Below, piece after piece: positions 1 through 64,000 of a stretch of 64,000 nt of DNA. The translations under genes were made by a program, and so were the position numbers. How positions within the stretch are numbered: the stretch's first letter is position 1; each line of letters begins with the position of its first letter. The DNA is from a virus (Duplodnaviria > Caudoviricetes), in the IMG/VR virus record IMGVR_UViG_3300035696_000004, positions 155,773 through 219,772 of that record. The stretch is one strand, 5' to 3'. Under the pieces are notes generated by a model. The model had not been told where the DNA came from. It worked only from the letters and a program-made list of their open reading frames with translations, and searched no databases.

Positions 1-2
1 CG

Positions 3-218
3 GTCTTCCAAGCCGGGTACGTGTTCCGTTTCTACGCGGACATGCCGATGTCGAAGTCCGAACTGATCGCATTCAAGAACATCATCAGCCTGCTGACGAA
101 GACCGCTGATCCGCTCAGCCGTCGTCTGGTTCTGAAGCAAGTCGACATCGAAAAGGCTCTGTCTCACGGTATCACCGAGCAAGGCCGCAAGAACCTGTTG
201 ACGTTCTACAAGCTGTAA
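3..218 (+). CDS. 3' end of a conserved phiKZ-like hypothetical protein (5' truncated by window)
   Basis: Frame is open from the window edge (VFQAGYVFRFYAD...TFYKL*) and is followed by a hairpin at 252-274. Confidence 0.6.
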   Translation, partial: VFQAGYVFRFYADMPMSKSELIAFKNIISLLTKTADPLSRRLVLKQVDIEKALSHGITEQGRKNLLTFYKL

Positions 219-251
219 ACCTCGAAACATGTTATGATAGCCCGGTCCCTG

Positions 252-274
252 CCCTAGGTGCGAGTCACCTAGGG
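252..274 (+). terminator. Hairpin, putative terminator
   Basis: ccctaggtg-cgagt-cacctaggg, 9-bp perfect stem after the stop at 218, with a T-tract shortly downstream. Confidence 0.5.
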
Positions 275-321
275 TGGTGATTGGGTTTTTTATTACTCTA
301 TGTAAAAAAAGGGGTTTGACA

Positions 322-1173
322 ATGGATCTTTATAAAACGGTGGCTGGGTTTTTTGTGCGTGGATCCGATGAAAAAGACACGGTACCTACAATGGCAGGTG
401 TTCCGACTGTTGACCCCAACAAGACACTCGTGGTTGAAAAACCCGCTACCTATATCAAAGCGCCCAAAGCGCCTGATAAGCGGGACAGGATCATCAAACG
501 ACTGGATGTGTTTCAGCTGATGCAATGTTTGCCGATGCCGGAAGAACGTGCCAAAAAGTACTTGAGCAGTCTTAATGTTGCTATTGAAAAATACAGCATC
601 AATACCGCAAAGCGCCTTGCGGCTTTTCTGGCTGTCATTGGGGATGAATCGCAGAACCTCGAATGCATGACGGACCCAATGAACTATTCGGCTCAAGCTC
701 TAGCTGAGCGATGGCCACAGATGTATGCGGATCGATTCTCCAAGGCGAATAACAACGCCATCACACCGAATGGTTTGGCCAAGAGCATTTCTGGAACGGC
801 ACAACCCATTGCCAATGTGACGTACGCCGATAAGCTCGGGAACGGCGGACCGAGTTCGAATGATGGTTGGAAGTTCCGACCTCGTGGCCCGATGAAAGTG
901 GTAGGTCGTGCGTTTTACACACACTTTGCTCAACATCTCGGGGTCGATGTCGTAACTAACCCGGACCTGTTGACTGAACCTAGCTACGGGATGTTGGCTG
1001 CTGGGGCGTTCTGGGCTTCGTACGGAATGAACTTCTACCTGGCTCACGACCAATTCGAACAACTCTGCTTGGCGATTGAAGACATCAAGGGAGCAGGAGC
1101 GGTAAAAGATGTGATCGGGTTAGAGATCAAACTCGAGTCGTATCAACGTTGCTTGGAAATCCTCACCAAATAG
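322..1173 (+). CDS. Glycoside hydrolase family 19 (chitinase/endolysin-like) homologue, active site diverged
   Basis: INTAKRLAAFLAVIGDES, NYSAQAL..RWP, IAN.TYAD+LGNG..SS.DGWKFRPRG and NPDLL.EP follow the phage GH19 pattern; ATG at 322 preferred over GTG 274. Confidence 0.8.
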   Translation: MDLYKTVAGFFVRGSDEKDTVPTMAGVPTVDPNKTLVVEKPATYIKAPKAPDKRDRIIKRLDVFQLMQCLPMPEERAKKYLSSLNVAIEKYSINTAKRLAAFLAVIGDESQNLECMTDPMNYSAQALAERWPQMYADRFSKANNNAITPNGLAKSISGTAQPIANVTYADKLGNGGPSSNDGWKFRPRGPMKVVGRAFYTHFAQHLGVDVVTNPDLLTEPSYGMLAAGAFWASYGMNFYLAHDQFEQLCLAIEDIKGAGAVKDVIGLEIKLESYQRCLEILTK

Positions 1174-1220
1174 CGTCATAGGCCTCAGGAGCGTACGCTC
1201 CTGAGGTTTTATGCTGCCAG

Positions 1221-1715
1221 TTAAGGCCAATACTCGTTTAAGAGTTTGATGCGCACAGCGGGGTCTACAGCCGTATTTCTGGAGAGGAGCTCAATGGCTT
1301 TCTCTCTGTCGTAAAACTCATACTTGGATGAATCTCCAGCTCTCCCCAAGAGACCTTTGTTTCTTGCCGTCGCTTGTGCTGTATAGAAACGCGTCAGACT
1401 TCCGTTGTACCAACGACCATCATCATCGACTGCCATCTCTCGTCCTGTGTGATTCTGAATCAATGAGGTTTCGGAGATGCTATCCAGATCAAGCATAATG
1501 GCGACTTCTTCGAGACATTCCTTTATACAGGCGACTTCGCCTTTGTCTCCATCACGACCACCTCCTGGAAATCCATACCAACCACCGCCATCAACAATCA
1601 AAACCCGATCCCCGTAGAAGACAGCGACCTCAACACGTTCTCGGATCGCCGTATTTTCCTCTTCTAATGCTGCACGCAATAATGATGTCATTTCAAACCC
1701 CATGAGTTCTATCAT
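1221..1715 (-). CDS. Nudix hydrolase
   Basis: W-G-F-P-G-G-G followed by a Nudix-box-like GRDGDKGEVACIKECLEEV. Confidence 0.75.
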   Translation of the reverse strand: MIELMGFEMTSLLRAALEEENTAIRERVEVAVFYGDRVLIVDGGGWYGFPGGGRDGDKGEVACIKECLEEVAIMLDLDSISETSLIQNHTGREMAVDDDGRWYNGSLTRFYTAQATARNKGLLGRAGDSSKYEFYDREKAIELLSRNTAVDPAVRIKLLNEYWP

Positions 1716-1789
1716 AATAGTCTAAACAGAAACAAAAAAAAAAGGAGCCCTAAGGCTCCCGGACCACAAGACCCTGAGGGGTCCTGTAG

Positions 1790-2437
1790 TCAATTGGGGA
1801 CGTCAACTTCAACCGGGTCGGTGGCATCCGGGTCCTCGGAAGTGACGAGAGCCTTATGGGTGCCGCTGACCGCGGGGTTGGTCTGAGCAACACTACCCTG
1901 TTGGGGATCCTGTACCGGCCCTTGAAAGACAGGCGCCTGCGGAACCATTTGAGCAGGTTGCACCAAATGCGGTTGCTGATATTGTTGTTGTTGGTACATC
2001 GCCAGCCGTTGGCGTTGGAGCTCACGGGTATGGGTCAAGTACTGTGCTTCCTGTACATACCGACCCACACTCGGATCGTAATAGATCCGGGGTTGTTCGG
2101 GAGCGTAGTGCACGACCCGTTGCGGAACAACCGCCGGGTAGTTCACCGACGTTACGGGCGCCACGTATTGCGGCACCACGTTGTTATACGACGGCGCAGC
2201 CACGTTGTTGGGTTGGCTGTTGTTGTTGATGATCGGGGTCGGGGTCGTGATGTTGTTGTTCACGACCACGTTCGGCTGTTGGGGTTGTTGGTACTGCTGT
2301 TGCTGCTGGCGCTCCATCATGGCGCGCTGGTAGCCTTCTTGATATCCGGGCTGTTGCCACGCTTGTTGGGGTTGGGAAGCGCAGCCAGTCAGACCAGCGA
2401 CGAGGGAAAGAACAGCAACAATGAAGAGGGTTTTCAT
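1790..2437 (-). CDS. Gln/Pro/Asn-rich putative lipoprotein
   Basis: From ATG 2437: MKTLFIVAVLSLVAGLTG-C signal peptide with lipobox Cys, then low-complexity sequence; the longer track ORF to 2641 overlaps the upstream gene. Confidence 0.7.
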   Translation of the reverse strand: MKTLFIVAVLSLVAGLTGCASQPQQAWQQPGYQEGYQRAMMERQQQQQYQQPQQPNVVVNNNITTPTPIINNNSQPNNVAAPSYNNVVPQYVAPVTSVNYPAVVPQRVVHYAPEQPRIYYDPSVGRYVQEAQYLTHTRELQRQRLAMYQQQQYQQPHLVQPAQMVPQAPVFQGPVQDPQQGSVAQTNPAVSGTHKALVTSEDPDATDPVEVDVPN

Positions 2438-2501
2438 GATGAGAGTCCTTGGTATTAGACAGGTTACCGGACGACCGAATAGCCGCCCGGAGGATTCATG
2501 G

Positions 2502-3026
2502 TCAGTTGTTGTCTTCCAGGAGGTCCTTGATGTTGTCGACCTCGCCGGCGATGGTGTAGAGCCTGATGTATTCGGAAACGGGAATCTGGGAATCGGACAG
2601 GGACTTGAGGGCCTGACGCGCTTGACTTTCATCATCTTCACGGAAACGACTCGCGTTCGCGGTGTCTTGCGCGAAGAACATCAAGATCGCCGGCAAGCCG
2701 ACGGCGCCGCTGGTCGGGATTTTCGTTTCACGCGTCAAATGCATGTAGATCGACAGCCGGCGAGCGATGTTGGTGACGTACACTTCATGCAGATGATTCG
2801 TGTAACGTTCGAGCATCACCAGGTTGCCTAGATGCGTACCGAGCATGATCCCCTTGCGACCGTAACGATCGACAAACTTCACGATCTTCAGCGGTTCCAG
2901 TTTGGCGGCGCCGATGGTCACGAGTCCGTCAAGGTATTCAGTGGCATTATAGTGCTCATCGGTCAGTTCGATGGTGTCCTCGATTTTGTCGAAGAGGGCG
3001 GTAAAGAGGGTGGTGACGGTGTTCAT
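2502..3026 (-). CDS. Hypothetical protein
   Basis: 174-aa ORF with SD (aaggaac) in a co-directional cluster. Confidence 0.65.
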   Translation of the reverse strand: MNTVTTLFTALFDKIEDTIELTDEHYNATEYLDGLVTIGAAKLEPLKIVKFVDRYGRKGIMLGTHLGNLVMLERYTNHLHEVYVTNIARRLSIYMHLTRETKIPTSGAVGLPAILMFFAQDTANASRFREDDESQARQALKSLSDSQIPVSEYIRLYTIAGEVDNIKDLLEDNN

Positions 3027-3077
3027 GGTAGTTCCTTTATACGGTGTGATAGGAGAGTTCGACTGTGGGTCAATGCA

Positions 3078-3347
3078 TTAATGCAACAGGTCGCTTACTG
3101 CAAGAGCCCGACCATTCGGATGGCTCTTTACCCAGGCAGCATGCTGCTCGAGGATATTTTTCTGGCAGTACGGGGTGTTGGCCGGGTTCCCGAGACCGTA
3201 ATGGTCCACACGTTCTTTTACGCAGTCCGCGTACTTCGTTGCGTAACTGGTTTCAAACTGACTCGTGAAGGCTAATACTGCGAGAGCCACAATGGTCAGG
3301 AAGACAATGAAGGGGAGCGAAACGGCACTACTTTGAGAATGATGCAT
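3078..3347 (-). CDS. Small membrane protein
   Basis: SD aaggaa; N-terminal hydrophobic helix LPFIVFLTIVALAVLAF; two Cys in the C-terminal part. Confidence 0.6.
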   Translation of the reverse strand: MHHSQSSAVSLPFIVFLTIVALAVLAFTSQFETSYATKYADCVKERVDHYGLGNPANTPYCQKNILEQHAAWVKSHPNGRALAVSDLLH

Positions 3348-3419
3348 GGTGTATTTCCTTTTTAGGTTGTGTTAGACATTTCTTGAGACGCCCTCGTAAG
3401 AAGGCGTCTGGGGAAAGGT

Positions 3420-4127
3420 TTAGTTCGGTTCAACAGCCTCGGCGAAACCCAGGCTGGCGGCGGCCGTAGCAAAATCCTGACAGTCCGCGAAACCTTCCTT
3501 GCCAAATGTCCGGGCATTGCTGCAAACCAGCTTTGCGGCCGAACCCGCTTCATTGTTGGTCATCGCCAGACCGAGGAACCCGTGATCACCCGTTTTCCGG
3601 ACCAGGTAAATCGAGGTCTGGAATTGGCTCGTTTTGGTAGCGATGATTTCCACCGGTGTGCAGGGCTCGTACCCCGACGTATCGGATGCGTAACCGAACT
3701 GACACGTCGTTGCTTCGACGTATTCTGCCGGGAACTTTTCGCGGTGGAGGGCCAGGAGAGCCGGTTTGACGAGGGTCTTCACGGACGACATCGTGGTTTC
3801 GAACACCGAGATGAACGCACCGATGCTGTCGATGATCGGTTGGGAAACGCTGATCACACCGGACCAGAACGACAGGTACCGGATGGTTTCTTTTTCCGGG
3901 ATCTTGATCGAGATCTGGCTATTGGCATACTCGATTACAATCGGCTCCTGACCGGGCTTGCAGGTCGGCGTGTAGATGCCTTTGGTGAGGAGTTCATTCA
4001 CGATTTCGAAGGCATCGTCAGCGATGTCAACATCGAAATCAAAACCGCGCAGGATGTCGGTCAGCTGGCAACCAATCTTGCGGGCTGCTTCAAATTCGGA
4101 GAGTTCGATAACGATTTTCATGATCAT
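3420..4127 (-). CDS. Hypothetical protein (early)
   Basis: 235-aa ORF, SD aaggaa, promoter motif ~70 nt upstream. Confidence 0.7.
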   Translation of the reverse strand: MIMKIVIELSEFEAARKIGCQLTDILRGFDFDVDIADDAFEIVNELLTKGIYTPTCKPGQEPIVIEYANSQISIKIPEKETIRYLSFWSGVISVSQPIIDSIGAFISVFETTMSSVKTLVKPALLALHREKFPAEYVEATTCQFGYASDTSGYEPCTPVEIIATKTSQFQTSIYLVRKTGDHGFLGLAMTNNEAGSAAKLVCSNARTFGKEGFADCQDFATAAASLGFAEAVEPN

Positions 4128-4195
4128 TCCTTTATGCGTTTATTAGACAACAAGAAAGACAGGATAGCATGATTGCTACTCAATGTCAATCCAGT

Positions 4196-4218
4196 TATAT
4201 AGGTTTGAGATATTCTGG
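4196..4218 (-). promoter_or_regulatory. Putative phage early promoter
   Basis: Gene strand ccagaatatctcaaacctatata; copy of the 8-fold motif. Confidence 0.65.
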
Positions 4219-4226
4219 AATCGCGA

Positions 4227-4733
4227 TTAAACGTCCACGGTTTCTGCCTCTTCGCAGAGCAGGTCAATAATGCGTTTGACTGTACTACGATGCAACGGCA
4301 TGAGGCGTTCCAGAAGCTCGAGCGCTTCTCTGGGGACGAACCCTTTCCAGCGAGCGGCCAGCGCCTTGAGTTCTTCATTCATGGCAAATTCGCTTTCCGC
4401 AAAGATCTTCAGAAGGGCCTTCGATTCCAGCACCATCTTCAGAAACAGCCCGATCCGATCGTCGAACTTATGCGGGAGTTTTTCTCGCCATGTGGCGATG
4501 GCCTGGTGTTCTGTCATTCCCAGACCTTGGAAGTATGCCAACTTCCCGCGACGGACCAAATCCCGGGTTCGGGCATTGGTTGGAACCAAGATTCGGCGTT
4601 CTTCGTAATCGTAGTACGTCACGATGATCCGTGAATCCCAATCGGTATCCGGGGAAAAGGCTTTGTTGAGATCCGGAACAAACCCAAAGTTCCGGATGGC
4701 GATGATATCGAGATCTTGTTGTGAATAATACAT
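4227..4733 (-). CDS. Hypothetical protein
   Basis: 168-aa ORF in a co-directional cluster. Confidence 0.6.
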   Translation of the reverse strand: MYYSQQDLDIIAIRNFGFVPDLNKAFSPDTDWDSRIIVTYYDYEERRILVPTNARTRDLVRRGKLAYFQGLGMTEHQAIATWREKLPHKFDDRIGLFLKMVLESKALLKIFAESEFAMNEELKALAARWKGFVPREALELLERLMPLHRSTVKRIIDLLCEEAETVDV

Positions 4734-4789
4734 GGAGTCTCTTCCTTGTCATTAAACCGCCCTCCGCAAAAGAGGGCGGTCAGAGGGTT

Positions 4790-5335
4790 TTAGTTCAGAC
4801 GACTATCAGCCCAGTACCACAGGGTCGGCCACTTTCCGCTATCGCAGATTTTCTTGATGGTGCGCGGGTCGTGATGCGAACTCCGTACCGCTTCCATGAC
4901 ACTCGGGTAGTAAATGCCGTTGACGACCACCGGCTGCTTTACGGTGGCTTTACCCGGGCCCGCAGGGTTGGGTGCAAACTTCGGGTCGCGGCCATTATTG
5001 ATAGCACGCGGTGCGTCTTTCGGAGGGGTATCGAGCTCGAGGGCGGATTTCCTGCCAGTCTTCTTGGACACCTTTTCCTTCAGTTCCTCGGTCGGTTCCT
5101 GGGTAGCTTCGGTTTTCGGTTTCACCTTCCTGACCTTCTTGGGTTTCTTTTCACCCGCTTCCGGTTCAGGCGGCATGTCTTTCGGTGTAGCCGGAAAGAG
5201 TTCGCTCTTCGTGAATCCGTAGGTCGCGATGGCGGCCAGCGTATTCTTCAGCGCTTGCTTGCGCTTGGCTTCGATGAGTTCGCCAACAAAGATGTGGAGC
5301 CCTTGGAGCTGTTCGAGAGTGTATTTCTTCAACAT
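4790..5335 (-). CDS. H-NS-like oligomerisation domain fused to a NUMOD1/IENR1-like DNA-binding domain
   Basis: N-term YTLEQLQGL...IEAKRKQALKNTLAAIATYGFTKSELF resembles the H-NS family N-terminus; Lys/Pro/Glu-rich linker; C-term PVVVNGIYYPSVMEAVR. Confidence 0.5.
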   Translation of the reverse strand: MLKKYTLEQLQGLHIFVGELIEAKRKQALKNTLAAIATYGFTKSELFPATPKDMPPEPEAGEKKPKKVRKVKPKTEATQEPTEELKEKVSKKTGRKSALELDTPPKDAPRAINNGRDPKFAPNPAGPGKATVKQPVVVNGIYYPSVMEAVRSSHHDPRTIKKICDSGKWPTLWYWADSRLN

Positions 5336-5410
5336 ACGCGTATTCCTTTTTAAAAGATATTAAACAGTACAACACATTACGACATGATTATTATTCAATG
5401 TCACCTGAGT

Positions 5411-5433
5411 TATATAGGTTTGAAATATTCTAG
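5411..5433 (-). promoter_or_regulatory. Putative phage early promoter
   Basis: Gene strand ctagaatatttcaaacctatata, ~75 nt upstream of ATG 5335. Confidence 0.7.
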
Positions 5434-5499
5434 AATCGTTTATTTTGACAAAGAAAAAATAGGGGCATAAACCCCCGCTCCTTGAGGAGCGGGGGAGCC

Positions 5500-6009
5500 T
5501 TATGTCTCATAGTGAATCCAGTCTGCTTCTTTGTTGAGGATGAGAGCTTCTGTTTCTTGCCACGTTTGCTCAAGGAACTTGGCAACGGCGTTGACAGATC
5601 GAAAGCGAATGCCGTTGAGAATAACCGCACGCATCTTACGACGAGAGGGTGTGGATGCGGTCGATTCGGATTTCTGTGGTTTGATGGCTTTCCATCCAGG
5701 CCCTAGTTGAAGAAACTTCTTTCTTACAGGGGCTTCAGGTGGACGATATTCGGCTTTTGCAGGGGGCGTCTTCTCGTTGAAGATCGCTTCAAGTAAAGAA
5801 TCCACCGTATTTTCACCGGTGGTTGATGCGGTCGTGATGGAGAGAACCTCTTCACCCTTTTCTTCAGGTGCCGGAAAGAACGCGCTGATGAATTCGGATC
5901 TCATGGATTCGAGCTTCATTTCTGCGCCAGCAATCAACGAACGAGCATAGCGCAAATCATTAGCGAGTTGGCAAAAATCATTCACGAGTGCTTCTTTGGT
6001 CTTAGCCAC
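5500..6009 (-). CDS. Hypothetical protein with C-terminal NUMOD1-like DNA-binding motif
   Basis: GTG start with SD aaggaa; C-term AVILNGIRFRSVNAVAKFL resembles the C-terminus of the neighbouring 4790..5335 protein. Confidence 0.55.
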   Translation of the reverse strand: MAKTKEALVNDFCQLANDLRYARSLIAGAEMKLESMRSEFISAFFPAPEEKGEEVLSITTASTTGENTVDSLLEAIFNEKTPPAKAEYRPPEAPVRKKFLQLGPGWKAIKPQKSESTASTPSRRKMRAVILNGIRFRSVNAVAKFLEQTWQETEALILNKEADWIHYET

Positions 6010-6086
6010 CGTCTTTTCCTTGTTATTAGAGGGTCAGTAAAGTGAGCGAGCTTTACCGATCCCTATTCCACACATTCGTTGCCATT

Positions 6087-7619
6087 CTAGATCCTCATCC
6101 CCGAACGCTCAATATTACATTTCAGGGCTTCGTCTTTTAAGAGTTCCAATTTGTGGCGATGGTAGTCAATCGCTTTCGGAACATCTTCGCACACCAAGTA
6201 CGCAAAGTCTGGTGTTCGGCCATCATTCAACTCTCTCAAACGGCCAGCGCCTTGGATGTTCCCTTGGCTACTGTTGAGTGCGACAGTCAACAAGACACGT
6301 TTGAGACCCGGTATATCGACGTTTGTCCCTGCCGACCCGAGTGTTGTCACACTGATGTCCATTGTCATCAAGTTGCTGTACGGATCACCCTGGACGTATC
6401 GCCCTATATTGAATTCGTAGTAATAGCTCCTCAATTGATTAGTCAGGTACGTGCAAAATTCAACAGTCGAAGCGTAGATGACCATTCGATCTCCCCGGAT
6501 GTACTCGCCCATGAACATCCCGTCTACGCACTTGATAATCAAATCGACGTACCCTTTCAGAGCCTCTTTGTTCTTCATGATACTTTGTTCAAATGCAACA
6601 TGAGAGTAACGAGTATCACCGGGTTGGGTCGTACGAATTCGATCGGGATGCTTCAGATGGTACATGATGGCGGTGGCACGGATGAACTTGTGTACCGTCA
6701 ACGGAACAAACCGCATACTCCCTGGGTAAGCCACCTCGTACATCTTGTTCACGAAGTCGTCGTCTGACTTCAATGTTCCGGACAACGAGATCGAATATGG
6801 CGTATGCGTGTAGAGATCAATCTTGAAGTTCAGGTGGAAGTCTTGGTGCAGCTCGTCCACGACCCGGCAAGACTTGATGTGTTCGAACAGATCCTCGGGC
6901 AGGCATGCGTAACCGAGATCCAGAATCTTTGCACCTTCATGTTCGTACAACTTCAACCAGTTTTGAATGGTCTTGTTGGAAATCAGGATGACCTTGGCAT
7001 CAAGCGCATCAAGAGACGCTAATTCCAGCAGCGCCTTTAGCTGCTTCGAGCCTTCGACCGTCATGACATCTTCAGGCTCAATATCGAGCGTCTTGACAGC
7101 GTCCCGAACCCATTTATCAATGTAGCCGGGTCGCAAGACATACGCTGGACGATACCCTAAGTCATGCACAATCTGCATCGAACAGTAGGATTTACCACCA
7201 CCCGGTTTCAGAGTCAGGACTTTACTGGCTTTGTGAACATCCTTTTTGGCGTACGCAATTGCCTCAGGTTGATCTCGCTTCGGATCAGGTACCCAACCAT
7301 CACGGATAGGGAGATCGAAGTGTGGATAGCTCGGAATGGGTCGTGTGACGTACTCTATCATGCTTTCTTTGATAAAGTCTGCCGCCATGCACGCTTTAAA
7401 ATCCTCCAGTGTGTTAATGTGGAAACGGTACTCTTTTCTGTTTTTACTGCGGGCAGCGAACACTTTCAACATCTTGTAAATCATTCGCCTACCCTTGCGT
7501 TCATATCCCCACTGTGCATAACGCTTTGCAAATCTCTCCACAGCCGAGTAGGCCCGTGGAGAGATCCGTGTACACACAAAGTGGTGAGACGCGATGGTGA
7601 CTCGCAACTCAGCCATCAT
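6087..7619 (-). CDS. Superfamily 2 helicase (phiKZ gp75-like)
   Basis: Motif I PGGGKS, motif II VVDELH, motif III SLSGT, motif VI QGAGRLR; follows the beta' C gene as in phiKZ. Confidence 0.88.
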   Translation of the reverse strand: MMAELRVTIASHHFVCTRISPRAYSAVERFAKRYAQWGYERKGRRMIYKMLKVFAARSKNRKEYRFHINTLEDFKACMAADFIKESMIEYVTRPIPSYPHFDLPIRDGWVPDPKRDQPEAIAYAKKDVHKASKVLTLKPGGGKSYCSMQIVHDLGYRPAYVLRPGYIDKWVRDAVKTLDIEPEDVMTVEGSKQLKALLELASLDALDAKVILISNKTIQNWLKLYEHEGAKILDLGYACLPEDLFEHIKSCRVVDELHQDFHLNFKIDLYTHTPYSISLSGTLKSDDDFVNKMYEVAYPGSMRFVPLTVHKFIRATAIMYHLKHPDRIRTTQPGDTRYSHVAFEQSIMKNKEALKGYVDLIIKCVDGMFMGEYIRGDRMVIYASTVEFCTYLTNQLRSYYYEFNIGRYVQGDPYSNLMTMDISVTTLGSAGTNVDIPGLKRVLLTVALNSSQGNIQGAGRLRELNDGRTPDFAYLVCEDVPKAIDYHRHKLELLKDEALKCNIERSGMRI

Positions 7620-7630
7620 TTCCCGATCTT

Positions 7631-9649
7631 TTAACGACGTTTACTGAAAACCTCAAACGGCATGATGAGACCATCCATCGGGTGGTTGGCTCGTTTCGGA
7701 TTGAGATACGATTCCGGTGACGTGAAAGCCTTGTGGTGATGTTCGAACGCCATGAGGGGAGCAGCACTTCGTTTTTCCATCGTGGCGCGCATGACGCCGA
7801 GACCCGAATCCGTCCCTACCTTGGGCAAACGATAATCCTCATCCTCTTCATCGGCGCTTCGAATCATGCAACCATACATGATCACTTCAAGAACTTTCAA
7901 GTTGACATCCAGTTTGCTATTGACCAAGTCGAAGAACTCAGTCAAGAACGCATCTGGAGAAATTACTTTGTCACGTTCATAGAGATTCTCTACGGACGAC
8001 TCAAGCAACTGGGCAATCTCGTTGGAATAATCGCTCATGTTGGCATGCTTGAGAGGGAGCGTCAGAATCTCTTTAGACCAATCCCAACCCTTCATCGAGA
8101 TGTTGTAATTCCCCATCTCGTCGATTTCACGCTTACCGTCTTTGATCGCGTGGTTCAGGAGAGCATACGACATAGATGCCATACGTTTTTCAACAGCGAC
8201 TTCGAATTCCACGAAGGTTTCGCAATCTTTCTCCTTTACCAGGAAGCCAATGACTGGCATTTCAGAAACGCGAGTGATGCTGTGGTCCTCGGGACGACCC
8301 GATGCAAAGATGTCTGTCAGACCAGTAGCGAACTTCGGAATCACCACTAGCGTAACATCGCGACCTTTCAGGTTGTCACTCAACAGATAGGAATATCCGT
8401 CAGGAGATACCTTGAGATAGCGCGACATGTGATCATCAGTAATCTTGATCTGCTTGACCACCGCATTACCATCCAAGTGCTTCACCGAGATCACCGACTG
8501 AGATTGCGGCTCGCACATTGTGACGGTACACATGTGTCCCAGATTCGTTCCTTCCGGGACATCGTCACTCAGACGACCAAAGCAGACGGAACAAACGCCA
8601 TACGGGTCAGGGTGCTGACAATGGTGAACGGAACGCATCTTGATCGTTGTTCCAATCAGGTGCGTATCCGTTGACATGACCTCCTCCAGAACCCCTTCAT
8701 CAGACATGTAGAATGCGCCGACGATATTCGGGAGATCACCCTTCACCAACACTTCCCCTGTCTCATCATCCACCTGTCGAGGTCGGATATGGAAGTGCGT
8801 ATAGGTCGTGCTGCCGCAGTCACAATGATGCAAGTTCTGCACCACTTGATCCATCAGTTGCAGACGCCTTGAGAAATACTCAGCCTTTTGCAGCGGAGAT
8901 TTCGCAAAGATCGACGCCTTCCCTGCTGATCGAGACTCCATCATGGAATCACACAGCTTACGGAACCCTTCGGCATAACCTCGTTTGATCGGATGACGGA
9001 ACGTGATCGAATCCAGTTCTGTCAAGTTACCTCGTGGTCCGATACATTGCTGCACCTGACTGCTCTTGACAATAGAAGATCGCATCCCTTTAGAGATCGG
9101 GTTGTCCGGAAAGAGCTCCGCTGACGCAACGGTTTTCATCACCGTGTTCGTCGCCCACTCGATAGACTTCTGCGTGTCGTTCATGGCCATCTTGATTTTC
9201 AGGATCTCGGGATGATCCAGAATCTCAATGAAGTTCAAGATATCCAACGACATCTGCATCGGCCGTGCCCGATTACGGAGATCGTTGTACATCAGGTTGA
9301 ACAACTGATACACACGCTTGGATAGAGCATCCCGGGAGGTTGGTCCCGAGTCATTCTGATACTTGTCATACGTCGACCACATGCAGTTGCCGAGAATTTC
9401 CAGGTGCGTGCCGCTGTTATACCGTTTACTGCCGAGAATCTTTGTCACGTGATGCTTCATCAGCATCGGTGTGTTTCGAAACTCGCGATGGAACTCCCAC
9501 GCATATGAGCTATAACACGTAGAGATCCAATCGACTTCCATTTCACCATCGTCGAAGACCAGGATAAAACGCCCTACTAGGCTTGTCCACAGATAGTCTG
9601 TTGAATAGTCCAGCAGGGTTCTGGCTAATATTCTTCGCATTATTACCAT
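7631..9649 (-). CDS. rpoC: Non-virion RNAP beta' C-terminal subunit (phiKZ gp74-like)
   Basis: Bridge-helix-like KAEYFSRRLQL, Zn ligands CDCG...CQH...CSVC, trigger-loop-like CEPQSQSVISVKH. Confidence 0.85.
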   Translation of the reverse strand: MVIMRRILARTLLDYSTDYLWTSLVGRFILVFDDGEMEVDWISTCYSSYAWEFHREFRNTPMLMKHHVTKILGSKRYNSGTHLEILGNCMWSTYDKYQNDSGPTSRDALSKRVYQLFNLMYNDLRNRARPMQMSLDILNFIEILDHPEILKIKMAMNDTQKSIEWATNTVMKTVASAELFPDNPISKGMRSSIVKSSQVQQCIGPRGNLTELDSITFRHPIKRGYAEGFRKLCDSMMESRSAGKASIFAKSPLQKAEYFSRRLQLMDQVVQNLHHCDCGSTTYTHFHIRPRQVDDETGEVLVKGDLPNIVGAFYMSDEGVLEEVMSTDTHLIGTTIKMRSVHHCQHPDPYGVCSVCFGRLSDDVPEGTNLGHMCTVTMCEPQSQSVISVKHLDGNAVVKQIKITDDHMSRYLKVSPDGYSYLLSDNLKGRDVTLVVIPKFATGLTDIFASGRPEDHSITRVSEMPVIGFLVKEKDCETFVEFEVAVEKRMASMSYALLNHAIKDGKREIDEMGNYNISMKGWDWSKEILTLPLKHANMSDYSNEIAQLLESSVENLYERDKVISPDAFLTEFFDLVNSKLDVNLKVLEVIMYGCMIRSADEEDEDYRLPKVGTDSGLGVMRATMEKRSAAPLMAFEHHHKAFTSPESYLNPKRANHPMDGLIMPFEVFSKRR

Positions 9650-9664
9650 CCCCCTTTTTCTTTC

Positions 9665-10600
9665 TTACTTCACGTTCTTGTATACGAATTTGATACCAGA
9701 CGTCGACAGCAGGTGTTTAACCAGCTGTAGCGGGCGAGAACCACCCAGAGGGATTTCTTTTCGATTGACCAGACTCTCCACATTGCTCGGCATGACAGCC
9801 GACATGAGATTGTGCAACAGGTGCCGGTGAGTAAACGGGCTGTTGTTTCGATCCAGTAGTTCCGCTGTCACCTCAGGTCCTACGTACGAGGTATACAGAC
9901 GGATCTCAGCTTCACCCAATGCTCGAACGGCATTGTTACGGCACGGCATGGAATACTTATCCGTGTTGGTTACCTGAGACAGGACACCAAAGTGCTGGTA
10001 CTTACCGGACGATACGGCAGCAGCATCATCACCGATCTTTTCAAGCAGCATCATGTACACACTACCGATGCGCACAGGGGTCTCTGTAACACCAGGAACC
10101 CCGTACTCATCTACATAGGTCACAGGTCCGTAAACGGGTGCATAACCTCGACTTTCACAATGTCGAATGATATCGGAATATTCATTCTCGTTGTCGGTCG
10201 GGTAGTAGATATAGATGCCTTTCTCAACAATAGATGCCAGATGGCCTCGACGACGAGCAAGTTTGTCCGGTCTCGCCATGATCAAGCTATGCATCCGGGC
10301 AGAAACGCACTCGTAGTAGCCCATGAGATAGTCCCAGATCCGATTGAGTTCATCGGGTTGCTGAGTTTCCATCTGAACAATGCGTTCGAGAGCGCCTTTG
10401 TAGTCGCCTTCCTGAACACCCAGCATTCTACGCACACGCTTGGAGACATCACGACTTGCTGCGTTGATGTATTGCTCGTAGAGACGGCTCACGTTCATCC
10501 GATTGACGGTTGAAAGGCCGTCCATCACGATGTCTGCACGATTACCTTCCGAGTCCACGGGCATTTCTTCGGGTTTGGCAATGTAGCAGATGACGCCTTT
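9665..10600 (-). CDS. rpoB: Non-virion RNAP beta C-terminal subunit, exon 2 (phiKZ gp71-73-like)
   Basis: Starts AAA GGC GTC (KGVI) right after the intron terminal G; PVDSEGNRADIVM, YMMLLEK and ALGEAE are RpoB C-terminal motifs. Confidence 0.85.
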   Translation of the reverse strand, partial: KGVICYIAKPEEMPVDSEGNRADIVMDGLSTVNRMNVSRLYEQYINAASRDVSKRVRRMLGVQEGDYKGALERIVQMETQQPDELNRIWDYLMGYYECVSARMHSLIMARPDKLARRRGHLASIVEKGIYIYYPTDNENEYSDIIRHCESRGYAPVYGPVTYVDEYGVPGVTETPVRIGSVYMMLLEKIGDDAAAVSSGKYQHFGVLSQVTNTDKYSMPCRNNAVRALGEAEIRLYTSYVGPEVTAELLDRNNSPFTHRHLLHNLMSAVMPSNVESLVNRKEIPLGGSRPLQLVKHLLSTSGIKFVYKNVK

Positions 10601-11978
10601 CCTTTTGTCCACTTGATCCGTTGTGTCTCCCGACACGCTCTATCAAGCCGGTGCGATTCCTGGCACCCGCCTCAGGCTTTCCCTGAGGAGCAGACTATAT
10701 CTTCACCTCCAGCATGACCTGGTAAGGTGCTTCCTATTTCCCCGGAGATGGCTATCTCCCGTGCACCTAAGCACTGACCCACTTGAGTGGTACACCGTGG
10801 TAAGCGGTTAGTCGTTGAACTCCTCCCATTCTCGCTGTCGTAGCGAGGGCAGGGGTTAGCTGCGGATTACCCAATCTTTGCCTCTTTTACCGTACCTGAA
10901 TGATTAGTTCAGCCCTCACGATCATTTCTAATCATGAGTTGGTGTGCAAAGCTCTCAGGGACTTCCCGTCAATTAAAGAAGGTTTCATTAACTATTTCTA
11001 ATTAATGAGGCGGGTTGTGAAAATCCATCCATCCAGATTCTTGTCGGTATCTAATCGACTTAAAATACTGGAACGATCGACATTAAAATGCCTAGCACAT
11101 TGAGTCAACGATCCAAACTCCATTGTTTTCCCGCCTTTACTAGCGCACAGCGGGATTGCGCTGGTGCCCTTCAGACCGCGATCGTAGCGATACGGTGTTT
11201 CTGAATAGCTGTCTCGAACGTTGAATTCTTTATCGGGATAAATCTCATTCCCGTACTGCGCTAACACAGGGATTGATTTTCCTGGAGCCCCGTATAACTG
11301 GTGGCGCTTCAGAAGTTCCCTTGTCGAATAAACTTCCTCTATGGAACCGTTCGAATCTTTCACTGTAACCATGTACCTCGACGGGGGTACCAGTTCAGTT
11401 CTATTTTCATAAAACCACGGTTCAGGGTCATTCGCACACCGGAACTCATACTTCCCGGCGACTAACTTCCCAAACATTTTTGGTCGCAGATCTACTATTC
11501 TGACGTCTTTCCCTAATCCCATGAATTCAGCAGCTTGAGTTATCGAGTGGAAATAGGACACTTCTCCTGTGAAGTAATCTCTAACTCTACACGGGATGTT
11601 GTCCCGTCTCAACCCGCTATTGACAGCATGGTAATTATTCCCGGAGTAGCTTGTCCATTCGAGGTTTTCGTACCAGTTATTTCCTGGATGAGCGTCGATA
11701 TGGTTCACAACGGTAAAATTATCAGGATCGGGATTATAAACCCATGCCAAAGCGACTGCTCTATGCACGGGCAAGGTCTCTGTCTTGGATCCTCTGAAAG
11801 TATCCACGGCGAGATAGCCATTAAGAAGATAAGGGGTGAGCATTATCTTTCGTTCTACTGAAACGATTGTGCCCACTCTGTCCACGGCATAATGTTCATA
11901 TCCCGGAATTATCCGAAACATTTCATCTTCCATTCATGCTCCTTTCAACTAAAGGGATGAACGGACTTTCACAATTCC
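10601..11978 (-). mobile_element. Group I intron with HNH ORF in the nvRNAP beta gene
   Basis: P aattgacgggaa, Q aatccgcagc, R gttcaacgacta, S aagatatagtc; 5' exon ends in U with a U-G pair in a P1-like hairpin; ends in G; splicing restores GFKLTDTAGG|KGVI (RpoB GDK..GRHGNKGVI). Confidence 0.88.
10998..11933 (-). CDS. Intron-encoded HNH homing endonuclease (NUMOD4-HNH-NUMOD1 type)
   Basis: IIPGYEHYAVDRVG; VHRAVALAWV..VVNHIDAHPGNNWYENLEW; C-terminal EFGSLTQCARHFNV helix-turn-helix. Confidence 0.88.
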   Translation of the reverse strand: MEDEMFRIIPGYEHYAVDRVGTIVSVERKIMLTPYLLNGYLAVDTFRGSKTETLPVHRAVALAWVYNPDPDNFTVVNHIDAHPGNNWYENLEWTSYSGNNYHAVNSGLRRDNIPCRVRDYFTGEVSYFHSITQAAEFMGLGKDVRIVDLRPKMFGKLVAGKYEFRCANDPEPWFYENRTELVPPSRYMVTVKDSNGSIEEVYSTRELLKRHQLYGAPGKSIPVLAQYGNEIYPDKEFNVRDSYSETPYRYDRGLKGTSAIPLCASKGGKTMEFGSLTQCARHFNVDRSSILSRLDTDKNLDGWIFTTRLIN

Positions 11979-13190
11979 ACCACCAGCCGTATCAGTCAGC
12001 TTAAACCCGATGTTCGGCGTGATCTCGTATTCAATGACGAATTCGATTCGCCAATCATCCAGAGCTTCCTTGCGGTAGTTCTTTTTGATCGGGTCACGTT
12101 CGGCCATCGTATTGTGGCCGACTACCGAAATGGCTTCCACTTCCATCCGATGAAGTTCCCGGGTGATGTTCAACTTCCCGTGACGCTCCCTTCGGATGCG
12201 GCGCAGCTCATCCAGAATACCTTGGTAAAACTCTCGACGACCTTTGTCGTACTTGAGCAACTGGGTATCCATTCCGACGGGTAGGCCGACCGTATTGCTT
12301 CGGTTCTCGTGCCAGACACGGATATCTTTGATGCGACCACCCGGTCCCGCGGCATAAACGAGGTCATCGAAGACATAGTTTATTTTCCGCAGACCATAGG
12401 CACTTTGCTCGACCAGTGCAAGATCCAAGTCATAATCTCGCAGCGCCAGCAAGAGTCCGTCTGGTCTTACCTCTTCCCCAATATCAGGGAATGCTTTGAA
12501 AACCTCGTCTGTCCCCATCAGGTTAAGTGGGAAATTATTGAGCCCAAAGGAAGCCGACCTAACTTCGTACGTCTTGAACCGAAGCTCTGGCAAGACATCC
12601 TCGCAGATCATGATTCCGTCTTCAGCGACGGCTTCATGTGAGAGATAGGCGATATTGAGCTCACGCCCAAAGCAATAGTTTCCGTTCTCCGTGACAGCCG
12701 GGGAATCAAGAAAGATTTCTCCTTTTTTGATTTCTTCTCCTCGACGGAGTCTGGAGTACGGTTTTTTCTTGACGTAATCGAAACCGAAATACTGATGCTG
12801 AGAACAATAGTTCGTCAGATTGATCATCCCAATCTCGTTATTGTCCTCTCTTTCGTACAAGACCACCGTTTGCGGATTGATCTTGATCGAGTCAACATCA
12901 TTGGTTCTCTGATATCGTTCGATCTTTTTCAGGATACGCCCCTGATGAGGCATCTTCACTGAGAAGGTATATTTCCCGAATTCACGTTCCATCCCTGTTT
13001 GAATTCGGCGTTCCGTCATCCCCTTTATGATCAGGTACTGTCCGATATGGCTTGCAAACATCTGGACCCGTGAACTGGAAATCGCTCCAATGAACGGATT
13101 CAGGCCGCACGTATCGAGAAACTCCCGCCGGAGTTGGTTCTGTTCTCGATACCATGGCAAATCACTATACGTCAGCGTTTCTTGACTCAT
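11979..13190 (-). CDS. rpoB: Non-virion RNAP beta C-terminal subunit, exon 1
   Basis: SSSRVQMFASHIGQ, GRELNIAY, EDGIMI; frame stops 9 codons into the intron; spliced product about 715 aa. Confidence 0.85.
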
Positions 13191-13243
13191 TACAGAACCC
13201 TTGTTTAGGTTTTGAATCTTCTTACTGGACACAACTACTAATT

Positions 13244-13269
13244 AGTAATATGTGTCTGAAACATTTTGG
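13244..13269 (-). promoter_or_regulatory. Putative phage early promoter
   Basis: Gene strand ccaaaatgtttcagacacatattac upstream of the nvRNAP beta gene. Confidence 0.55.
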
Positions 13270-13277
13270 AGAGTTTT

Positions 13278-13625
13278 ATGGCGACCGATATTAGTAACCT
13301 CATGGCAGGTACGACACAGCTCGTATATTACGATGAAGATTTTCGAGCGGTCTTGGAAGACCACATGACGATACTCCAAACCTACACCAATACCGTGAAG
13401 GTCGCTATTCAACCTGGCGATGCGGCGACCTTTGTGAACGACTTCTACGGGCTCATGGCGTATCTGGGTGAGCCTCCTCAACGGCATTGGCTATTGATGC
13501 GGATGATGGGATTCACATCCCCTGACCAAAGCGATGAAACGCTCACCTATTACTTGAAGCCCGATACGACGTTTGTGGAGCGACTTCGCTCGTACTACAT
13601 GACCAATCATACCGTGAAGGCTTGA
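13278..13625 (+). CDS. Conserved phiKZ-like hypothetical protein
   Basis: ATG after SD ggagag; 115 aa; ends at a bidirectional hairpin at 13673-13707. Confidence 0.65.
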   Translation: MATDISNLMAGTTQLVYYDEDFRAVLEDHMTILQTYTNTVKVAIQPGDAATFVNDFYGLMAYLGEPPQRHWLLMRMMGFTSPDQSDETLTYYLKPDTTFVERLRSYYMTNHTVKA

Positions 13626-13722
13626 GTTGGGTTAATACAAAGTATGTATGGTGAAAGTAAAAAAGAAAAAGACATAGGAGAGAGGGGCGAACCCCTCTCT
13701 CCTTATGCTCTCACTTTACGAC

Positions 13723-15024
13723 TTAGAACCCAGGACCGCGACGACCGCGACCGTACGGATCAGGACGTCCAACGCCACGACCCGCGGTTTGACCGCCATT
13801 ACTCAACGTGGCACGCCCGGCGCTCGGAGGTGCACGACGCAAGACCTGGCCACGCCCCAGCCAGGGTTGAGCGGCTTGCTCGTTTTGGTACGGATCGTTG
13901 TACGGATCACGTTCATACCGTTGCTGCTGGTATTGCGGCTGTTGCCGAGCGAGGTGACGTGCGGCGAAGTCCGCGAAGTCCGCACCGCCCTTTGCCGTTT
14001 TCGCAGGAGTGACCGGTTCGACACGGCCACGAGGTTCCGGAACAGCCATCCCGATTTCAGCAGCCGTCGGTTCAGCACGCTGTTGACGAGTGACGACCGG
14101 ACGATCTTCTACCTCCTTGGCAGCTTGCTTGATCTTGTTGAAAGCCGGTGCACCTTCATTGCCAGGAAGCATCGGAATCATCCGGATCTGGTTGAGCAAG
14201 ATCTTCATGTCTTCGGCAGTAGGTACCCAAGCCATGTCGAACTTCAATGCATTCATGCCGGGGATGCCATCCCCGAACAACTCACACTGCGCATTGATTT
14301 CTTTTGCCAGATTCCGACCCAGTAGCAGCAACGATTCGAAGTACGGTGCAAACTTCGAATCACTCCCCGCGTAGTAGTTTTCGGGATGTTCGAGGTCCGG
14401 GAAGAGATACTCGAGAACCCCCAAGAGCGTATCGCGGGCTTTATTGCTGATCTTGACGCCGTGGAATTCTCCTTTGGCTGCCTTCAGTGCTGTGTAGAAC
14501 GGGAAAGATACAATCCCCGCGCGAGCGAACACCTGCTCGCCGATATGACCGCTTCGCTTCAGGTAGATCTTGACGAAGAGTTCATCTTCCTTGGTGGCCG
14601 GAATCTTCGACATGATGCTCTTGAAGGCCTGGATGGTCTTCTCATCGGCTGCCGACGCTTTCGACAGAAAAACTTGCTGAGGCGTCGAGAGCTTGGTTTG
14701 TTCAGCAGGCGAGGCGGCCAGTTCGAGCAGCAATTTGACCTGTGCGCCGATCACCTGGTTGAACCGGATGTTCATGGCCTTCCTGAACCGAGTCAGGACT
14801 TCAGATTCCCCGCAGGAAACCTCCTCCCAGCCCGGATGGAACGCGACACGCTTCGACCAATCCGAATCTGCCATGTGCTCGCGACTCGGCAAAACGAGTC
14901 GCTTACCACTCATGGTGAACGGGCGGTGGTTACCGTTTACATCTTGGGTGGATAGGCAGTCATCGCTGGTGACATGAAATCCAGCGAAGGTCAGGACACT
15001 GCGATAAAACTCGATCAGATCCAT
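13723..15024 (-). CDS. phiKZ gp70-position protein with disordered R/G/Q-rich tail
   Basis: 433-aa ORF between the gp69-like gene and the RNAP beta gene; tail ends RGVGRPDPYGRGRRGPGF. Confidence 0.7.
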   Translation of the reverse strand: MDLIEFYRSVLTFAGFHVTSDDCLSTQDVNGNHRPFTMSGKRLVLPSREHMADSDWSKRVAFHPGWEEVSCGESEVLTRFRKAMNIRFNQVIGAQVKLLLELAASPAEQTKLSTPQQVFLSKASAADEKTIQAFKSIMSKIPATKEDELFVKIYLKRSGHIGEQVFARAGIVSFPFYTALKAAKGEFHGVKISNKARDTLLGVLEYLFPDLEHPENYYAGSDSKFAPYFESLLLLGRNLAKEINAQCELFGDGIPGMNALKFDMAWVPTAEDMKILLNQIRMIPMLPGNEGAPAFNKIKQAAKEVEDRPVVTRQQRAEPTAAEIGMAVPEPRGRVEPVTPAKTAKGGADFADFAARHLARQQPQYQQQRYERDPYNDPYQNEQAAQPWLGRGQVLRRAPPSAGRATLSNGGQTAGRGVGRPDPYGRGRRGPGF

Positions 15025-15042
15025 TTTCTTTTCCTTGTTGTC

Positions 15043-16515
15043 TTAATAGCCGCTAAACTGCCGACCCGATTCATAACCACTACCGGCGAAATCTTGCGGG
15101 AGCGATATTGTCGGAAGAACTTCGTTGATGAAGTTCTCAAACCGCTCGGCTGTCGCTCTGACGTGCTGATTGTTGTACGCGAAAACCGGGGTGGCCAACG
15201 AGTTACTGAACGACGGCGCCACGAAACGCTCCGTCGGATAACCATCCAGCTCGATATCGATGATGGTATCGCCCATGAGGTCGAGAGTCATTTCGATAGC
15301 AAAGCCAATTTCACCTTGGTAGCAGATATCGTTCAGTACTTCGCAGATGGTTCGAATCCGGAGATTCTCGGCAGGATAGGTCAGATCCATGTTCGAGAAA
15401 CTGCGCAGACCCATGGGTTGGAAGGCCACTTGGGAGTTCATGGTTCGATTGGTGGCTTTGAAGGCAGCCCACGTCAGACCCGATTCCATCATGATGCCCG
15501 GGATCGATTGACTCAGGATGCAGGCGACCTGCGTGATACGGTCCCGACCGTCCCAAGGACTGGTGTCACCAGCATGATGCAGCCGGTTCCGTTCCAGATT
15601 CGGCATGATGATCGCTTCGGTCACGTCTTCGTAACCCGGAGACAACCGTTCCAGATCACGCAACGTGAAGTAGTTCGTCGAGGCCACACCTTGGATACTG
15701 GCCAGCGATTTCAGGAACGTGTCGTTCATCACAGCGGCTTCAGCGACCTGATCGCCATTACGGGCATCGCTGAAGATCGAACCGCCTGTTTTCCCGAGAG
15801 CCATCAGGGATTGAGCATCACGATAGCTCGACAGGATACGGCTGGTATAGACCGCCGAATTGGCGTTGCCATAACGGCTCTTGCGGGGCGCCGCTGTGGA
15901 CATCGTACGACCATCGATCACATCACCTTCGTCGTCCGGAAGATGTGTGGTTTGCATCTGAGCCAACAGGTCGGTCGGGCGCATCATGACCTGGTTGTTG
16001 GTGTCGATGACGTTTGCGTAGCTGTTGTTGGCGAGCAGTTGGCTGGAGTTGGCGATCACCGACCGGGGTTGCGTAACGCCATGGACGCGCACCATTTCTT
16101 CACGGATGAGGGTCGTCGAGTTGATGTAGAACTCGAGATCCGGATTGATGGTTTGTTGCAACGTGATGTCGCGCGATGCGCTGTACCCCATTACCAGCTC
16201 GGTGATCTTGCTCCCGCGAAGGTTGTCCGTTTCGACTTCCATCATGAAACGGAACCGCGGCTCATTCCAACCTTCCGGAATCGGAATGATATCCTTTTGA
16301 TCGACAGCGATGGCTGGTGCCAAAATCTGATTGGCCAGGCCCGATACCGCCATCGAGCTCAGATCCTGATTCTGCTCGATGCGTTCCGCGATCTGATTCA
16401 CGGCGTCGTGGGTAAAGTGCGCTTCGAAAGGACGCGAAAACTGCGCCCCATACGTACCCGTTTCGTGGATGAAAAAACGGGTGATTCGAACACTGCTGTT
16501 ATCGTCGAAGAACAT
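15043..16515 (-). CDS. Probable phage-nucleus import factor PicA/Imp1 homologue (phiKZ gp69 position)
   Basis: 490 aa, immediately downstream of the gp68-like subunit; identity rests on synteny and size only. Confidence 0.55.
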   Translation of the reverse strand: MFFDDNSSVRITRFFIHETGTYGAQFSRPFEAHFTHDAVNQIAERIEQNQDLSSMAVSGLANQILAPAIAVDQKDIIPIPEGWNEPRFRFMMEVETDNLRGSKITELVMGYSASRDITLQQTINPDLEFYINSTTLIREEMVRVHGVTQPRSVIANSSQLLANNSYANVIDTNNQVMMRPTDLLAQMQTTHLPDDEGDVIDGRTMSTAAPRKSRYGNANSAVYTSRILSSYRDAQSLMALGKTGGSIFSDARNGDQVAEAAVMNDTFLKSLASIQGVASTNYFTLRDLERLSPGYEDVTEAIIMPNLERNRLHHAGDTSPWDGRDRITQVACILSQSIPGIMMESGLTWAAFKATNRTMNSQVAFQPMGLRSFSNMDLTYPAENLRIRTICEVLNDICYQGEIGFAIEMTLDLMGDTIIDIELDGYPTERFVAPSFSNSLATPVFAYNNQHVRATAERFENFINEVLPTISLPQDFAGSGYESGRQFSGY

Positions 16516-16558
16516 GGGGTTTTCTTTCGTAGAAACGTGTTATCGTTAACTGCGCTTT

Positions 16559-18157
16559 TTAAAGTTGTTGAGTTCGGCTCGCCAGCGCTTGATCTCTCTG
16601 GATCTCTACCATCTCGAGAGCGAAACGTGCCAGATTGATCTTGAACTCGTAACTCAGGGAATAGTACCGAGAATTCTTGTTATTGGTCACGGTACTCAAC
16701 CATTCATCCGGGATTGTCAGTAACCATCCGTTGGCTTTGAATTGTTTTTCCAACGAATCTATCGCTTGGATTGCATGGTTTTTCTGCAAGTCCAGCTTTT
16801 TGCCAGACGTCTTGCGGCGATACGGATAAAACTTATCGAACTCTTCGAGCATGCTCTTGGGGATGCGCGCCCGACTGTCGTCCAACAGCACCGTCGGTTG
16901 GTCAAACGACCTTCTTCGATTGGTGTTAATGGCCGTGATCAGCGCAGCCAGCTCGTAATGACCACGATGCCAGAGAATGGCTTGTGCGACAGCCAAGAAT
17001 TCCACCAACGTCGAGACATCGAAGTGCTCACTCGAGTGGGTCGGGATCCGAATCGACATGACCATTTGAGCGATCTTCTCTTGGCAAGGTTCCAAGGTCT
17101 GACCAATGAGGGCTCTTGCCGATGTCAAGGACGCAGTCACCAACTCTTTCGGGATACCAGGCGCCAGCGCCTCGGCCAGTTTGTACGGCTTGTGGATAGG
17201 AGATTCGATAATTGCGATATCCCCATCCGTGACCTTCATCTTGATCTTGACGTTTTCCAGACCCGAGAGATTGCTTTCATCATTCCCGTTATCCGTCGGA
17301 GCACGCTTGTCTTTGATAGCACCTTTGAAGTTGGTATCGATCCCTTTCAGTCGATTGCAGACGAACTTGAAGATGACCTTCCCAAAGGCCTTCTTCGGAT
17401 CAATACCACGGATATCCATGCTGGAAATCTTTCGCACAATGAGGAGTGCGAGAATCCATTTTGGGATATCTTCGGAACTGATGCCGGCGATAATAGCACT
17501 CGCTAGCTTCTTTCGATCCGCCGGGAGCGAATCGATCACGTAGTCACGCAACCGAACCATAGCACCCGAGTTATAGAGCGGCGTCTTGCCCAGGAGCTGG
17601 TACGCCTCGTACTCTTTCCAGTTCGTCCCGGCACTGCGTTTGATCCGGGCAATGTACTCACCCCAGACCATATAGATCGGACGTAGGATAACCGACAAGG
17701 CGAGGATTTTCTTGTAGTCGTCCCGCAGGATGGTTTTGGTTTTGTTACCAATCATCCCATCAACGAATTCATCCGCCAGATCCGTTGGGATCGTGATACC
17801 AGATCGGAAATACACCCAATCTGCCAATTTGGCAGGATCGTGGAGTTCGACGAGCTCGGCGATATCGTCCATGAGCACGAGGGAGAGATCGTGTTCATCG
17901 AGAATCGATTCGAGGTGGTCTTTGATCTTCGACATCGAATTGAAGATGTCGCCCTGTTGTTCGTTCGGTAACGTCGACCAATAGGCGTTGATTTGTTCGA
18001 ACGGGTCGTAATCGTTCGAGTCGTCATCGTCGCGGCTATTGGTATTTTTTTCGATCAGAACAAACGTAACACGCTGTTCGTTTTTATTCTGGTCGAGACC
18101 AATGAGATGTGCTTCATTGGCGACGCTATCAAATAGTACCCCCACTTTCAAGCGCAC
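16559..18157 (-). CDS. nvRNAP specificity subunit (phiKZ gp68-like)
   Basis: 532-aa helical protein with size and position matching gp68; promoter motif upstream. Confidence 0.6.
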   Translation of the reverse strand: MRLKVGVLFDSVANEAHLIGLDQNKNEQRVTFVLIEKNTNSRDDDDSNDYDPFEQINAYWSTLPNEQQGDIFNSMSKIKDHLESILDEHDLSLVLMDDIAELVELHDPAKLADWVYFRSGITIPTDLADEFVDGMIGNKTKTILRDDYKKILALSVILRPIYMVWGEYIARIKRSAGTNWKEYEAYQLLGKTPLYNSGAMVRLRDYVIDSLPADRKKLASAIIAGISSEDIPKWILALLIVRKISSMDIRGIDPKKAFGKVIFKFVCNRLKGIDTNFKGAIKDKRAPTDNGNDESNLSGLENVKIKMKVTDGDIAIIESPIHKPYKLAEALAPGIPKELVTASLTSARALIGQTLEPCQEKIAQMVMSIRIPTHSSEHFDVSTLVEFLAVAQAILWHRGHYELAALITAINTNRRRSFDQPTVLLDDSRARIPKSMLEEFDKFYPYRRKTSGKKLDLQKNHAIQAIDSLEKQFKANGWLLTIPDEWLSTVTNNKNSRYYSLSYEFKINLARFALEMVEIQRDQALASRTQQL

Positions 18158-18208
18158 ATGTTCCCCCTTTACTCCGTATTAGAAAACACTGGATTACAAG
18201 CTCATTTC

Positions 18209-18234
18209 AGTAATATGTGATTGAGATATTCTGG
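18209..18234 (-). promoter_or_regulatory. Putative phage early promoter
   Basis: Gene strand ccagaatatctcaatcacatattact. Confidence 0.65.
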
Positions 18235-18308
18235 ACTCCTACCTAAAAGACATGAAGGCAAATCCCAAACCGTGAGGCCTGGGATTTGCACATCAAGACG
18301 TATGCCGA

Positions 18309-18722
18309 TTACTTGGCGGCTTTGGCGTAGGCGACTTCAGCGGCCACGTAAGCAGCCAGAGCAACAGCACCGGCAGAGCCAGCTTGGAACTGGCTGGCAT
18401 TGCGGCGCGTCACACCCAGACGCGCGGTCAGGGACTTGCCTTGGTAACCGGCGGCCACGTTCGCCAGATAGGTACCGGTGTTTTCGTCCCAGTCGACCGT
18501 TGCGACGGACAGTCCGCGGCGATCGAAGATCTGGAGACCGTTCGGGGTTTGAATCCCCGAGAAGGAATAGTCCGGATTCCCGGACGAGGTGACGATTTCG
18601 AGGAACACGACTTCAGCGATCGTATCCTGGACAGCAGCGTTCTGCGGCGAAGCTTCGTCCGCGGTCAGCGAGATGAGGTTGCCGGTCGCGCCCGATACCA
18701 GCGGAAGGGAAAGCAGTGCCAT
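18309..18722 (-). CDS. Hypothetical protein, Ala/Gly-rich
   Basis: 137 aa, SD aaggag, strongly biased codon usage. Confidence 0.65.
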   Translation of the reverse strand: MALLSLPLVSGATGNLISLTADEASPQNAAVQDTIAEVVFLEIVTSSGNPDYSFSGIQTPNGLQIFDRRGLSVATVDWDENTGTYLANVAAGYQGKSLTARLGVTRRNASQFQAGSAGAVALAAYVAAEVAYAKAAK

Positions 18723-18774
18723 TTGGAGCTCCTTTGGTTAGGCTCTTTGGGTAAAGAGCCATACGATTTTCAGA

Positions 18775-19515
18775 TCAGAACGGCATGTCGTCATCGATCT
18801 CTTGTTGTCGCTGACCACCGCCGTTGTTGTTGTTCCAGTTGCTGCCGCCACCATTGCCACCGTTGTTGCTACCCTGGTAACTGCCGTTGTTGTTGTTGTT
18901 GCCGCCTTGATTCGGGCGCGGACGCGGCGGAACCAGTTGTTGGGTCGCGATCGTGGAGAGCAGACGTTCGAGCACATTGCAGCGGCCGGTAGCATCCAGA
19001 ACGGACATCTCGGCTTCGCTGAACTGTTCGCCAGTTTTGTGGTAGTACGCATGCCAGTCGTTGGTGCCGAACTTGAAGACGATCCGCGGACGGGACTTGT
19101 CGTACGCAACGATGCAGATGTAGACGACACCATTGGCATCCTTGCCGACGTAGGTGGTCGACTCGACCATTTTGCCATCGGGTTTCTTCTGGACCCAGCG
19201 CTGCTTCAGGTTTTCGATCTTGAAGCCGATTTCTTTCTTTTCCGGTGTCGGCACGAAATCGATCGCATGGCGCAGCAGGATCAACATCTTTTCGAAGTTC
19301 GGAACATCCATGTTGGCCGAGATGCGACCACTGTCGGCATCACCTTCCACATTGGTCCAGACGGTGATCCGCGGTTCACCTTTGTTGAAGCCAAACCGCA
19401 GTTGGGCTTTCTTCCCGTGATCATTGTCGGCGGTCATGATCAGTTTCGGGTTGTCGAAGCCGGTCATTTCTCGTTGCTGACCGCCATTGTTGTTGTACTC
19501 ACCAGCCATGCTCAC
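18775..19515 (-). CDS. Single-stranded nucleic-acid-binding protein, probable ChmC homologue (phiKZ gp67 position)
   Basis: Beta-rich core, Asn/Gly-rich disordered tail, SSB-like terminus DDDMPF; upstream of the gp68-like gene. Confidence 0.55.
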   Translation of the reverse strand: MSMAGEYNNNGGQQREMTGFDNPKLIMTADNDHGKKAQLRFGFNKGEPRITVWTNVEGDADSGRISANMDVPNFEKMLILLRHAIDFVPTPEKKEIGFKIENLKQRWVQKKPDGKMVESTTYVGKDANGVVYICIVAYDKSRPRIVFKFGTNDWHAYYHKTGEQFSEAEMSVLDATGRCNVLERLLSTIATQQLVPPRPRPNQGGNNNNNGSYQGSNNGGNGGGSNWNNNNGGGQRQQEIDDDMPF

Positions 19516-19568
19516 TCCCTTCAGGTAACTTGATTCGCTGTATCATTAGATATCTCAGCGACGTATTT

Positions 19569-20444
19569 TTACACGATGATGGACTTCACGAGTTCTTTGG
19601 CCCACGGATTCTTGAGCCGATCAACGCACAACCGAATACGATCCGTCGTGGTCGTTTGATTCCAGTTGCTGGCAGTGGCAAGTTCGACCAGATCCTTTTT
19701 AAGGGATGCTGCCATAGGTCGAAAGTGCTCACTGTCTCCAAAGATCTGGATGAAATCTTCCCTGAACGGAATCATGGAGAGGTCTTTCCCATTCAGATAT
19801 TTGGTATACCATAATGCTCGCGGTTTGAGGGCACCTGTATGACTTTCCAACAAGACCAGTTCCCCAAACTCAGGGTACGACAGCAGATCATACGCGTAAT
19901 GCGTCATGATGAGCGTCTTTTTCTTGCTAGTGGGACGGAGCTTCAATGGAAAGGTGCACACATCGTAATCTTGTCGTTTCACCCCCTTTAGTGAATCGAG
20001 GACGTGCTGTACTGCCTTGTGAAGTGTCGACGTGTAGATTTGTTGCTTGGGCGTTGAGTCGACCCTCAACGTCGCTCGCGGGTACTTCTTGTCCATCCTT
20101 TCGTAATTACTCACATAGAACACCACACGCGTTCGTTCTGCGGTCTCATGGTTCACGATACCGGCGATCGTCTCCATTTCTTGGAGAATCGCGTCTCCGA
20201 TATGGTTCGGCATGGCCGACATCGCGTCTTCGCGATTCAGCGATCCATTGAGGTTTCGAAAGAGTGTTCGGATGTTGATCCAAACTTCCTGAAACCCCAT
20301 GGTGAGTGGTGGTGTTTTGTGTTGGATGTCGGGATGGATGTTCAACAGGCTTTCCAAGCCAAGGCTCGAACCGATACTGACTGGTAATTGTCCGACTTCT
20401 CGGCTCGAGATGACTTCAGATGAGGCACTAGCGGCCATCAACAA
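19569..20444 (-). CDS. Conserved phiKZ-like protein, possibly a degenerate 5'-3' exonuclease/PIN-like fold
   Basis: 291 aa between SbcD and the ChmC-like gene; WINIRTLFRN only loosely resembles a PIN/FEN first strand. Confidence 0.5.
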   Translation of the reverse strand: MLMAASASSEVISSREVGQLPVSIGSSLGLESLLNIHPDIQHKTPPLTMGFQEVWINIRTLFRNLNGSLNREDAMSAMPNHIGDAILQEMETIAGIVNHETAERTRVVFYVSNYERMDKKYPRATLRVDSTPKQQIYTSTLHKAVQHVLDSLKGVKRQDYDVCTFPLKLRPTSKKKTLIMTHYAYDLLSYPEFGELVLLESHTGALKPRALWYTKYLNGKDLSMIPFREDFIQIFGDSEHFRPMAASLKKDLVELATASNWNQTTTTDRIRLCVDRLKNPWAKELVKSIIV

Positions 20445-21550
20445 ATCCTTTCAATAATAGAGGAAGCCAAATCCAGCACTTCCGCTCGAGTCCCCTTTCC
20501 TGCCATTCGTTCCAATAGCAAACTTTGGATATTATCCCGAGTGATAGCAATTGGATCAAATAGCGTCTCGTTTTCAATGATGATTTCTTTTTCTTCGGAA
20601 GCATCGCTGGGGTTCTTTGACCAGTTGAACAGAGGATGTCGTCTGATCAATGCATCCATATTGGCAAAGATCGGGTTAGTATACTCACCCACAACACGTA
20701 CATGCGCGCCAGCTTGAAGCTTCTCGACTTCACGATCAATTTTCTCGATCGTCTCCTCCAAACTCAACTCACCGCAATGTACCGTAACAAACTCAAGAGC
20801 ACCGTCATTATCGACGAATCGAAATTCATCACGACCGTTGGCTCTGAGTGTTGCTCGAACATATCCCTTCTTCCCTTCTTCCCCGTGGGACATTCGATCA
20901 AATGAACCCTGGGCAAAGATATGCTCCCGTCGAGAACGGACATGGACGTGACCGATGCTGATGAATCGCTTCACCAACTTCAGGTATTCATCCCCGTTGT
21001 GTCTCGGGATAGAAGCAGGTGCCGCAGGCGGTAGCTGGTGATCAAACTGCCCGTGCATGATAGCGATATCCACTGACGTCAGGCCTTTGGCTCGAATCAG
21101 TTCTTTCACCTGCACCAGTGTCACATCTGTAGACGGATGCCACTCATCGGGTACGTAGAGGACGTTATATCCTTTTATGTTCTCGATATGCAGCGTTTTG
21201 ACGTACAACACGTCCGCATGTGCTCCACTGATTGTGTTGAGCGTTTCGAAACGCCGAGATTGCTGCCAATCATGCGACCCTGTGCCTTCAAGGATGCGGA
21301 GCATGACGTCATGTTTCTTGCACAGCCGCAACAAATCAGAAATCCAGAAATCAATTTCTCTAAGGTCGTCTCCATTCGACACCAAGAGATCGTCAAAGAC
21401 GTCTCCGGCTAAAAAGAGAACATCTAAAGAAGCGAATTCAGCGTTGTCGCTGAATGGTTTCCCTAGATTCTGTATCATCATTGAGACAGGGTTACGGCGA
21501 TGACCCAGATGCAGGTCGCTCGCCGATGCCAGGTTGAGATCAGAGTTCAT
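20438..21550 (-). CDS. sbcD: SbcD/Mre11-like metallophosphoesterase nuclease
   Basis: SDLHLG, AGDVFD, EGTGSHD, MHG and GHVH motifs. Confidence 0.85.
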   Translation of the reverse strand: MNSDLNLASASDLHLGHRRNPVSMMIQNLGKPFSDNAEFASLDVLFLAGDVFDDLLVSNGDDLREIDFWISDLLRLCKKHDVMLRILEGTGSHDWQQSRRFETLNTISGAHADVLYVKTLHIENIKGYNVLYVPDEWHPSTDVTLVQVKELIRAKGLTSVDIAIMHGQFDHQLPPAAPASIPRHNGDEYLKLVKRFISIGHVHVRSRREHIFAQGSFDRMSHGEEGKKGYVRATLRANGRDEFRFVDNDGALEFVTVHCGELSLEETIEKIDREVEKLQAGAHVRVVGEYTNPIFANMDALIRRHPLFNWSKNPSDASEEKEIIIENETLFDPIAITRDNIQSLLLERMAGKGTRAEVLDLASSIIERIC

Positions 21551-22196
21551 CGAATTCGGTATAATCGAGGAGAGGTGCCGGTTTCACTTCTTCGGTAGCT
21601 TCTTCCGGGCTACCGATCTTTTCGAGATCAACCGGTGTGACCAGGTTGTACTTCTTGAAGATCGCACCCCAGCGTTTCAGGTATTCAACAGCCGGACCGT
21701 CACCCTTCATGACGTTGAAGTGGGAATGCAGACGACTATCCAGATACGCCTCGGCGTTTTTGGGACTTTGGTTCATGAGCTGTTGGGCTGTTTTGACCAG
21801 GTGCCCTACACCACCCAGGACACCGAATCGCGCCTTGATGTCGGATGGCTTGATGGCTTCACGATCGTACAGAGGCGGTACCGTGAAGAGAACAGGGCCG
21901 CCGATATATTCGACGACGTCTACTTCTTTAAACGTCCCGGACAGGTCGGTATCCGCATCGCCACCCGATGCAGTATGGACCCAGAGATCGATGTCCCCGC
22001 CATTGGGGCATTCGTACGTGGTACCAGTCAGATGGTTGGCCAGAATCGGTAGAAACACGCCGACGAAGATCCGTTCGATCACTTGGGCATTTCCGGTGCG
22101 CCTGGTGGCATCATCAAGCAGTCGCTTGGTTCCTTTGACATCCAGCGAATCTCTCTGCGATGCCAGATTTCCGAAATTGATTCCCGATACCGCCAT
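21540..22196 (-). CDS. Conserved hypothetical protein
   Basis: 218-aa ORF overlapping the SbcD start. Confidence 0.65.
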   Translation of the reverse strand: MAVSGINFGNLASQRDSLDVKGTKRLLDDATRRTGNAQVIERIFVGVFLPILANHLTGTTYECPNGGDIDLWVHTASGGDADTDLSGTFKEVDVVEYIGGPVLFTVPPLYDREAIKPSDIKARFGVLGGVGHLVKTAQQLMNQSPKNAEAYLDSRLHSHFNVMKGDGPAVEYLKRWGAIFKKYNLVTPVDLEKIGSPEEATEEVKPAPLLDYTEFDEL

Positions 22197-22198
22197 GA

Positions 22199-22621
22199 TT
22201 AGGCACTCCCTGTATTGTTGAGGTTTTCGACAATGGAGAAGACAGAGTCTCTCGCTTGGATGGCTTTACCAACCGAATATTCGACGCTTTGGTACGTCAC
22301 GGTGATAGTGATGACTAGCGTCACGCTATTGGTCACGTTGGAGCTCGACCAGGCATCACTGGTGATTTCGACTTGTGCGGAACTGTAATACCGCGCAAAC
22401 ATCGCCTCCAGCGCAGACCGGAGAGACGAAATGGTTGCTGAGATATCCAGAGGTTTTTGAGCCAAGAGATACTGAATGCTCGTAATCGCACTCGGGTAAA
22501 TATACGTCTGGAGGTAATCCGTTTCGAAACAGTACGTGAACAACCGATCCAGTTGCTCCTCGATACCATATACCCAGCCACGATCATCCATCGTCGGGAC
22601 CGGAATTGAATTAGTTGTCAT
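22199..22621 (-). CDS. Conserved hypothetical (possible virion) protein
   Basis: ATG 22621 with SD gagga; the track's upstream extension crosses a hairpin and overlaps the next gene. Confidence 0.6.
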   Translation of the reverse strand: MTTNSIPVPTMDDRGWVYGIEEQLDRLFTYCFETDYLQTYIYPSAITSIQYLLAQKPLDISATISSLRSALEAMFARYYSSAQVEITSDAWSSSNVTNSVTLVITITVTYQSVEYSVGKAIQARDSVFSIVENLNNTGSA

Positions 22622-22724
22622 GGGGGTTTCCTCGATATGATCACAAGATGATACCGGGGTGTAAAAAAGCAAGAAAAAAAGTACGGTATAAAAAGGAGAA
22701 GCCCGAAGGCCTCCCCTTTTCGGT

Positions 22725-23363
22725 TCACAGTTTATTTCTGTAAATGCTGGACGGATCTTCTGCACCTTCCCGCAGCGCAATCTCGATCGCGTTCCAAGCA
22801 TGGTTCTTGATATCGGAAACTTCCTCACATGTCAAGTCACGGTCACCTTCAACCAAATCCTCAACATAGTGCGTTATTTTCCAATCCGGACCTTCTTCTC
22901 CTTCCGATACCACCAGATCTTCCACGACACCGTCCATGACTCGCCGATAGTCGTAGTGGTCCTCACCGATTTGACCCGGATACAGATCCACATAGCTATC
23001 GGAATAGCCATCGATCTCTTGATCGAAGTACTTTCGTCTCGCGTACTTGTTCGCCATCAGGTAACGTTGCATCACCTTAGGCGCTTCTTGCAGTTGAGAG
23101 ATATCCGTCAAGGCTCGAATCGTGTTGGGTGAGAACAGCATCTTCGTTCGTCTGAGCGCTGCTTTGCCCTTACGAACCGCTTCACTTCCGTGGAAGCTTT
23201 CGAATCGCTCTCTGGCAGAACTCATGAAGGCACGCCCGGCATCGGTCAACGTATTCGAAACCGCGCTGAACTGCTGCTCGATATACGAAATTGTACCGGG
23301 ATGATCGTCACCGTAGACAAGGTAGTTGAACGCCTCCATCCCACCTGTCGAAACTTGAATCAT
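22725..23363 (-). CDS. Conserved hypothetical protein
   Basis: 212 aa, SD gaggtgaagga, follows beta' exon 2. Confidence 0.7.
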   Translation of the reverse strand: MIQVSTGGMEAFNYLVYGDDHPGTISYIEQQFSAVSNTLTDAGRAFMSSARERFESFHGSEAVRKGKAALRRTKMLFSPNTIRALTDISQLQEAPKVMQRYLMANKYARRKYFDQEIDGYSDSYVDLYPGQIGEDHYDYRRVMDGVVEDLVVSEGEEGPDWKITHYVEDLVEGDRDLTCEEVSDIKNHAWNAIEIALREGAEDPSSIYRNKL

Positions 23364-23380
23364 TCCTTCACCTCGTTTAG

Positions 23381-23605
23381 CTACGCTTCGGGTATTTCCA
23401 TAAACCTCTCGAAAGCCCCTGGGGTGGTGTTTTCTTTTCCGCTATGGATCAAATTGGAGATTGACGCCACAGTAGGTTTTGGCATAGCCAGGTTGCCTGT
23501 TACCTTTCGGGGTTTCTTCAAGTCAAACACGCCTTTATGGGGCGCTAGATTTTCGTGCGCTCTGGCCATGAAATTATCAAGACACAGAGTGAAGTTGAGC
23601 TGATC
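23381..23605 (-). CDS. rpoC: Non-virion RNAP beta' N-terminal subunit, exon 2
   Basis: Begins GAT CAG CTC (DQL), completing NCDFDG|D. Confidence 0.8.
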   Translation of the reverse strand, partial: DQLNFTLCLDNFMARAHENLAPHKGVFDLKKPRKVTGNLAMPKPTVASISNLIHSGKENTTPGAFERFMEIPEA

Positions 23606-24033
23606 CAATATACATTGTACACATTGCTGTGTTTTTATCAGGACGTGACTCCTGTCGGGACCGATTCCAGTCGGTGCCTGTCCGATGATTTCGCACCGGT
23701 TGAGGTCATATCTTAGCCTATACTACAGCTCTTTCCGTTTGGGGCGCACTTGCTACCCTACTCTACTCGCTTTAATCGTCGTGTCACGACGACCACCTGA
23801 CTTTATACAGATGTGATTATGCTTTCGCAATAGCTTTCGATGACCGTCGAACACACTTCCCAGTGGGAAGCTTCGTTGCGGATTGCCCGACACATGCCTC
23901 TTTTACCGTACCTGAATGATTAGTTCAGCCACATTCCTATTACTAAGAATGTTTGGTGTGCACTGTCATTTACGGATGCTCAGTCCGTGGGTGTCCCCGT
24001 CAGTTAGAAAAGTTTAACGATGGCAATCAATTC
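23606..24033 (-). mobile_element. ORF-less group I intron (428 nt) in the RNAP catalytic motif
   Basis: P aactgacgggga, Q aatccgcaac, R gttcgacggtca with matching S aagatatgacc; exon ends GGT, intron ends G; splicing restores NCDFDGD. Confidence 0.85.
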
Positions 24034-25302
24034 ACCATCAAAGTCGCAGTTCATCGCGACGACGGCTAGGAACGATATCGAAACGGTCGGATCACTCATG
24101 TCTGTCTTGACACGCGAGATCCCTACAGCTTGACACGAGCCTCGATTCAGACTCGGGTTGCGCTGCATAGTGGCCGGAATAGCTCCGCCAGGTGCTTCGG
24201 CTATCAGTTCCTTAAACAACTCATCCAGGAGCGGATGATACTGCGTGGTATATTCATTCAACAGCGCGAAGATATCATTCGGGCTGAATCCACGTGCTTC
24301 TAGCTTATTTGCCAAATGCACGCGCAATACCGTCACCGCCAAGTTCCACGGGATATGGATCTCGTCGTAGAAGTGCGAACCCGTCAACGATGATACGACA
24401 GCCCGGAAACTGAAGTGGGCTCTCGAACCGAACACGTGTTTACGAAGGATCCCTTGCTTCTTCCCCAACGTAAAGCGATAGACCGACTCGTAATACGCGG
24501 CGAGCTGGACAATCGTTTTCAATGTTCTGTTCTCTTTCACCTGGACGGTGAAGTTGTTGAGATCAGAATCAATCCCCGCCATCGTCTGGATCGCATCGAT
24601 CGAATCCAGAATGATCGGGTCCATGTAGCGACCCACATTCGTATTCTCTACGACGAGTAGGGCGCGATTAGGTAGCGGGATATAGTCAGAGAAGATGGCA
24701 TCCCGGTATCGTTCCAGAAACTTCTTGAAGCTGGTCTTCTTTCGGCCAGGCTTCGCGAAGAGCCGCATCGAATAGAGTCCATCTATAATGGCATCGAAGT
24801 TCTGGATGAACGCGTTATAGCCTCGCCTTACATTGAGGCCCATCAGCATTTCATTGACAGCCGTGATGTATTTGCTTTGCTTCGAGGATACCTTGTAATA
24901 CGGATCACAAATCCAACGAATGACTTCGAAGCCGCCTTTCGTGAACTCCCTTTTCATCATCGTCCAGACAACAGGGTTGATTAACTTTTCAACCCCATTA
25001 GGACTACGGATCCAGAGGAGCGGATCGATCTTCTTTTCAAACTTTGCAACGACCGGAGTGCCGCACTCTGGGCAGATGACAGGATCTTCTGCATTCAGCT
25101 TATGCTCACCAAACGTCGCATTACACGAGCAAGCTGGGATGTTGGATAACACATCCCCTTCAGTTGCCGTATAGATGAGTTCGTTGAGTTGGCGTTTCGA
25201 GTCTTCTGATTGATTGTTGTAGTCATTCAGAATAATCGGGATGTGCGCGGTCTGCTGCTGGAACAACAGGTCATGATTCTCGAGACTAAGCGATACCCCC
25301 AT
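24034..25302 (-). CDS. rpoC: Non-virion RNAP beta' N-terminal subunit, exon 1 (phiKZ gp55-56.1-like)
   Basis: Zn ribbon CSC..CPEC, GILRKHVFGSR, RNPSL, and NCDFDG (NADFDGD motif). Confidence 0.88.
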
Positions 25303-25332
25303 TTTCAATCCTTTTTTACAAATTGAGGGAAA

Positions 25333-25362
25333 AAAAAGCAGACCCCGAAAGGTCTGCTTTTT
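25333..25362 (-). terminator. Intrinsic terminator after chimallin
   Basis: aaaaagcagacc/ggtctgcttttt stem with a U-tract on the minus strand. Confidence 0.75.
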
Positions 25363-25375
25363 CAGTGCTCAGCTC

Positions 25376-27253
25376 TTAGCGGCGAGCCCAGCGGCCGAAT
25401 CCGGCTTGGCTGACGGTCTGGCCGTTTTGACCATATTGCGATGCGAACATGCTGCCCGAGTCGCGGCCGCCGATGACGGCGGACTGACCATAGCGAGCGG
25501 TAGCGCGCGGTTGGCCGGCGTTTTCGATCGTCGGCAGTTGGATGGAAGCGTTCAGGCCAGCGGCCAGGGCGCCACGTACCAGCGCTTCGAAGAAGGCCGG
25601 GTTGAACGTTTGACGACGGTACATGCCGGTGATGGTCGGACGAACCAGCTTGCGGATGATGTTTGCCCGCAGCGAGTTCAGAACCACTTCCGGAGAACGG
25701 CGATCCAGCAGCGAGTCGGACCAGTCCTTGACGACGGACAGATCGGTATCACCGGTGGCGTTCAGAACGTACAGGTGATCGATTTCGCGCAGGTCGCGCA
25801 TCACGCCTTCGGCATCGCGGAAGAAGCCCTGATGGATACCGACCGTGTGATCCAGGAACACAGCACGCGGATGGTCACCGTAGATCTTCAGGAACTCGCC
25901 GTTGGTGAGGAAGTTGGCCGTGTCGAAGATGCGATCGATTGCATCGGTGTCACCCGAACCCGCCAGACCGAATTCGCTGGTCAGCCAGGTGTTGGCGCCG
26001 GCTTCGGCGACGTCGATGGATACCAGCATGCCGGGATGGAAGTACGCCGCGATCATGTCGTGGTGGAATTCCGGGCGATAGGTATCCGACTTGGTCGGGA
26101 CACGTTCTTCCACACCGTCGATTTCCAGACCGATAGCGCCGATGTCCTTGAAGTCCACATCGGACGTACCGAACTGAGCCGGACGGAAGGCTTCAGCCCA
26201 CAGGTTGTTTTCGGCCAGACCGAATGCGGGGATCAGTGCCAGCAGCTGGCTGCCGAGGGACGGCAGTTGGGCGCAGATCATTTCGGTGATGACGTACTCG
26301 GCACGGTAGGTTTGTTGGCTCAGGACTTGGCCGGTGGAGCGAGCGAACGGGTTACGTGCTTGCGCATTGGCCGGTTCGTAGACCAGGTTCATGAAGCCCT
26401 TGACGGTGGTGATCACTTCGGTGCGGTCAACGACAGCGTTGCGGCGATCGCGTTGATTTGCGGAGGCCACGAGTTGTGCGATGGTTTCACCACGGATCGG
26501 CAGGCCGACGGCATCGGTTTCGGTCGGTGCGTTGAAGGCCGGCTTGATCACCAGCTGAGCATCGTTCTTCGCCAGGGCGATGTTCAGGCCGGGGAAGTTG
26601 CCCGAGATTTCTTCCAGCGCCATGCAGCAGGCTTGCAGCGCGTTGGCGGTGGTGCGGTGAACCAGCTTGTCGTCTTCGATGTTGTAGTCGCGCGGAACGA
26701 CTTCGATGTCGGCATCGAGTTGACGCATGTTCGGGTACACCAGGGCAACAGCGTTGCGCACTTCATCGATGAAGGCGCCGTCGGCGGCAGCCGATGCGTA
26801 ACGCGGGTCTTCGAAATTCACGCCGTTGTGCGGAACGAACTTCGATTGGAACGGATCGGAAGAACCTTCCAGCAGCAGCGTATGGAACGCGACGGCCGTC
26901 GGCTTTTGTTCGCCGACCGGGCGATAGGTGACAGCGACGATCAGGGCAGACAGGGCGATGTTGCTGTTGTTGTTCTTGTCCAGTTCGAGGAAACGCATTT
27001 CGAACAGGTCGGAGAGCTTCTTGGCCGGTTCCGCCATGGCTGCGCGCAGGCTGGAGAGGATGGCCGATGCGGGATTGGTACCGATACCGCGATGAGCGAC
27101 ATCGCCGAGACCGGTCCAGGAGAACGTCGAACCATCATCTTGTTCGGCGGTACGACCACGAGCAGAGCCGCCCAGCGGACGGCGAGCAGCGCCCAGTTCT
27201 TCTTCGGCAGCGGCATTGGCGGTGGTGGTTTTTTGGTTTACTTGCAGTACCAT
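25376..27253 (-). CDS. chmA: Chimallin (phage nuclear shell protein)
   Basis: 625 aa, strong codon bias, immediately upstream of the beta' N gene as in phiKZ gp54/gp55, own promoter and terminator. Confidence 0.75.
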   Translation of the reverse strand: MVLQVNQKTTTANAAAEEELGAARRPLGGSARGRTAEQDDGSTFSWTGLGDVAHRGIGTNPASAILSSLRAAMAEPAKKLSDLFEMRFLELDKNNNSNIALSALIVAVTYRPVGEQKPTAVAFHTLLLEGSSDPFQSKFVPHNGVNFEDPRYASAAADGAFIDEVRNAVALVYPNMRQLDADIEVVPRDYNIEDDKLVHRTTANALQACCMALEEISGNFPGLNIALAKNDAQLVIKPAFNAPTETDAVGLPIRGETIAQLVASANQRDRRNAVVDRTEVITTVKGFMNLVYEPANAQARNPFARSTGQVLSQQTYRAEYVITEMICAQLPSLGSQLLALIPAFGLAENNLWAEAFRPAQFGTSDVDFKDIGAIGLEIDGVEERVPTKSDTYRPEFHHDMIAAYFHPGMLVSIDVAEAGANTWLTSEFGLAGSGDTDAIDRIFDTANFLTNGEFLKIYGDHPRAVFLDHTVGIHQGFFRDAEGVMRDLREIDHLYVLNATGDTDLSVVKDWSDSLLDRRSPEVVLNSLRANIIRKLVRPTITGMYRRQTFNPAFFEALVRGALAAGLNASIQLPTIENAGQPRATARYGQSAVIGGRDSGSMFASQYGQNGQTVSQAGFGRWARR

Positions 27254-27336
27254 TTTTCGTTCCTTGTTTACTGTGGAGAGATTATACTACTTTGTTACTT
27301 CGTCGACGAGGAGAAACCAAAATTCTTGGTTCAGTT

Positions 27337-27370
27337 CTCAGGTATGTGATATAGGTTTGAAATATTCTAG
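27337..27370 (-). promoter_or_regulatory. Putative phage early promoter of chimallin
   Basis: ctagaatatttcaaacctatatcacatacctgag; 33 nt identical to 56439-56471. Confidence 0.75.
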
Positions 27371-27505
27371 AATCGACCTCAGACCACAAAACTGATACCA
27401 TAGCTCCCAGCCGGCGAAGCCGACGGGTGGTAAGAAGATTTCTCTTCTCTATAGGATAGAGGTATATCCTGTAAAAAATAACTTAGTCTTCTTACCGGGG
27501 GGGCT

Positions 27506-29086
27506 TTATTCACGGTTAAGTTCAGTCACCCGAACCTGTGCATCCAGCTCATAACCGAGCACGAGGTGGGTCTTGATCACTTGCCCGGCATCGTCTACGA
27601 TCTTGAAGTAGACTTCAGCATTACCGAGCTCAAGACCGATCAGTCCCTTTGCCTGGACGAAGAGCTTGTCGGACCCCGGTATTTCAAATACATGATCAAG
27701 AGTCAAGGTCCGGTAGTTTCCGACCGGGTCTTGAATAAATTCCCCAGAGACTTGGTATCTCGAAACCTCTCCGGTATCCGCCAAGACATCGATAGCTTTC
27801 AGCCGGATCGGTTGTTCGAGTGCCATTTCGTAGGGCTCGCGGATTACCCCAACACTTGCCAGACCAAGAAGGTTCGTCTTCGAGTTGGCTTTGAGCGGTT
27901 TGGTCGGAACAACCCCACCAACAGCATTCATGACATGCTTAACTGGGATAGCGTCCACGAAATGATGCGCAGAGATCTCCTGATAGTACGGGATGAACTC
28001 CACGATTTCCGAATCCGTCAGCCGCACATACCGCGGCTCAATTAACGCCGGTTTGGATTCGTTGTGCAACACGGGTTCGAACGTGACTCTTCGCGCCGAC
28101 AGATTGTAGCCCGCGACCACGAGGTTGTCCTCAGTGGGTAGAGCTTCAAACTTCATCTCGAGATCGCCGGTTTCGAGATTCAGTTCCCCATCCACATAAA
28201 CATCGACCGTTTTGAATTGACCATCGATCAACAGTGCAGAAGGGCGACCGTAATGCAGTTCCAGTGTTTTGAACTCATGGTTCGCACTGAAAACGAACTG
28301 ACTCGCGGCGAGATCGTCGGTATGGCTGATCTTGAAAAACGGACCCGTCTCCTCGTGACCTTTCTTCGAAAGGTAGAGGGTTTTGAGTCTGACTGACGGA
28401 TCAACTTGATCGCCAACAGATACCGCCCCAGAATCAATCAGCTCTTGGGTCTGAGAGATCGCGAGGAGATTCACTTTTACGCCGGCTTTCAAGGGCCGGG
28501 TCGTTATTGGCTTATCGGAACCCTCGATGAATACCACGGATTGCTCGGAGTTAGCCAGGAGGTGACCGTCGTGTTCCGGATTCCAGATAGCGTGCAACTC
28601 TTTTGCTGTGACTCGGATATACGATTGATGATTGACCCACTTTGCCATATCTGGCCTGTAATCCCGCACCTCATCCCAGGTAGGGTCCAACACCACCTTG
28701 TGCTCTTTGGCAACTTCATGCAGCGCATCCGACCAGCCGTCGGGGTGTTTGCGGTCCTCAGAGACCACAGCGGGGATAACAACCGGTGCTCCTTCGACCA
28801 TGGCACGATAGATCAGATAGCACCGCGTGTCTTTACTGATGGTTTTGTGGAGTGCTTCCATTTCGCCTTCGAACATCCAGTCCGGGATCTTCCCTTCGAT
28901 CCGACCCAAATGTTTGAGTAGTTCGCTGAGTGTCCGGCACCCGAGATCGAAAGCGGTCATGATGTTTCGAGCAAGCCCCGAATACATTTCTTCTGTCGGG
29001 ACCAGCGGAACGAGTTTCAGATTGCTGGATTCACACACCAGATGGTCTCCTACGAGGTTGCCGAAGTTGTCGGTGATATTAGTCAT
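27506..29086 (-). CDS. Mosaic protein with two tandem copies of a phiKZ major-capsid-like domain
   Basis: Internal repeat at aa ~194-334 and ~393-518 (T.PLKA..K.NLL / +RLK / TL.L / G...LE.G / GY.L.A); the capsid resemblance is from recall. Confidence 0.55.
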   Translation of the reverse strand: MTNITDNFGNLVGDHLVCESSNLKLVPLVPTEEMYSGLARNIMTAFDLGCRTLSELLKHLGRIEGKIPDWMFEGEMEALHKTISKDTRCYLIYRAMVEGAPVVIPAVVSEDRKHPDGWSDALHEVAKEHKVVLDPTWDEVRDYRPDMAKWVNHQSYIRVTAKELHAIWNPEHDGHLLANSEQSVVFIEGSDKPITTRPLKAGVKVNLLAISQTQELIDSGAVSVGDQVDPSVRLKTLYLSKKGHEETGPFFKISHTDDLAASQFVFSANHEFKTLELHYGRPSALLIDGQFKTVDVYVDGELNLETGDLEMKFEALPTEDNLVVAGYNLSARRVTFEPVLHNESKPALIEPRYVRLTDSEIVEFIPYYQEISAHHFVDAIPVKHVMNAVGGVVPTKPLKANSKTNLLGLASVGVIREPYEMALEQPIRLKAIDVLADTGEVSRYQVSGEFIQDPVGNYRTLTLDHVFEIPGSDKLFVQAKGLIGLELGNAEVYFKIVDDAGQVIKTHLVLGYELDAQVRVTELNRE

Positions 29087-29277
29087 TTTTCATCTCTCCT
29101 GATCGACTCCTTTATAAGGGGGTCGCATTTCTTGCACAAGTATCGATTTACTCCGCCCATGAAAATAGCACCACACCCGCTACACTTATTCATGGAGTCG
29201 CCATTTTCATACTCGAAATCTTCCTCGTAGTCGTGTCCCGGATTACGAGGCGTATTGTTCGTTGCTGTCAGCGCCAT
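29083..29277 (-). CDS. Small zinc-finger protein
   Basis: CSGC...CKKC in 64 aa; stop overlaps the next ATG (ATGA). Confidence 0.6.
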   Translation of the reverse strand: MALTATNNTPRNPGHDYEEDFEYENGDSMNKCSGCGAIFMGGVNRYLCKKCDPLIKESIRRDEK

Positions 29278-29319
29278 TTCACCGTCCTAATCGTATAGAC
29301 AATCTTTTTGGCCTGGGTC

Positions 29320-30417
29320 ATGTACAACATCTTCAATTTGATGCCTGGCGCATCGCTACCGGTTCTGTATGCTCAGAACTGGAACACCGTAAGCGCCGGA
29401 CTTAGGCGCAATATCGAAACCGTCACGAATTACTACCATGATAATCCGATGGCCGTACAAGGCGATCATTTTCTGGTGCGTTTACTTGGTACATTGGATA
29501 TTCCATTGGCGTTAAATATCTACAGGTTTTACGATTACCTCTCGTACTCCTCGTTGGATTTGTCAATGGCGTTGAAGATGACTTCCTCTATTTATAAAGG
29601 AAGTGTCTTTAATGGTGTCTTTTATGGACCCGGTACGACTGAGGTCTTAATCGCTCATAGCGAGGACTTTGATCCTGTTGATGCTGAGCGTAACTGGGAG
29701 ACCTTAAAGCCCATCAGGGTGCTGCGCCATCCTCGCAGTGACCTGATGATGAATATCTTGGACGGTTCCCATACAAGCCGAGAAACTGGGTTCGCTGTCA
29801 TCGCGATTAATATCCCGATGTTGGCTATTCAATTTCGAGCGTTCCTGAAGCGGGAAGAAGAGATTGCTGAAAAGACGGGGGACTCGACCTACTCTGTCCT
29901 TCACTATGTCCGAATGTATGCACTACCCAGCATGATTGAGAGTCATTTGGATTATGTGCTATTTAATAGGATCAACAACCTATTAAATGGTCGTGACAAT
30001 CACAGGAGCCTCAAGAAACATTCCTTTGTGATTCCCGACTACTCGGATCGACTGGATGCCATTCAAATGGTCATCTTGAGGAATCTGGCTCATGTCGGAA
30101 AGACCTTCACGGGTATTCTGAGAAATGTGCCTGCGCTGAGTCGCAAGGATATGGACCAAGTCATGCTCGTACCCGATATGGCTTTGACTCGGCAGGTTCT
30201 CTGGGCGTTGAGTGTATCTCGATTCCCTGCCATTGATTTCATGCTGACGGCATCCAGGGAACGCCCCGATACTCGAAATGGTCAAGAGATCAATCGTTTA
30301 CTCCAAGCGCTGCGCAATATCAAGACCAGTAATCTGATCACCTCTGTGCTTCCTAGCCAGATCAGTGATCTGCTTCAAGACGAGATGGACACCATTAGCC
30401 GAAAGCTCAGGTCATAA
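29320..30417 (+). CDS. Conserved phiKZ-like protein (possible virion protein)
   Basis: 365 aa from ATG 29320, convergent with DNA polymerase at a shared hairpin. Confidence 0.7.
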   Translation: MYNIFNLMPGASLPVLYAQNWNTVSAGLRRNIETVTNYYHDNPMAVQGDHFLVRLLGTLDIPLALNIYRFYDYLSYSSLDLSMALKMTSSIYKGSVFNGVFYGPGTTEVLIAHSEDFDPVDAERNWETLKPIRVLRHPRSDLMMNILDGSHTSRETGFAVIAINIPMLAIQFRAFLKREEEIAEKTGDSTYSVLHYVRMYALPSMIESHLDYVLFNRINNLLNGRDNHRSLKKHSFVIPDYSDRLDAIQMVILRNLAHVGKTFTGILRNVPALSRKDMDQVMLVPDMALTRQVLWALSVSRFPAIDFMLTASRERPDTRNGQEINRLLQALRNIKTSNLITSVLPSQISDLLQDEMDTISRKLRS

Positions 30418-30616
30418 CGCCCCGGGGCAAATGCCCCGGGGTCTATGCCGTCTAGTGGCCGTAATTGAAGCCGATGACGAATCGTTTGCCTGTCACTGTG
30501 TTCTCTACCTTTCGATCAATGAAACCGCAGCAGCCCTGCGCGAGGGCTCGACTGTACGCTTCCGAAGGCTTGTTATTTCCATCGAGTCTCGAGTTAAACG
30601 TGAACTCGCTCATGGG

Positions 30617-32755
30617 TCAATCCTCAAACATGTAGTCGTAATCGCTTACCAGACGTGTCAGCTTCTTGTTGTCCATGTAAACACCTAGTGACTCCAGGAT
30701 GATATAAAAAACCGAGCACGTGTCATGCACCAACTTACGAATACCGGCGGCTTCGAGGATCTCTTTTGGCATCCCTTTGCTCGAGACGATCTGGTCCGGA
30801 ACATACAGGGTACCAATGTAGTTTTTCTTGTTCCGTTCGATCCATTCGGTAAATCGTTTTGCTAAGTCACGGTCTTCCATATTGGCGATCCATTCCCGAG
30901 TCTTTGCGGAAGAGTTCACAATGGTGGTGACTTTACGACACGTGTACGGTGGAGGATCCACAAAACCATACTTCGGGCCAAATACATCGTTCCAAAGCGT
31001 GTAGTGTGCGTAATTGGATTCCGTCTCACCTTTAGTGTAGGCCTCAGCGGGTTTGATCTGAGCGCGACGTAAAAACGTCGTGCTGCCTTTTTCAATATCG
31101 GCAATCATAGCTCGCTCGGTCTCACAGATATGTTTCAGAATCGCTTTGATCTTGATCTTCTCACCATTGATGATTGACATCATTATATTTGACATCATTT
31201 TCTTCGCATCTTTGATGATCTCTACCGGAGCATTGGAAGACTTCAGATGCACACCTTTGATTTCCTCCTTGAACTTTCCGAACACATTCCCTTCTTGGCA
31301 ACTGATGAGTGCAAAGTAGTGCTTTGCGACTTGTGTCGTAACAAAGGCATCAAACTTGAACTCATTCTTCATGGCGATCTGATGCAGGCGCTTCTTCTCA
31401 ACACCGAAGTTAGCGGACATCTTTGCCAGGATGTGCGTGATGGTCTGCGATGCGAGCCAAATCATCGTAGCGGCAGTAGCCATACAGGGTTGATCAAAAC
31501 CAATTTGACCACGATGCCATTCTACCCAGTCCTGAACTGTGAAGATGGTCGAGTCTGTGTCAGAGGTCACTGCGCAACGACGTACACTGCGCGGAAACCA
31601 ACCGACAGAAGCGGGGACATTGTCTGTAACCCAGAACGCTCGGATGAAATCACTATACCCGCTGATGGTTCCCCAAGCATTTTCGACCGTGGCTGCAATC
31701 AGCTGTTCCGTCTCCGTCCCAACGATCTCCTTCTCTTCTTTACCTTTGGTCTCTTCGCAGCAAATCTGAACAGCCAGGATTTTGTAATCCTCATGGCGAC
31801 TCTTAATGACTTCGCTTGGCTTCTCAAATGTGCCCGTCCCTTTAGCCGTCAGTTTATCCAGGAAGGTTCTGACGAATTCAGGGTTAAAGACGCGCAGGAA
31901 GTACATGTCACCCACGTACACGAAAGCCGAGCGTTCGATATCGTTGAGTTTTCCGATATAGTTCTCAATCTTCTGCATCGCGACCCGGTTCCGCCAGTAC
32001 AGTTTGGCAGAGTACTTGATGCAGTCGACTGTTTCCTTTACCGAAGGTGCGCGGATACCGTACTTGATCATCACACGTTCGAGTTCAACCAGATCCGTTT
32101 GGGTAATGATGGACGTGATATTATTCGTAACGATCTCGGGCGACCAATAATGCCGGTTGCCGCAGAGGAACTTTTCGTTGTTCGCATTGCCATACCCTGA
32201 GGTAGACCGGCAATTTGATGTCAACGTGTTGTGGGCAGTCTTGTTGTACAACGGTGTCGATGGCGTGACGTGTCCACCAGAGATAGCATTGTTCCCGAGC
32301 TTCTTGTTGTTTTGCTCGTGATTCTTGATATCTTCCAGTTCCTTGTTCTTAGCCATCTTGGCAGCGAACATTTCTTTCTTTGCCTTTTTACGGGCAGCTA
32401 CGCCATCATCGATATACAAGCTTAGCAACGACTGTTTGACGGTGCAGTTCAGATACGTCGTCAGCGTCGGCGCAATCAGATCACCATTATTGATAGCACC
32501 TCGAATGTACCCCCAGAGCGTTCCTTCCTTGACTTCACGGTCCCCGTTCTCTTGGCGCTCCAAATACATGACATTCGGATCTTTGAAAGGGCGTTCGCCG
32601 GTAGGGGAAAGCAAATTCTTGATATGGTTCTGGCAATCCTCAAGAGGTCTGCCTGTCATTTTGTGCAAATACAGAGAACCTTGCTTGAGATAGTGGTTGA
32701 GGATACCAATATCTCGAGTATAGTCCTCTGATGCTAATACGAATGGGTTATCCAT
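30617..32755 (-). CDS. Family B DNA polymerase, polymerase-domain subunit (phiKZ gp50-like)
   Basis: Motif B KLGNNAISG, motif C SDTDS, KHY; no obvious exonuclease domain, consistent with the split polymerase of this group. Confidence 0.85.
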   Translation of the reverse strand: MDNPFVLASEDYTRDIGILNHYLKQGSLYLHKMTGRPLEDCQNHIKNLLSPTGERPFKDPNVMYLERQENGDREVKEGTLWGYIRGAINNGDLIAPTLTTYLNCTVKQSLLSLYIDDGVAARKKAKKEMFAAKMAKNKELEDIKNHEQNNKKLGNNAISGGHVTPSTPLYNKTAHNTLTSNCRSTSGYGNANNEKFLCGNRHYWSPEIVTNNITSIITQTDLVELERVMIKYGIRAPSVKETVDCIKYSAKLYWRNRVAMQKIENYIGKLNDIERSAFVYVGDMYFLRVFNPEFVRTFLDKLTAKGTGTFEKPSEVIKSRHEDYKILAVQICCEETKGKEEKEIVGTETEQLIAATVENAWGTISGYSDFIRAFWVTDNVPASVGWFPRSVRRCAVTSDTDSTIFTVQDWVEWHRGQIGFDQPCMATAATMIWLASQTITHILAKMSANFGVEKKRLHQIAMKNEFKFDAFVTTQVAKHYFALISCQEGNVFGKFKEEIKGVHLKSSNAPVEIIKDAKKMMSNIMMSIINGEKIKIKAILKHICETERAMIADIEKGSTTFLRRAQIKPAEAYTKGETESNYAHYTLWNDVFGPKYGFVDPPPYTCRKVTTIVNSSAKTREWIANMEDRDLAKRFTEWIERNKKNYIGTLYVPDQIVSSKGMPKEILEAAGIRKLVHDTCSVFYIILESLGVYMDNKKLTRLVSDYDYMFED

Positions 32756-32860
32756 TTTCTGTCCCCTTTATGCACAACATGAGTCAGCAATATAAAAAAT
32801 TAAATGAGGGCATAAAAAGCGAGGCGTTAGCCTCGCTCAAATAAAGAAAAAAAGAATAAG

Positions 32861-33232
32861 AAAAAATAGGAGAGACCCGAAGGTCTCTCCCGTAACTTCC
32901 AGCGAACCCCATCACTAAGTTGAAACAGCCAGGCAGAGATCAACCAAGGAACTCACGAAAGGGGGGAACGTGAGCCAGTATCGTCCGGTGCGTGACGGAC
33001 AACTGTTTAATCCCGATTAGACCTCAAAGTCCGCCGCTAAACAAGGTATGGAAAACAGCGCACCAACCTGGCGTTCAACAAAACAACTCCTTGGTTCCCA
33101 CCAAAGTTCACACTAACCTTCCGCGATGACTCAGCGTACCAATCAGTGTAAGGACCGTTGCGTGCCCTTCCTCAAACAATTAGACAGAATGATAAAAAAT
33201 CACCCGCCTAATCTACTCTCCACACAGTATAT
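32861..33232 (-). ncRNA. Candidate structured non-coding RNA with terminator
   Basis: ORF-free gap with three long-range helices (two crossing), local hairpins and a UUCG terminator at 32869-32890. Confidence 0.45.
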
Positions 33233-33637
33233 CTAACTCGATACCGTGAGTGTGACGGAAGTGAAGCCGTTTGCACTCAAAGCGTTCTTGATATCGGTCA
33301 GCTGATCCGGTGTGACATTCCCGATGACAGCCGTGATGGTCTTCATCGAGTAAACCACAATCGATGAAGCATTGACCCATGGCACGCCTAGATATTCGAT
33401 GTTTCCATTGGCGTGTTTGATCTTCAGCCAGTTGTACTGGGTCGGATCGTCGGGTGTACCAGAAGGCAGATACGGATACATCCGGGTGTGTTCGGCGTAG
33501 GTGTCCGTAAAGAGATTGGCGGTCGCCTGGTCAAAGACGGCCATGACGGTAACGCCGGTGTAGTCTGTGCCGAGTAAGGTGGAAGGGTATACGCCAAACG
33601 TATACGCGGTTCCTACCTGAAAATCATACGCTGCCAT
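33233..33637 (-). CDS. Conserved phiKZ-like hypothetical protein
   Basis: 134 aa, SD aggag. Confidence 0.7.
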   Translation of the reverse strand: MAAYDFQVGTAYTFGVYPSTLLGTDYTGVTVMAVFDQATANLFTDTYAEHTRMYPYLPSGTPDDPTQYNWLKIKHANGNIEYLGVPWVNASSIVVYSMKTITAVIGNVTPDQLTDIKNALSANGFTSVTLTVSS

Positions 33638-33670
33638 GGCGGCTCCTGTATTGAATGTATGTTTCTAAAT

Positions 33671-34033
33671 CTACGCGAGTGACCTCACGACGATATCACC
33701 CCCCTCGAGAAGCTCATGAAAAGCAAACATCAACGAGGGTTCGCCGTCTTCATCAATCGAAAATGCGTTGAGGTCATTCAAATGGTCATATAAATTCAGG
33801 GCGACGCTTTGTGCGCTCGCTACCATTTGGGCGACTTCTTCATCAGGTGCCGGATTCAAGATGAGTTTGTCAAAATTCGGAAACTGATCTAAAATGACGT
33901 CCTTGAAGTTGTTCAAATGGAAAACCATCAAATCAAAAATCTGCATGATGATCTCGACGACGTCGTCGTCCGTCAGACATTGGCAATCACACAGAATCTC
34001 CACGGCTTCTTTACTGTCTAAAATGAGGAGCAC
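33671..34033 (-). CDS. Hypothetical acidic protein
   Basis: 120 aa in an overlapping operon downstream of phuZ. Confidence 0.6.
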   Translation of the reverse strand: MLLILDSKEAVEILCDCQCLTDDDVVEIIMQIFDLMVFHLNNFKDVILDQFPNFDKLILNPAPDEEVAQMVASAQSVALNLYDHLNDLNAFSIDEDGEPSLMFAFHELLEGGDIVVRSLA

Positions 34034-34485
34034 GATACATTCCTTAATCGATTGTGAGGAATCCTCGACAACACAATGATTTCGTCGTTATGGAAGTAAT
34101 AGAGGTACGGAAAGTATTTATCGTTTCTCACATGAGTGAGGGGGTCGTCGTAGCCCCGTATTGTTTTTATCGTGTACGCTAATTCTTCCATCCCTTTAAT
34201 GATCTCGTCGTAAAACGAATCAAAGATTTTATTCAACGCCTCACTGTTGAATAAACTAGGGTCACGTACTTTGTATTTCAATGTATCAACTGCCAACCCT
34301 ACCGCCGCTTTGAGGGATGCGGTGTGGTCTTCAAACACGATGGCTGAAACAAACTGGTCGAGGAGAGCAGCTTGATCAAACGAGTGATAACGACTGAGGT
34401 GTCGAAATACCCACATAAGGCCCGCCGGCATATCGAAAACGATATGCTTGGGCGGGAATTTACGGTCGGATTCGAGTACTGGCAT
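34018..34485 (-). CDS. Hypothetical protein
   Basis: 155 aa, overlapping neighbours. Confidence 0.6.
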   Translation of the reverse strand: MPVLESDRKFPPKHIVFDMPAGLMWVFRHLSRYHSFDQAALLDQFVSAIVFEDHTASLKAAVGLAVDTLKYKVRDPSLFNSEALNKIFDSFYDEIIKGMEELAYTIKTIRGYDDPLTHVRNDKYFPYLYYFHNDEIIVLSRIPHNRLRNVSCSSF

Positions 34486-34894
34486 GGATAATCAAACTCG
34501 TGTCTAGCCATTCCACATAATGCGGATCAATGAAGAATGGCTTTGTGTTGAACAATTGGTCCATCATTGATTTCACGTGGGATTCAATCTCGGTTACAGC
34601 ATGCTCGACATTCGAGAGTTCAGAGAGCGCATAAGCTTGTTCTGCGGCGGTCACCTCTTCAAAATCGTATTGAGAATCGCAATATCGTTCTACGACTTCT
34701 TGCATGACAAGAGACCGCACCTCGAGTCCAGTGAAGTGCGTCTCTTCTATTTTTATCTTGGCCCAGTCTCGTGATTGAGAATGGACCGACCACTGAATGA
34801 CATCACGAATTCCGTCGTCCAGGAACGCAAGCAAACGCTGCGAACCTGAGCAGGCTTTTATGATGTCATCTGTGGGAAGAATGATTCGGGGCAT
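34460..34894 (-). CDS. Hypothetical protein
   Basis: 144 aa, overlapping neighbours. Confidence 0.6.
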   Translation of the reverse strand: MPRIILPTDDIIKACSGSQRLLAFLDDGIRDVIQWSVHSQSRDWAKIKIEETHFTGLEVRSLVMQEVVERYCDSQYDFEEVTAAEQAYALSELSNVEHAVTEIESHVKSMMDQLFNTKPFFIDPHYVEWLDTSLIIHASTRIRP

Positions 34895-35267
34895 CTGGAA
34901 ACTCCACCGTAATCACCAGATCAAAGACATTCTCGATCGCAGCTGCCTTGATCATCGGGTCATTGAATCGGATCCCTGGGATGAGATACGCGATGTTTTC
35001 AATCAAGATCCCATAGGCGTTATGCACGCTATCGTGCGCGTCCTCAGGAGGGAAACCATGCGATTCAAGAATCGATTTAGACTCTTCCAGAAACACCCGG
35101 GTACCTTCTGAGCCCAATGTCTTCTGGAATATGTCGTTAACAATAGCCTGAACGACAGACTGGACCGGGTCATGATCGGCGAATTCGGGATCTGACGAAA
35201 TCGTTTTCGCCCGTTCATTGATCACATTGAAGATTTCTGAGCACGAGATGACAAACTGTGTTTTCAT
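34866..35267 (-). CDS. Hypothetical protein
   Basis: ATG 35267 overlaps the upstream TGA (ATGA), SD aggaga. Confidence 0.6.
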   Translation of the reverse strand: MKTQFVISCSEIFNVINERAKTISSDPEFADHDPVQSVVQAIVNDIFQKTLGSEGTRVFLEESKSILESHGFPPEDAHDSVHNAYGILIENIAYLIPGIRFNDPMIKAAAIENVFDLVITVEFPDAPNHSSHR

Positions 35268-35992
35268 GCTTTCCATTCTCCTGACGCCATACGGCGTTCC
35301 CAATCGTTGATCCGATAGTCGCGGTGCCGCTCTAAATAGAGAGTACCGTTATCCATTCGGAACTGATGGACGATCCAGTGGTTTTTGCCGAGGGTATCCA
35401 AAATTTCTTTTTGTACGCCACTCATCGCATACGTGATGTGCTCGAGTAGCTGATGGCGTTCTTCCACGAGATCCGGACAAATGCGTTCTTCTTCCGGGAC
35501 CGATCGTTGGCTGGCGTAGGATAGCGCCACCACAGGTTCGAGGATCAATGACTGATCCGGATAGACAACCTGGATAGGGTACAGGAAGTCATTGATCGCG
35601 TTGTCATGCGCATGGCAGCAGAATCGAGGTTTCTTAATCCATGCTGCATGGGAATTCAACATCACCTTCACGCAGGCAGCGATGATCTCGATTCCTCGAA
35701 TCGGTCGGGTAGGGGTGTCCAGTAATTTCTTGGTTTTCGCAAGCGGTAAGATGATTTCACCGTATTCATTACGGACATCCGCAATGATCTTGCTTTTGTC
35801 GTTGATGAACCCCGCTACACCGTTTTGGTAGTAGATCGTGTTCTTCCGGATAACGGGCTCGGTACGCCCCGGAAGAAACAACCCGCAAGCCAGGTTGAGG
35901 CAATCCAGAGGAAGCAACCAACGATCTGCGACGAGTTCGATTTCACTGGCTTCTTCGTCGATGGCAAAGGAAAAGATTTTCTCGGGTGTCAT
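35264..35992 (-). CDS. Conserved hypothetical protein
   Basis: 242 aa from ATG 35992, 20 nt after the upstream stop. Confidence 0.65.
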   Translation of the reverse strand: MTPEKIFSFAIDEEASEIELVADRWLLPLDCLNLACGLFLPGRTEPVIRKNTIYYQNGVAGFINDKSKIIADVRNEYGEIILPLAKTKKLLDTPTRPIRGIEIIAACVKVMLNSHAAWIKKPRFCCHAHDNAINDFLYPIQVVYPDQSLILEPVVALSYASQRSVPEEERICPDLVEERHQLLEHITYAMSGVQKEILDTLGKNHWIVHQFRMDNGTLYLERHRDYRINDWERRMASGEWKA

Positions 35993-36011
35993 TTCTTGAT
36001 GCCTTGTTGGG

Positions 36012-36461
36012 TTATGCGTAATAGTACCAGATATACAGATCCATCCCTTCGAGCGAGACTCGATTAGGTTTGGCGTTGTTATACACTTTCGGGACTTCAA
36101 CAAATCCAGACACCAACCGACTCAGACTCAGACAGGTACATCGATTCTGGACTCGGTCGTAAACTTCCATCAGGGCATTCGTGACGGGGAGTTGGTTATC
36201 CGATACGAACAAATGGATCCGTTCGAGTTCTCGTTGAATGATCCATTCCACTATGTCGTCGATGTGGTAGTCCGAGTTGAAATAGATCCAATTCTCATCT
36301 CGTTCTATCTGGTCAACCAACGCCACTTTCAGTTCACTGACGTCCTGAATAAACAGCGCGCGCGTTCTAGCGATCGAATCCCAAGAATCACTCAGCTGTG
36401 GCAGGACGATACGATCGCCTTGTACAGAGCGATTACGCCATCCTGCTGGGCGGTTATGCAT
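36012..36461 (-). CDS. Hypothetical protein
   Basis: 149 aa, SD aagggga. Confidence 0.6.
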   Translation of the reverse strand: MHNRPAGWRNRSVQGDRIVLPQLSDSWDSIARTRALFIQDVSELKVALVDQIERDENWIYFNSDYHIDDIVEWIIQRELERIHLFVSDNQLPVTNALMEVYDRVQNRCTCLSLSRLVSGFVEVPKVYNNAKPNRVSLEGMDLYIWYYYA

Positions 36462-36540
36462 ACATTATCCCCCTTTAGACACACTATTACGCGCTGCCGT
36501 ATAAAACCAAGAGCTCACACCGAGAAAAAGAATAAAGCGA

Positions 36541-36570
36541 CATAGAGGGAGACCCGAAGGTCTCCCTCTT
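36541..36570 (-). terminator. Hairpin terminator after phuZ
   Basis: gagggagacc-UUCG-ggtctccctc followed by tatg. Confidence 0.7.
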
Positions 36571-36579
36571 CAACGACGG

Positions 36580-37584
36580 TTAGTCAAAGACAATACCGCT
36601 GCTACCCACGACATCGCTGGAGTCGAGGATCTTCGCCGGCGCCAAGCGAGCCTGGCGATTTTCTTCCAGTTCGTCGATCGTCTTGGTGAGGCGGTCGATC
36701 GCCGGAGCGATCACACCATCAGACAGCACGAAATGGATCGGCCATTCCGATACTTCGCGATCGATGTTGTCCGGGAAGCCCGTGAACTGGATGTCCACCA
36801 TTTCCGGATACGCTGCGTTCTCGCGATCGTTCGTCAGCGTTGCCAGCGACACGACCTGGCCGATGTTGGTCGGGTAGTCAGTGCTGCCTTCCACGATCGA
36901 CAGCGCGGTCAGCATCGGAGCACCATCGACCGTCGTCGGACGGAGCCACTTGTAGAGGTCTTTCGAATCCATACGGCGGTTTTCACCACTGTAGAGGATC
37001 GACAGGACCGTCACGAGTTGCTCGATCTTTTCGTTGATCTTGGCTTCCGAGACGAGACGCGAATTTTCAGCGTAGAACACCGCCAGCGAATGCTTCGTCA
37101 CCGCCACGTTACCCATGAAGCTCTTGAGGGTAGCGCGACTGTTGCGAGCGAACTTGCGAGTGGCGGCATCGCCGACCGCGACCACGATCACGTTGTGGTC
37201 CTTCTGGAGGAGTTCTGCGATGAGTTCCGGAGCCAGGCCCGATCCCGTACCGCCGGAGGCCGAGGTGATGATGATGTTCAGGTCACTCGGACGATGCTTT
37301 TGCAGGATCTCCTTGATACGAGCTTGGTATTCCGGATGGTTCTCGGCACGTTCCTGACCGGAGCCGTCAAGTTCCGGGAAGAGGTACAGCTTCGCCGGGT
37401 CGATGTTGGACGGCAGGTCGCTGTCGGACGTATCGATGAACGTCGTCAGAATGTTGGCAAAACCGGGGGCTTGTTTGCCGGCGTACTGATCGAGAGCAGC
37501 CGTGATCGCCACGCCAGTGCCGCCAGCACCGTAGATGCGAATGGTGTTTTTCTTACGCGTGATTTGAGCGACTTGATCGTTCAT
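36580..37584 (-). CDS. phuZ: Phage tubulin PhuZ
   Basis: YGAGGTG, IDTS, GSGQER and tubulin signature GGTGSG; acidic C-terminal tail. Confidence 0.92.
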   Translation of the reverse strand: MNDQVAQITRKKNTIRIYGAGGTGVAITAALDQYAGKQAPGFANILTTFIDTSDSDLPSNIDPAKLYLFPELDGSGQERAENHPEYQARIKEILQKHRPSDLNIIITSASGGTGSGLAPELIAELLQKDHNVIVVAVGDAATRKFARNSRATLKSFMGNVAVTKHSLAVFYAENSRLVSEAKINEKIEQLVTVLSILYSGENRRMDSKDLYKWLRPTTVDGAPMLTALSIVEGSTDYPTNIGQVVSLATLTNDRENAAYPEMVDIQFTGFPDNIDREVSEWPIHFVLSDGVIAPAIDRLTKTIDELEENRQARLAPAKILDSSDVVGSSGIVFD

Positions 37585-37823
37585 GTCTTCTTTCCTTGTT
37601 TAAGTGTACGACTTTATTAAAGCGTGTATGTCTGAAGTACCCGCCTTTATGTAGGGGTATACCATTGGAGTATATTGTTAAAAAACTCCTTACCTGAGCA
37701 TATCACTCAGTTTCTTTGCGTCATCCTTCCCCTTTTTTTTATTCCCGTTTAAACGCAATTAGGTAGACTAACTATGAGGCCCCGTAACCGTAAGGTCAGC
37801 CAGCTTCAATGTCTTGACAGTTT

Positions 37824-37849
37824 GGTAATATGTGTTTGAAATATTCTAG
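37824..37849 (-). promoter_or_regulatory. Putative phage early promoter (phuZ)
   Basis: Gene strand ctagaatatttcaaacacatattacc, ~240 nt upstream of phuZ. Confidence 0.65.
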
Positions 37850-37881
37850 AAGTCTCACTCTATCTATACAGGGAGTCCAGC

Positions 37882-38685
37882 ATGAACCCGATTACTCATG
37901 CTATCGATGCACTCGCTTTCAAGATTCCACCCAGGGTTCTCGCCGCGGCATTCGCTACCAAACCCTCTCGCTGGGATCCTGCCCCACTGAGTATCGATGA
38001 AAACATCCTCGCCAATGTCGTACGGCCTCGTGTCCTCATCGATTGCAGTCTCGTAGGGGGTACAGAAGCCTTTGTGTCTCTGAATGGCGTACCGAAAGAA
38101 TACGTCAACGAGTACAGCACGGTTTACCGTATCCCAAAGGATCGTACCCAAGGGCGTTCGATCATGAGCGTCCTGAACATCACCTTTACGGATCCGACCA
38201 AAGTCTCCAACTATGGCATGCAAGCTGGCTTTCAAGCCTCCACTCTGCTCCAAGCAGGCAAAGCCATTATGGATGCTCAAGGGTCGATTCCGATCACCTC
38301 GTCCGCTCGTGTGCAACTCCTCGGTGAAAACGTCGTCCTCCTGCGTGATACCCTCACGCTTCCGGATGATATCTTCCTGAGGTGTATCTTGGCAGATGAT
38401 TCCAATCTGTCACACATCCAGCTACGCAGCTTTCCGGCCTTTGCAAAGCTCGTTGAGTTTGCTGTCAAAGCCTACATCTACAACTCCATGATCGTTGAAA
38501 TGGACATGGGGATGTTGATTGGGGGTCAGAACTTAGGAGAGTTCAAGAACATCGTCGATAAATACGAGGATGCTGAAACGAACTATCAAGAGTACATGGC
38601 CGAGCACTGGACCAAGATCGCAAAGATGAATGACAACGAATCGTTTACGCGATTGCTGCGTCTTCAAATGGGTAGTTTCCGATGA
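37882..38685 (+). CDS. Conserved phiKZ-like (probable virion) protein
   Basis: 267 aa, SD gggag, hairpin downstream. Confidence 0.7.
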   Translation: MNPITHAIDALAFKIPPRVLAAAFATKPSRWDPAPLSIDENILANVVRPRVLIDCSLVGGTEAFVSLNGVPKEYVNEYSTVYRIPKDRTQGRSIMSVLNITFTDPTKVSNYGMQAGFQASTLLQAGKAIMDAQGSIPITSSARVQLLGENVVLLRDTLTLPDDIFLRCILADDSNLSHIQLRSFPAFAKLVEFAVKAYIYNSMIVEMDMGMLIGGQNLGEFKNIVDKYEDAETNYQEYMAEHWTKIAKMNDNESFTRLLRLQMGSFR

Positions 38686-39282
38686 TTCCTGGGAGAGGCC
38701 TTCGCAGGCCTCTCCTTATGCTGCCATTCTCAAATACCGTCATAAAGGCCTAGGCGGTAGCCTAGGCTAGAGTAAGTTATTTTTTATTTTATAATTTATA
38801 TTTGTATGACATTCAGCAGTATCTTACTCTAATAAAGGCAATGAGAGGGGGCCTCCCGGCCCCCCAGACTAGATTGGGTTTTAGTTAGCCAGTCCTCCTC
38901 GTCACTCCTTCCGTTCCACTCCAGTCGTTCCTCGTCGTCCTTTTTATTTATGCAAATTATTTTACATATCATGTAAAAAAATAACAGGGTAAACTTTCTG
39001 AGTGGTTCAGGTAGACTAGGAGTGACGTAGTCGTCTCCTATGTCTCCTAATCAAAGATATCTTTACCAGCGGCCTTCAAAGCCGCTGCAATGTCCTTTTA
39101 TGACCTCATATTTCGGTTTTATGTTCCTGAGAGAATTAGATAGGAATAGATAATCTATTTGATTGATATGAAAACAGTGTAGTTAACAGTGTGAATTGGG
39201 CGCGAGCCCTCCCCCACCGCGATCCCCGGCCGCCCGGCGAGGCGCGGGTCCAGGGGGCGCACCCCACGCCAGGAGCCTGAGC

Positions 39283-39795
39283 ATGACAGGAAGTCTATTG
39301 AGTAAGGCTCTCGAAGCCTACGATGAAACCCCGACAGAAGTCGCAGAATTGAAAAATGGCACCGTGAAAATGGAGGGACCTCTCGCCACGGTCTTTTCCA
39401 AAGCACTGGCTATTGCGTACAGCAAGGATTCTCCTGGCGATACGGAACCTGCGCCAGCCTTGGAAAGTCAGGAGCTGGAACTCGCCGCCGCGCTCCAGAC
39501 CCCGATGGCAGAACTCGTTGCACGGGATGCCGCCGCAACGTCTCGATCGGATGTCACCATCTACGGCATTGATGGCGGTCATTTGGATAAGGACACGATC
39601 GTCAACCTGACGAACCGGATGCTGAACAAACAAGAAACGGGACCGTGGCCGTTTTCGGTGGTCTTGCAACCAGACGGCAAGCTCAGCGATGTCATGTATC
39701 CCCCTCTGAAGGATATCGTGGCCCTAGAAGCTATCGTCACTCGGTTGGGTGGATCCTTCTATCGATCCTTCGATGACTTCGTCAAAACGCGATAA
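39283..39795 (+). CDS. Probable head protein with A-x-E maturation sites
   Basis: ATG 39283 with SD aggag; KALEA and PALESQ motifs. Confidence 0.55.
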   Translation: MTGSLLSKALEAYDETPTEVAELKNGTVKMEGPLATVFSKALAIAYSKDSPGDTEPAPALESQELELAAALQTPMAELVARDAAATSRSDVTIYGIDGGHLDKDTIVNLTNRMLNKQETGPWPFSVVLQPDGKLSDVMYPPLKDIVALEAIVTRLGGSFYRSFDDFVKTR

Positions 39796-39800
39796 CAGCG

Positions 39801-39835
39801 CATAGAGCCCGGGACATTACGTCCCGGGCTCTATG
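39801..39835. terminator. Bidirectional hairpin with CATA/TATG base
   Basis: catagagcccgggac-attac-gtcccgggctctatg, 15-bp perfect stem between convergent genes. Confidence 0.7.
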
Positions 39836-39838
39836 ATG

Positions 39839-40153
39839 TCAAATTTTATAATTCCACAAGGTGTTCAGCCAATCAGGATTGTGCACATACACGACCGGGA
39901 ACTCCACCGTCTCAGCTGTCCCCACATCCACGAGACGGATACGTCCCTCTTTTTTATCGCTGTCAACAAAGATGACATTATAGAAGCGTTTCTCGACAGG
40001 CATGGAGCGAGGAGACCCCATGTCATCGATGACGCTATCCTGCAATTTCTTGATGATCCTCAGATAAGCAAAATACGACTTCTCCCCATTGCAAGCGCCC
40101 TTCAGATAGTTCTGAAGAAACAGGTAGTTCAAATTGAAAAGGGTATGCATCAT
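39839..40153 (-). CDS. Hypothetical protein (early)
   Basis: ATG 40153 with SD agga; promoter motif at 40203-40227. Confidence 0.55.
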   Translation of the reverse strand: MMHTLFNLNYLFLQNYLKGACNGEKSYFAYLRIIKKLQDSVIDDMGSPRSMPVEKRFYNVIFVDSDKKEGRIRLVDVGTAETVEFPVVYVHNPDWLNTLWNYKI

Positions 40154-40202
40154 TCGTGTCCTACAAAAAAGAATATAAATCGGACTAAACTTAGTCACTT
40201 TA

Positions 40203-40227
40203 GTGATGTATGTTTGAAATTTTCTAG
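40203..40227 (-). promoter_or_regulatory. Putative phage early promoter
   Basis: Gene strand ctagaaaatttcaaacatacatcac. Confidence 0.55.
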
Positions 40228-40283
40228 AGTCATTGACCCTCTGATGCGAAATCTTGTGACAACAACCTTGCGGGACCCCTATC

Positions 40284-41513
40284 ATGGATCGATCCATACT
40301 CGAAGTCTTTGAAGATGAATGCAAAGACCTCCAAATTACCCAGAAGCTCGCTAAACGAATCAATCTGTATCTCCTCAACTTCATGATGAAGAATGAGGAG
40401 CATATCGCCTTCTTCGGTGGTAACTTACTGGGTGTTCAAACGGTCAGGTTCACCGATGAAGACCGATTCCGTTGGTTCGATGAAGTGATCGAAGCTGACG
40501 AAGATCCGCTGGAATATCGTCTCCATGCTCTTCCTAAAGTCAATCCTGACTGGAACGTATCGAGCGATGTATTCAACCTATCCTGCATATGGCTCCTCCA
40601 CGCTGTATTTAAAAGCCATTTCAGTGAAAAAGAAAAACACCAAACCATGGTGGACATCCTGATGATCTTGCAATGCAAGTACCTCACCAGTTTGCTTTTT
40701 CACTATTTTCAATATCCTGCGGATAAAGCTGTCGCCGAAGCGACGTATGCCGAACTCACGTACAAGTTTGATCTGAAAGAAGCAGGATCCTGGAAAGCCC
40801 TCCTCGAAATGAAGTCCGAGAATATCCTTTCCAAGGACGGTATCCATCGTAGGACGATCGAAACCTTGAAGGATGATGGATTGGTCGTCTACATGCTCAA
40901 CGACACCCAAGGGCGAATACGTGCCAGTATTAAGAGTCTGTACGCCGTGTTCAAAATGGTCCAGACTCAAGGTGTTCGCATTACGACCACGAGTTCGGTC
41001 GGTGTAGAGCACGATGGAATCGAAGTGTTGAAAGACAAGAGCCATGGTCTCATGACGTATACGCGGTATATCAACGCGATCATCAGTGACCGTAACTCCT
41101 TCATTCGAGACGAGTTGTGCAAAGTGATTGAGAAGATGATTCATACGATGCCGCCCAAGTTATTCCGAGCGACTCTCGAATGGATGTCTGACAATTATCG
41201 TCAGCACAATCTGGATGTCATCGAAGAAGTCGTAAATGAAGCGATGGTGCATAGTTTTGATTACTTTGCTGCCGAACGCAGCTTGCTCAGGAATTCGACT
41301 GACATTCCCAGTCTTCTCTCTCGACTCAAAGGCACGTATACGGCGTCGCGCGGCACGGACCCCGCCCTCACCAGCCTCCGAGAGAAAGCTGAGAGTGTGG
41401 TGTCGATGGCGACGCATAACAAGAACAAAACTGTTATTGCGTCGGTACGCACGGGAGTATTGCTTTATATCGTCAGTCGCACGATTTGCATGAGGCACTA
41501 CTCGAATACTTAA
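40284..41513 (+). CDS. Conserved phiKZ-like protein
   Basis: 409-aa ORF near the terminase, HIAFFGGNLLGV block. Confidence 0.7.
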   Translation: MDRSILEVFEDECKDLQITQKLAKRINLYLLNFMMKNEEHIAFFGGNLLGVQTVRFTDEDRFRWFDEVIEADEDPLEYRLHALPKVNPDWNVSSDVFNLSCIWLLHAVFKSHFSEKEKHQTMVDILMILQCKYLTSLLFHYFQYPADKAVAEATYAELTYKFDLKEAGSWKALLEMKSENILSKDGIHRRTIETLKDDGLVVYMLNDTQGRIRASIKSLYAVFKMVQTQGVRITTTSSVGVEHDGIEVLKDKSHGLMTYTRYINAIISDRNSFIRDELCKVIEKMIHTMPPKLFRATLEWMSDNYRQHNLDVIEEVVNEAMVHSFDYFAAERSLLRNSTDIPSLLSRLKGTYTASRGTDPALTSLREKAESVVSMATHNKNKTVIASVRTGVLLYIVSRTICMRHYSNT

Positions 41514-41601
41514 CCCGCACAGCTAGCCAGAGGATTTCTGACCATGCCGTAGTTGATCCTCTTAATCCAAGGCGCCCTCCGCGTTAAGACAGGTGGTAAC
41601 T

Positions 41602-42009
41602 ATGTCTAGCCTCGTAGACAGTGTCAAGTCGTACATCCTTTGTCTTCTAGAAGAGATGAAGGGAGAAGGTAACTGGTCCGTCGATGTGCACGAGAAAGAA
41701 CTGATTAAAAAGCTCACCGTCATTTCGATGGAAGGACATCAGGTGACGATTCATTCAGTCCCCATGGTGTTTCGCTACCAGTACGGACACTGGTACATCC
41801 CGGATAAGATCATCAGGATGTACCATCTCTTTTCCACCATTTCACCTGATGCCCCAGCTGATTTACGTTGGGCATGCGGGTTGAGTGTGACCTTACCTGG
41901 TTTCTTCCCTCCCTTTATGGACGAAAGAGTTCAGCGTAAGTACGCTATCAGCGCGTATGTGGATCTACTGCTCAAACGTGTCAAACAAGTAGGAACAGGT
42001 CTGCTATAG
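41602..42009 (+). CDS. Hypothetical protein
   Basis: ATG 41602 with SD aggtgg; ends at an 18-bp hairpin. Confidence 0.55.
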   Translation: MSSLVDSVKSYILCLLEEMKGEGNWSVDVHEKELIKKLTVISMEGHQVTIHSVPMVFRYQYGHWYIPDKIIRMYHLFSTISPDAPADLRWACGLSVTLPGFFPPFMDERVQRKYAISAYVDLLLKRVKQVGTGLL

Positions 42010-42050
42010 CAGCATAGAGCCCGCGCCACGTAGGCGCGGGCTCTATGCTG
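42010..42050. terminator. Bidirectional hairpin with CATA/TATG base
   Basis: cagcatagagcccgcgcc-acgta-ggcgcgggctctatgctg, 18-bp perfect stem. Confidence 0.75.
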
Positions 42051-44270
42051 TCAACAATACGTTACCACGGTCTTGTACCCAGCAGGGCTTCCCATGTGGT
42101 TACGATGATCGAACGTCGACGACTTGTACAGATCTTGAATCGATCGATCTCCCATATCGTACGCGCGCTTCTTGCTCCGTCTAGCTTCCTTAGCCTTACG
42201 TAGCAAATCATCGACACTGTACGTTTCCGAACCATCCACCACCAACTTCTTATCGAGCGCCCGTAATTCAAATTCCAAACGCTGACTGATGAAGGCGTCG
42301 TGTTCGTTTATGAGATTTCGATAAAGAATGTCAATTTTATTTCGAATCTGCTTCTGTTCCTCCCTTTGATACTTTTCTTCAGGACTAAGCATCTCCTTCG
42401 GTTTGATCGATTGCATGATTCGAATAGGGTCGATACCATAGAACGAAAGGTTTTTGCCAAGAGAAAGTAACCAATTAGCAAGCAGCCAGCCAATAACCAA
42501 ATCGTCGTGGCCTCCCTTAGGGTGGTCAATGCGGTCATCTCTTCTCTCCAGTGCCAGGATTTGACACACCAGACCGTTATCGTGCATTCTGTCCCCGCCT
42601 CGTTTGACAGCGTTCATCATGGTGGCGTTGTAGAGGTCAGAACGAGAATAGGTTCCCGATCCTGAGGTTGGGAAACCAAACGTCTCTTTGAATCGACTAT
42701 ATACCGTACGATCTCGCCGATTATGAGGGACTTTGATTTCATTGTAACGCGACGGATTGTCCTCGTATTCCTGAACGACTCGGTTAAAGAGCCGCTTGAA
42801 GGGGTCCTGTCCTGCCTTTAGCAGTTCAAGCAACAAGTAATCCAGGATATAGCCACCCGACGATTTCCGTTCAATGATGGTCGTGATGTTGGTGTAACGA
42901 ACGATGAATTTCCCCAACCACTCAGAGAACGTAAAGAGGTTGGTTTCATTGATACACCCAACTCCAAGGACTTCTAGCGTCTCAACGTCCACCAACACCA
43001 TCGAAATATCATCCTTACCGATAGCATCACTGGTATCCATCCCCATGACGATTTTACTGGTCGCTAGACGTTCTTCAAGTTCGTCTTCTGTCACGTACCA
43101 ACGAATCACATATCCGTCACCACCACGCGTCGAGTGCATCAACGAACGTTGGCTGTTTGCAATGATCTCGGTCAGTTCTTTGCTAAACGGACTCTTCATC
43201 GTACCCGACGTCCAGACGTTCAGATAATCGCGTTCAGCATCTTCCCCTTCCTGAATAGCATCTTCCATCTTCTCCTTCAACCAAGCATCCGTGTACCCGA
43301 GTTGACGGTGGTTAAAGGTACCGATAATCCGGAACTTGCCGTGGCCATTGCGACGGACGGTCTTTTCAAATTCTTCCGCATCCTTCGAGTCTAGGAAGGC
43401 CTCGGACCATGGAGCGGAATTCGAGATGAGCTCGTAGATATACGCGCCGCTATCATCGTTCTTCTTACCTGCCGTGGTCGTGAGGATCGTCCCATACGGA
43501 GCGCCTGCGCGTTTAGCAGCGTCACGAGCTGCGCCCGAGCCTGCCAATAGGGCACCCAATGCAGTTTTGATATTGGGTTGGAATGGCGGTTCGTCAATCT
43601 GCGTAACAGCCGTCGTAATACCCCGTCCGAGAGCTAGGGCCGCTTTAGGGGAACCTTGGGGTACGTACGTACTGTATCGATTGTTCAGAGCTGTTACAGC
43701 CAGCTGCTCACCATTATTGGGGTCAGCAGCCCGTTTCTGTTGGATATAGCTAGGAAGTTCATCCCCGATGTCTTTCAGACGTTGAATGTTCTTGCGGCGC
43801 AAGTCATCATTCTTTGTCAATAGACTGATTTCAATGTCCTTACACAAGACGTTCATCAACAGTCGCATCAAGCAGTCAGTACTGAATGACTTACCTGTTT
43901 GACGAGGTTGAATCAGCGTAAACAGCGCGTGGTTGAAGAACGACCAAATTAGCGCGATGTTTGCACGATTAGCTTGAAATGGTCGAGCGTCTTCACCCGA
44001 TTGCCCTGGTGCTCTAACGACTTCTCGGAAAAAGTACCAGGGGTTGATTTTACATTCAGCAACGATAGCCGAAACTTGACTCGCTGTCAGGTTGGGATCG
44101 TGAGGGTCGATTCCTTTGAGTTCTTGATTGACCAGAGCCAGTATGAAAGCGTGGTTTTTAATCCGCATCTTTCGATACATGGAGGCGAGTCGTAAGAAGC
44201 TCTCGTTCTTAGTGGTGAGGTCCGGTTGCGCTGTCGGGTACTGTTTCCAGTCCTGGAGGAACAACAACAT
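42051..44270 (-). CDS. terL: Terminase large subunit (phiKZ gp25-like)
   Basis: Walker A QPRQTGKS, Walker B QIDEPP, TTTAG coupling motif, nuclease GMDTS and HDDLV. Confidence 0.9.
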   Translation of the reverse strand: MLLFLQDWKQYPTAQPDLTTKNESFLRLASMYRKMRIKNHAFILALVNQELKGIDPHDPNLTASQVSAIVAECKINPWYFFREVVRAPGQSGEDARPFQANRANIALIWSFFNHALFTLIQPRQTGKSFSTDCLMRLLMNVLCKDIEISLLTKNDDLRRKNIQRLKDIGDELPSYIQQKRAADPNNGEQLAVTALNNRYSTYVPQGSPKAALALGRGITTAVTQIDEPPFQPNIKTALGALLAGSGAARDAAKRAGAPYGTILTTTAGKKNDDSGAYIYELISNSAPWSEAFLDSKDAEEFEKTVRRNGHGKFRIIGTFNHRQLGYTDAWLKEKMEDAIQEGEDAERDYLNVWTSGTMKSPFSKELTEIIANSQRSLMHSTRGGDGYVIRWYVTEDELEERLATSKIVMGMDTSDAIGKDDISMVLVDVETLEVLGVGCINETNLFTFSEWLGKFIVRYTNITTIIERKSSGGYILDYLLLELLKAGQDPFKRLFNRVVQEYEDNPSRYNEIKVPHNRRDRTVYSRFKETFGFPTSGSGTYSRSDLYNATMMNAVKRGGDRMHDNGLVCQILALERRDDRIDHPKGGHDDLVIGWLLANWLLSLGKNLSFYGIDPIRIMQSIKPKEMLSPEEKYQREEQKQIRNKIDILYRNLINEHDAFISQRLEFELRALDKKLVVDGSETYSVDDLLRKAKEARRSKKRAYDMGDRSIQDLYKSSTFDHRNHMGSPAGYKTVVTYC

Positions 44271-44278
44271 GGCTATTC

Positions 44279-45478
44279 CTATTCAAATTTAATTGCAGTT
44301 TCAAACGAAAAACGCCAACCATCAAAAGAATAATCATTCCCGTGGCGTGCCCTTGTATTTTTAATGTAATTAAAATTGAGCCCAAGAGAAACGCATGCTG
44401 AAAATAAAGAACGATACAAACGAATTTCACCGGTACTGGATGTTGCGACTATATTACACGCCCATGCTATCGAATTCTTTTCCGAACCGTGGGCAATTTT
44501 TTCAGGCCACGGTTTTCCATCATCAAACTTTATAACGCACCAGTTTTTCAATATTCTTCCAGCATGTGGACTATGTAAATGTTTGGCTAATGTCCCTGGG
44601 GCGACCTTAAAAAAACGGGCCGTTTCAGAAATTGATTTAAATGAAGTTATTTCATTATTGCGAACGTCTCTTATTAAAACAGGTAATTCGTTAGAAAATA
44701 ACCCTGTTTTTCTAGCATGGGCCATATTTTCGGCATTGATAACCCATTCGAGATTTTCAAAAGAATTGTTATTTTTATTACCATCGATATGGTTAACTTG
44801 AAGATCGTCAAAGGTCTTATCGCGATGACGCTCAGGAATAGGACAAAAAAGCATGGCAACTATTCGATGGGCTGAATATTGGCGATATTCTCCCCCCACC
44901 AGTAAAGATATTTTTTTATATCCCCTAGGATTGATTCTGGTTCGGTACTCATTATTTTTTAGTAAATTAAAAAAATAACCTTTTTTATTAACGACAATAG
45001 GGCTGTCAGAAAAAGGTATATAAAAATATCCTTGTTTTGTAACGCATTCTATTGGATTTGGAAATAAACCAGTTAAATCTTTGGAAAAATTAGGAAGAGG
45101 ATGGGATATTAAATCCTTCTCCCTCTTCTTAATTAAGTTCCTTTTCTGGTACCCCGACGTTGTAGTCCAGAAAAGATTATCGGCACAGACATTTTGTTTA
45201 TCGTAATCGTGATAACCGACTAAAAGACGCGGTGCGCATCCAAATGCCTGGTCAGGTACCGGAACAAAGGTTAGTGCCACTAGCCTAGCTAAATTTACGC
45301 ACACGACCTCGGAACCTTTCCTAGCAAAAACCCTCATCAACCCCATCTGACCGTCATTGCGTTGCCTGAGAGGTTTTTTTGTTTCAGAATCTATCGTCAC
45401 CCCGAAACGGTTAACAAGAGTCCCTTCAAATCCCGGGACCGGCAGAAAGACTTCCGAATACTTAGATCTATTCAACAT
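44279..45478 (-). CDS. Free-standing HNH homing endonuclease with a duplicated, degenerate N-terminal HNH module
   Basis: Intact HRIVA..QVNHIDGNKNNNSFENLEW; degenerate LARLVALTF..VGYHDYDKQNVCADNLFW; visibly AT-rich; no intron core found around it. Confidence 0.85.
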   Translation of the reverse strand: MLNRSKYSEVFLPVPGFEGTLVNRFGVTIDSETKKPLRQRNDGQMGLMRVFARKGSEVVCVNLARLVALTFVPVPDQAFGCAPRLLVGYHDYDKQNVCADNLFWTTTSGYQKRNLIKKREKDLISHPLPNFSKDLTGLFPNPIECVTKQGYFYIPFSDSPIVVNKKGYFFNLLKNNEYRTRINPRGYKKISLLVGGEYRQYSAHRIVAMLFCPIPERHRDKTFDDLQVNHIDGNKNNNSFENLEWVINAENMAHARKTGLFSNELPVLIRDVRNNEITSFKSISETARFFKVAPGTLAKHLHSPHAGRILKNWCVIKFDDGKPWPEKIAHGSEKNSIAWACNIVATSSTGEIRLYRSLFSACVSLGLNFNYIKNTRARHGNDYSFDGWRFSFETAIKFE

Positions 45479-45629
45479 TGCTCGTCCTTTCAAAAATAAT
45501 CACACTATAGCTATTGGTTTTTGTGTGAAAGTCATCGAGGAAGAGAATCATGGTAGTCTACCGCGGAATATAGGGGATCACACTATTCGCGGCATAAAGC
45601 CTGCCCCGGGACCCGGGGCAGGCTGTCTG

Positions 45630-47324
45630 TCAGTTCTGTTGAGCGCAAGGCAACGCCGACATTCCGTAAAGAATATCCGTCGTGGTCGTGCGAGTGAAGA
45701 ACTTGATGAACATCGTCGAACTGTCCGGGAAGGCTTCCGTCAGCGTCAGCGAACTGTTCCACTGAGTAATCGGGAAGTCCAACTCCGCCCCAGAAGGCAG
45801 AATGATGCCGAACATATTCGGAATTGGTGCTTTGGTTTCCTTGCTCGGATCGTACAACGGTTCGGTTCGATAGTAGATACGTTCCAGCCAGCTGTTGATG
45901 TCCGTTTCTCCGCAAGTGATATCCGCCGTCATCAAGTTCTGATTGACGAACGTCGTCTTTGCGAAGTTGTTAACACCATACAACGGGCTTTGAGACGGAT
46001 CGAATCCAATTTCCCAAACCGTGTTGCTGTGATCCGAACCCTGGCGTTGCAGAATGATCGATAGCGTTTCCGTGAAGTTGACGTTCTTATACAGACCGTT
46101 GACCTTTTGGAGATTCACCGATACCGACAACTCTTGATTGACGCCATAAGCGGTTCCCTTGAAAGCCGAACCACTCGAGCTGATGGTGACGTACGGAGTC
46201 ACGTTGTAATACACTTGCCGATCCAGATTGAACAAGTAGTACCGCATCGTGTAGCCGTTTGTCGCATCGACCCAGACAGGGAAACCAAACAGCTTGCAGC
46301 TGTAGGATCCGTCTATGTTCTCCGTTTGCGCGGAGTATTTCTGCGTGATGAACCTGTCTTGGGAACCCGCTACAGCCTGGGATACATAATTTACTTCCGT
46401 CGAGGCCAGGTTGTATTTCAACACGAGTTTGATCTTTTGGCCGACTTGTGTGTTCAAGAAGTTCTTCAATCCGAAGATTTCAAACTTCGTCCCGTCCACT
46501 GGCAACTCCAGCTTGTCACCATTGTTGTAATGCACGACGCCGTACAGATTCAAACTGTCCAGCGTAATGTTCAGCGGCAACTTCAGCATCGTCGGGTCCG
46601 AATCCGACAAGAAAGCGGATTTCAGAGTGATCCCAGTGATGTACTTCGTGGAGAGATCCGATGATCGAATAAACGCCGTTTCTTCCACGAGCAGCTGAGC
46701 TTTGCACACCACCTGACCCGAGTCACTGTAGAATACGATGGTGACGTACTCGCCGTTGACAAGATCCGTTTTGGTATAGCAAACCGGAACTGTCTTGATC
46801 GAATAGTTTTGACCATTCGACATCGATGCCAGTTCTAGCGGAATTGATTGCGTGACCAATGCCCCGGTTTGATCATACACGCCGCTGACGACCTTGCCAG
46901 TACCGTCCAGCAACGACCCTAAGACGATTTGGCATTTGGTAGTCGCCGTGCCGCCGATGCGGAGTCGTTGATCCACACACAGAGCATACGGTGTGACACT
47001 CTTGTCGATATAGATACGGAAGGTATTGGTCATGGTCCCGGGACCCACACCTACCAACGTATCCGTGTTCGTGAGCGTCTGTTCCGATGCCGGGGTAGGC
47101 ATCGCTGTCAGCGTCGATAGCAACGTCGTCGCATCCACAGCTGTCACGATGTAGTAAAGGAAGGTCGCCGTATCAAGGACGAAATCCCCCACGTTCGGGA
47201 CGTACTTGCCCGCACCGACGCCACCAGTGAAGATATTGATCAGCGCCCAGAGCTGCCACCTCGCCCCTGTGCTTTGTACAGGAACGACACCATCCGTCCC
47301 CGTTACGCTCGTTGTGTTAGCCAT
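45630..47324 (-). CDS. Virion structural protein (phiKZ gp26 position)
   Basis: 564 aa, beta-rich, Thr/Ser/Val-rich; synteny. Confidence 0.7.
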   Translation of the reverse strand: MANTTSVTGTDGVVPVQSTGARWQLWALINIFTGGVGAGKYVPNVGDFVLDTATFLYYIVTAVDATTLLSTLTAMPTPASEQTLTNTDTLVGVGPGTMTNTFRIYIDKSVTPYALCVDQRLRIGGTATTKCQIVLGSLLDGTGKVVSGVYDQTGALVTQSIPLELASMSNGQNYSIKTVPVCYTKTDLVNGEYVTIVFYSDSGQVVCKAQLLVEETAFIRSSDLSTKYITGITLKSAFLSDSDPTMLKLPLNITLDSLNLYGVVHYNNGDKLELPVDGTKFEIFGLKNFLNTQVGQKIKLVLKYNLASTEVNYVSQAVAGSQDRFITQKYSAQTENIDGSYSCKLFGFPVWVDATNGYTMRYYLFNLDRQVYYNVTPYVTISSSGSAFKGTAYGVNQELSVSVNLQKVNGLYKNVNFTETLSIILQRQGSDHSNTVWEIGFDPSQSPLYGVNNFAKTTFVNQNLMTADITCGETDINSWLERIYYRTEPLYDPSKETKAPIPNMFGIILPSGAELDFPITQWNSSLTLTEAFPDSSTMFIKFFTRTTTTDILYGMSALPCAQQN

Positions 47325-49932
47325 TGCCTAGAGCCTCCGCCTGAGTGATTTCCTTGATTCGAATAAAGTTAGCCAGACGCACCAAACCATTCGAATAGAG
47401 GTCCACGACCCGGTGAATGAATTTGAAAGAATAGATATCCATATCAATCACAGTCGTGAGGTTATGGGGCTCCACCGTCACAAAGCTGCTGTTGATTTGA
47501 AGTCCGTTTTGGGTTGGATCGTACGCCAACAGATACAAATAGGGCGCTACGATTTCCATGACCACGTTGTCATTGTAGAACGCCTTCAGGCGATTGTCCG
47601 TCAAGACACCGTTGACCAGATCGTAAATGATCTTGCAGATGAATGGACTGATGACCGGATACAACTCCGGAATTGCCTGGGTCGCTGTCAACGTTTGTTG
47701 CGGGAGATTGAGTGTCAGGTAATCACTGACGGCTTTATCGATGACTTTGGATGCGTCACGGAAGGTGTTGGTGTCTTCCGTAACGATACCTTGCATAGGG
47801 ACAAGAATATCGTCCACCATGTAAGGTTCGCCATTGAGTGCCGCAATGGGCGCTACCGTCCCCATCACTTCGGCAAAATCAAGTTGATCTCTCGTGTAGA
47901 GTCGACCTCCCACAATGATCCGCAAGACCTTATCATCCCGAATGTCGTAGATGTTGTTGTCGGACAACACCCCTTGATCCACAAAACCCGTATCTTCCGG
48001 GATTTCGATAGACAAAGTCGATTCGCAATGACCGTACATCCGTATCGCGATGTTTTGCCCTTCCGATACAGGATTCAAATACTGCTTGTTGATGATAACG
48101 ATCTGCGGGAAATTGACAATGTAATCAACCCCCGGAATCAACGAGTAGCCGTTCATGAAAACATCCAACTTACCGAGAGGAATCTGCATGACGTAATTCG
48201 ATATCGCGTCATCTCGATTCATTTGGCAATTCAGACTGAATTTCAGAAGACCATCCGTTGGTTGCAACGTGAGGCTGTAACCAAGATTCACATCGTTGCC
48301 ACGGACGAGTGTCAAGATTTTTGTGCTGTCTACCGCCCACGTCAGAGTTGTTCCGATCAGCGTGTAATAGCCTGCGACTCCGGTGACATCCTTCCAGTTG
48401 TTCTGAGGAACCCCATTCGTGATGTCGCAGACGTACATTCGATAATCAACGAACTTACTCAGCGTTTGAGTTGACGATCCGTACGTCTCGTTTAAGAGCG
48501 TAGAGGTGAGCCCAGAGATGACTTCCACTTTCTTGGTAGCGGCATAGCCAGGGAAGTACGATGTCCCTACCAAGTGCGGGTTCCAGCCCAGCAACAAGCC
48601 ATTGCTGTCGTATTCGTACCCTGTTGAGTTCACTGTCAACCCATACGGAAGATCCGCCATCAACACGTTGTCGACACTGTACGTGGCTGACGGCGTATCC
48701 GCAATGAGCTTACTCGCAGCATTGTATCCAAAAGCATCCTGGACCAACGCGATCGGGAGGTTCATATTGGCATAGCGCATGACAGCTGTGTATGACGAGT
48801 TCTCGAGCGTATCTGCTCGCCAATTGCTGACAGTCGAATTGACACCCAACAATGCACCACGGACATTGTCATCCGTCATCTTGTACAATTCAAGAATCCG
48901 GTTGTTTTCCTGAAGTAAGGTTTGAGGCATCCCGCCGTGACGAATGTGCAACCGAACACGGAGCTGTGTGATATCCGTCCAGGTACTCTGTGCTGCTGCG
49001 TAACCCGCCAAATAGGGCACTGGAATGGCATAGTCCCGGTGCGTCACCATCCGGAGTGCATCCGGTTGGTTCTTATGGTAGTAGACGCCTTGATAGATGG
49101 TCGACGTGACCGGTTTCATGACGAATACATCGATGTCATCCTGATAATCGATTTCCGTCGCACCTGTGCCCGGGTAATGCAAGAGATACTTCATCTTGTT
49201 GTCGAGCAGGCTGACAAATGTCCTCAATCCCGAGACATCAAAGTCCACGACCTTATAAATGGACGCGTCATAGACGAACTCAATCACATCCCCAACCGCA
49301 GCCGTCAACAGACTGATTTCAGAGACGCGGAAGCCATTGACAAACCCGTACGCCACACCAGACAGAGCAGACCACTCGGTATACGTCGTTTGAAGAGCCA
49401 GGAGTTCATCGGTTGTGGAAGGCACGCCACCCGTAACTCGCAAATAGCCCGTATTCCCAGCAGAGGTTAATACACTACCCGACCCCATGTTAAAGTACGC
49501 ATTCGAATACACTCGAAGGAAGATTGCGTCCGTATTGAGCGTGATCCCGATCTTCGGCTGGTCTTGGACAGCGATAATCAGATTGTTGTCCGGTGTTGCT
49601 CGATACCACGTTTGAAACCGCGGCAGCTGAAGCCCTGTCGCCGAATAGATATCGACCAACATGTTTTCGGCTGTGCAACCATCAGCAAAACTGATCCAGG
49701 CATCCGAGCTCGGTTCAAGTCCGAGCAAAAGCGGATTGATCTGGCCGATCTGATAAACATGGAATCGAGTCTTCGTTGCAGGGAGAGCGTACACATCCCA
49801 ACCCACAGCGACTTTATTCCAGACACCCCCAAAGGGCGTGATTTTTTGAGGTTGGATAATGCACTGCTCATCTTGACTCGGGTTTCCCCAAATATTGCGC
49901 AGCGCTTGGTCAACCAGGAAATTATAAGCCAT
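47317..49932 (-). CDS. Virion structural protein (phiKZ gp27 position)
   Basis: 871 aa; synteny with the terminase/sheath block. Confidence 0.7.
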   Translation of the reverse strand: MAYNFLVDQALRNIWGNPSQDEQCIIQPQKITPFGGVWNKVAVGWDVYALPATKTRFHVYQIGQINPLLLGLEPSSDAWISFADGCTAENMLVDIYSATGLQLPRFQTWYRATPDNNLIIAVQDQPKIGITLNTDAIFLRVYSNAYFNMGSGSVLTSAGNTGYLRVTGGVPSTTDELLALQTTYTEWSALSGVAYGFVNGFRVSEISLLTAAVGDVIEFVYDASIYKVVDFDVSGLRTFVSLLDNKMKYLLHYPGTGATEIDYQDDIDVFVMKPVTSTIYQGVYYHKNQPDALRMVTHRDYAIPVPYLAGYAAAQSTWTDITQLRVRLHIRHGGMPQTLLQENNRILELYKMTDDNVRGALLGVNSTVSNWRADTLENSSYTAVMRYANMNLPIALVQDAFGYNAASKLIADTPSATYSVDNVLMADLPYGLTVNSTGYEYDSNGLLLGWNPHLVGTSYFPGYAATKKVEVISGLTSTLLNETYGSSTQTLSKFVDYRMYVCDITNGVPQNNWKDVTGVAGYYTLIGTTLTWAVDSTKILTLVRGNDVNLGYSLTLQPTDGLLKFSLNCQMNRDDAISNYVMQIPLGKLDVFMNGYSLIPGVDYIVNFPQIVIINKQYLNPVSEGQNIAIRMYGHCESTLSIEIPEDTGFVDQGVLSDNNIYDIRDDKVLRIIVGGRLYTRDQLDFAEVMGTVAPIAALNGEPYMVDDILVPMQGIVTEDTNTFRDASKVIDKAVSDYLTLNLPQQTLTATQAIPELYPVISPFICKIIYDLVNGVLTDNRLKAFYNDNVVMEIVAPYLYLLAYDPTQNGLQINSSFVTVEPHNLTTVIDMDIYSFKFIHRVVDLYSNGLVRLANFIRIKEITQAEALGNG

Positions 49933-49985
49933 GATTTATCCAGCGGAATAAACTGCCTGCACCGGAGTGCAGGCAGTCGTGATGG

Positions 49986-50909
49986 TTATTTGGAAACCGC
50001 CTCCACCATAGCAGTGACAGCATGAACAAAGCGCGTGACGTTGGCTTGTTGCTGTCGCTCCAGGATACGATAGATCGGGGAGTTTTTATACGCCCGTTCA
50101 CCAGCAGCACTGCGTAGCACTGTCAGCCAGGTCGGCGGATGTTCCAGAGCAACCGCTACGATCTCCTTCGCATTGGCGCTACCGAACCAGGTGCCTTTGA
50201 TGATTTCGTAGAGGAGACCCACGTTGAACTTCCCGAGACGAGTCGGGCTGACCACGGTGGCCACGTATCCGCAGAACTCCTTGATCCCTTTGATCGGTTC
50301 TTCGACCTGATCGAGAATCGCAAGAACATCATCAGCCTTGCATCGGCAAGCTGTCGATACGGCTTTCACGATACGCATTTCATCGTTGTCGGAAAAGGCG
50401 TCGTCATCCATAAAGCACGATTGGTAGAAGATACCCGACAGGATGGCCAGATCCAGCTGCTCACGTGCGTCCAGCGCATATCGACGTGCCACGTTCTCGC
50501 TGATCCATGCTGTGTAAACAGCCAGAGGAAGAGGAGATACATCCCGGAGCAGAGATGGCAGGTCGTGTATCCAGACCCAATTCAGCTGCCCCCTGAAAAG
50601 GGTCGCCGAATGCTCAGGAGCGTTCGTCACGATGATGTCACCTGTCCGTGGATCATTCCGGCAGAATGCCCTGACATCCACTGCGACATGTGTCTCACCT
50701 TTCTCTCCTTTAAATAGGAAAGGGTGAGCAAACACCGGCATTTCGACGAGAGACCAGGATCGGTTATCCACGACCACGAGGTTGTCCTTAAAGATCAGGG
50801 CAAGCATTCGATCGGCTTTTACCAGATCCTCATCCACTTTACGGAGACTCGAACCCCCGAGAAAACCTTCGCATGCCTTGGTGTCATAGGCGGATTTGAA
50901 TATTGTCAT
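49986..50909 (-). CDS. Virion structural protein (phiKZ gp28 position)
   Basis: ~307 aa, divergent from the sheath gene. Confidence 0.65.
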   Translation of the reverse strand: MTIFKSAYDTKACEGFLGGSSLRKVDEDLVKADRMLALIFKDNLVVVDNRSWSLVEMPVFAHPFLFKGEKGETHVAVDVRAFCRNDPRTGDIIVTNAPEHSATLFRGQLNWVWIHDLPSLLRDVSPLPLAVYTAWISENVARRYALDAREQLDLAILSGIFYQSCFMDDDAFSDNDEMRIVKAVSTACRCKADDVLAILDQVEEPIKGIKEFCGYVATVVSPTRLGKFNVGLLYEIIKGTWFGSANAKEIVAVALEHPPTWLTVLRSAAGERAYKNSPIYRILERQQQANVTRFVHAVTAMVEAVSK

Positions 50910-51164
50910 CTTAATGTCCAATCTAGCACGCCATTCGGGGGCGTCAACTTATCATATGCCGTTGAAAAAATACTGTCATTCGCTATGGTATTTAGGTTAG
51001 AAATACAGCGAACGCGCCATCGTAATTCCTGCCTCAAGCAGTTAAGTAATAAAATACCTATGAGGGTGCCCTTCATGGGTGGCCGCCTCAGGTTTTCACT
51101 GGAAGTGGCACCGACAAAAACGGCGCTAACGAGTAACATAACATTTTAGAAGGATCGAGCACCT

Positions 51165-53276
51165 ATGGCAAACGCTCTTGTTAATGCCGCTCCTCAGACT
51201 AACGCGCAGGGTATTCAGGATGATTCCACGAAAACCCTAGTCGCTGAAGCCGAGGTCCTGCCCACCCACCTGGCCAAAGTGTACATCTACGCCAAGACCG
51301 GACCCGATACCCCCCAACTCGTCGTCGGTAACAGCCGCACCACGATGTACGGTTCGGACTCCTTCGATTACCGGAAGAAGTGGGCCAATCACGCCACTGT
51401 ATTGTCGAACGTGCTCAACACGAACGCCAACAGCCAAATGATTCAGCGTCTCATCCCGGCCGATGCGGGTCCGAAGTCGAATGTTCGCCTGTACCTCGAT
51501 GTCCTGGCGACGTCCATTCCGGATTACAAGCGAAACAGTGATGGCTCCATCCAAACCGATTCGAACGGCAACGACGTTCCGACGGGCACGAGTCTCGCGG
51601 GGTTCATCGTCAAGTGGGTGGCTGCTTTCATCTCTCCGGCTTCCGACGGTACGTCGAATGTTGGGGCGGGTACGATTGTCGCGGGTGACCAAGTCGCCAA
51701 TGGCGTGCAATCGCAACGCTATCCGATTATGGATCTGGAAGTGTCTCACTACGGTGCCGACGGCAACAACATCGGTTTCCGGATGTGGGCGCCGACGACC
51801 GCATCGTCCCCGGCAGTGACTCCGGCTACACTGACGAACGACATCGTCTATCCGTTCAACTTCATGATGGTGAAACGCGCCAGCGCCACGTCGAGCCCGA
51901 CTGTTTCGCAAACGCTGGATAGCCAAAGCTATCTGTCGGTGACCTGGAAACCGAAGACCATCGACACCAACACCGATGAGCAACTCTACATCGGCGATCG
52001 TGTTCCTGGCGACTGGGAAAAACTCGAATCGACCGACGGAACGCCGCCAATCTATTCGCCGTTTGGCAATGTCCATCTCTACGATGCGAACATCAGCCTG
52101 CTGTTGCAGCAGTTCTACGCGGCTGAATTCCCGTATGCGGATTCGTTCTCGGACTTCACGGGTGCGGAAGAAGAGTACTACCTCTTCAACATGCTCAGTG
52201 GCGTTTCGTCTGTCAACTCCCCGTACCATACGTTCCAAGTTCTGACCTCCCCGGCCAATGCGCTGATGATGAGTCAGTCTTCGACCGTGTACGCATCGGG
52301 TGGTTCGGACGGCACGATGTCGGATACGTTGTTCGCGGGTCTGGTTTCGACGGCCATCGCTGATTACGCTGACGCATCGAGTCCGTATCAAGATGATGCC
52401 AAGTACCCGGAATCGATCTTTTATGATTCCGGTTTCCCGCTGGCTACCAAGTACGACCTCTGCCAGTTCATCGCTCTTCGAAAAGACACGGCGGTCGTGC
52501 TCGCCACCCATGAAGCCGGTGAATCGTTGACCGCGGCTCAGGATTCGTCCGTGGCTCTGGCACTGCTCACGCATGCCCAGCTGTACCCTGAATCGGACAC
52601 CTATGGCACGCCGACCGTGCGTGCTGTCATCGTGGGTCGCTCCGGTACGCTGATCAACAGCCAGTACACGGATCGTCTGCCGTTGTCGATTGAACTCGCC
52701 AACAAGGCATCGAAGTACATGGGTTCGGGCGATGGTATCTGGAAATCGACCTACAACTTCGACATGGCACCGAACAACAAGGTTGAGTTGTTCCACAACC
52801 TGAATGTGACGTTCACATCGGTTACCGTCCGTAACAAGGACTGGGCAAACGGGATGATCTGGATCCAGTCGTTTGGCCGGAACAGCAACTTCTTCCCGGC
52901 GTTCAAGACGGTATACGACGACGACACTTCGGTGCTGACCAGCTTCTTCACCATGATGGGCGCTGTGGAACTGACCAAAATCGGTTTCCGTGCTCAACGT
53001 CAGTACAGTGGTGAATCCAAGCTGACCAACGAACAACTCATCGAAGGTGTCGAAGGCTTCATCACCGACAGCGCGACGGGCCGTTTCGATGGCCGGTTCA
53101 TCATTGAACCGTCGGTGACCATCACGTCCGCTGACGCAGCGCGTGGCTACAGCTGGACCACGGTCATCAACATGTACGCCAACAACATGAAGACGATCCA
53201 AACGCTGACGCTGGCGGCACGCCGTACGTCTGATTACACGTCCAGCTCCACGAGCACGACGACGTCGACAAGTTAA
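51165..53276 (+). CDS. Tail sheath protein (phiKZ gp29-like)
   Basis: 703 aa, YDSGFPL, LYPES..YGTP, strong codon bias, followed by a tube-sized gene. Confidence 0.85.
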   Translation: MANALVNAAPQTNAQGIQDDSTKTLVAEAEVLPTHLAKVYIYAKTGPDTPQLVVGNSRTTMYGSDSFDYRKKWANHATVLSNVLNTNANSQMIQRLIPADAGPKSNVRLYLDVLATSIPDYKRNSDGSIQTDSNGNDVPTGTSLAGFIVKWVAAFISPASDGTSNVGAGTIVAGDQVANGVQSQRYPIMDLEVSHYGADGNNIGFRMWAPTTASSPAVTPATLTNDIVYPFNFMMVKRASATSSPTVSQTLDSQSYLSVTWKPKTIDTNTDEQLYIGDRVPGDWEKLESTDGTPPIYSPFGNVHLYDANISLLLQQFYAAEFPYADSFSDFTGAEEEYYLFNMLSGVSSVNSPYHTFQVLTSPANALMMSQSSTVYASGGSDGTMSDTLFAGLVSTAIADYADASSPYQDDAKYPESIFYDSGFPLATKYDLCQFIALRKDTAVVLATHEAGESLTAAQDSSVALALLTHAQLYPESDTYGTPTVRAVIVGRSGTLINSQYTDRLPLSIELANKASKYMGSGDGIWKSTYNFDMAPNNKVELFHNLNVTFTSVTVRNKDWANGMIWIQSFGRNSNFFPAFKTVYDDDTSVLTSFFTMMGAVELTKIGFRAQRQYSGESKLTNEQLIEGVEGFITDSATGRFDGRFIIEPSVTITSADAARGYSWTTVINMYANNMKTIQTLTLAARRTSDYTSSSTSTTTSTS

Positions 53277-53335
53277 GGTTTAACTGAGCACCTTAGGGTG
53301 CTCAGCTTTACCATAATGTTCAACAGGAGAGAATA

Positions 53336-54202
53336 ATGGGTCGAGTAACAGGAGCCCTGATGGGTTCTGCCGCGTATGCGAAAGACGCGCAAACGGCAGT
53401 CGCCAATCTGCAATACGGCGGGGAAATGGGTTGGGCACCCGATTTGTCGCAATGGGTCAACAACCAACAGTACATCCGCAAACAACTGATGTGCCTGCTG
53501 ATCGAAGCCCCTACGGCATTCAGCAACATGGCTGATTCGGACTACTGGATCGGCACGCTCCGCTCGCTGTTCGAGCTTCACCCGCTTCGCATTACGGGCC
53601 TGAACATGGGTCTCGAAGTCGAAACGGTCGAAACCCCGGTCGGCGGCGGCGGGCAGATGCAAGAAGACTTCACGGATGTGAAGGAACAACGTTCGCAAAT
53701 CACGTTCAGCTGGAACGAAAAGTACGGCATGCCGGTCTATCGTTTCCTGTCTGGTTGGATTCGCAACCTGATGATGGATCCGAACTCCAAGTTCGCTTCG
53801 ATCAACACGCTGACGGATGCAACCGCTGTAACGGATCTGATGGCCGACCAATACTCGGCGACGTGCGCCTTCATCGAACCGGATCCGACGCACACCTACG
53901 TCGTCAAGTCCTGGCTCGTGACCAACATGTGGCCCAAGGGTACGGGCGACGTGATCGGTCAAAAGGATCCGACGGCCGCTGGTGAACCCGCGAACTACGA
54001 CGTACAGTTTGCTGGTATCGCTCAGTTCGGCGCGGGTGTGGACGCCTTCTGCCAAACGCTGATGGATAACATCAGTATCTCGGGTGCGAATCCGTACAAT
54101 CGTCCGGCATTCGTATCGGGTATCGCTGCCGATGTCGCAGCTCAGACGACGGGTAGCTACGCTTCCCAAGTCAGCGACCTGGCTGCAAACGCTGTATCGT
54201 AA
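53336..54202 (+). CDS. Tail tube protein (phiKZ gp30-like)
   Basis: 288 aa directly after the sheath, SD aggaga. Confidence 0.8.
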   Translation: MGRVTGALMGSAAYAKDAQTAVANLQYGGEMGWAPDLSQWVNNQQYIRKQLMCLLIEAPTAFSNMADSDYWIGTLRSLFELHPLRITGLNMGLEVETVETPVGGGGQMQEDFTDVKEQRSQITFSWNEKYGMPVYRFLSGWIRNLMMDPNSKFASINTLTDATAVTDLMADQYSATCAFIEPDPTHTYVVKSWLVTNMWPKGTGDVIGQKDPTAAGEPANYDVQFAGIAQFGAGVDAFCQTLMDNISISGANPYNRPAFVSGIAADVAAQTTGSYASQVSDLAANAVS

Positions 54203-54312
54203 CAGCTACCATGAGAGAGGGACCTTCGGGTCTCTCTTTTATGCCGCCAACCAAAAAAAAAAGAATAGAGGTCATACACCCTCCTGCCGAAGCAGGAGGG
54301 AAATTGATCGAG

Positions 54313-54477
54313 TTAGCTCGACGTTTCTTGAGGTTTGACCGGGACATGCCGAAGCATCTGGTAGTCCAGGTAGTCTTGCGTAGCCGGTTTGACACTTTCT
54401 TCGTTGTTGCACTTACCGCAACACCCGTTGTGTTGACAGGTGTCGCCATCCGTATCGCAGTTGATCGACTGACACAT
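54313..54477 (-). CDS. Small Cys-rich protein (54 aa, not in ORF track)
   Basis: SD gaggg; MCQSINCDTDGDTCQHNGCCGKCNNEES...ETSS*. Confidence 0.5.
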   Translation of the reverse strand: MCQSINCDTDGDTCQHNGCCGKCNNEESVKPATQDYLDYQMLRHVPVKPQETSS

Positions 54478-54503
54478 TTTCTTAAACCCTCGTTTGTATA
54501 CGG

Positions 54504-54647
54504 TTATACCGAAGAGTGGCGCTCAGCATCTTTGGCGGTCTTGCGTTCCGTCCACGAGATTCGGAACAGAACAACAGCAACCACCCCAACCAATCCCATA
54601 AAGGCGATGTTCTGCCAGCACCATACGTCGTAAAGAGGATACGTCAT
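54504..54647 (-). CDS. Small single-pass membrane protein (47 aa, not in ORF track)
   Basis: SD ggaga; MTYPLYDVWCWQNIAFMGLVGVVAVVLFRISWTERK... Confidence 0.5.
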   Translation of the reverse strand: MTYPLYDVWCWQNIAFMGLVGVVAVVLFRISWTERKTAKDAERHSSV

Positions 54648-54726
54648 TTTACTCTCCCAGATAAAAGCACGTCATAGGAGAAGACAAAGACCAAGGGCTC
54701 TCTCGGTCTTTGTCTCGGTAAAACGA

Positions 54727-55197
54727 TCAGTCGGACAGGTCGCTCAGGCCGCCGGACAGTTCTTTCAGATGGGTCTTCACGGCGGCCATTTGGCCGACGG
54801 ACTTGTAGGCGTAGGTTTCGACCTTCGAGGTGACGATACCGAAGGCGTAGTTCTGCTCGCCGTCGGCACCACCGGGTACCTTGATCTTGCGGTCCAGGGT
54901 CAGCGAGATCTTGTCGTTGCCGATCTTCGGAACTTCCAGGGTGACCCGGTTGATTTCCGGATGGCTCTTCAGGAACGGGATGCCTTGTTCGCCGAGGACG
55001 TTGTGGGTGGCGGCCAGGAATTCGGAGTCGAACTTGGCTTGGGCTTCGTAGGCTTCTACGCTGCCGCCGGAGGCGACCAGTGCTTCTTTGTATACGTCAG
55101 CGCGGACAGCGGCCACGCCGGAGGTTTCGTCGATCTTGAAGTCAGCAGCAGCCAGGTTGTCGGTATGCTTGCGTACGGTTTCGTTGATGGTAGCCAT
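54727..55197 (-). CDS. Conserved hypothetical protein, likely highly expressed
   Basis: 156 aa, strong codon bias, SD aaggga. Confidence 0.7.
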   Translation of the reverse strand: MATINETVRKHTDNLAAADFKIDETSGVAAVRADVYKEALVASGGSVEAYEAQAKFDSEFLAATHNVLGEQGIPFLKSHPEINRVTLEVPKIGNDKISLTLDRKIKVPGGADGEQNYAFGIVTSKVETYAYKSVGQMAAVKTHLKELSGGLSDLSD

Positions 55198-55263
55198 CGA
55201 TTTGTTTCCCTTTGAGGAGTGTTATTTAAAAAAATCCAATATTACACGCACTTCTACAGCGAC

Positions 55264-55572
55264 TTATTCGACGAGCGCCTTTTTGAGCGCTACCTTCGAA
55301 ATGAGTTTCCCCGACACCGTCGGGTTCCCGAACTTGACAGCCTTTTTGAAGATCTCTTTGCCGCCGAGGACAGTGTATTGCCCCAGCTGCTCGACGAGGA
55401 TCAGCATCTTGTTGTCGAACTCAGGAAGGAAAGCAGAGGTCACGACCTTGGCTTTCGGATCGCCAGGAGAGTTGATCTTTCCGATATCCACCGTGACAGA
55501 TGGACCAGAGTTTGCTTTCGCAACCACTTTGTCCAGAATGTACGTATGGCCATTGAACTTCAGCGTTTCCAT
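55264..55572 (-). CDS. Hypothetical basic protein
   Basis: Reads on the minus strand (track labels it + in error); ATG 55572 with SD gagg, TAA at 55264-55266. Confidence 0.6.
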   Translation of the reverse strand: METLKFNGHTYILDKVVAKANSGPSVTVDIGKINSPGDPKAKVVTSAFLPEFDNKMLILVEQLGQYTVLGGKEIFKKAVKFGNPTVSGKLISKVALKKALVE

Positions 55573-55631
55573 TCGTAACCTCATGAAGTGTGTTGTCCCA
55601 GTGCATACCAAGGGACAAGGTAGATATTTTT

Positions 55632-56030
55632 TTACTGACCCCAGCCCATGAGGTACGAGCCAAAGTCAAGATACACCCAACCTTGAAACAGTCGGGCTTT
55701 GATACCTGCTTCCGCCAGGGCGGCCGCATTTTCTTCAACCAGTTCTTGATTTCCCCAGCCGGTGACTTCAGCATTATCGAAGTTGACTTCGACAAGATAG
55801 GTGCCGATGTCATCGTACACCATTTCAACGAGCGTCCCGAGATCAAACGGAACGGCGACGTCATTGTACATCGTGAAGTCATCGATGTTGATCTGGGGTT
55901 GCGTGTAAGGGGGCTGCGCGCCTCTGTGAGCGACGATCCACTTACCGACTGCATCAGCACCTTGGAGTAGCTGTGCACGCGCTACAAAGCCTTGTAGCGA
56001 GTCTTCTTTGTTGATGGCGATCTGGGTCAT
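55632..56030 (-). CDS. Hypothetical protein
   Basis: 132 aa, ATGA overlap with the upstream gene. Confidence 0.6.
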   Translation of the reverse strand: MTQIAINKEDSLQGFVARAQLLQGADAVGKWIVAHRGAQPPYTQPQINIDDFTMYNDVAVPFDLGTLVEMVYDDIGTYLVEVNFDNAEVTGWGNQELVEENAAALAEAGIKARLFQGWVYLDFGSYLMGWGQ

Positions 56031-56404
56031 TTTTTCACCTGCTCCTTGGCAGCATCCATGCTGGCTACGATTTCAGTCAGCCGCCCGATGAATTTCAGGA
56101 TATCTTCTTTTTCCCAGATGGCGTATAGCCGAGTATCATCTTCAAAGAGACCATCTCGGCCTGCGCAGTCAAAATCCATAGGTAAGGAGATAGACGGGTC
56201 AGCCTCAGCCGCCTCCAACTTGTCCATGAAGTCGTCGCTGCCATCACATTCGATAGCGTCCGAAATACTCTGGACGACAAAATCGTTGGGGAAGTCGTCT
56301 CCGCCACAAAAGATCTCGACCTCATCAATGACGCGAGGTGTGTAACTGGAGAACAGCGTTTGATGCGGCAGTGCTCGAAGCTCTCTTCGGGTAATGATGC
56401 GCAC
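56027..56404 (-). CDS. Hypothetical acidic protein (early)
   Basis: GTG 56404 with SD aaggga; the track start at 56482 runs through the promoter. Confidence 0.6.
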   Translation of the reverse strand: MRIITRRELRALPHQTLFSSYTPRVIDEVEIFCGGDDFPNDFVVQSISDAIECDGSDDFMDKLEAAEADPSISLPMDFDCAGRDGLFEDDTRLYAIWEKEDILKFIGRLTEIVASMDAAKEQVKK

Positions 56405-56438
56405 AGTTAGATCCCTTCTTAGAGATTTGTTAAGATAG

Positions 56439-56471
56439 CTCAGGTATGTGATATAGGTTTGAAATATTCTA
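56439..56471 (-). promoter_or_regulatory. Putative phage early promoter
   Basis: 33 nt identical to the chimallin promoter region 27337-27369. Confidence 0.75.
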
Positions 56472-56510
56472 CATTCGGGCATAAAGACCAGCCCGTAGGC
56501 TGGTCTGGGG

Positions 56511-56852
56511 TTACGCGATGTTCAAACCTTCGACGCCCCGTTCGAGACGTTTCTTGGTTCTCGATTCAAAAGCCGCCAGAGCCGCTTCCATGTAGGCAAT
56601 CGCCAGTGCGTTTTCCTCACATGGGAATCTCGAATCCAGTACCTTGGTCCGATCGATCAGAACAGCCAGCAAACTTTCACTGGTCAATCCGTTTACACCG
56701 GCTTCTTTTACCGGACCCTTCTGGAAATCGATATACGTCGTCGATTTACCTGCCGTGATCTGATACCGGTGACCCGATACATCCTCGCCATCTGCCGTCT
56801 TACGGAAGGCGTTCACAGCAACGCCGTTTAAGTCCGTGTGAATTCGTGACAC
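56511..56852 (-). CDS. tad1: Tad1-family anti-defence sponge protein
   Basis: HRYQI..IDFQKGPVKE..NG..SESLLAVLIDR..FPCEENALAI..ME.AL...R..R+ERGVEG.N matches the Tad1 pattern; GTG 56852 has SD aggagg (ATG 56984 would add a transmembrane helix). Confidence 0.75.
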   Translation of the reverse strand: MSRIHTDLNGVAVNAFRKTADGEDVSGHRYQITAGKSTTYIDFQKGPVKEAGVNGLTSESLLAVLIDRTKVLDSRFPCEENALAIAYMEAALAAFESRTKKRLERGVEGLNIA

Positions 56853-56988
56853 GTGATCCTCCTGTTTACCTGTAATATCTTCTCTTCCCATTTCGTAGAT
56901 AATCCACGCCATAAAGAAGAAAGCGATCCCGCCAAGAGAGTGAGCGTTTTGATGCACCCAATTCCAAATGGGATGGTAATGCATACGC

Positions 56989-57753
56989 TTACCAGCGCGC
57001 CCAACCCGGCTTCTGTTCTTCGGACATTTGCCAATTCATGGCATTGAAGAGTTCAGCACCCGTGAGGAGCGCCGATTCCATTCCGAGACCCAGGGATTGC
57101 TTTTCCTGAGCCGAGCAGACAGCACGCTGAATTTCACCGCGAGAAAGCAGAGCATCATCCAGCGATTCGAGAGCTGGCGATTTCCACTTGTTGGCAAAAG
57201 CGATCCCGGGTTCCGTTACCCGGTCAAAGGTCACGACCGTACGAAGAATCCGGTTCATGGTGCCGCGCACCCAGACATCTTCCGTGAAGGAACGAATCGA
57301 GAAGCAAACGTTCTCGCCTGGGTTTTGCAGAGAGCGCTCAAAGGCCGCACCATGGGGTCCCGATGGGCAGACTCGACTCATGATCGCAATGACTTTGCGA
57401 CCTTCGTCATCTTTGATGCGATCGAAGTCGAGCCAGAGCTCTTTGTGCAAGCAGCAGACACGATCTTCATAGATCGACATCACCCGTTCGATGAATTGCT
57501 CTTTCGTCATTCCAGGCAACCACTTCGGGTGACCTTCTTCACCTTTCAGAGACCCCCGAGATACCCGACGCTGGAGTTGAGCCGAGGATTCAAAGATGCT
57601 TCGTGCCTCCTCGTAAGGGTAGTACTGACCGACGGAGTTGTAGACGTTCAAGCCGCCAACGACCATTTCGTAACAACCGTCAGCATCCGGTTTCAAGATC
57701 CCTTGTTTACCTGTCGGGAGTGCGATACACCCGAAGCGAATTTGATTTGCCAT
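56989..57753 (-). CDS. Prohead maturation serine protease (phiKZ gp175-like)
   Basis: GEEGHP (His), FSIRS (Ser), VTFDRVTEPG (Asp); 254 aa. Confidence 0.82.
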   Translation of the reverse strand: MANQIRFGCIALPTGKQGILKPDADGCYEMVVGGLNVYNSVGQYYPYEEARSIFESSAQLQRRVSRGSLKGEEGHPKWLPGMTKEQFIERVMSIYEDRVCCLHKELWLDFDRIKDDEGRKVIAIMSRVCPSGPHGAAFERSLQNPGENVCFSIRSFTEDVWVRGTMNRILRTVVTFDRVTEPGIAFANKWKSPALESLDDALLSRGEIQRAVCSAQEKQSLGLGMESALLTGAELFNAMNWQMSEEQKPGWARW

Positions 57754-57754
57754 G

Positions 57755-58489
57755 TTACGTCCTTAGCAGAGCTTCAATACGTTCAGTTCGATCAGCAGGA
57801 TCCACCAATGCACTAATGACACCCGCCCCGTAATAACTCCCGGCCAGCTTGTTCGTCGTATTGGTAGCGCCATATTGCACACTTCTCAGCGGAATAAAGG
57901 CTGGCGGACTCGACAGCACTTCATCCATCTTCTTGATGACCGTCCGGTAATACTTCGTACGATCTTTTTCTTCACGAGCCAGAATTGACACGATCAACTC
58001 CGTGACCTCCTGCTCGGTCCCGATGTTAGCACCCGCATGATAGCGAGCACTATCGAAAATGCGACCAAAGTCGATGTAGTTCATGTACCAAGGTACTCGA
58101 CCTTTCGACATGAGTTCATCGTAAATCCGATACGTGATCACGTCGTGTTTGACGAGATTGACGCTCTTCATGATGGTACTGCCGGCCGGGAAGAAGAATT
58201 CGTAGTACTCTTCATCCCCGATCAAAATCTTTACCGTCGACGTAGGGTCGATGTGAATCATAGCGTTCACAAGCGAGGTTCCGTAGTAGAGTTCCTCCAC
58301 TACGATACCGTAGACACCCACGATATACGTTTCAATCCCGACTTCCGCCAAGCCACGCTCTGCAAATCGGACAGGGATATAGATCTTGACATCTTTCTTT
58401 GCAACCAGTCGTTCATCAGGCAACTCGATTAGAGCCGCGTGAACGCGCTCTGGCGCTCTCAATAGTTTCCGAGGGTCCATCGTACTCAC
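57755..58489 (-). CDS. phiKZ gp176-position protein, possible virion RNAP beta' C-terminal piece
   Basis: 244 aa adjacent to the protease; identity from synteny and recall only. Confidence 0.45.
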   Translation of the reverse strand: MSTMDPRKLLRAPERVHAALIELPDERLVAKKDVKIYIPVRFAERGLAEVGIETYIVGVYGIVVEELYYGTSLVNAMIHIDPTSTVKILIGDEEYYEFFFPAGSTIMKSVNLVKHDVITYRIYDELMSKGRVPWYMNYIDFGRIFDSARYHAGANIGTEQEVTELIVSILAREEKDRTKYYRTVIKKMDEVLSSPPAFIPLRSVQYGATNTTNKLAGSYYGAGVISALVDPADRTERIEALLRT

Positions 58490-58496
58490 CTAGAGA

Positions 58497-58997
58497 TTAA
58501 AAGTCACCAGGGGCCACCTGGAAGCAAGGAATGCCTAATTCTCGCCACATCTTGACGACCTTGTCTCGATCTTCGAAGACGCAGAGCACGGTGTCATGAT
58601 TAATCTTCCCATCAAAGACCCACTGACGCTTCATGACGTCGTCAGGTGTGGTGTCATCTTCCTTGGGGCGCATCAGGAGTTGATACGTCAGGTCATTCCC
58701 TTTTCCAATGTGTTTCTCGATCCATTCCCGGGTCTCGTCTTCAACCTCATCACTACGACATGTCGCAATGAGAATCTTAAAACCTGCCGCTTGCATGTGT
58801 ACAAGGATCTGAATGACCGCATCAACAGGCTTGTCATCCACACAGGCTTTATAGAAGGAAGCGTAATCCTCTTGTCCTTCATTTTCGATGAAGTGCAAAC
58901 GATGCGTGATGTCAGCCAGTGTTCCATCAAGATCAAAGACCACCAACGGCGTTTGACCTGGGTTCAATTGCTCGAGAGCCAATTGTAAAAGAGACAT
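58497..58997 (-). CDS. HAD phosphatase, stand-alone T4 Pnkp-type 3'-phosphatase domain
   Basis: VFDLDGTL motif I, ATCR, MRPKED, FEDRDKVVKMWRELG..CFQV. Confidence 0.8.
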   Translation of the reverse strand: MSLLQLALEQLNPGQTPLVVFDLDGTLADITHRLHFIENEGQEDYASFYKACVDDKPVDAVIQILVHMQAAGFKILIATCRSDEVEDETREWIEKHIGKGNDLTYQLLMRPKEDDTTPDDVMKRQWVFDGKINHDTVLCVFEDRDKVVKMWRELGIPCFQVAPGDF

Positions 58998-59044
58998 AAT
59001 GAAATCCTAGAGACCCAGCACCGAAGTGCTGGGTCGAGGTCAGG

Positions 59045-60481
59045 TTACTCCACACGCATCATGCTGGCGACCCAGGCACAAATGTACTCGAGCGTGGCCA
59101 TGGCTGCCGCTTCACGAGGATTGATCCCGGGTACGGTTTCCAGATACTTGTTGATGCCGAACAAGATCTTGTCAGCAGACGTGTACGGGAAACGAGCACC
59201 ATGCACCAACTTGAGGCAGACATTGCTGAAGCTGGTATCAATCTCTGCTTCACGAATCGTTTCGAGGAGTTCATCGAATCGTTTCATGATGACATCGACG
59301 TTGCCTGCCACGGCGGCTTCACCTTCCACCATGTCACGCAGTTGCTGACGGAAAGTGAAATGCAGCGCATCCTTGATACGAGCGAAGCGACGTGCTTTTT
59401 CCACCGAGGCTTGCAGGACAGCAAACCGATTCCAGTCCAGCTTCAGTTCCGCAGCATGTTCGTTGATGGTTTGGATGGACGTGTACACCGGCGTATTCAG
59501 CAGGTTACCAAACAGCATCTCGTTTTCACCGCCTTCGGCGATCCACTTACGATAGAGTTCATCGTTGACCGTGATCTTGTTCCGAGTGCTGGAAACGACC
59601 ATGTTGCCGTTTTTCATCATGCTGTCGTAACGGCCGATTTCCCGCATGACTCGCTTAGCGGCCTGGTTGCGATACTGGATGACCAGGTCTTCATAGACCT
59701 CGAGCGTCATTTCGACGCCCGGCATCGGTTCGCTTTGTTCGAACAACGTCCGCGTGATCAGATACACAGCCAGTGCGTATTCGGCACCGTTAGTGCGATC
59801 TTCCAGAATGTCATTGAACGTCAACGAATCCGTAACATCGTCAAGCGCGTTGACTTGGAACACCATTTCCCAGAGACGGATAAAGAAATCCGCTCCTTTC
59901 GAAGCCGCCCACATCTCGATGTCCGTGTCGACATTGCCAGCGCCCGTCTTCATCAACCCGATGATTTCCGATACCGGGATCGTCGGTAGCTTCATCGCAC
60001 GAGCCGGAGTCAAGAACGGACCTTCAGCAAAGCGTTCTACCGATTGCGTAAAGGAAGCGTTCAAGAAAGGCTTCGGCGTTTCTTTGATGATGACTTCCAT
60101 GCCAAGCAACGATGCCGGTGTCAACGAAGCAATGGACAACTTCGTTTTCTCGATCAGTTCTTCCACGACCGGCACGACGACAGTCCGAGCAAACGTCAGG
60201 TGGTTCCGTACCGCTTTTGCGATAATCGGCACCGCCGAATCAAGAGCGATGTCGTGTTCCGAGAACTTCACTTCATCACTGACAGGGGCGTTGGCCAGGA
60301 CTTCGATAAAGTCCAGATCGAGTTCGGCTTGACCCGTCTGCGTTTTGAAGTGTTCTGCGGTGCGAGTGGCGATGACGAGTTCAGCCAGAGGCGTCCCTTC
60401 GATCGGCATCACGGTCATCCCAGCAGCTTCGACGATGCTGGAGAGAGGAATAGCGCTTTGAATGGCTTCAGATGTCAGCAT
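59045..60481 (-). CDS. Conserved virion-associated protein (phiKZ gp177 position)
   Basis: 478 aa between the protease block and the vRNAP beta gene. Confidence 0.6.
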   Translation of the reverse strand: MLTSEAIQSAIPLSSIVEAAGMTVMPIEGTPLAELVIATRTAEHFKTQTGQAELDLDFIEVLANAPVSDEVKFSEHDIALDSAVPIIAKAVRNHLTFARTVVVPVVEELIEKTKLSIASLTPASLLGMEVIIKETPKPFLNASFTQSVERFAEGPFLTPARAMKLPTIPVSEIIGLMKTGAGNVDTDIEMWAASKGADFFIRLWEMVFQVNALDDVTDSLTFNDILEDRTNGAEYALAVYLITRTLFEQSEPMPGVEMTLEVYEDLVIQYRNQAAKRVMREIGRYDSMMKNGNMVVSSTRNKITVNDELYRKWIAEGGENEMLFGNLLNTPVYTSIQTINEHAAELKLDWNRFAVLQASVEKARRFARIKDALHFTFRQQLRDMVEGEAAVAGNVDVIMKRFDELLETIREAEIDTSFSNVCLKLVHGARFPYTSADKILFGINKYLETVPGINPREAAAMATLEYICAWVASMMRVE

Positions 60482-60482
60482 C

Positions 60483-60677
60483 TTAATTCCCCAGTCGGCG
60501 TGCCAGGGCTTCCTGGAACTTGGTTTGAGAGAGATCGTAAAGGACCGATCGTGTCAGTTCAGACCCGTTGAAGGTATCGGCGACTTCGTTACCGAGGACC
60601 TCCTGAGCCACCAGGCGCACGAGTTCACTCCCATTTGCGAGTGTCGTCACCGTCATGATGCTTTCCATTTTATTCAT
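60483..60677 (-). CDS. Small hypothetical protein
   Basis: 64 aa, stop abuts the next ATG. Confidence 0.5.
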   Translation of the reverse strand: MNKMESIMTVTTLANGSELVRLVAQEVLGNEVADTFNGSELTRSVLYDLSQTKFQEALARRLGN

Positions 60678-60737
60678 CGCCGAATCCTCAGCAGCCTGTT
60701 AAAAATCAGTGGAGCCCCGATAAGGGCTCCACCCGTG

Positions 60738-60944
60738 TTACGAAATATATACTGCAAATGCATTCTTCCCGATCACATCGAGCAAGACATTCGTCGTCCC
60801 GATAGCTTCAGGGGACGTCACAATCCGTGCCGCAATACTTCGATAACCGAAATAGGCATCGACGATCTTGCCGGATGCTGTCCGAACTTCTCGAGTCATG
60901 ACTTCACCGAAGACCGATTTCATCTGGTTAGCGAAAACGGCTTT
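60738..60944 (-). CDS. rpoB: Virion RNAP beta subunit, last exon
   Basis: Starts AAA GCC GTT (KAVFANQMKSV) after the intron terminal G. Confidence 0.8.
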   Translation of the reverse strand, partial: KAVFANQMKSVFGEVMTREVRTASGKIVDAYFGYRSIAARIVTSPEAIGTTNVLLDVIGKNAFAVYIS

Positions 60945-62623
60945 CCTTCTGTCCACTTGATCCGTTGTGTCTCCCGACACGCTCTATCAAGCCGGTGCGC
61001 TTATTGGCACCCGCCCTATGTCACCATAGGGAGCAGACTATATCTTCACCCTCTTATTCAAAGTAGGGTGTTCCCTGTTTCCACGAGAGCTATTGCTCTC
61101 CGTGCACCTAAGCACTGACCCACTCGGGCTGTACACCGTGGTAAGCGGTTAGTCGTTGAACGTTCTCCATGCCCTCACGGGTGTAGGAGCTTCGCTGCTA
61201 AAGAGATCCTTAGGATCTACGGTTGTCTCTACCCTAGTCTTTTCAAACCTACTCAGAGAGCACGTCTATGCTTTCGCATTCCGCTTTGGTGTCTAGGATG
61301 TAACGAGAGTTTCCAGCAATTAAGGGAAATACATTCAGTCATTTCTGACTAAACGGACTATGATGTTTACAGCACTTCAATAACCCAGTTTCCATACGGT
61401 TGTTTTGTATCTATGCGGTTCTTGAGAGTTTTCTTATCTAAACCAAGAAAACTCCGCAACTGGCGAGAACTCTTAAATATCTTGAATTCTCTGGTCATTT
61501 GATTCAGAACCCTAAAGCACTTGGCTTCGTTAAACGCTACAAAACCAAATTCTAAAGGCCAGTCCTCCAACATGAACTTTCTGAAATAATAACCACCGAC
61601 CGTTTTTGGTGTTTCGGATCGCATGACAGTATAAATCCTATCGATCGTCACGCCTGTGAGAACAGACAGAGATGAGAGGGTTTTTGCCATGATTTCCTTA
61701 CCAGTTTCCACGTGTAAAGCTTGAAAAGGTCCGCGCTCAATTCTCGGAGCGGAGATTCTTTCAAACGACGTATAGTACCAGTCGCTCTTACCGTCAGTGC
61801 GGAATTCGTAAAGACCTAAAAACAGATTTGGCACTACTGTTCCGTTGAGCACACGTTTGATCGGCTTTATTGCTCCCTTTAAACCGATATCTCGCATACC
61901 TTCCGAAATAGACGAATAGTTTTTCACAGCGCCAGTCTTAACATTCCTAACTTCACAAGGGATGTTATCGGGTCTCAGATTCGCATTGACAGCGTGAATG
62001 ACATTTTCTCTAGACGTCACCCATTCAAGATTACTTAAATCAAGGTTGAGTTTATCGCCGTCCCTGTGATTTACGTAGATTTTATTAATTGGATCATCGT
62101 TTACGACAAAGGCTCTGGCTAACAGAAGATGGACGAGAACTTGCCGCCAACGTTTTTTGTCTGGATCGAGAATGCTAACGACCGGATACCCGTAGGGTCC
62201 TATGCGTTCCGACAAGATCTTTCCAGAAAACATTGATTTGACTTTCCCGACATTATTGACCGAGAATCTCGGAAATCCAGGAATTATCCTAAATCCACCA
62301 CCCGCCTCGATCGGGGAATCAAAAGTCATTAGATGTCCGCATTTGAATTTGAGAACTTTTGACGCTACAGGAACGAAAGCAATTTTCCTGAGGTCCTCTA
62401 TTCCAAAACACAAAACATCGTAATGGCCTAAAAGCTCCTCCCAATGTTCACCAGATACGATTTTTCCATTTAATACGGCCGTGTTGCTTGGAACAACCGA
62501 GCTTACCGTACTTCTTTCCCTGAGTAATCGAATTGCGCAAGTCGAGTTTGAAGACATCCCCTATACTCCTAGAATAGGTATCACAGGAGAATAGTAAAAT
62601 ATCAAAAAACCCTTACATCTTTA
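60945..62623 (-). mobile_element. Group I intron with HNH ORF in the vRNAP beta gene
   Basis: P aattgctggaaa, R gttcaacgacta, S aagatatagtc; splicing restores GVGD|KAVFANQMK; 3' core nearly identical to the 10601-11978 intron. Confidence 0.88.
61367..62557 (-). CDS. Intron-encoded HNH homing endonuclease
   Basis: IIPGFPRFSVNNVG; VHLLLARAF..YVNHRDGDKLNLDLSNLEW; several NUMOD1-like repeats. Confidence 0.88.
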   Translation of the reverse strand: MSSNSTCAIRLLRERSTVSSVVPSNTAVLNGKIVSGEHWEELLGHYDVLCFGIEDLRKIAFVPVASKVLKFKCGHLMTFDSPIEAGGGFRIIPGFPRFSVNNVGKVKSMFSGKILSERIGPYGYPVVSILDPDKKRWRQVLVHLLLARAFVVNDDPINKIYVNHRDGDKLNLDLSNLEWVTSRENVIHAVNANLRPDNIPCEVRNVKTGAVKNYSSISEGMRDIGLKGAIKPIKRVLNGTVVPNLFLGLYEFRTDGKSDWYYTSFERISAPRIERGPFQALHVETGKEIMAKTLSSLSVLTGVTIDRIYTVMRSETPKTVGGYYFRKFMLEDWPLEFGFVAFNEAKCFRVLNQMTREFKIFKSSRQLRSFLGLDKKTLKNRIDTKQPYGNWVIEVL

Positions 62624-64000
62624 ATCACCGACCCCAGCTGCCACGATGCCGGTGATGTAGACCTCGATGACCAGCGTGTTGAATTGTAGCGGATTACCAT
62701 CGACACGGTAACTTTCATCCACTGCCCCCGTAAAGGCAGGCCGACCGAGTTCTTTGTTACGTTTCAGCAACTCTCGATCAGTGGCGTTTGTCAGCGTTCT
62801 GAGCGACTCAGACATATCCTCTTCATCGCCATGGTAAAACACATCAATCCGTTCGACAGTGCCTTTGGCATGCGCCTCGGGTGTCATGGCTCCGAGCTTT
62901 CGGAGAGTCTCGATGGATTCTTCATCAAAGAGCTGGTTATTTGCCGTAACCGCCTCCTCGATGATGCATAAAATATCCTCAGCCTCGACGTGTTGCCCGA
63001 CTTTTATCAGCTTCCTGACACTCTGATCGAACGACACCACGATCTTTTTGACCTTGGTTGTTTTCGTCTTTAAGAGTTCTGCCAACCGTTGAGAGATGGC
63101 CGACGAGTCTTCGTGAGTGACAGGTGCTTCAAGTAGTGCGATTTTCGCTGTGACCCCAGCTTTCCAGATAACATTGTTGGGGTCGAGAATATCCTTTTCG
63201 AAGAAACCGTCATTGTAACAAAGAAGTGTGCCTTCCTTGAACTTCTGACCTTGTTTCAGATCCGATACGACCGAGTGCGGAATAATCAAGCCTGCTGCAT
63301 GGCCATAACGACGGCCCAGTTCAAAACCTTTGCGCTCACCATCCTCGTATTCGACCAACAACGATGTTTCCGTCATTGAAAGAACCATACCCGGCTTACG
63401 AGCCGTGAATGCAAAGAGATCACTCGTTCGTTTTGTCAGAACCTGCTCATAACCCGTTCTGACAGCACTTTGGTGATAACCGTCACAAGCCAAGCCGTGG
63501 CTATGCTGGATCCCGATAAAGTTGGTTCTTTTTGCGTCATCTTGATCGGCGGCAACAGAAACCAAACTGGCGGTCGAGAACAAACTCGATGGCCCGGTTT
63601 TCTCCTTGTCATACGGGGCTGTCGTTCCATACACTGTCGTGAACTGAGGGTTAGCACTGGTGTAGATGTTGATCCCCACATCAGAGCTGTCCACCGTCGA
63701 TTCACTAATCGTGCCTTTATTGCTGTTGTGATACGCTCGAGTGCGCTTCGTCATCGACCGACTATTACGACCACCGGTCCCGGCGTACGTCACCGCTTCT
63801 TGTTCCTTCAGGTTCTGAATCGGGTTGATGTCCGACACTAGAGCGATCGATGGATCCTGAGCGATGTTTGTCCAAACGGCGTAGGGATTCAAATCAATCG
63901 GGTGCTTTGACTTACCCGATCTGCCACCATGCATCCGTATCGCTTTCACGAGTTCAGAATACACGGCGCCTGCCATCCGATCATAGCCACGAATCCGTTG
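62624..64000 (-). CDS. rpoB: Virion RNAP beta subunit (phiKZ gp178-like), exon running off the window
   Basis: Frame open to 64000 (RIRGYDRMAG); GGRNSRSM, ESTVDSSDVG, DDAKRTNFIGIQ, EDSSAIS; ends VGD then TAA inside the intron. Confidence 0.85.

Follow-up and report, generated by a model that had tools for sequence, protein, structure and literature searches.

A jumbo phage gene that probably joins a short-type H-NS N-terminal domain to a homing-endonuclease-type DNA-binding module

The gene described here occupies positions 4790–5335 on the minus strand of a 64-kb stretch of viral DNA (the window), which is the final part of a complete phage record of 219,772 bp with direct terminal repeats. 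Its coding sequence runs from an ATG at 5335–5333 to a TAA at 4792–4790 and specifies a protein of 181 aa. A ribosome-binding site, AAGGA, was read directly at 5344–5348 on the same strand, 8 nt upstream of the ATG. An ORF of 210 aa overlaps the gene on the opposite strand; we take the minus-strand frame to be the coding one because of the profile matches of its product, which are presented below. Terminator-like hairpins lie on either side of the gene, both on the minus strand. The first (5472–5495), a strong one with a 10-bp GC stem, a TCAA loop, and a T-rich tail, belongs to the upstream gene and separates it from the transcription unit of ORF 4790–5335. The second (4757–4779), also read directly, begins 11 nt past the stop codon of ORF 4790–5335 and consists of an 8-bp GC stem (CCGCCCTC/GAGGGCGG), a 7-nt loop, and TTT. 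Because this T-tract is short, read-through into the following ORF is possible.

That ORF (4227–4733, minus strand, 168 aa) lies directly downstream behind the hairpin and may be co-transcribed with ORF 4790–5335. It is an orphan that gave only a weak match to phrog_15009, a family of unknown function, and no homologues in a search of 5.8 billion proteins. The upstream gene (5500–6009, minus strand, 169 aa) is likewise an orphan, and its layout resembles that of ORF 4790–5335, with an N-terminal helix, an acidic, proline-containing linker, and the C-terminal sequence AVILNGIRFRSVNAVAK. When the genome was compared with a profile of NUMOD1-type repeats, the C-terminus of this protein ranked second (E = 0.0017), over the C-terminal 18 residues only, and the protein may be a second nuclease-free one of the NUMOD1 type. 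The N-terminus of this protein is not H-NS-like (hhalign probability of 0.2% against A2, an alignment of short H-NS N-terminal domains introduced below). Paralogy between ORF 5500–6009 and ORF 4790–5335 was considered, and was supported neither by BLASTP nor over the full length of the two proteins.

A 27-nt promoter motif, TTCTAGAATATTTCAAACCTATATAAC, is present at 5409–5435 (minus strand), ending 74 nt upstream of the ATG. When up to seven mismatches were allowed, 12 copies of the motif were counted in the genome, every one of them on the minus strand; shuffled genomes contained none. Copies within the window are located at 5409–5435, 4194–4220, 18210, 27346, 37825, 40203, and 56448, and five more lie upstream of it. 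The consensus of this promoter family is TTCTAGAATATTTCAAAC(C/A)TATAT(A/T/C)AC, and the copy at ORF 4790–5335 is perfect. The genes that follow the motif include those for chimallin and PhuZ, a phrog_3209 gene, and several orphans. A scan for sigma-70-type promoters gave weak matches only. Conserved AT-rich motifs serve as early promoters of the virion RNA polymerase (RNAP) in jumbo phages (PMC7598289), and by analogy the 27-nt motif probably represents the consensus of the early promoters that the virion RNAP of this phage reads. The initial annotation had placed an early promoter directly upstream of the gene. A promoter-like motif common to the chimallin and PhuZ genes is indeed present there, whereas we only infer early expression, from that shared motif and from the published jumbo phage promoter motifs.

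The phage encodes a nuclear-shell protein (chimallin, phrog_4795), a PhuZ tubulin (phrog_4733), and subunits of a multisubunit RNA polymerase. These genes mark it as a jumbo phage that is nucleus-forming and phiKZ-like. As judged from its SF2 helicase, which is encoded next to the region studied, its nearest cultured relative is Burkholderia phage FLC9 (41.7% identity), and further near cultured relatives are Ralstonia phages FLC1-1B, RP12, and RSF1. The genes located 3′ of the helicase gene in FLC9 and FLC1-1B are unrelated to the region of ORF 4790–5335. Because the genes downstream of the helicase differ in this way, we place ORF 4790–5335 in a variable accessory region. The genome also contains HNH intron endonucleases with NUMOD modules. 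ORF 10998–11933 (minus strand, 311 aa) carries an I-HmuI NUMOD-like module (PF22083, E = 1.8e-7) and NUMOD1 modules, so that DNA-binding modules of homing endonucleases are at hand in this genome as raw material. A profile built from nine repeats (see below) detected no closeness between the modules of that ORF and the module of ORF 4790–5335.

Searches with the 181-aa protein indicated that it is an orphan. Pfam, PHROGs, and NCBIfam yielded nothing meaningful, whether queried with the entire protein or with each of its halves, and a sequence search of the PDB gave no match at E ≤ 10. A word-indexed search of 5.8 billion proteins returned only the protein itself. An exhaustive phmmer search of 1.84 billion cluster representatives detected no full-length homologue and no protein with both of the domains described below, although it did find two relatives that match the C-terminus only. 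Nothing relevant was obtained by tblastn, either for the protein in 50,697 phage records or for its N-terminal domain in 72,556 plasmids, and viral contigs contained no related loci when queried with the protein or the adjacent helicase. Within the phage genome itself, phmmer detected no paralogue, and the gene is absent from the nearest relatives. When the whole protein was modeled by AF2 from its single sequence, the model was poor outside the N-terminal helix, with three weak helices toward the C-terminus. The anatomy of the protein is very probably threefold, that is, an H-NS-type N-terminal domain, a basic linker, and a hairpin-helix-turn-helix (HTH) module of the I-TevI/NUMOD1 type.

The N-terminal part (residues 1–51; 5183–5335, minus strand) was assigned by profile and structure comparison to the N-terminal dimerisation/oligomerisation domain of the short-type H-NS family. 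In the single-sequence AF2 model, it comprises a long helix at residues 7–39 (pLDDT 78–89) and a short helix at residues 43–46 within the motif YGFTKSELF. Residues 1–55 matched no Pfam family. To our knowledge, the short H-NS proteins known from alpha- and betaproteobacteria have no N-terminal domain model in Pfam, and for this reason we built our own. When PF00816, the H-NS C-terminal domain, was searched for in 121 genomes sampled from the whole phylum to which E. coli belongs, 62 matches were obtained in 32 genomes. We read 45 of these 62 genes, and 29 of them had a short N-terminal domain, defined as a long helix followed by a short helix with G[FY]s..EL; these 29 domains were aligned as A2. 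The C-terminal domain of E. coli H-NS was also used as a query against a protein database and plasmids, but it retrieved nearly exclusively enterobacterial forms and was not the source of A2.

Alignment of residues 1–55 with A2 by hhalign gave a probability of 94.4% and an E-value of 8.5e-8, with query residues 2–51 aligned to template positions 5–58. In the controls, the probability rose no higher than 5.6% for the N-termini of 350 other ORFs of the phage and 8.3% for 250 shuffled versions of the query. When the 29 domains were turned into an HMM, ORF 4790–5335 ranked first among the 1217 ORFs of the phage (19.0 bits, E = 9.7e-5; the runner-up had E = 0.68). Residues 1–50 alone scored 22.8 bits, compared with maxima of 11.6 bits for 20,000 shuffles and 11.2 bits for 11,007 natural windows of 50 residues. 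In the six-frame translation of the phage genome, ORF 4790–5335 was the sole match to the A2 profile (E = 1.4e-4); the same profile had no match in the FLC9 genome. Among the structural neighbors of residues 1–52 in the ESM Atlas, short H-NS clusters accounted for three of the nine rows, including the top one. The H-NS-like pattern that the initial annotation had recognized in this region is thus borne out. The family meant there needs to be narrowed, in that the domain is of the short type, with a long helix and a G[FY]s..EL helix, and not of the enterobacterial type, since a search of the whole phage genome with PF22470 (Histone_HNS_N) was negative at E ≤ 10.

Both near-invariant residues of the family, an L and a G, are retained in the phage protein. 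The hhalign alignment contains one gap of four residues, which falls in the long helix, so that all 29 family members have a helix longer by four residues; the shortening could alter partner specificity or register. The best bacterial N-terminal domains share about 30–40% identity with the phage domain over 35–45 residues (13/37 to 17/44), and the closest ones include multicopy Bv3F-like domains (L110, L126) of a single 7.1-Mb genome. Judged from these comparisons, the kinship of the N-terminal domain with short H-NS proteins is real, and it is not recent.

The bacterial set also included H-NS family genes with unusual architectures (L111, L108, and L127). One of these is a 371-aa open frame with the H-NS C-terminal domain at its end, and another is predicted to encode a 174-aa protein in which a Bv3F-like N-terminal domain is followed by two tandem PF00816 domains.

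The phage protein does not have the C-terminal domain of H-NS. The motif W[ST]G.GR.P (TW[ST]GxGRxP in its longer form) is absent from the sequence, as the initial annotation had stated, and PF00816 has no match anywhere in the phage genome at E ≤ 1. The N-terminal domain is followed by a linker rich in Pro, Lys, and Glu (residues 52–132; 4940–5182, minus strand), which is predicted to be disordered (pLDDT mostly below 55). The stretch measured, residues 48–132 (85 aa), has a pI of 9.8, contains 20 K/R and 15 P residues, and includes KKPKKVRKVKPK. In being basic and flexible this linker resembles that of H-NS, but it is several times longer than the linkers of the H-NS proteins that we collected (about 15–25 residues).

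The protein ends in a single module of the I-TevI_DNA-bd/NUMOD1 type (residues 133–181, with the fold at 133–179; 4793–4939, minus strand), assigned by profile and structure. Its elements are, in order, a beta-hairpin (VVVNGIYY), a helix-turn-helix, and a tail (KWPTLWYW). The sole relatives found by phmmer among the 1.84 billion cluster representatives, P0002 and P0003, matched residues 128–173 (E = 1.0e-5 and 1.6e-5, respectively). P0003 is a 464-aa GIY-YIG-like protein, and P0002 has 232 aa and no nuclease; both contain tandem repeats that match the Pfam families I-TevI_DNA-bd (PF20987, E = 6.3e-20) and NUMOD1 (PF07453, E = 5.5e-10). By BLASTP, ORF 4790–5335 aligned to four different repeats of P0003, with up to 43% identity over 40 residues. 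An HMM of nine repeats from P0002 and P0003 matched residues 135–171 with E = 1.5e-12, the best score among the 1217 phage ORFs. In the ESM Atlas, the neighbors of residues ~116–180 were HNH, GIY-YIG, I-TevI_DNA-bd, and NUMOD1 clusters.

AF2 modeling of the last 61 residues from a small alignment (A3) predicted a beta-hairpin and two helices with pLDDT 70–83 (strands 16–18 and 21–23 and helices 26–33 and 37–46 in the numbering of that model). When this model was compared with 48,161 PDB chains by VIA-align, I-TevI (1t2t_A, Z = 5.2) and I-HmuI (1u3e_M, Z = 4.5) came out on top, the next chain having Z = 3.4; these Z values are modest. Foldseek against the PDB also ranked the DNA-binding domain of I-TevI (1i3j_A) first, at a level that was not significant. 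The Pfam models PF20987, PF07453, and PF22083 had no direct match at E ≤ 10 in the whole protein or in residues 126–181, and the evidence for membership is for this reason transitive and structural. The repeat profile, the phmmer relatives, and the structural matches to I-TevI and I-HmuI uphold the proposed NUMOD1/IENR1-like nature of the C-terminus, and profile evidence and predicted structure agree that it is one homing-endonuclease-type hairpin-HTH module. Profile, shuffle, and structural tests bear out both domain assignments, and the N-terminus is not a generic coiled coil devoid of an H-NS match.

P0002, which is metagenomic, consists of three tandem I-TevI_DNA-bd/NUMOD1-type repeats and is nuclease-free, and it represents another such use of the module.

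No GIY-YIG or HNH nuclease domain was found in ORF 4790–5335 by Pfam, PHROG, and NCBIfam searches, the rest of the protein outside the HTH being the H-NS-type helix and the predicted disordered linker. Such a protein might also be what is left of a free-standing homing-endonuclease gene, decayed or domesticated after loss of its nuclease. The likeness to H-NS would then be that of a convergent amphipathic helix, and the protein would have little or no function or would just occupy or protect a homing site. Several observations are in keeping with this history, namely that one of the two sole relatives is a GIY-YIG-like endonuclease with multiple repeats and the other a repeat protein lacking a nuclease, that HNH intron endonucleases with NUMOD modules reside in the same genome, that the gene forms a cassette of its own within a variable region, and that the adjacent ORF 5500–6009 also ends in a weak NUMOD1-like module. 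However, the N-terminal match extends over all 50 residues and includes the conserved L and G, at 94% against less than 9% in the controls, and the gene has an intact frame, a ribosome-binding site, and an exact copy of the 27-nt motif. In addition, the Pfam search revealed no trace of nuclease motifs. Because of the full-length N-terminal match and the intact expression signals, we consider a decayed remnant quite improbable.

A layout with an assembly domain, a long basic tether, and an HTH is that of a DNA-binding protein that self-associates and is multivalent. We tentatively regard ORF 4790–5335 as encoding an early, oligomerising chimeric protein of the nucleoid-associated type that most likely acts on the host nucleoid, a reading that seems to us nearly as apt to be right as wrong. 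The protein would be made early in infection, its N-terminal domain would drive the formation of dimers or higher oligomers, and an oligomer would present at least two HTH modules, along with the basic linker, to DNA. The DNA of chimalliviruses is enclosed and shielded early in infection. Because the phage DNA is shielded in this way and the gene is apparently early, the host nucleoid is favored as the target and would be the most likely site of action. There, the protein could co-assemble with a short H-NS-type silencer of the host via the domain that they have in common, so that the filaments would be mixed and their DNA-binding specificity changed, or it could bind and bridge host DNA alone. 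The initial annotation had suggested that it hetero-oligomerises with host silencers of the H-NS type and disables or redirects them. By analogy, hetero-oligomerisation with host H-NS is plausible. The full scenario, in which the oligomerisation domain of a host silencer was captured and combined with a homing-endonuclease module, and early copolymerisation poisons or re-targets host H-NS-type filaments, appears rather doubtful to us.

The region between the promoter motif and the gene bears on a different target. A conserved 18-nt element, TGACATTGAATAATAATC (also written TGACATTGAGTAGTAATC and TGACATTGAgTAgtAATC), lies at 5386–5403 on the minus strand and starts 5 nt after the promoter motif. 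At up to three mismatches, the genome contains five copies, compared with 0.3 expected, and all of them are on the minus strand. Two are in the window (5386–5403 and 4171–4188), and the others lie outside it, at window-relative positions −7027, −50950, and −86678. Only some copies of the 27-nt motif are followed by the element, which stands there at a fixed spacing, in a few accessory operons. Its 5′ end, (T/G)TGACA, resembles a sigma-70 −35 box. The element could be an operator, a 5′-UTR element, or a second promoter.

As the main alternative, ORF 4790–5335 may encode a regulator directed at the phage itself. The H-NS-type domain would then serve for self-association only, and the protein would be a dimeric or oligomeric HTH transcription factor or a phage chromatin protein on phage DNA. 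The 18-nt element would be one candidate target, through which it would regulate its own gene and a small regulon with a few accessory early promoters. The element is indeed present at the fixed spacing at ORF 4790–5335, at ORF 3420–4127, and at at least three other sites, and one HTH per chain combined with an oligomerisation domain is a typical repressor layout. A precedent is the DNA-binding domain of I-TevI, the top structural match, which represses the promoter of I-TevI at an operator, as the title of PDB 1T2T states. A self-associating DNA-binding protein of the phage fits the data equally well. On the other hand, the element is not palindromic across its copies and nothing ties it to the ORF 4790–5335 protein, and it may instead be an RNA element or one recognized by an RNA polymerase. 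Moreover, a simple coiled coil would be enough for dimerisation, so that this explanation leaves the specifically H-NS-like character of the domain unaccounted for. We judge a regulator of this kind to be somewhat unlikely, and in what follows we return to the preferred reading, a chimeric protein acting on the host nucleoid.

Silencers of the H-NS type are modular, consisting of an oligomerisation domain and a DNA reader, and H-NS-like silencers with different DNA readers are represented by MvaT, Lsr2, and Rok. Mobile elements counter them with a copy of the whole protein, with a truncated form (H-NST), or with unrelated binders (gp5.5, Mip, MotB). If the proposed action on the host nucleoid is true, a natural chimera in which the assembly domain is kept and the DNA reader exchanged would be a fourth strategy of this sort, and the H-NS N-terminal domain would be portable, a module open to new uses by phages. 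The chimera would also offer a simple handle on the question of whether chimalliviruses, despite the shielding of their own DNA, manipulate the chromatin of the host at an early stage. Should the more specific copolymerisation scenario hold, the protein would embody a strategy of counter-silencing or nucleoid takeover, that is, a natural, domain-swapped reprogramming of bacterial chromatin. Separately from these possibilities, the profile matches and the structural model suggest that an I-TevI-type module has been reused, free of a nuclease, as a general DNA-binding domain.

The closest known counterparts of the N-terminal half are the short-type H-NS proteins of Pseudomonadota in our collection (loci L085–L131, about 100–125 aa), which we take to be Bv3F/BpH3/HvrA-like. 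Like them, the phage protein has a long helix and then a G[FY]s..EL helix, continues into a flexible linker of basic character, and carries its DNA-binding domain at the C-terminus. It differs in that a homing-endonuclease HTH takes the place of the PF00816 domain with its TW[ST]GxGRxP motif, in that the linker has about 85 instead of 15–25 residues and the long helix is four residues shorter, and in that it is carried by a lytic jumbo phage.

Among horizontally carried proteins, H-NST and other truncated H-NS homologues of genomic islands (Williamson & Free, 2005, as cited in PMC7074111) retain the oligomerisation domain only and act as dominant-negative antagonists of H-NS by heteromerisation. 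Like H-NST, the phage protein is horizontally carried and has an H-NS oligomerisation domain; however, the domain of H-NST is of the enterobacterial type and that of the phage protein of the short type, and H-NST has no separate DNA-binding domain, whereas the phage protein possesses a full alternative DNA-binding module. Phages are known to encode H-NS homologues (PMC7074111). The H-NS of EPV1, a phage of a betaproteobacterium, has been proposed to manipulate host silencing (Skennerton, 2011, as cited in PMC7074111). According to that review, the EPV1 protein is a homologue of H-NS itself, whereas ORF 4790–5335 keeps only the N-terminal domain.

Other phage proteins reach the same silencers by other means. 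MotB of T4 (PMC6070864, PMC7827196) and Mip of LUZ24 (PMC8501957) act on H-NS or MvaT, with changes in silencing or in the structure of the nucleoid, and MotB, an early product, is in addition a DNA-binding protein. We found no sequence or domain similarity between either of them and ORF 4790–5335, and neither MotB nor Mip reuses the silencer's own oligomerisation domain.

As for the C-terminal half, the combination of a beta-hairpin and an HTH is common to the phage protein, I-TevI (1I3J, 1T2T; PF20987), I-HmuI (1U3E; PF22083), and NUMOD1 (PF07453). In contrast to these, the phage protein has no nuclease domain, zinc finger, or NUMOD3 helix, and it bears a single module on an oligomerisation domain rather than a tandem array. 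In the papers on H-NS homologues that we consulted, no such chimera of H-NS and a homing endonuclease is described. Each of the two domains is already known separately, and their combination is a new variation on known parts.

Follow-up and report, generated by a model that had tools for sequence, protein, structure and literature searches.

Two paralogous genes for RNA polymerase (RNAP) beta-like subunits, one of the non-virion and one of the virion enzyme, are each interrupted by an intron in the 64,000-nucleotide stretch of DNA analyzed here (the window), and the last 55 nucleotides of these introns, called A and B below, differ at a single base (positions 10601 to 10655 and 60945 to 60999). 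The host is a peat jumbo phage. The locus thus raises the question of how two introns with nearly the same 3' end came to lie in different genes of one genome. A preliminary description of the window, whose account of the shared end was reproduced by our sequence comparison, took A and B for sister introns and proposed ectopic spread between the two genes at the RNA level, i.e., by reverse splicing.

Judged by their sequence, both elements are group I introns and are predicted to be self-splicing; the sequence turned up in no RNA run. Against the Rfam covariance model RF00028 (gathering score, 50 bits), intron A scored 75.9 bits at positions 10670 to 11032 and intron B scored 66.9 bits at positions 61014 to 61392, both on the minus strand, and these were the only matches above the threshold in the genome. 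The last exon base before each intron is U, and the last base of each intron is G, which is also the terminal base in all intron family members compared. Exon 1 of gene A, which ends in GGTGGT (..TAGG), covers positions 5 to 403 of profile phrog_3295 (E = 9e-120, profile search), and exon 2, with a match to Pfam RNA_pol_Rpb2_6, covers positions 404 to 692; removal of the intron yields an in-frame host gene in which positions 403 and 404 adjoin. The same gene is a single ORF in five IMG/VR relatives, and in FLC9 (L029) the reading frame runs uninterrupted through the junction. Similarly, exon 1 of gene B, which ends in GGTGAT (..GVGD), covers positions 904 to 1354 of profile phrog_3148 (E = 6e-199) and exon 2 covers positions 1355 to 1420, so that removal of intron B again leaves an in-frame gene with adjacent profile positions; the first ~930 codons of gene B are found at the opposite end of the genome record (N-terminal part, G000:2-2818). 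In 10 of 10 intron-less IMG/VR relatives, the two exons are directly contiguous. The covariance model scores, the contiguous profiles, and the intron-less relatives therefore agree with the group I assignment, the intron boundaries, and the host genes given in the preliminary description; these genes are homologues of phiKZ gp71/gp73 and gp178, respectively. Its statement that both polymerases would need splicing also holds, since a retained intron brings an in-frame stop, immediately at the junction in B (which starts with an in-frame TAA) and 9 codons past it in A. For phiKZ, it was known before that both polymerases depend on splicing, the introns there carrying gp56, gp72, and gp179 (PMC10914365, PMC11512511); ONT data for phiKZ have not shown splicing of the homologous introns (PMC10914365).

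Table 1. Features of the interrupted RNAP genes in the window (a slash within a sequence marks a splice junction)
Feature	Positions	Strand	Description
Gene A exon 2	9665..10600	(-)	phiKZ gp73 homologue; begins AAAGGCGTC (KGVIC..)
Intron A	10601..11978	(-)	Group I, 1378 nt; HNH ORF in P1 loop, then ribozyme core
3' ribozyme module of A	10601..10820	(-)	P7 to terminal G; 83% identity to B module
ORF A, HNH homing endonuclease (predicted)	10998..11933	(-)	311 aa; phiKZ gp72 orthologue
Internal guide sequence of A	11009..11013	(-)	CC-G-CC; pairs with GGU/GG (P1)
Gene A exon 1	11979..13232	(-)	Non-virion RNAP beta-like subunit, phiKZ gp71 homologue; approximate start codon
Intron C	23606..24033	(-)	Third, ORF-less group I-like intron; non-virion beta' N-terminal subunit (NCDFDG/DQLN)
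Gene B exon 2	60738..60944	(-)	68 aa; begins AAAGCCGTT (KAVFANQMK..)
Intron B	60945..62623	(-)	Group I, 1679 nt; HNH ORF in P1 loop
3' ribozyme module of B	60945..61161	(-)	P7 to terminal G
Internal guide sequence of B	61356..61360	(-)	UA-G-UC; pairs with GAU/UA (P1)
ORF B, HNH homing endonuclease (predicted)	61367..62557	(-)	396 aa; AgentSmith gp112 orthologue
Gene B exon 1, C-terminal part	62624..64000	(-)	Virion RNAP beta-like subunit, phiKZ gp178 homologue

By domain content, ORFs A and B are I-HmuI-like HNH homing endonucleases that are predicted to nick site specifically; their family membership and the example of PhiPA3 gp210 (PMC11620839) suggest that the intron-less allele is the target. 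ORF A matches phrog_59 (E = 8e-34) and an I-HmuI NUMOD-like domain (31 bits; Pfam cut-off, 27), with NUMOD1 slightly under the cut-off, and its HNH motif was detected only via phrog_59 and homology to ORF B. ORF B matches HNH_3 (28.3 bits; Pfam cut-off, 24.8), with NUMOD4 slightly under the cut-off. The two proteins, previously described simply as different, are indeed distinct (35% identity) but not unrelated, being homologous over 187 aa (E = 1e-26).

A comparison of the ribozymes showed that the two introns are mosaics. Their 3' parts (~220 nt) are 83% identical, the next best match for either intron reaching 59%, and the longest run identical in both is 50 nt (permutation P = 0.0007). The 5' halves, in contrast, share 52% identity, no nearer than unrelated family members, and differ in subtype, with a P5 extension in A and none in B. 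The best 5'-half matches of A (61 to 63%) include its site orthologues, and those of B (61%) are with site orthologues L041 and L042; the disagreement between 5' and 3' halves is significant (Fisher test, P = 1.5e-11). Over the whole length including the ORF, A and B are not each other's nearest relatives; only their 3' halves are. The term sister introns thus fits the 3' halves and fails for the 5' halves and the HNH proteins. Within the 3' half, P7, P7.1, an insert of ~38 nt after P7.2, P9.1, and P9.2 are common to both, whereas P3', P8, P9, and one inserted hairpin (with five compensated pairs) differ, so that the claim that most of the P7-P8-P9 region is shared was only partly borne out. 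Among 17 family members, the insert after P7.2 occurs only in A and B; the extra hairpin sequence in P9.2 is likewise confined to these two introns, an inner hairpin at that place in L041 being unrelated.

Could the two introns have arrived fully independently, their 3' likeness being kept by selection for a shared splicing cofactor or tertiary contacts? Diverged hairpins with compensatory changes between identical blocks do form a pattern of purifying selection, and the P7-P7.1 block, which is nearly identical also in L047 and 201phi2-1, reflects constraint rather than exchange. However, 3' tails vary widely and freely even among site orthologues, and convergence cannot yield two homologous, co-located insertions together with identical runs of 25 nt and 50 nt.

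A more trivial source of shared 3' ends would be a metagenomic mis-join across a repeat, given that the sequence stems from a short-read peat metagenome in which contigs break at the shared blocks. We give such an assembly artifact almost no credence: contigs fitting the shared tail continue into exon 2 of gene A in three separate runs, a 50-nt unitig over the identical run has ~2x the flanking depth (X1, peat metagenome run), and in each intron P3 pairs with the P3' assigned to it (CCUUCU with AGGAAG in A and UUCCCU with AGGGAA in B).

The distribution of related introns indicates that A and B each represent an old, widespread lineage of its own, defined by insertion site and endonuclease. 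Intron A shares site and orthologous ORF with the phiKZ gp72 intron, which was predicted by Mesyanzhinov 2002 (as cited in PMC10914365 and PMC11512511). The junctions in phiKZ read ..CATGGTGGT/intron/AAGGGCGTCATCTG, those in PhiPA3 and L045 to L047 are alike, and ORF A and gp72 share 57% identity over the full length (E = 3e-129), at least 200 ORF A homologues being found at 48 to 67% identity. The phiKZ intron equals A in its insertion site (GGTGGT/AAR GGN GT), ORF placement, P1 design, and guide (NN-G-CC), but has a reduced P4-P6 and another tail, while A carries the P5 extension and the two 3'-half inserts. Site A is polymorphic among phiKZ-like phages, which have an intron with an ORF, an intron without one (as in PhiPA3), or no intron.

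Introns with orthologous ORFs are found at site B in Bacillus phage AgentSmith and in four or more phages from metagenomes. The AgentSmith intron (1,668 nt; ..ATTGGTGAT/intron/AAAGTAGTT; RF00028, 81.8 bits) lies between genes 111 and 113, contains ORF 112, and carries no intron annotation in MW749006. With B it shares the site (GGTGAT/AAAG, after GD in virion RNAP beta), the TAA start, the guide AUA-G-UCC (also present in L041 and L042), and an ORF homologous to ORF B over its whole length, N-terminal extension included (31.6% identity over 361 aa, E = 2e-53; ~50 metagenomic ORF B homologues have 36 to 48% identity). It differs in its A-type 5' half with P5 extension, in a 3' half without the A/B inserts, and in its very distant host phage. 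L041 to L044 have the same site-B junction and a ~410-aa HNH ORF of the AgentSmith type, and in L041 to L043, whose contigs reach far enough, the intron is followed by a 67-aa exon 2. Of 289 phage records, 287 have no intron at site B, nor does any of the 10 IMG/VR relatives. More broadly, a single intron family is spread through the genes for RNA and DNA polymerases in nucleus-forming jumbo phages. The gp210 intron in the virion RNAP beta gene of PhiPA3 shows that introns of this kind home and can play a part when phages compete (Birkholz et al. 2024, PMC11620839); it shares intron family, host gene family, and HNH nicking endonuclease superfamily with A and B but is inserted elsewhere (after DD, E. 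coli D675), and its endonuclease falls in another clade.

In ligated form, site A reads GGTGGT/AAAGGCGTC and site B reads GGTGAT/AAAGCCGTT; 12 of the 15 positions are identical, as already counted in the preliminary description, and 7 of these identities lie in the 3' exon. Intron A lies between GG and KGV of its host protein and intron B between GD and K(G)V. These are not homologous codons: when the vRNAP beta family is aligned collinearly to Thermus beta with HMMER, GDK falls on GDK and the second Lys on NKG, which supports the offset of 8 codons within the GDK...NKG motif that had been stated before; an hhalign anchor supports it as well. The likeness of the two sites is not due to chance, since only 13 other 15-mers among the 432,574 positions of the ligated genome match site A equally well (a chance of ~3e-5 for a match of at least 12/15 at an unrelated site).

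Recent copying of the intron between the two paralogues by reverse splicing, reverse transcription, and recombination, with later replacement of the ORF, would account for the near-identical tails, the 3' inserts found in A and B only, and the choice of nonhomologous sites too similar for chance; in addition, each guide matches its own exon triplet. Nevertheless, we regard this scenario as highly improbable. P1 consists of one exon triplet (GGU in A and GAU in B) and two intron bases, and the guides of A and B are one base apart (GCC versus GUC), matching exon position -2, where the A guide mismatches the B exon. No general P10 reaching the 3' exon was found in A, B, or the family members, and RNA pairing limited to three exon bases cannot explain a likeness of 15 nt, over half of whose identities lie in that exon. 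Moreover, the 5' halves belong to different subtypes, and each ORF is orthologous to same-site ORFs in distant phages. Group I introns in rDNA do transpose ectopically by reverse splicing, a process that needs 4 to 6 nt of guide pairing and relatedness of the whole intron; A and B resemble them as related introns at nonhomologous sites with short sequence likeness, but pair with only 3 exon nt and are related in only half of the intron. Long independent inheritance of both introns (A with phiKZ, PhiPA3, and L045 to L047; B with AgentSmith and L041 to L044), which the preliminary description had itself named as contrary evidence, is what the site orthologues reveal, and RNA-level spread is thus largely refuted. 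The guide of A, in the place directly 5' of P2 common to the intron family, covaries with intron bases +1 and +2 (GG with CC in A, AA with UU in phiKZ and L045, and UC with GA in PhiPA3), and the compact P1 hairpin of B has an equivalent in the ORF-less DNA polymerase intron of PhiPA3.

The resemblance of the targets is better understood from the facts that both sites encode G-x-K-G-V and that the endonuclease lineages are sister clades. All intron-less relatives have GD/KGV in gene B, encoded by AAR GGN GTN. In a maximum likelihood tree of HNH domains, the A-site and B-site clades together are separated from gp179, gp210, L012, and L022 (support, 96/95; B-site clade, 82/91), a sister relation that refers to an unrooted tree with only four outgroup lineages. 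This makes it plausible that, long ago, an endonuclease drove a change of target from one look-alike site to the other. Independent arrival, under which target likeness would merely mirror the conserved G-x-K-G-V, gains from the fact that encoding the same pentapeptide largely accounts for the identity of the targets, but it is at odds with both the sister relation of the HNH lineages and the low chance of so close a match at an unrelated site, and we consider it unlikely.

In our opinion, the introns probably reflect homing of separate lineages followed by exchange of the 3' module between co-resident introns by recombination. Their patchy distribution suggests that both were acquired or inherited via ordinary endonuclease-driven homing. 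Later, the segment that begins with P7 and includes the terminal G would have been swapped between these non-allelic introns, through either homologous recombination or gene conversion, and core sequences conserved throughout the family (e.g., P7 strand GTTCAACGACTA) would have offered the homology for crossover. The patchy identity of the 3' modules speaks against a simple exchange; one simple conversion tract would be insufficient, and one would have to assume either multiple events or strong selection acting on the blocks of identity. As for an older step, the likeliest origin would be that an endonuclease and its intron were retargeted at the DNA level from one site to its look-alike in the paralogous gene. 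More tentatively, both lineages could stem from one intron-HNH cassette that jumped in ancient times from one of the two RNAP beta paralogues (non-virion and virion) to the other, where it met not the homologous codon but the look-alike G-x-K-G-V coding sequence 8 codons off; the HNH proteins would then have diverged, while non-allelic introns resident in one genome would still exchange ribozyme modules (concerted evolution). If so, module exchange may be favored because a single shared RNA module would govern how both polymerases are spliced.

On the whole, the case is a fairly ordinary one of mosaic phage introns. Similar group I introns with divergent ORFs reportedly occur in DNA polymerase genes of HMU phages, and in phage beta22 gene, intron, and ORF are said to evolve independently. 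A and B likewise combine ribozymes, ORFs, and host genes with separate histories, recombination reassorting the modules, but differ in that the swap would have involved a 3' ribozyme half and two non-allelic introns in paralogous genes of one genome. Finally, the window contains a third intron, C, which was not detected in the Rfam search and whose exons cover positions 1 to 421 and 422 to 475 of profile phrog_2987. While A and C are 59% identical overall, a 36-nt block is identical in both (positions 10879 to 10914 and 23895 to 23930), suggesting that introns resident in this genome may swap sequence repeatedly.

The stretch is the closing 64 kb of a jumbo-phage record in IMG/VR, 219,772 bp long and bearing terminal repeats; the phage derives from peat metagenomes. 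Since its genome encodes a nuclear-shell protein (phrog_4795) as well as both sets of split RNA polymerase (RNAP) subunits, we regard the virus as a nucleus-forming, phiKZ-like phage; among cultured phages, it is closest to jumbo phages of Burkholderia and Ralstonia. Rfam models identified two group I introns and no others genome-wide (introns A and B, both on the minus strand), and a third, group I-like element (intron C) escaped detection by Rfam even at E values up to 0.01.

Introns of the phage RNAP genes
Feature	Positions	Strand	Description
Intron A	10601-11978	-	Interrupts the homologue of phiKZ gp71/73, a non-virion RNAP beta-like subunit
Intron B	60945-62623	-	Interrupts the homologue of phiKZ gp178
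Intron C	23606-24033	-	ORF-less, group I-like; exons 24034-25308 and 23384-23605

The two coding pieces around intron A match profile positions 5-403 and 404-692 of phrog_3295, and the junction is uninterrupted in six intron-less relatives, found through a separate genome search, as a locus search with exon 1 of gene A returned none. In gene B, whose phiKZ homologue gp178 is described as the virion-packaged beta subunit (PMC11620839), the pieces match positions 904-1354 and 1355-1420 of phrog_3148, and ten relatives read on without a break at that codon. The first ~930 codons of gene B are located at the opposite end of the record: the linear record was opened within this gene, which spans both ends (62621-64000 of the window plus 2-2818 of the whole record), with an overlap of ~40 codons in the terminal repeat. 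A megablast search of both intron regions against the phage collection gave zero matches. The joined, intron-less form was absent from the metagenome contigs and no RNA data set was listed with the sequence, neither of which speaks for or against splicing and mobility.

After ligation of the exons, the two targets, GGTGGT|AAAGGCGTC (site A) and GGTGAT|AAAGCCGTT (site B; vertical bars mark insertion points), are identical at 12 of 15 positions, as the preliminary description had reported. In the intron-removed genome, only 13 other 15-mers among 432,574 positions match site A equally well; the odds of a chance likeness are about 3e-5. The sites are not homologous codons. When the virion beta family is aligned with Thermus beta by HMMER, the alignment is collinear and matches GDK to GDK and the second Lys to that of NKG; gene A has GFKLTDTAGG|KGV where the canonical motif is GDKxxxxxGN|KGV. 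The introns thus lie 8 codons apart, A before the second Lys and B before the first, again in agreement with the earlier placement. Aligning the two beta families with each other by hhalign gave nothing useful in global mode and a single 18-residue anchor in local mode. Every intron-less relative of gene B has GD|KGV here and so shares the K-G-V of site A. The residue following the site-B Lys (60939-60941 in the window; compared across L004-L013, L037, and L041-L043) is Gly in 10/10 intron-less relatives and A, T, G, V, or V in the intron-bearing alleles, a variation beside the occupied site that could reflect relaxed or altered constraint. At the start of exon 2 of gene A, the first ~41 nt (10560-10600) are, by eye, about 37/41 identical to those of the metagenomic site-A orthologue L047 (1700-1740), against about 65% identity over the remainder of the alignment; the near-identical stretch may be a co-conversion tract or plain motif conservation.

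Each site has its own history. Site A is occupied likewise in phiKZ, where gp71 ends in ..FHGG, gp73 begins with KGVIC, and a 1,218-nt group I intron containing gp72 lies in between; PhiPA3 carries an ORF-less intron of 450 nt there. ORF A, the HNH endonuclease gene of intron A, is 57% identical to phiKZ gp72 over its full length and has at least 200 homologues at 48 to 67% identity, and the junction was identical to site A in all three homologue contexts fetched (L045-L047). Among phiKZ-like phages, site A is polymorphic, with an intron plus ORF, an intron of roughly 300 nt without ORF, or none. One metagenomic orthologue, L045, is a two-endonuclease intron: its P1 loop contains the HNH ORF, and a second ORF (LAGLIDADG_2, 220 amino acids [aa]; 2715-3377) directly follows the P7 strand.

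Site B is unoccupied in 287/289 phage records. An exception is Bacillus phage AgentSmith (..GIGD|1,668-nt intron|KVVFGNQMK), whose intron scores 81.8 bits with RF00028 and whose ORF, gp112, shows homology to ORF B along 361 aa, N-terminal extension included (E value of 2e-53). In its annotation (MW749006, 113777-121974), gene 111, the end of which is virion RNAP beta exon 1, is labelled "putative HNH endonuclease," gene 113 ("hypothetical") is exon 2, and the intervening intron is unannotated. About 50 further homologues of ORF B were found at 36 to 48% identity; in 4/4 fetched contexts (L041-L044), virion beta exon 1 ends in GG(T/C)GAT and is followed by an HNH ORF of roughly 410 aa, and in the three contigs long enough (L041-L043), exon 2 is a 67-aa ORF starting AAA..GTGTTTG. 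The virion beta introns of 201phi2-1 and PhiPA3 are inserted at a different site, after DD (PMC11620839 and this analysis). Within the virion RNAP beta gene, GD|K is a second homing site, common in uncultured phages and misannotated in a Bacillus phage; we did not find it or its lineage described, and both are apparently new.

Because each site has its own intron and HNH orthologues in other phages, neither A nor B was recently copied from the other, contrary to the ectopic spread between RNAP systems originally proposed. The site orthologues instead indicate long separate inheritance, which the preliminary description had itself named as evidence against spread. While the observed feature is real, its interpretation is therefore largely replaced, and local near-identity of introns should not be taken as evidence of a recent jump.

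The likeness itself stands: the final 55 nt of A and B differ by one mismatch, with a longest identical run of 50 nt. To locate it, 17 ribozymes of the family were split at the conserved P7 strand and the halves were compared separately. The 5' halves of A and B share 52% identity and belong to different structural subtypes (a P5 extension in A, none in B); best matches were at 61 to 63% for A, including site orthologues L045, L047, and PhiPA3, and at 61% for B (site orthologues L041 and L042). The 3' halves, in contrast, are 83% identical, the next best match for either being 59% (P = 1.5e-11 for the contrast between halves). Only A and B have an insert of roughly 38 nt after P7.2 and an extra P9.2 hairpin of the same sequence, the inner hairpin of L041 at that position being unrelated. 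The two 3' halves agree in patches (identical runs of 50, 31, 25, and 21 nt) and diverge in P3', P8, P9, and the second of the inserted hairpins, in the last case by five compensated pairs. The 31-nt P7-P7.1 run is near-identical in L047 and 201phi2-1 too and thus reflects constraint; the P7.2 insert and the 50-nt tail are unconserved elsewhere (permutation P = 0.0007) and argue for exchange. Tail features of both introns resemble PhiPA3 (site A) as well as L041 (site B). Exact-pattern scans of viral contigs with the shared blocks twice gave no match and once a 17-nt match without an intron; a metagenome scan gave five matches, none in an intron. An assembly artefact, which might also produce shared 3' ends, can be dismissed: contigs fitting the shared tail extend into exon 2 of gene A in three runs, one run has a 50-nt unitig of double depth over the identical stretch, and P3 of each intron pairs with the P3' assigned to it. 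Mosaic phage introns whose ORFs evolve independently are a classical finding (papers cited in PMC11620839); module sharing between nonallelic introns is new here, A and B providing evidence that co-resident introns in one genome swap ribozyme halves.

Intron C splits NCDFDG|DQLN of the non-virion beta' N-terminal subunit, the exons matching phrog_2987 at 421|422, and its P7 is GGTCA/TGACC instead of GACTA/TAGTC. A 36-nt block in the P5 extension is identical in A (10879-10914) and C (23895-23930; both minus strand). As the 5' halves are only 59% identical outside this block, short-module exchange among introns of one genome looks recurrent. The first 22 nt of the block are also kept in another phage's intron (L023), and the host gene of intron C adjoins the nuclear-shell gene.

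The preliminary description had attributed the similar targets to RNA-level recognition by reverse splicing. The ORF-less DNA polymerase intron of PhiPA3 has a compact P1 hairpin (GGAU|UAA, loop, UUA-G-UCC) immediately before P2; this guide position is common to all family members, with the ORF, where present, within the P1 loop. Site-A guides (NN-G-CC) pair with GGU|NN, and two intron bases covary with them (GG/CC in A, AA/UU in phiKZ and L045, UC/GA in PhiPA3); site-B guides (UA-G-UC[C]) pair with GAU|UA. Although the first stem (P2) of the Rfam alignment of B overlaps its assigned P1 guide, we retained the guide because its position is conserved and covariation supports it. Candidate guides near the 5' splice site or inside the ORFs gave no convincing pairing and were rejected. 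The RNA thus reads three exon bases, the guide difference GCC versus GUC tracking exon position -2, and no general P10 reaching the 3' exon was found across the family. Since the larger part of the 15-nt likeness lies in the 3' exon, unread by the RNA, such pairing cannot explain it.

An endonuclease could do so. Among the sampled site lineages, A-site and B-site proteins are closest to each other in their N-terminal nuclease domains, and a maximum likelihood tree, unrooted and with few outgroups, separates them from phiKZ gp179, PhiPA3 gp210, and the proteins of loci L012 and L022 with support of 96/95. Because of these relationships and of K-G-V at both sites, an old DNA-level switch of endonuclease target between look-alike sites would best explain why the targets are similar. 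That two endonuclease lineages aimed at nonhomologous look-alike codons of paralogues are sisters is new here and bears on how such enzymes acquire new targets.

Predictions of endonuclease-bearing introns in phiKZ RNAP genes (gp56, gp72, and gp179) date back to 2002 (PMC10914365, PMC11512511), and HNH endonuclease introns are known in chimallivirus polymerase genes, one of which is a weapon in phage co-infection (PMC11620839). The present case does not alter how these elements are understood to work. The phiKZ gp179 intron (186.2 to 187.8 kb) interrupts gp180 at ..LGAD|FDGD, and in two IMG/VR relatives (L022 and L023), the equivalent catalytic motif of beta' contains an intron. Most introns of the family are inserted directly after a GAU Asp codon and start with UAA.

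Follow-up and report, generated by a model that had tools for sequence, protein, structure and literature searches.

Three predicted group I introns in RNA polymerase genes of an uncultured phiKZ-like phage: a family-wide P5 module and a probable chimeric intron pair

As a phenomenon, natural intron chimeras are not new. In phage T4, the introns of td, nrdB and sunY exchange domains via conserved core elements, as Bryk & Belfort reportedly described in 1990, the products being rare laboratory recombinants, usually with the intergenic DNA deleted. The closest described counterparts of the introns analysed here are those of RNA polymerase (RNAP) genes of phiKZ-like jumbo phages, with HNH (I-HmuI-like) genes: PhiPA3 gp210, 201phi2-1 gp273/274 and the phiKZ gp179 element. 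The PhiPA3 gp210 intron, located in the vRNAP gene gp211/209, is a mobile group I intron (Birkholz et al. 2024, PMC11620839). A survey of Bastillevirinae introns reported that the 5' and 3' parts of the core align to different intron subgroups (PMC11878797). The endonucleases I-HmuI and I-HmuII nick intron-plus and intronless alleles alike, and the cut site of I-HmuI lies 3 nt downstream of the insertion site (PMC3428280).

The window, i.e. the whole stretch of 64,000 nucleotides that was analysed, originates from an uncultured, nucleus-forming jumbo phage, which is phiKZ-like (chimallin-encoding). No close relatives of this phage were found, the best matches having 52-63% protein identity. 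Three of its RNAP genes are interrupted by introns A, B and C, all with the minus strand as the functional one, which are predicted to be self-splicing, IA-type group I introns and, judging from their sequences, belong to one modular phage intron family. The Rfam model RF00028 matched intron A at 11032-10670 (-) with 75.9 bits and intron C at 61392-61014 (-) with 66.9 bits, while intron B gave no match to this model, even at E<=10.

Intron A (10601..11978, 1378 nt) lies in an RNAP beta gene, whose exons around it match phrog_3295 and the Pfam domain Rpb2_6. The exon junction is ...TDTAGG|KGVICY..., with U11979 at position -1 and G10601 as the terminal G, and in a tblastn comparison residues 408|409 of the intronless gp370 of Burkholderia phage FLC9 span the gap. 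A 311-aa ORF (10998..11933, minus strand) for a predicted I-HmuI-like HNH homing endonuclease with NUMOD (Pfam matches: I-HmuI_NUMOD-like and NUMOD1) is placed upstream of the catalytic core, its final codons overlapping the presumed guide sequence and P2. Intron B (23606..24033, 428 nt), which is devoid of an ORF, lies in an RNAP beta' gene and splits NCDFDG|DQLNF, corresponding to the Mg-binding NADFDGD motif of beta'; the phrog_2987 profile positions continue across both flanking ORFs. Its P1 pairing, GAUGGU/GCCAUC, includes a U-G pair at the splice site, and its P7 is GGUCA/UGACC. Intron C (60945..62623, 1679 nt) is inserted in a second, beta-like RNAP gene (phrog_3148), relatives of which are annotated as virion RNAP. 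Here the junction is ...AAGVGD|KAVFANQ..., residues 331|332 of the intronless FLC9 gp40 are aligned over the gap (tblastn), and intronless alleles of the site are present in L063 and L064. The predicted homing endonuclease of intron C (61367..62557, minus strand, 396 aa) has HNH_3 and NUMOD4, with matches in Pfam and PHROG.

Introns A and B have in common a block of 35 nt, which occurs exactly twice, with 0 mismatches, at 10880..10914 and 23896..23930 (plus coordinates, minus strand functional). It had no match in any of 100 dinucleotide shuffles, and none is expected by chance. A weaker extension of the identity covers 59 nt at 86% (family D6). The initial annotation placed both copies beside gcacacca and a hairpin differing between the two introns, between the P and Q elements; this was confirmed, the position being inside P5, between P4 5' and P4 3'. 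That annotation quoted the block in the plus sense but gcacacca in the RNA sense, which does no harm. Read as RNA, each intron has GCACACCAA, a hairpin of unlike sequence (24 nt in A and 22 nt in B) and then GG-CUGAACUAAUCAUUCAG-GUACGGUAAAAGAG-GC, in which CUGAACUAAUCAUUCAG is the P5c hairpin and the 3' strand of P5a starts with the two bases of the terminal GC. The block forms the 3' strand of a three-way junction (P5a/P5b/P5c) by which P5 is extended. In intron A this extension (10876..10951, minus strand) consists of P5a (CUUUGC/GCAAAG), ACACCAA, the P5b hairpin, GG, the P5c hairpin and GGUACGGUAAAAGAG. The module of intron B (23892..23965, minus strand) has the same architecture with a different P5b hairpin, and an additional hairpin (ACGGACUGAGCAUCCGU) lies 5' of it. 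Besides P5c and the start of P5a, the block comprises the junction strand GGUAYGGU, the second GGU of which pairs with the ACC of ACACCAA, and an A-rich strand. Intron C (62623-60945), which is intron 2 of the initial annotation, lacks the block, as stated there; only a degenerate analogue (13 of 29 aligned bases) is present.

The sequence of the P5 module is held near constant across dozens of unrelated phage introns. In a blastn search with the core of intron A, the module region was matched in Staphylococcus Twortvirinae lysin introns, in an Enterococcus phage iF6 intron located downstream of a class III ribonucleotide reductase gene, in a faecal phage and in Pseudomonas phage HPP-Temi. Pattern scans of IMG/VR revealed the module in 21 introns; CUGAACUAAYCAYUCAG is present in 8 of these, on viral contigs, with 30-33 of the 35 block bases matched. 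A metagenome scan yielded 14 further introns with the module, one of which has the exact 33-mer of the block. The sampling patterns fixed ACACCAA and GGTAYGGTAAAAGAG, so the invariance of these 22 bases is partly forced, and the unbiased part of the family evidence comprises only the P5c hairpin and the blastn-derived matches. The unrelated metagenomic intron L050 has the exact 33-mer, including both minor variants common to A and B, and the closing UGC/GCA pair of A and B is found also in L055. For 28 family members RNAalifold predicted 23 pairs in the module, 18 of them with compensatory changes. A covariance model (CM R1) built from foreign introns alone, without window sequences, scored 133.7 bits in intron A (10987-10852) and 86.3 bits in the P3-P4 domain of intron B, but only 17.5 bits in intron C.

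Since the block is near constant in so many unrelated introns, its identity in A and B is explained by purifying selection on a family-wide element and not by exchange. We consider it probable that the block is such a conserved P5 module and that introns A and C constitute a separate, true chimeric pair. It is conceivable, but unlikely, that gene conversion over a short patch of ~35-40 nt, restricted to the block, took place between A and B on top of the already conserved module. Such short tracts are produced by phage recombination systems, and A and B match at 35/35 positions compared with 30-33/35 in most family members, with the less common U/C variants and the closing GC in both. However, only 2-4 positions distinguish this scenario from plain conservation, too few variable sites to show a statistical excess, each of the variable states is found in unrelated introns (L050, L052, L033, L055, L011), and a corresponding change in the P5a 5' strand (UGC), beyond the tract, would be required.

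The other half of the proposed chimerism is the similarity of introns A and C from R onward, and this observation held: 10759-10820 matches 61100-61161 and 10593-10671 matches 60937-61015, both at 94%. Between R (5' strand of P7) and the 3' splice site, i.e. over the 3' half of intron C (60945..61161, minus strand) that it has in common with A, the identity is 77-81%, and the two introns are mutually nearest in this domain (78-81%), the next best other intron reaching 68%. Intron B differs in this region, as the initial annotation stated, with 43% identity to A versus 77% for C (pairwise, R to 3' splice site). The first shared tract in A (10759..10820, minus strand) includes R/P7 5' strand with P7.1 (31/31), the P7.1a hairpin (8/12) and an extra hairpin UCAGUGCUUAGGUGCACGG (19/19); the second (10601..10670, minus strand) includes P9.1 (21/24), followed by P9.2 and the GUGGACAAAAGG 3' tail (45/46). 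The identity is patchy: some hairpins reach 98-100%, and P7.2, P8 and P9 are at about 45-48%. Part of it is conserved in introns of other jumbo phages (P7+P7.1, J8/7, P9.1 and the 3' tail): in the introns of 201phi2-1 and PhiPA3, P7+P7.1 is conserved at 88-94%, and P9.1 and the 3' tail are family-level features, which are present also in Aeromonas phage ZPAH34, L023 and L017. Exclusive to A and C are only the extra hairpin, found in no other of the 13 introns aligned, and P9.2. The combination of the extra hairpin with P9.2 and the tail occurred in 0 of 11 other introns compared, and 24-mers from P7-P7.1 and from P9.2 had no other match in IMG/VR.

The 5' domains of A and C, on the other hand, are only 44-51% identical, and their endonucleases only 35%. 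The P3-P5-P4 domain of intron C (61209..61334, minus strand) has a P5 extension (..ACACCAAA..GUAGGUUUGAAAAGAC..) that is divergent and belongs to the phiKZ/PhiPA3 type, and its P3-P5 stretch TTAATTGCTGGAAACTCTCGTTA is identical at 23/23 positions to the phiKZ gp179 intron; the 5' domain as a whole is 68% identical to phiKZ and 51% to A. In the 5' tree, C groups with phiKZ (98/96) and with PhiPA3 (98/98), and A and C fall into different, well-supported clades. In the 3' tree A and C are the closest pair, without a bootstrap-supported fork. The AU test rejected A+C for the 5' tree (p 0.001) and C+phiKZ(+PhiPA3) for the 3' tree (p 0.003 and 0.0002); these alignments are short (about 180 columns), and the p-values are optimistic because the clades to be tested were chosen with the identities already known. 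A max-chi-square analysis placed the breakpoint exactly at R (10820), with 44% identity to the left and 77% to the right (permutation p<0.0005). The AU tests reject congruent 5' and 3' trees. As A and C share a 3' half beyond the family level while their 5' domains belong to different clades, one domain-level chimera of A and C is indicated, and no double mosaic of A.

Alternatively, A and C could descend from one intron copied by ectopic homing at a look-alike target, without recombination in the ribozyme, the 5' half and the endonuclease gene having diverged faster. Their insertion sites are indeed identical at 12 of 14 positions (-6 to +8), both have the HNH ORF between P1 and P2, and the endonucleases are homologous (35% identity, E 1e-26). 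Yet the 5' domain of C is specifically near the phiKZ gp179 intron and that of A is near L011-type introns (74%), the AU test rejects A+C in this domain, and the abrupt identity step at R is left unexplained by rate differences, which makes this scenario quite improbable.

The full model of the initial annotation, in which A is a double recombinant of co-resident introns, with a 5' domain derived from or donated to B and a 3' domain from C, is largely refuted by the family survey, and we regard it as very improbable. The exact 35-nt identity, the common GCACACCAA and the UGC/GCA closing pairs speak for it, as do minor states uncommon in the family (U in the P5c stem and C in GGUACGG) in both A and B. 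However, across P3-P6 as a whole the identity of A and B is 65-69%, which is the similarity of random family members, and foreign introns reach 74%: the nearest to A is L011 (74%) and the nearest to B are L013 (72%) and L023 (70%). With the block masked, A is last or near last among the relatives of B, and an A+B clade was not recovered in the 5' domain tree, nor did the AU test reject it (p-AU 0.16). The P5b hairpin, located between both shared strands, is entirely different in A and B, B has its additional hairpin, and the 33-mer with both minor states is found in the unrelated L050. Since A and B are no closer across P3-P6 than either is to foreign introns, the claim that intron A acquired its 5' domain in common with B by recombination is not upheld; as the initial annotation itself had allowed, the block is conserved across the subgroup and degenerate only in intron C. 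Of the proposed recombination between domains of co-resident introns, the A-C part stands, going beyond family conservation, and the A-B part is not supported. A metagenome assembly artefact, in which collapsed repeats or mis-joined contigs created false identity or false chimeras, is extremely improbable: although the genome is a metagenome-derived IMG/VR record and Logan contigs break exactly at the repeated tracts (10593-10635, 10791-10914 and near 23901), breaks at 31-mer repeats are expected from real repeats, at all three introns the conserved protein motifs are rejoined exactly, and two different peat metagenome studies contain this sequence unchanged over the junctions, with 0 differences (X1 records spanning 10606-10820, 10791-10914 and 10885-19484, and an X2 record spanning 10791-11574).

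In the favoured reading, with a conserved module in A and B and a chimeric pair of A and C, the 3' halves of A and C (P7, P7.1, extra hairpin, P9.1, P9.2 and 3' tail) would be sisters, while the 5' ribozyme halves and endonuclease genes would come from different lineages, of the ACACCAA...GGUAUGGUAAAAGAG type in A and of the phiKZ/PhiPA3 type in C. The switch point would be the universally conserved R element (GTTCAACGACTA). From the sequence relationships and the structure, which are observed, we infer homologous recombination or gene conversion between the co-resident introns, in either direction, to which an endonuclease may have contributed. The exchange might have been seeded on one side by conserved core elements and on the other by a target and 3' exon that are nearly the same in both introns (GGTGGT^AAAGGCGT versus GGTGAT^AAAGCCGT), and possibly started by an I-HmuI-like nicking endonuclease, whose cut, a short distance downstream of the insertion site, would be made in intron-containing DNA as well. 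The intervening 50 kb are intact, which points to gene conversion rather than crossing-over, and the patchy identity suggests several short conversion tracts or later hairpin replacement. The donor may also have been a co-infecting phage.

The introns described here resemble those of the phiKZ-like phages in the class of the host gene, the interruption of catalytic motifs and the position of the HNH ORF, upstream of the P3-P9 core, and the sequence likeness is seen in P7-P7.1 and in the 5' domain of C. In contrast to these phages, one genome here has three introns, each in another RNAP gene, and the insertion sites (GG|KGV, GD|KAV and DFDG|D) are different ones. The P5 extension of A and B is absent from the phiKZ, PhiPA3 and 201phi2-1 introns examined, and A and C end with a CGGGUG..CACCGG hairpin followed by GUGGACAAAAGG, whereas those introns end with UAACGA..CUGAA. 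As in the T4 td/nrdB/sunY case, chimeric ribozymes would have arisen from co-resident IA-type introns at a conserved core element, here R; unlike the T4 recombinants, the A/C chimera is fixed, natural and, as far as its sequence indicates, functional, with the DNA between the introns retained. The mismatch of the 5' and 3' core parts in Bastillevirinae introns is the same kind of mosaic as A/C. The IA2/IA3-type introns of Herelleviridae (Twortvirinae lysin, iF6 with 31/35 block bases, and Bastillevirinae) have the same P5 three-way junction in near-identical sequence, but differ in having Firmicutes phage hosts, other genes and other 3' peripheral elements. Finally, the P5 module may resemble P5abc of the Tetrahymena IC1 intron, a folding and stability buttress of P4-P6, in being a three-way junction attached to P5 that has an A-rich strand and, on P5b, a loop of the GNRA type (UAGUAAUA or GGAAAC in most family members). 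There is no sequence homology, and the introns described here are IA-type with P7.1/P7.2, but by analogy with this and other P5 extensions the P5 module probably also buttresses the P4-P6 domain.

Each of the three introns interrupts an RNAP gene on the minus strand. Intron A (11978-10601) splits the beta gene (...TDTAGG|KGVICY...) at a point corresponding to residues 408|409 of gp370 of Burkholderia phage FLC9, which are contiguous. Intron C (62623-60945) lies in a second beta-like gene (...AAGVGD|KAVFAN...), where residues 331|332 of FLC9 gp40 are likewise contiguous, and intron B (24033-23606) falls within NCDFDG|DQLNF, the Mg-binding motif of beta', with phrog_2987 positions continuing across both ORFs. 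The exon junctions of A and C were set by the intronless homologues, and intronless alleles of the gene hosting C are present in two of the compared sequences (L063 and L064). Removal of A, B or C rebuilds an unbroken conserved reading frame in every case, and all three have U at position -1 and a terminal G; we infer from sequence that they are spliced. In the RefSeq entries of phiKZ (gp180/gp179/gp178 region) and Aeromonas phage ZPAH34 (gp032/gp033) a group I intron at the beta' FDGD motif is omitted: the split gene of ZPAH34 is listed as two CDS, and the short 3' exon following the gp179 element of phiKZ is unannotated.

The Rfam model RF00028 (gathering threshold of 50 bits) matched A with 75.9 bits (11032-10670, minus strand) and C with 66.9 bits (61392-61014, minus strand), and a whole-genome search gave no further match. 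Intron B was undetected by this model in a 651-nt slice, even at E<=10. Its group I membership rests on frame restoration and on the core pairings read from the sequence, i.e. P1 (GAUGGU/GCCAUC), P3 (CUUUUC/GGAAAG), P4, P6 and a covaried P7 (GGUCA/UGACC), not on RF00028. P1 of A and of C is represented only by 5-bp candidates picked by eye (GGU|GG with CCGCC in A, GAU|UA with UAGUC in C), in which the endonuclease ORF occupies the P1 loop. These HNH ORFs (I-HmuI-like), located between the 5' splice site and P2, encode 311 aa in A and 396 aa in C and share just 35% identity; intron B has no ORF. The end of the ORF in A (..TTRLIN*; 10998-11025, minus strand) overlaps the presumed guide sequence (CCGCC) and the 5' strand of P2, so that ORF translation and P1/P2 folding would compete. 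Between the P7 5' strand and the P3 3' strand, the cmscan alignment places inserts of 67 nt (A) and 70 nt (C), an IA2-like P7.1/P7.2 feature that folds into hairpins; intron B carries a 106-nt insert at the same place.

The initial annotation had noted that C, although it has no copy of the 35-nt repeat common to A and B, matches A from R (the P7 5' strand) onward, and had proposed domain recombination among all three introns. The observation was confirmed. As for the proposal, its A-C half is borne out by trees, AU tests and a breakpoint at R; its A-B half fell, as the repeat is conserved family-wide.

In the pairwise alignment of A and C from P2 to the 3' exon, the best single breakpoint coincides with the start of R (10820 in A, 61161 in C), with 44% identity to the left and 77% to the right (max-chi-square, chi-square 52, permutation p<0.0005). 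Right of it, the two introns are identical in P7 and P7.1 (31/31) and in an extra hairpin (19/19), and nearly so in P9.2 with the 3' tail (45/46) and in P9.1 (21/24); identity is 48% in P7.2, P3' and P8 and about 45% in P9. Similarity reaches 8 nt into the 3' exon (7/8) and is lost in the following 12 nt (4/12). Some of these elements are family-level: P7 and P7.1 are conserved at 88-94% in phages 201phi2-1 and PhiPA3, and P9.1 with the GUGGACAAAAGG tail occurs also in Aeromonas phage ZPAH34 and in two further compared sequences (L023 and L017). In the alignment of 13 introns, only A and C have this extra hairpin and this P9.2 in common.

The halves of the pair differ in their nearest relatives. 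In the 3' domain, A and C are mutually nearest among the 13 introns (78-81%; next best 68%), and the AU test rejected the grouping of C with phiKZ (p 0.003) or with phiKZ and PhiPA3 (p 0.0002). In the 5' domain tree the partners of C are the phiKZ gp179 intron (98/96) and PhiPA3 (98/98), one P3-P5 stretch of C is identical to that of phiKZ (23/23), and A+C was rejected (p 0.001); all these AU p-values are optimistic, since the alignments are short and the choice of clades followed inspection of the identities. The signal is consistent across methods. Judged by these comparisons of sequence, the reading of the pair as a natural group I ribozyme chimera, with halves of apparently different ancestry joined at R, holds.

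The exchange would fit an intragenomic event between co-resident introns, as 24-mers from the A/C P7-P7.1 and from P9.2 gave no other match in IMG/VR. A donor external to this genome is a possible alternative; a search for relatives by means of the 5' exon of C found only two loci, at 52% identity, both intronless. As an artefact check, the junction regions were found to be reproduced with no differences by contigs of two separate peat studies, and the peat contig breaks occur solely where genuine 31-mer repeats would cause them. Neither joints nor an intronless form nor a different mosaic appeared in the contigs from three peat DNA runs. In X3, one of the peat sequencing records, the 'variant' letters at 10656-10677 were set aside, as they look like sequence of the paralogous intron C that was mapped to A.

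The 35-mer shared by A and B (10880-10914 and 23896-23930) is indeed an exact repeat, with no match in 100 dinucleotide shuffles. Because the RF00028 matches are on the minus strand, the block is read as its reverse complement, GG-CUGAACUAAUCAUUCAG-GUACGGUAAAAGAG-GC. Both copies are preceded in the RNA sense, as had been described, by GCACACCAA and a hairpin of unrelated sequence, inside P5 and between P and Q, the two strands of P4. A third match in the genome to GGTAYGGTAAAAGAG (56703-56717, two mismatches) is within an ordinary 157-aa ORF and was attributed to chance.

A survey of related introns was run, and the P5 module recurred among blastn, IMG/VR and metagenome relatives. In blastn against phage records, the core of A met a matching region in introns of Staphylococcus Twortvirinae, Enterococcus phage iF6, a faecal phage and Pseudomonas phage HPP-Temi. 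Pattern scans of IMG/VR identified 21 introns with ACACCAA-hairpin-GG-hairpin-GGUAYGGUAAAAGAG, eight of which share the P5c hairpin and agree with the block in 30-33 of its 35 positions, and a metagenome scan added 14 introns. Both junction strands were fixed in the scans, so part of their invariance is built in, a bias from which the P5c hairpin and the blastn matches are free. An unrelated metagenomic intron (L050) holds an exact 33-mer, including both minor variants common to A and B, and another sequence (L055) has the same UGC/GCA closing pairs. RNAalifold on 28 modules predicted a three-way junction (P5a/P5b/P5c) with compensatory changes in 18 of 23 pairs, and a covariance model built from foreign sequences only gave 133.7 bits for A, 86.3 bits for B and 17.5 bits for C (E 0.033). 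Introns A and B are therefore members of an unnamed, IA2/IA3-like family defined by its ACACCAA / GGUAUGGUAAAAGAG P5 three-way junction, and C is a divergent analogue, not a member. The striking exact repeat is best accounted for by ordinary structural conservation of a peripheral module. The proposed A-B exchange of 5' domains was to be abandoned if the block proved conserved across the subgroup; it is kept throughout and degenerate only in C.

The module is supported by covariation and well conserved in many phage introns, among them B, which Rfam misses, and it is therefore a useful search handle for hidden introns; in this genome, no additional copy was found. Five gapped-pattern matches in IMG/VR (L024, L025, L028, L031, L032) correspond to a protein-coding gene, not to introns, and were left out. 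The conserved P5c loop (ACUAAUCAY) was checked by eye in A for a loop-loop partner; GAUUAG (P5b) and UUAG (L2) are complementary to it, but both lack conservation in B and the family and were discarded. In L035, L036 and L054:4103-4238 the module occurs without the usual preceding P3/P4 strand (AATTGACGGG), which may be situated farther 5', possibly on the other side of an inserted ORF. Multi-intron genes seem common in this family: L054 carries two such introns within a few hundred bases (4139-4214 and 4597-4671), and in L013 a second core follows the first after about 400 nt.

Over the P3-P6 domain, the nearest relative of A is L011 (74%), those of B are L013 (72%) and L023 (70%), and A and B share just 65-69% identity. 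With the block masked, they stand at the bottom of each other's lists, in a multiple alignment that may under-align B. Both are placed inside one clade of the 5' tree, with the order among them unresolved, and a forced A+B clade is neither rejected nor favoured (p-AU 0.16). By these comparisons and the family survey, the A-B pair, unlike the A-C pair, does not qualify as a recombinant intron. A very short A-B conversion tract may have occurred, but nothing in the data requires it.

The insertion sites of A (flanks 10593-10600 and 11979-11990) and C (flanks 60937-60944 and 62624-62635), GGTGGT^AAAGGCGT and GGTGAT^AAAGCCGT, are equal at 12 of 14 positions (-6 to +8). Compared by eye with the bacterial beta motif GDKMAGRHGNKGV, the site of C may correspond to GD|K, 7-8 codons upstream of the GN|K equivalent of A, and C may therefore occupy a look-alike site, not the homologous one, if this match is correct. 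Between the two beta paralogues of FLC9, BLASTP gave no significant alignment.

With a switch at R and similarity that stops 8 nt inside the 3' exon, the A/C exchange is consistent with homologous recombination or gene conversion, which would have been anchored on one side by the universally conserved core element R and on the other by the near-identical insertion sites. Enzymes of the I-HmuI type nick alleles with and without the intron, the cut of I-HmuI itself lying 3 nt downstream of the insertion site (PMC3428280); with a nick so placed, the initiating lesion would adjoin the shared tract. The identity of 98-100% in some hairpins against about 45-48% in P7.2, P8 and P9 suggests several short tracts or later hairpin replacement, not one clean event.

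It is conceivable, though we consider it rather unlikely, that the two HNH-bearing introns of the beta-like genes are under continuing endonuclease-driven concerted evolution and, more broadly, that intron peripheral modules are exchangeable cassettes. The targets are near-identical for 14 nt, and enzymes of the I-HmuI type nick alleles that contain the intron at a point just within the 3' exon, so that either enzyme might attack the locus of the other. With the paralogous intron as repair template, the exon-proximal 3' modules (P9.2, P9.1 and the extra hairpin) would be evened out again and again, and the 5' half and the endonuclease genes would stay distinct. The cassettes would be P5-extension types and 3'-terminal types; among the introns compared, all four combinations of two P5-extension types and two 3'-end types occur.

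The 219,772-bp IMG/VR record, whose final 64 kb form the window, has terminal repeats. The window encodes a chimallin and many split RNAP subunits, which marks its source as a phiKZ-like, nucleus-forming jumbo phage. Its closest deposited relative is FLC9, at just 51-63% protein identity, and megablast of 9000-13000 against phage records gave no match, indicating that no close relative is deposited. Near-identical copies of most of the stretch occur in two peat metagenome studies (99% and 92% of sampled words), and a sequencing-run search found it, whole or partial, in three peat metagenome DNA runs; none of the RNA runs searched contained the phage. A tRNA scan found none. The genome is transcribed mostly from the minus strand, and an intergenic motif of about 39 nt (plus strand ...TATATAGGTTTGAAATATTCTAGAATCG), present in seven copies (4185-4223, 5400-5438, 18201-18239, 27337-27375, 37816-37854, 40194-40232 and 56439-56477), probably serves as a phage promoter or in regulation. 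A set of related GC-rich hairpins (GCATAGAGCCCGGG...CCCGGGCTCTATG) at 30412-30454, 39800-39842 and 42012-42054 looks like a reused terminator; a sub-threshold Rfam Thr_leader match (42010-42109, 36.8 bits) is probably merely one of them.

HNH-endonuclease introns in jumbo-phage RNAP genes are established, e.g. in PhiPA3 gp210 (PMC11620839; reviewed in PMC12908238). As intron endonucleases of nucleus-forming phages act as weapons between co-infecting viruses (PMC11620839), intron recombination bears on their diversification and spread to new targets. A survey of Bastillevirinae introns describes cores whose 5' and 3' parts are assigned by alignment to different subgroups (PMC11878797). The A/C pair, hosted by two RNAP genes of a single nucleus-forming phage, is thus a clean natural ribozyme chimera and a new, well-delimited example of an already known process, which leaves the current understanding unchanged. 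Bryk and Belfort reportedly obtained, in 1990, domain shuffling between co-resident T4 introns in the laboratory via conserved core elements. The A/C pair resembles that system in having halves with different nearest relatives and a breakpoint within a core element.

Follow-up and report, generated by a model that had tools for sequence, protein, structure and literature searches.

The described systems nearest in mode to the RNA analyzed here would be, by analogy, the anti-Shine-Dalgarno (anti-SD) base-pairing sRNAs of bacteria; RsaE is counted among those with C-rich loops. Two groups invite comparison: (i) the cuckoo/alpha-r14 sRNAs of Alphaproteobacteria (RSs0680/CcsR and NfeR1), which likewise carry anti-SD hairpin loops on freely varying stems (PMC4615179, 10.1101/2025.11.14.688489), and one of which, NfeR1, silences many mRNAs via three anti-SD loops (10.1101/2025.11.14.688489) and (ii) Staphylococcus aureus RNAIII and other C-rich-loop sRNAs, which likewise include a large multi-hairpin RNA and in which, according to passages of PMC4615179, UCCC-type loops start the pairing with ribosome-binding sites (RBSs). 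The defining features of both groups were absent: cuckoo RNAs are composed of two to four adjacent simple hairpins, each with the loop CCUCCUCCC, and reside in bacterial genomes (PMC4615179), whereas the present RNA was predicted to be about 310 nt long, multibranched, phage-encoded, and without CCUCCUCCC, with loops reaching the A-rich flanks of RBSs; in contrast to RNAIII, it gave no sequence or model match, had no embedded ORF, and had the phage's own nucleus-building genes as predicted targets.

Non-coding RNAs are also on record for nucleus-forming phages: passages on phiKZ and PhiPA3 list small RNAs from the 5′ UTR of gp40 and the 3′ UTR of gp298, 17 5′ UTR candidates, and ChmC-bound peaks (PMC10914365, PMC11077065), but the small RNAs named in those texts map elsewhere in the genome and do not reach the length of the present RNA. 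ChmA synthesis in phiKZ is stopped by an antisense oligomer directed at the chmA SD (PMC12571901). A literature search found no description of the present RNA or its locus, the supplement of PMC10690425 (10,000 viral RNA candidates) aside, and the passages searched in a 2025 review mentioned no RNA regulator (PMC12908238). The RNA is probably a real, undescribed phage ncRNA.

Genomic setting

The window, i.e., the whole 64,000-nt stretch of DNA analyzed, was part of a 219,772-base contig of a nucleus-forming phage (a chimallin-encoding chimallivirus). The closest cultured phage was Burkholderia phage FLC9 (54% polymerase identity), followed by Ralstonia phages RP12 and RP31, and in the polymerase tree the window's phage formed its own long branch inside the clade with RP12 and FLC9 (support 100/99). 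The gap between the SH3DP and polymerase genes (Table 1) was 477 nt long (32756-33232) and held no ORF of more than 45 codons, in agreement with the first-pass annotation, which had placed an RNA in an ORF-free gap before a DNA polymerase gene. That annotation had also found no likeness to tRNA, tmRNA, RNase P, or a group I core and had proposed a covariance scan against Rfam; the scan, run with gathering and E-value thresholds, returned only terminator-like noise from the gap and nothing from five relatives, ARAGORN gave no match in the gap, and known ribozymes and riboswitches went equally unmatched.

Several other elements were seen in the same material. Two group I introns (Rfam RF00028; 75.9 and 66.9 bits) lay at 10670-11032 and 61014-61392 on the minus strand; they had near-identical 3′ ends, and the first was located downstream of the RNA polymerase beta-subunit ORF. 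A group I remnant in the SH3DP–polymerase gap was rejected, no family match being found there by the same scan that detected these two true introns. No tRNA gene was found by ARAGORN in the genome of the window's phage, while tRNA-like genes were clustered in the locus of relative L108. Other gene-free gaps that folded strongly were located at 38686-39282 of the window (overlapping in part a possible 199-aa ORF) and at 84142-84424 and 142070-142371 of the genome, with z-scores of -6.5, -15, and -4, respectively (rough values from eight shuffles). Outside the window, at about 78326-77930 (minus strand) of the genome contig, a second large structured RNA followed the same promoter motif and began with a hammerhead-like core.

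Table 1 Coordinates of the predicted ncRNA, its predicted parts, neighboring genes, and candidate targets within the window
Feature	Position	Strand	Remark
SH3DP protein gene, upstream neighbor	33233..33637	-	PF20287; phiKZ gp49 homologue
Divergent family B DNA polymerase (divDNApol) gene, downstream neighbor	30617..32755	-	PF20286; phiKZ gp50 homologue
Chimallin (nuclear shell) gene	25376-27253	-	
PhuZ tubulin gene	36580-37584	-	
RNA polymerase beta-subunit ORF	11952-13190	-	
Hairpin with promoter T-tract in loop	33178..33213	-	Upstream of the putative +1
Phage promoter-like motif	33173..33199	-	T-tract, ~11 nt, TAAT, TNTG ending at the putative +1 G
Predicted ncRNA, ~313 nt	32861..33173	-	Putative +1 at G33173; putative 3′ end in terminator U-tract
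H1, 5′ hairpin AAGGGC...GUCC	33150..33169	-	Like those of L013, L023, L024, and L108
H2, long hairpin	33108..33151	-	Anti-SD loop in most relatives, without one here
H3, GNRA (GGGA) hairpin	33089..33106	-	Pair probability 0.57-0.66; sequesters most of the Y5′ strand
Multibranch domain closed by helix X (33079-33066/32934-32919)	32919..33079	-	Predicted fold
H5 hairpin, pyrimidine-rich loop	33028..33064	-	CCUUGUUU at 33046-33039, complement of AAACAAGG
Hairpin with loop UCACGCAC (32995-32988)	32976..33005	-	CGCA(C/A) loop
H7 hairpin, C-rich loop 32968-32958 fully unpaired	32951..32975	-	Complementary to AAAGGGG-type RBSs
Intrinsic terminator	32861..32891	-	10-bp stem, UUCG loop, U-tract; stem-loop 32891-32868
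Second hairpin with TTTATGCC (these phages' terminator-like motif) after it	32809..32838	-	Outside the RNA
Separate promoter-like motif for DNA polymerase gene	32773..32799	-	From sequence; resembles the promoter class, exact pattern unmatched
Candidate target AAACAAGG in chimallin RBS	27262..27269	-	Predicted complementarity to H5 loop
Candidate target AAACAAGG in PhuZ RBS	37594..37601	-	Predicted complementarity to H5 loop
Candidate target AAACAAGG in RNA polymerase beta-subunit ORF RBS	13199..13206	-	Predicted complementarity to H5 loop

Boundaries of the putative transcription unit

Boundary signals were computed at both ends of the unit. The promoter-like pattern, which was partly derived from the ncRNA's own site, had 13 raw matches in the genome vs. 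one to five in shuffles; it marked 10 distinct genome sites, of which eight were intergenic and three lay 18–27 nt before a start codon, and a similar motif was present at the opening of the gap in several relatives. In phiKZ late promoters, transcription begins at the G of TATG (PMC4666361), and by analogy the +1 of the ncRNA was placed at 33173; the motif here reads TTTG, not TATG, and the start and timing of transcription are therefore putative. At the 3′ end, the UUCG terminator with a U-tract that had been proposed to close the unit was indeed there. No clear terminator was found between SH3DP and the unit in the window's phage.

The hairpin around the promoter T-tract would be within the RNA only given read-through or a second start near 33221. 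Promoter T-tracts in or beside an inverted-repeat loop were also seen in L088, L089, L059, L020, and L014, with differing arms; whether as DNA or as RNA, the inverted repeat might form a hairpin linked to the RNA's promoter.

Predicted fold of the RNA

The minus strand, on which the RNA had been placed from the start, folded better than shuffles, with a z-score of -3.5 with the terminator (vs. -1.05 on the plus strand) and a modest -1.9 without it (vs. +0.65). A CsrA sponge on the opposite strand was rejected, as terminator, folding, and loop counts all favored the minus strand. The prediction of a structured minus-strand ncRNA of ~300 nt that ends in a terminator and resembles no known Rfam family is supported, and it is very likely that the gap encodes a real one.

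The computed fold most likely combines nested hairpins with a multibranch domain that helix X closes, without a pseudoknot. Within it, two bases were paired inside the H5 loop, which was otherwise largely unpaired. Much of what had been picked out by eye was present in the sequence: the local hairpins at 32952-32974 and 32983-33000, the strands of helix Y (33096-33085/32953-32942; 12 bp with two G-U pairs), and helix X (33079-33067/32933-32919), which was the dominant long-range stem, most of its pairs having a probability of 0.96–1.0 and three near bulges one of 0.46–0.75. That inspection had caught helices but overlooked the anti-SD-like loops, the CGCA(C/A) loop, and the 5′ hairpin that recur in relatives. 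The outer helix proposed at 33111-33104/32909-32902 had a probability of 0 in the nested ensemble and was rejected.

The further claim that Y crosses X in a pseudoknot was supported neither by energetics nor by a chance test nor by the FLC9-type relatives. The pairs of Y had a probability of 0 in the nested ensemble; since crossing pairs are beyond the folding program, an energy test was applied to Y as well. Imposing Y instead of X cost 13 kcal/mol, and freeing both Y strands with X kept cost 20.6 kcal/mol vs. about 16–17 kcal/mol gained from Y stacking, leaving Y beside X net unfavorable by 3–5 kcal/mol before any pseudoknot loop penalty, with a wider gap at 15 and 25 °C; because these energies are approximate nearest-neighbor estimates from nested folding, with no crossing pairs in the model, Y is called unsupported and nothing firmer. 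Its 5′ strand was taken by the GNRA hairpin 33106-33089, able to fold immediately upon transcription, and the nested helix 33025-33011/32950-32936 occupied its 3′ strand. In favor of Y, a perfect helix of at least 12 bp with at most two G-U pairs arose in only 4% of shuffles, and since Y would bring together an SD-like AAGGAG and an anti-SD-like UUCCUU, an alternative conformer is conceivable; against it, crossing helices matching Y in stability arose in 29% of shuffles, another crossing helix in the window's RNA was slightly more stable, crossing helices of such stability lay at unrelated places in relatives, and the crossing stems shared by the FLC9-type RNAs were only 6–7 bp long, none being in the Y position or comparably long. 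A pseudoknotted RNA, possibly a switch or a ribozyme (no Rfam ribozyme matched), is thus very improbable, and the pseudoknot lead can be dropped for this locus.

Relatives and probable family membership

The polymerase searches for relatives yielded 42 and 37 loci. Relatives with more than 43% polymerase identity mostly had a gap of 250–850 nt after SH3DP and distant ones a gap of ~100–115 nt, while the corresponding gp49–gp50 gaps of phiKZ (201 nt) and PhiPA3 (184 nt) were without the architecture of the window's RNA; in L026, inside the clade, the gap was lost (15 nt; L026:2985-3001). The structured gap stayed behind SH3DP in L080, L052, L078, and L086, where other genes precede the polymerase, and had genes inserted on both sides in RP12 and FLC4-3B; its persistence after SH3DP despite inserted genes means that it is no polymerase leader.

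Covariation was computed in two groups of relatives, both with nested folds: (i) the FLC9-type, in which both sides were altered in 19 of 74 pairs and 93% of alignment cells were paired, vs. 38–46% with partners slid and with 0/500 shuffles, and (ii) the RP12-type, in which 19 of 62 pairs changed on both sides. This covariation was good but below R-scape grade, because each group comprised only five to six related sequences. The covariance models built from them, R1 (FLC9-type) and R2 (RP12-type), missed each other's members, R1 reaching only L003 (E 1e-4), the family's divergence thus being too great for models of this small size; neither scored the window copy, whose membership is accordingly called probable and rests on position and shared motifs.

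The window's RNA is likely homologous to this SH3DP-linked RNA family of chimalliviruses (FLC9, RP12, and related types), judging from its position after SH3DP, its own promoter and terminator signals, the order H1–H2–H3–multibranch–terminator, the pyrimidine-rich loops, and the CGCA loop, the shared motifs having been recognized only after the sequences had been inspected. A pattern of H1 plus the following GGAUYGC, built from relatives, led to a previously unseen member (L108) in that gap; the H1 pattern alone was not above chance within the window, and a promoter-plus-H1 pattern search gave no new members. The H5-type CCUUGUUU loop directly after the closing helix was also found in FLC9-type RNAs and L003, and the CGCA(C/A) loop occurred in 8 of 31 sequences (RP12-type, FLC9-type, L003, and the window copy) vs. 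0.4 in shuffles.

The homologue search and covariation analysis that had been proposed for the window's RNA gave covariation in the FLC9-type and RP12-type relatives but left the window copy without a close homologue. The best hit of a protein search for close relatives of the window's phage had 45% identity, so no close homologue was available for covariation of the window copy's own helices; blastn against phages and nhmmer against the loci and the phage's own genome found terminator hairpins only, the exact H7 pattern had no match in viral contigs, and MAFFT of all types together (44% identity) gave no usable alignment.

Three further observations concern related loci. An extra anti-SD-bearing insert was present in H2 at L049:1403-1500. 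The E. coli phage Goslar (MK327938 176468-176766; L170:2914-3212) had a 298-nt SH3DP–polymerase gap with a folded unit of ~190 nt, in which UUCCUU and CCUCCC loop segments preceded the annotated terminator and for which blastn found no relative; it may be a small version of the window's RNA in a laboratory model phage outside the clade. In phiKZ (L169:4377-4578), PhiPA3 (L090:2795-2979), and Psa21 (L173:3434-3549), GUGAAUGU...UUGAUGUG followed by a terminator-like hairpin was located 5′ of the polymerase gene; this is a separate conserved element of small size in the corresponding position.

Anti-SD loops and candidate targets

Pyrimidine-rich anti-SD-like loops were enriched in the family, with 30 in 27 gaps vs. 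6.7 in shuffles and five on the opposite strand. They were unevenly distributed: L080, L052, and others had three to four CCUCC loops each, some members had no anti-SD loop in the predicted fold, and the window copy had the fewest clear CCUCC-type loops of the family. Matches of at least 7 nt between the H5/H7 loops and RBS windows numbered 9 vs. 0–1 and 5 vs. 0–2 in control windows. Across all 224 genes of the genome, RBS windows were matched equally often by letter-shuffled loops (p 0.18 and 0.34) and as well or better by the loops of other phages, so most of the H5/H7–RBS match is generic. Outside the RNA, the octamer AAACAAGG had 15 occurrences, seven of them being RBSs, namely those of chimallin, PhuZ, the RNA polymerase beta-subunit ORF, dCTP deaminase, and three unknown proteins.

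A swap test compared own with swapped loops on each phage's own orthologue RBS for 10 genes in 12–15 independent lineages; the loops were hand-picked, and the phuZ match in two phages was known before the test. Own loops matched the chimallin RBS over 7.3 nt vs. 6.4 nt for swapped ones (p 0.002; p 0.008 without the window's phage). Weaker signals were computed for an RNA polymerase subunit (p 0.033) and PhuZ (p 0.035), none for SH3DP (p 0.74), and own loops were above average in 9 of the 10 genes; after correction for 10 genes, only chimallin survived. The single loop–RBS matches included 14 nt in RP12 phuZ and 11 nt in L003 phuZ and in L029 chmA. As far as the sequences go, the loops may co-vary with their targets (chimallin p 0.002, other genes 0.03–0.7, the genome-wide shuffle test being not significant), and a shared host-driven RBS style could be the source of the loop-to-own-RBS match.

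Alternative explanations

The preferred reading, to which we give a probability of about 0.5, is a trans-acting RNA that would pair with the RBSs of the phage's nucleus-building mRNAs. The same RNA might instead be aimed at host mRNAs, as a generic anti-SD sponge aiding host translation shut-off, the phage match then being due to a shared RBS style; this is unlikely, since the phage's strongest RBSs would be struck too and since the matches extend into flanks unread by the 16S tail and follow each phage's own chimallin site, even though the generic fit of the loops to purine-rich RBS windows and the three to four CCUCC loops of several members speak for it. We regard as similarly unlikely a protein-binding scaffold or decoy, in which the U/C-rich and CGCA loops would bind S1, Hfq, or phage ChmC and not mRNA: the CGCA and H1 loops are conserved yet not anti-SD, the RNA is far larger than base pairing requires, and PhiPA3 ChmC binds unannotated short RNAs (PMC11077065), but the tracking of each phage's chimallin RBS by the loops would be left unexplained. 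Protein binding is compatible with pairing to RBSs, and both can coexist.

A cis-acting element, either leading the polymerase mRNA or serving the SH3DP operon as its 3′ UTR, would have H7 mask the polymerase RBS on read-through. The H7 loop was complementary to that RBS (32769-32763) over 7 nt, SH3DP and the unit were not clearly separated by a terminator here, and the polymerase gave p 0.036 in the first run of the swap test; the p value was 0.08 in the stricter run, however, and the polymerase RBS ranked only 18th of 222 for H7. Two terminators plus a separate promoter-like motif intervened between the ncRNA and the polymerase gene, and other genes followed the unit in six relatives. On these last two grounds a riboswitch or cis leader of the polymerase was rejected, and we give a cis role as a whole little chance. 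An even slimmer chance is left for the gap holding no functional RNA, i.e., a decayed copy, a promoter/terminator spacer, or a small ORF: the covariance models missed the window copy, the z-score of the core was only -1.9, and 13–24 codons could be read from 33111 or 33079 behind the SD-like AAGGAG, yet promoter, terminator, and three family motifs were all intact, the start and SD of such an ORF were buried in X and H3, and the SD was not seen at that place in relatives; the small ORF was rejected.

Proposed role and implications

Under the preferred reading of a trans-acting RNA, the gap would give rise to an independently transcribed RNA of ~310 nt, belonging to a fast-evolving family found in RP12/FLC9-like chimalliviruses immediately downstream of SH3DP. 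Its stems would act as a scaffold displaying pyrimidine-rich loops, and the loops would pair in trans with the RBSs of the phage's own mRNAs, that of chimallin above all, with the mRNAs of PhuZ and RNA polymerase subunits as probable further targets; occlusion of the RBSs would then lower or time translation once the nucleus is set up. Since the loops match the RBSs of two of the phage's own genes, those for the nuclear shell and the tubulin, the RNA may control the timing of production of these proteins. The broadest form of this proposal is more tentative: a clade-wide RNA of lytic phages might co-evolve with the RBSs of nuclear-shell, spindle, and RNA-polymerase mRNAs and act in trans to time (or escort) the building of the phage nucleus, which, if true, would be a layer of post-transcriptional control so far undescribed in nucleus-forming phages.

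Related units are present in cultured phages, namely Burkholderia phage FLC9, Ralstonia phages RP12 and FLC4-3B, and possibly E. coli phage Goslar, so experimental testing is practical. Nucleus-forming phages separate transcription from translation, and little is known of how the translation of exported mRNAs is tuned; a conserved RNA with loops following the chimallin RBS is a concrete, testable candidate regulator of nucleus size and timing.
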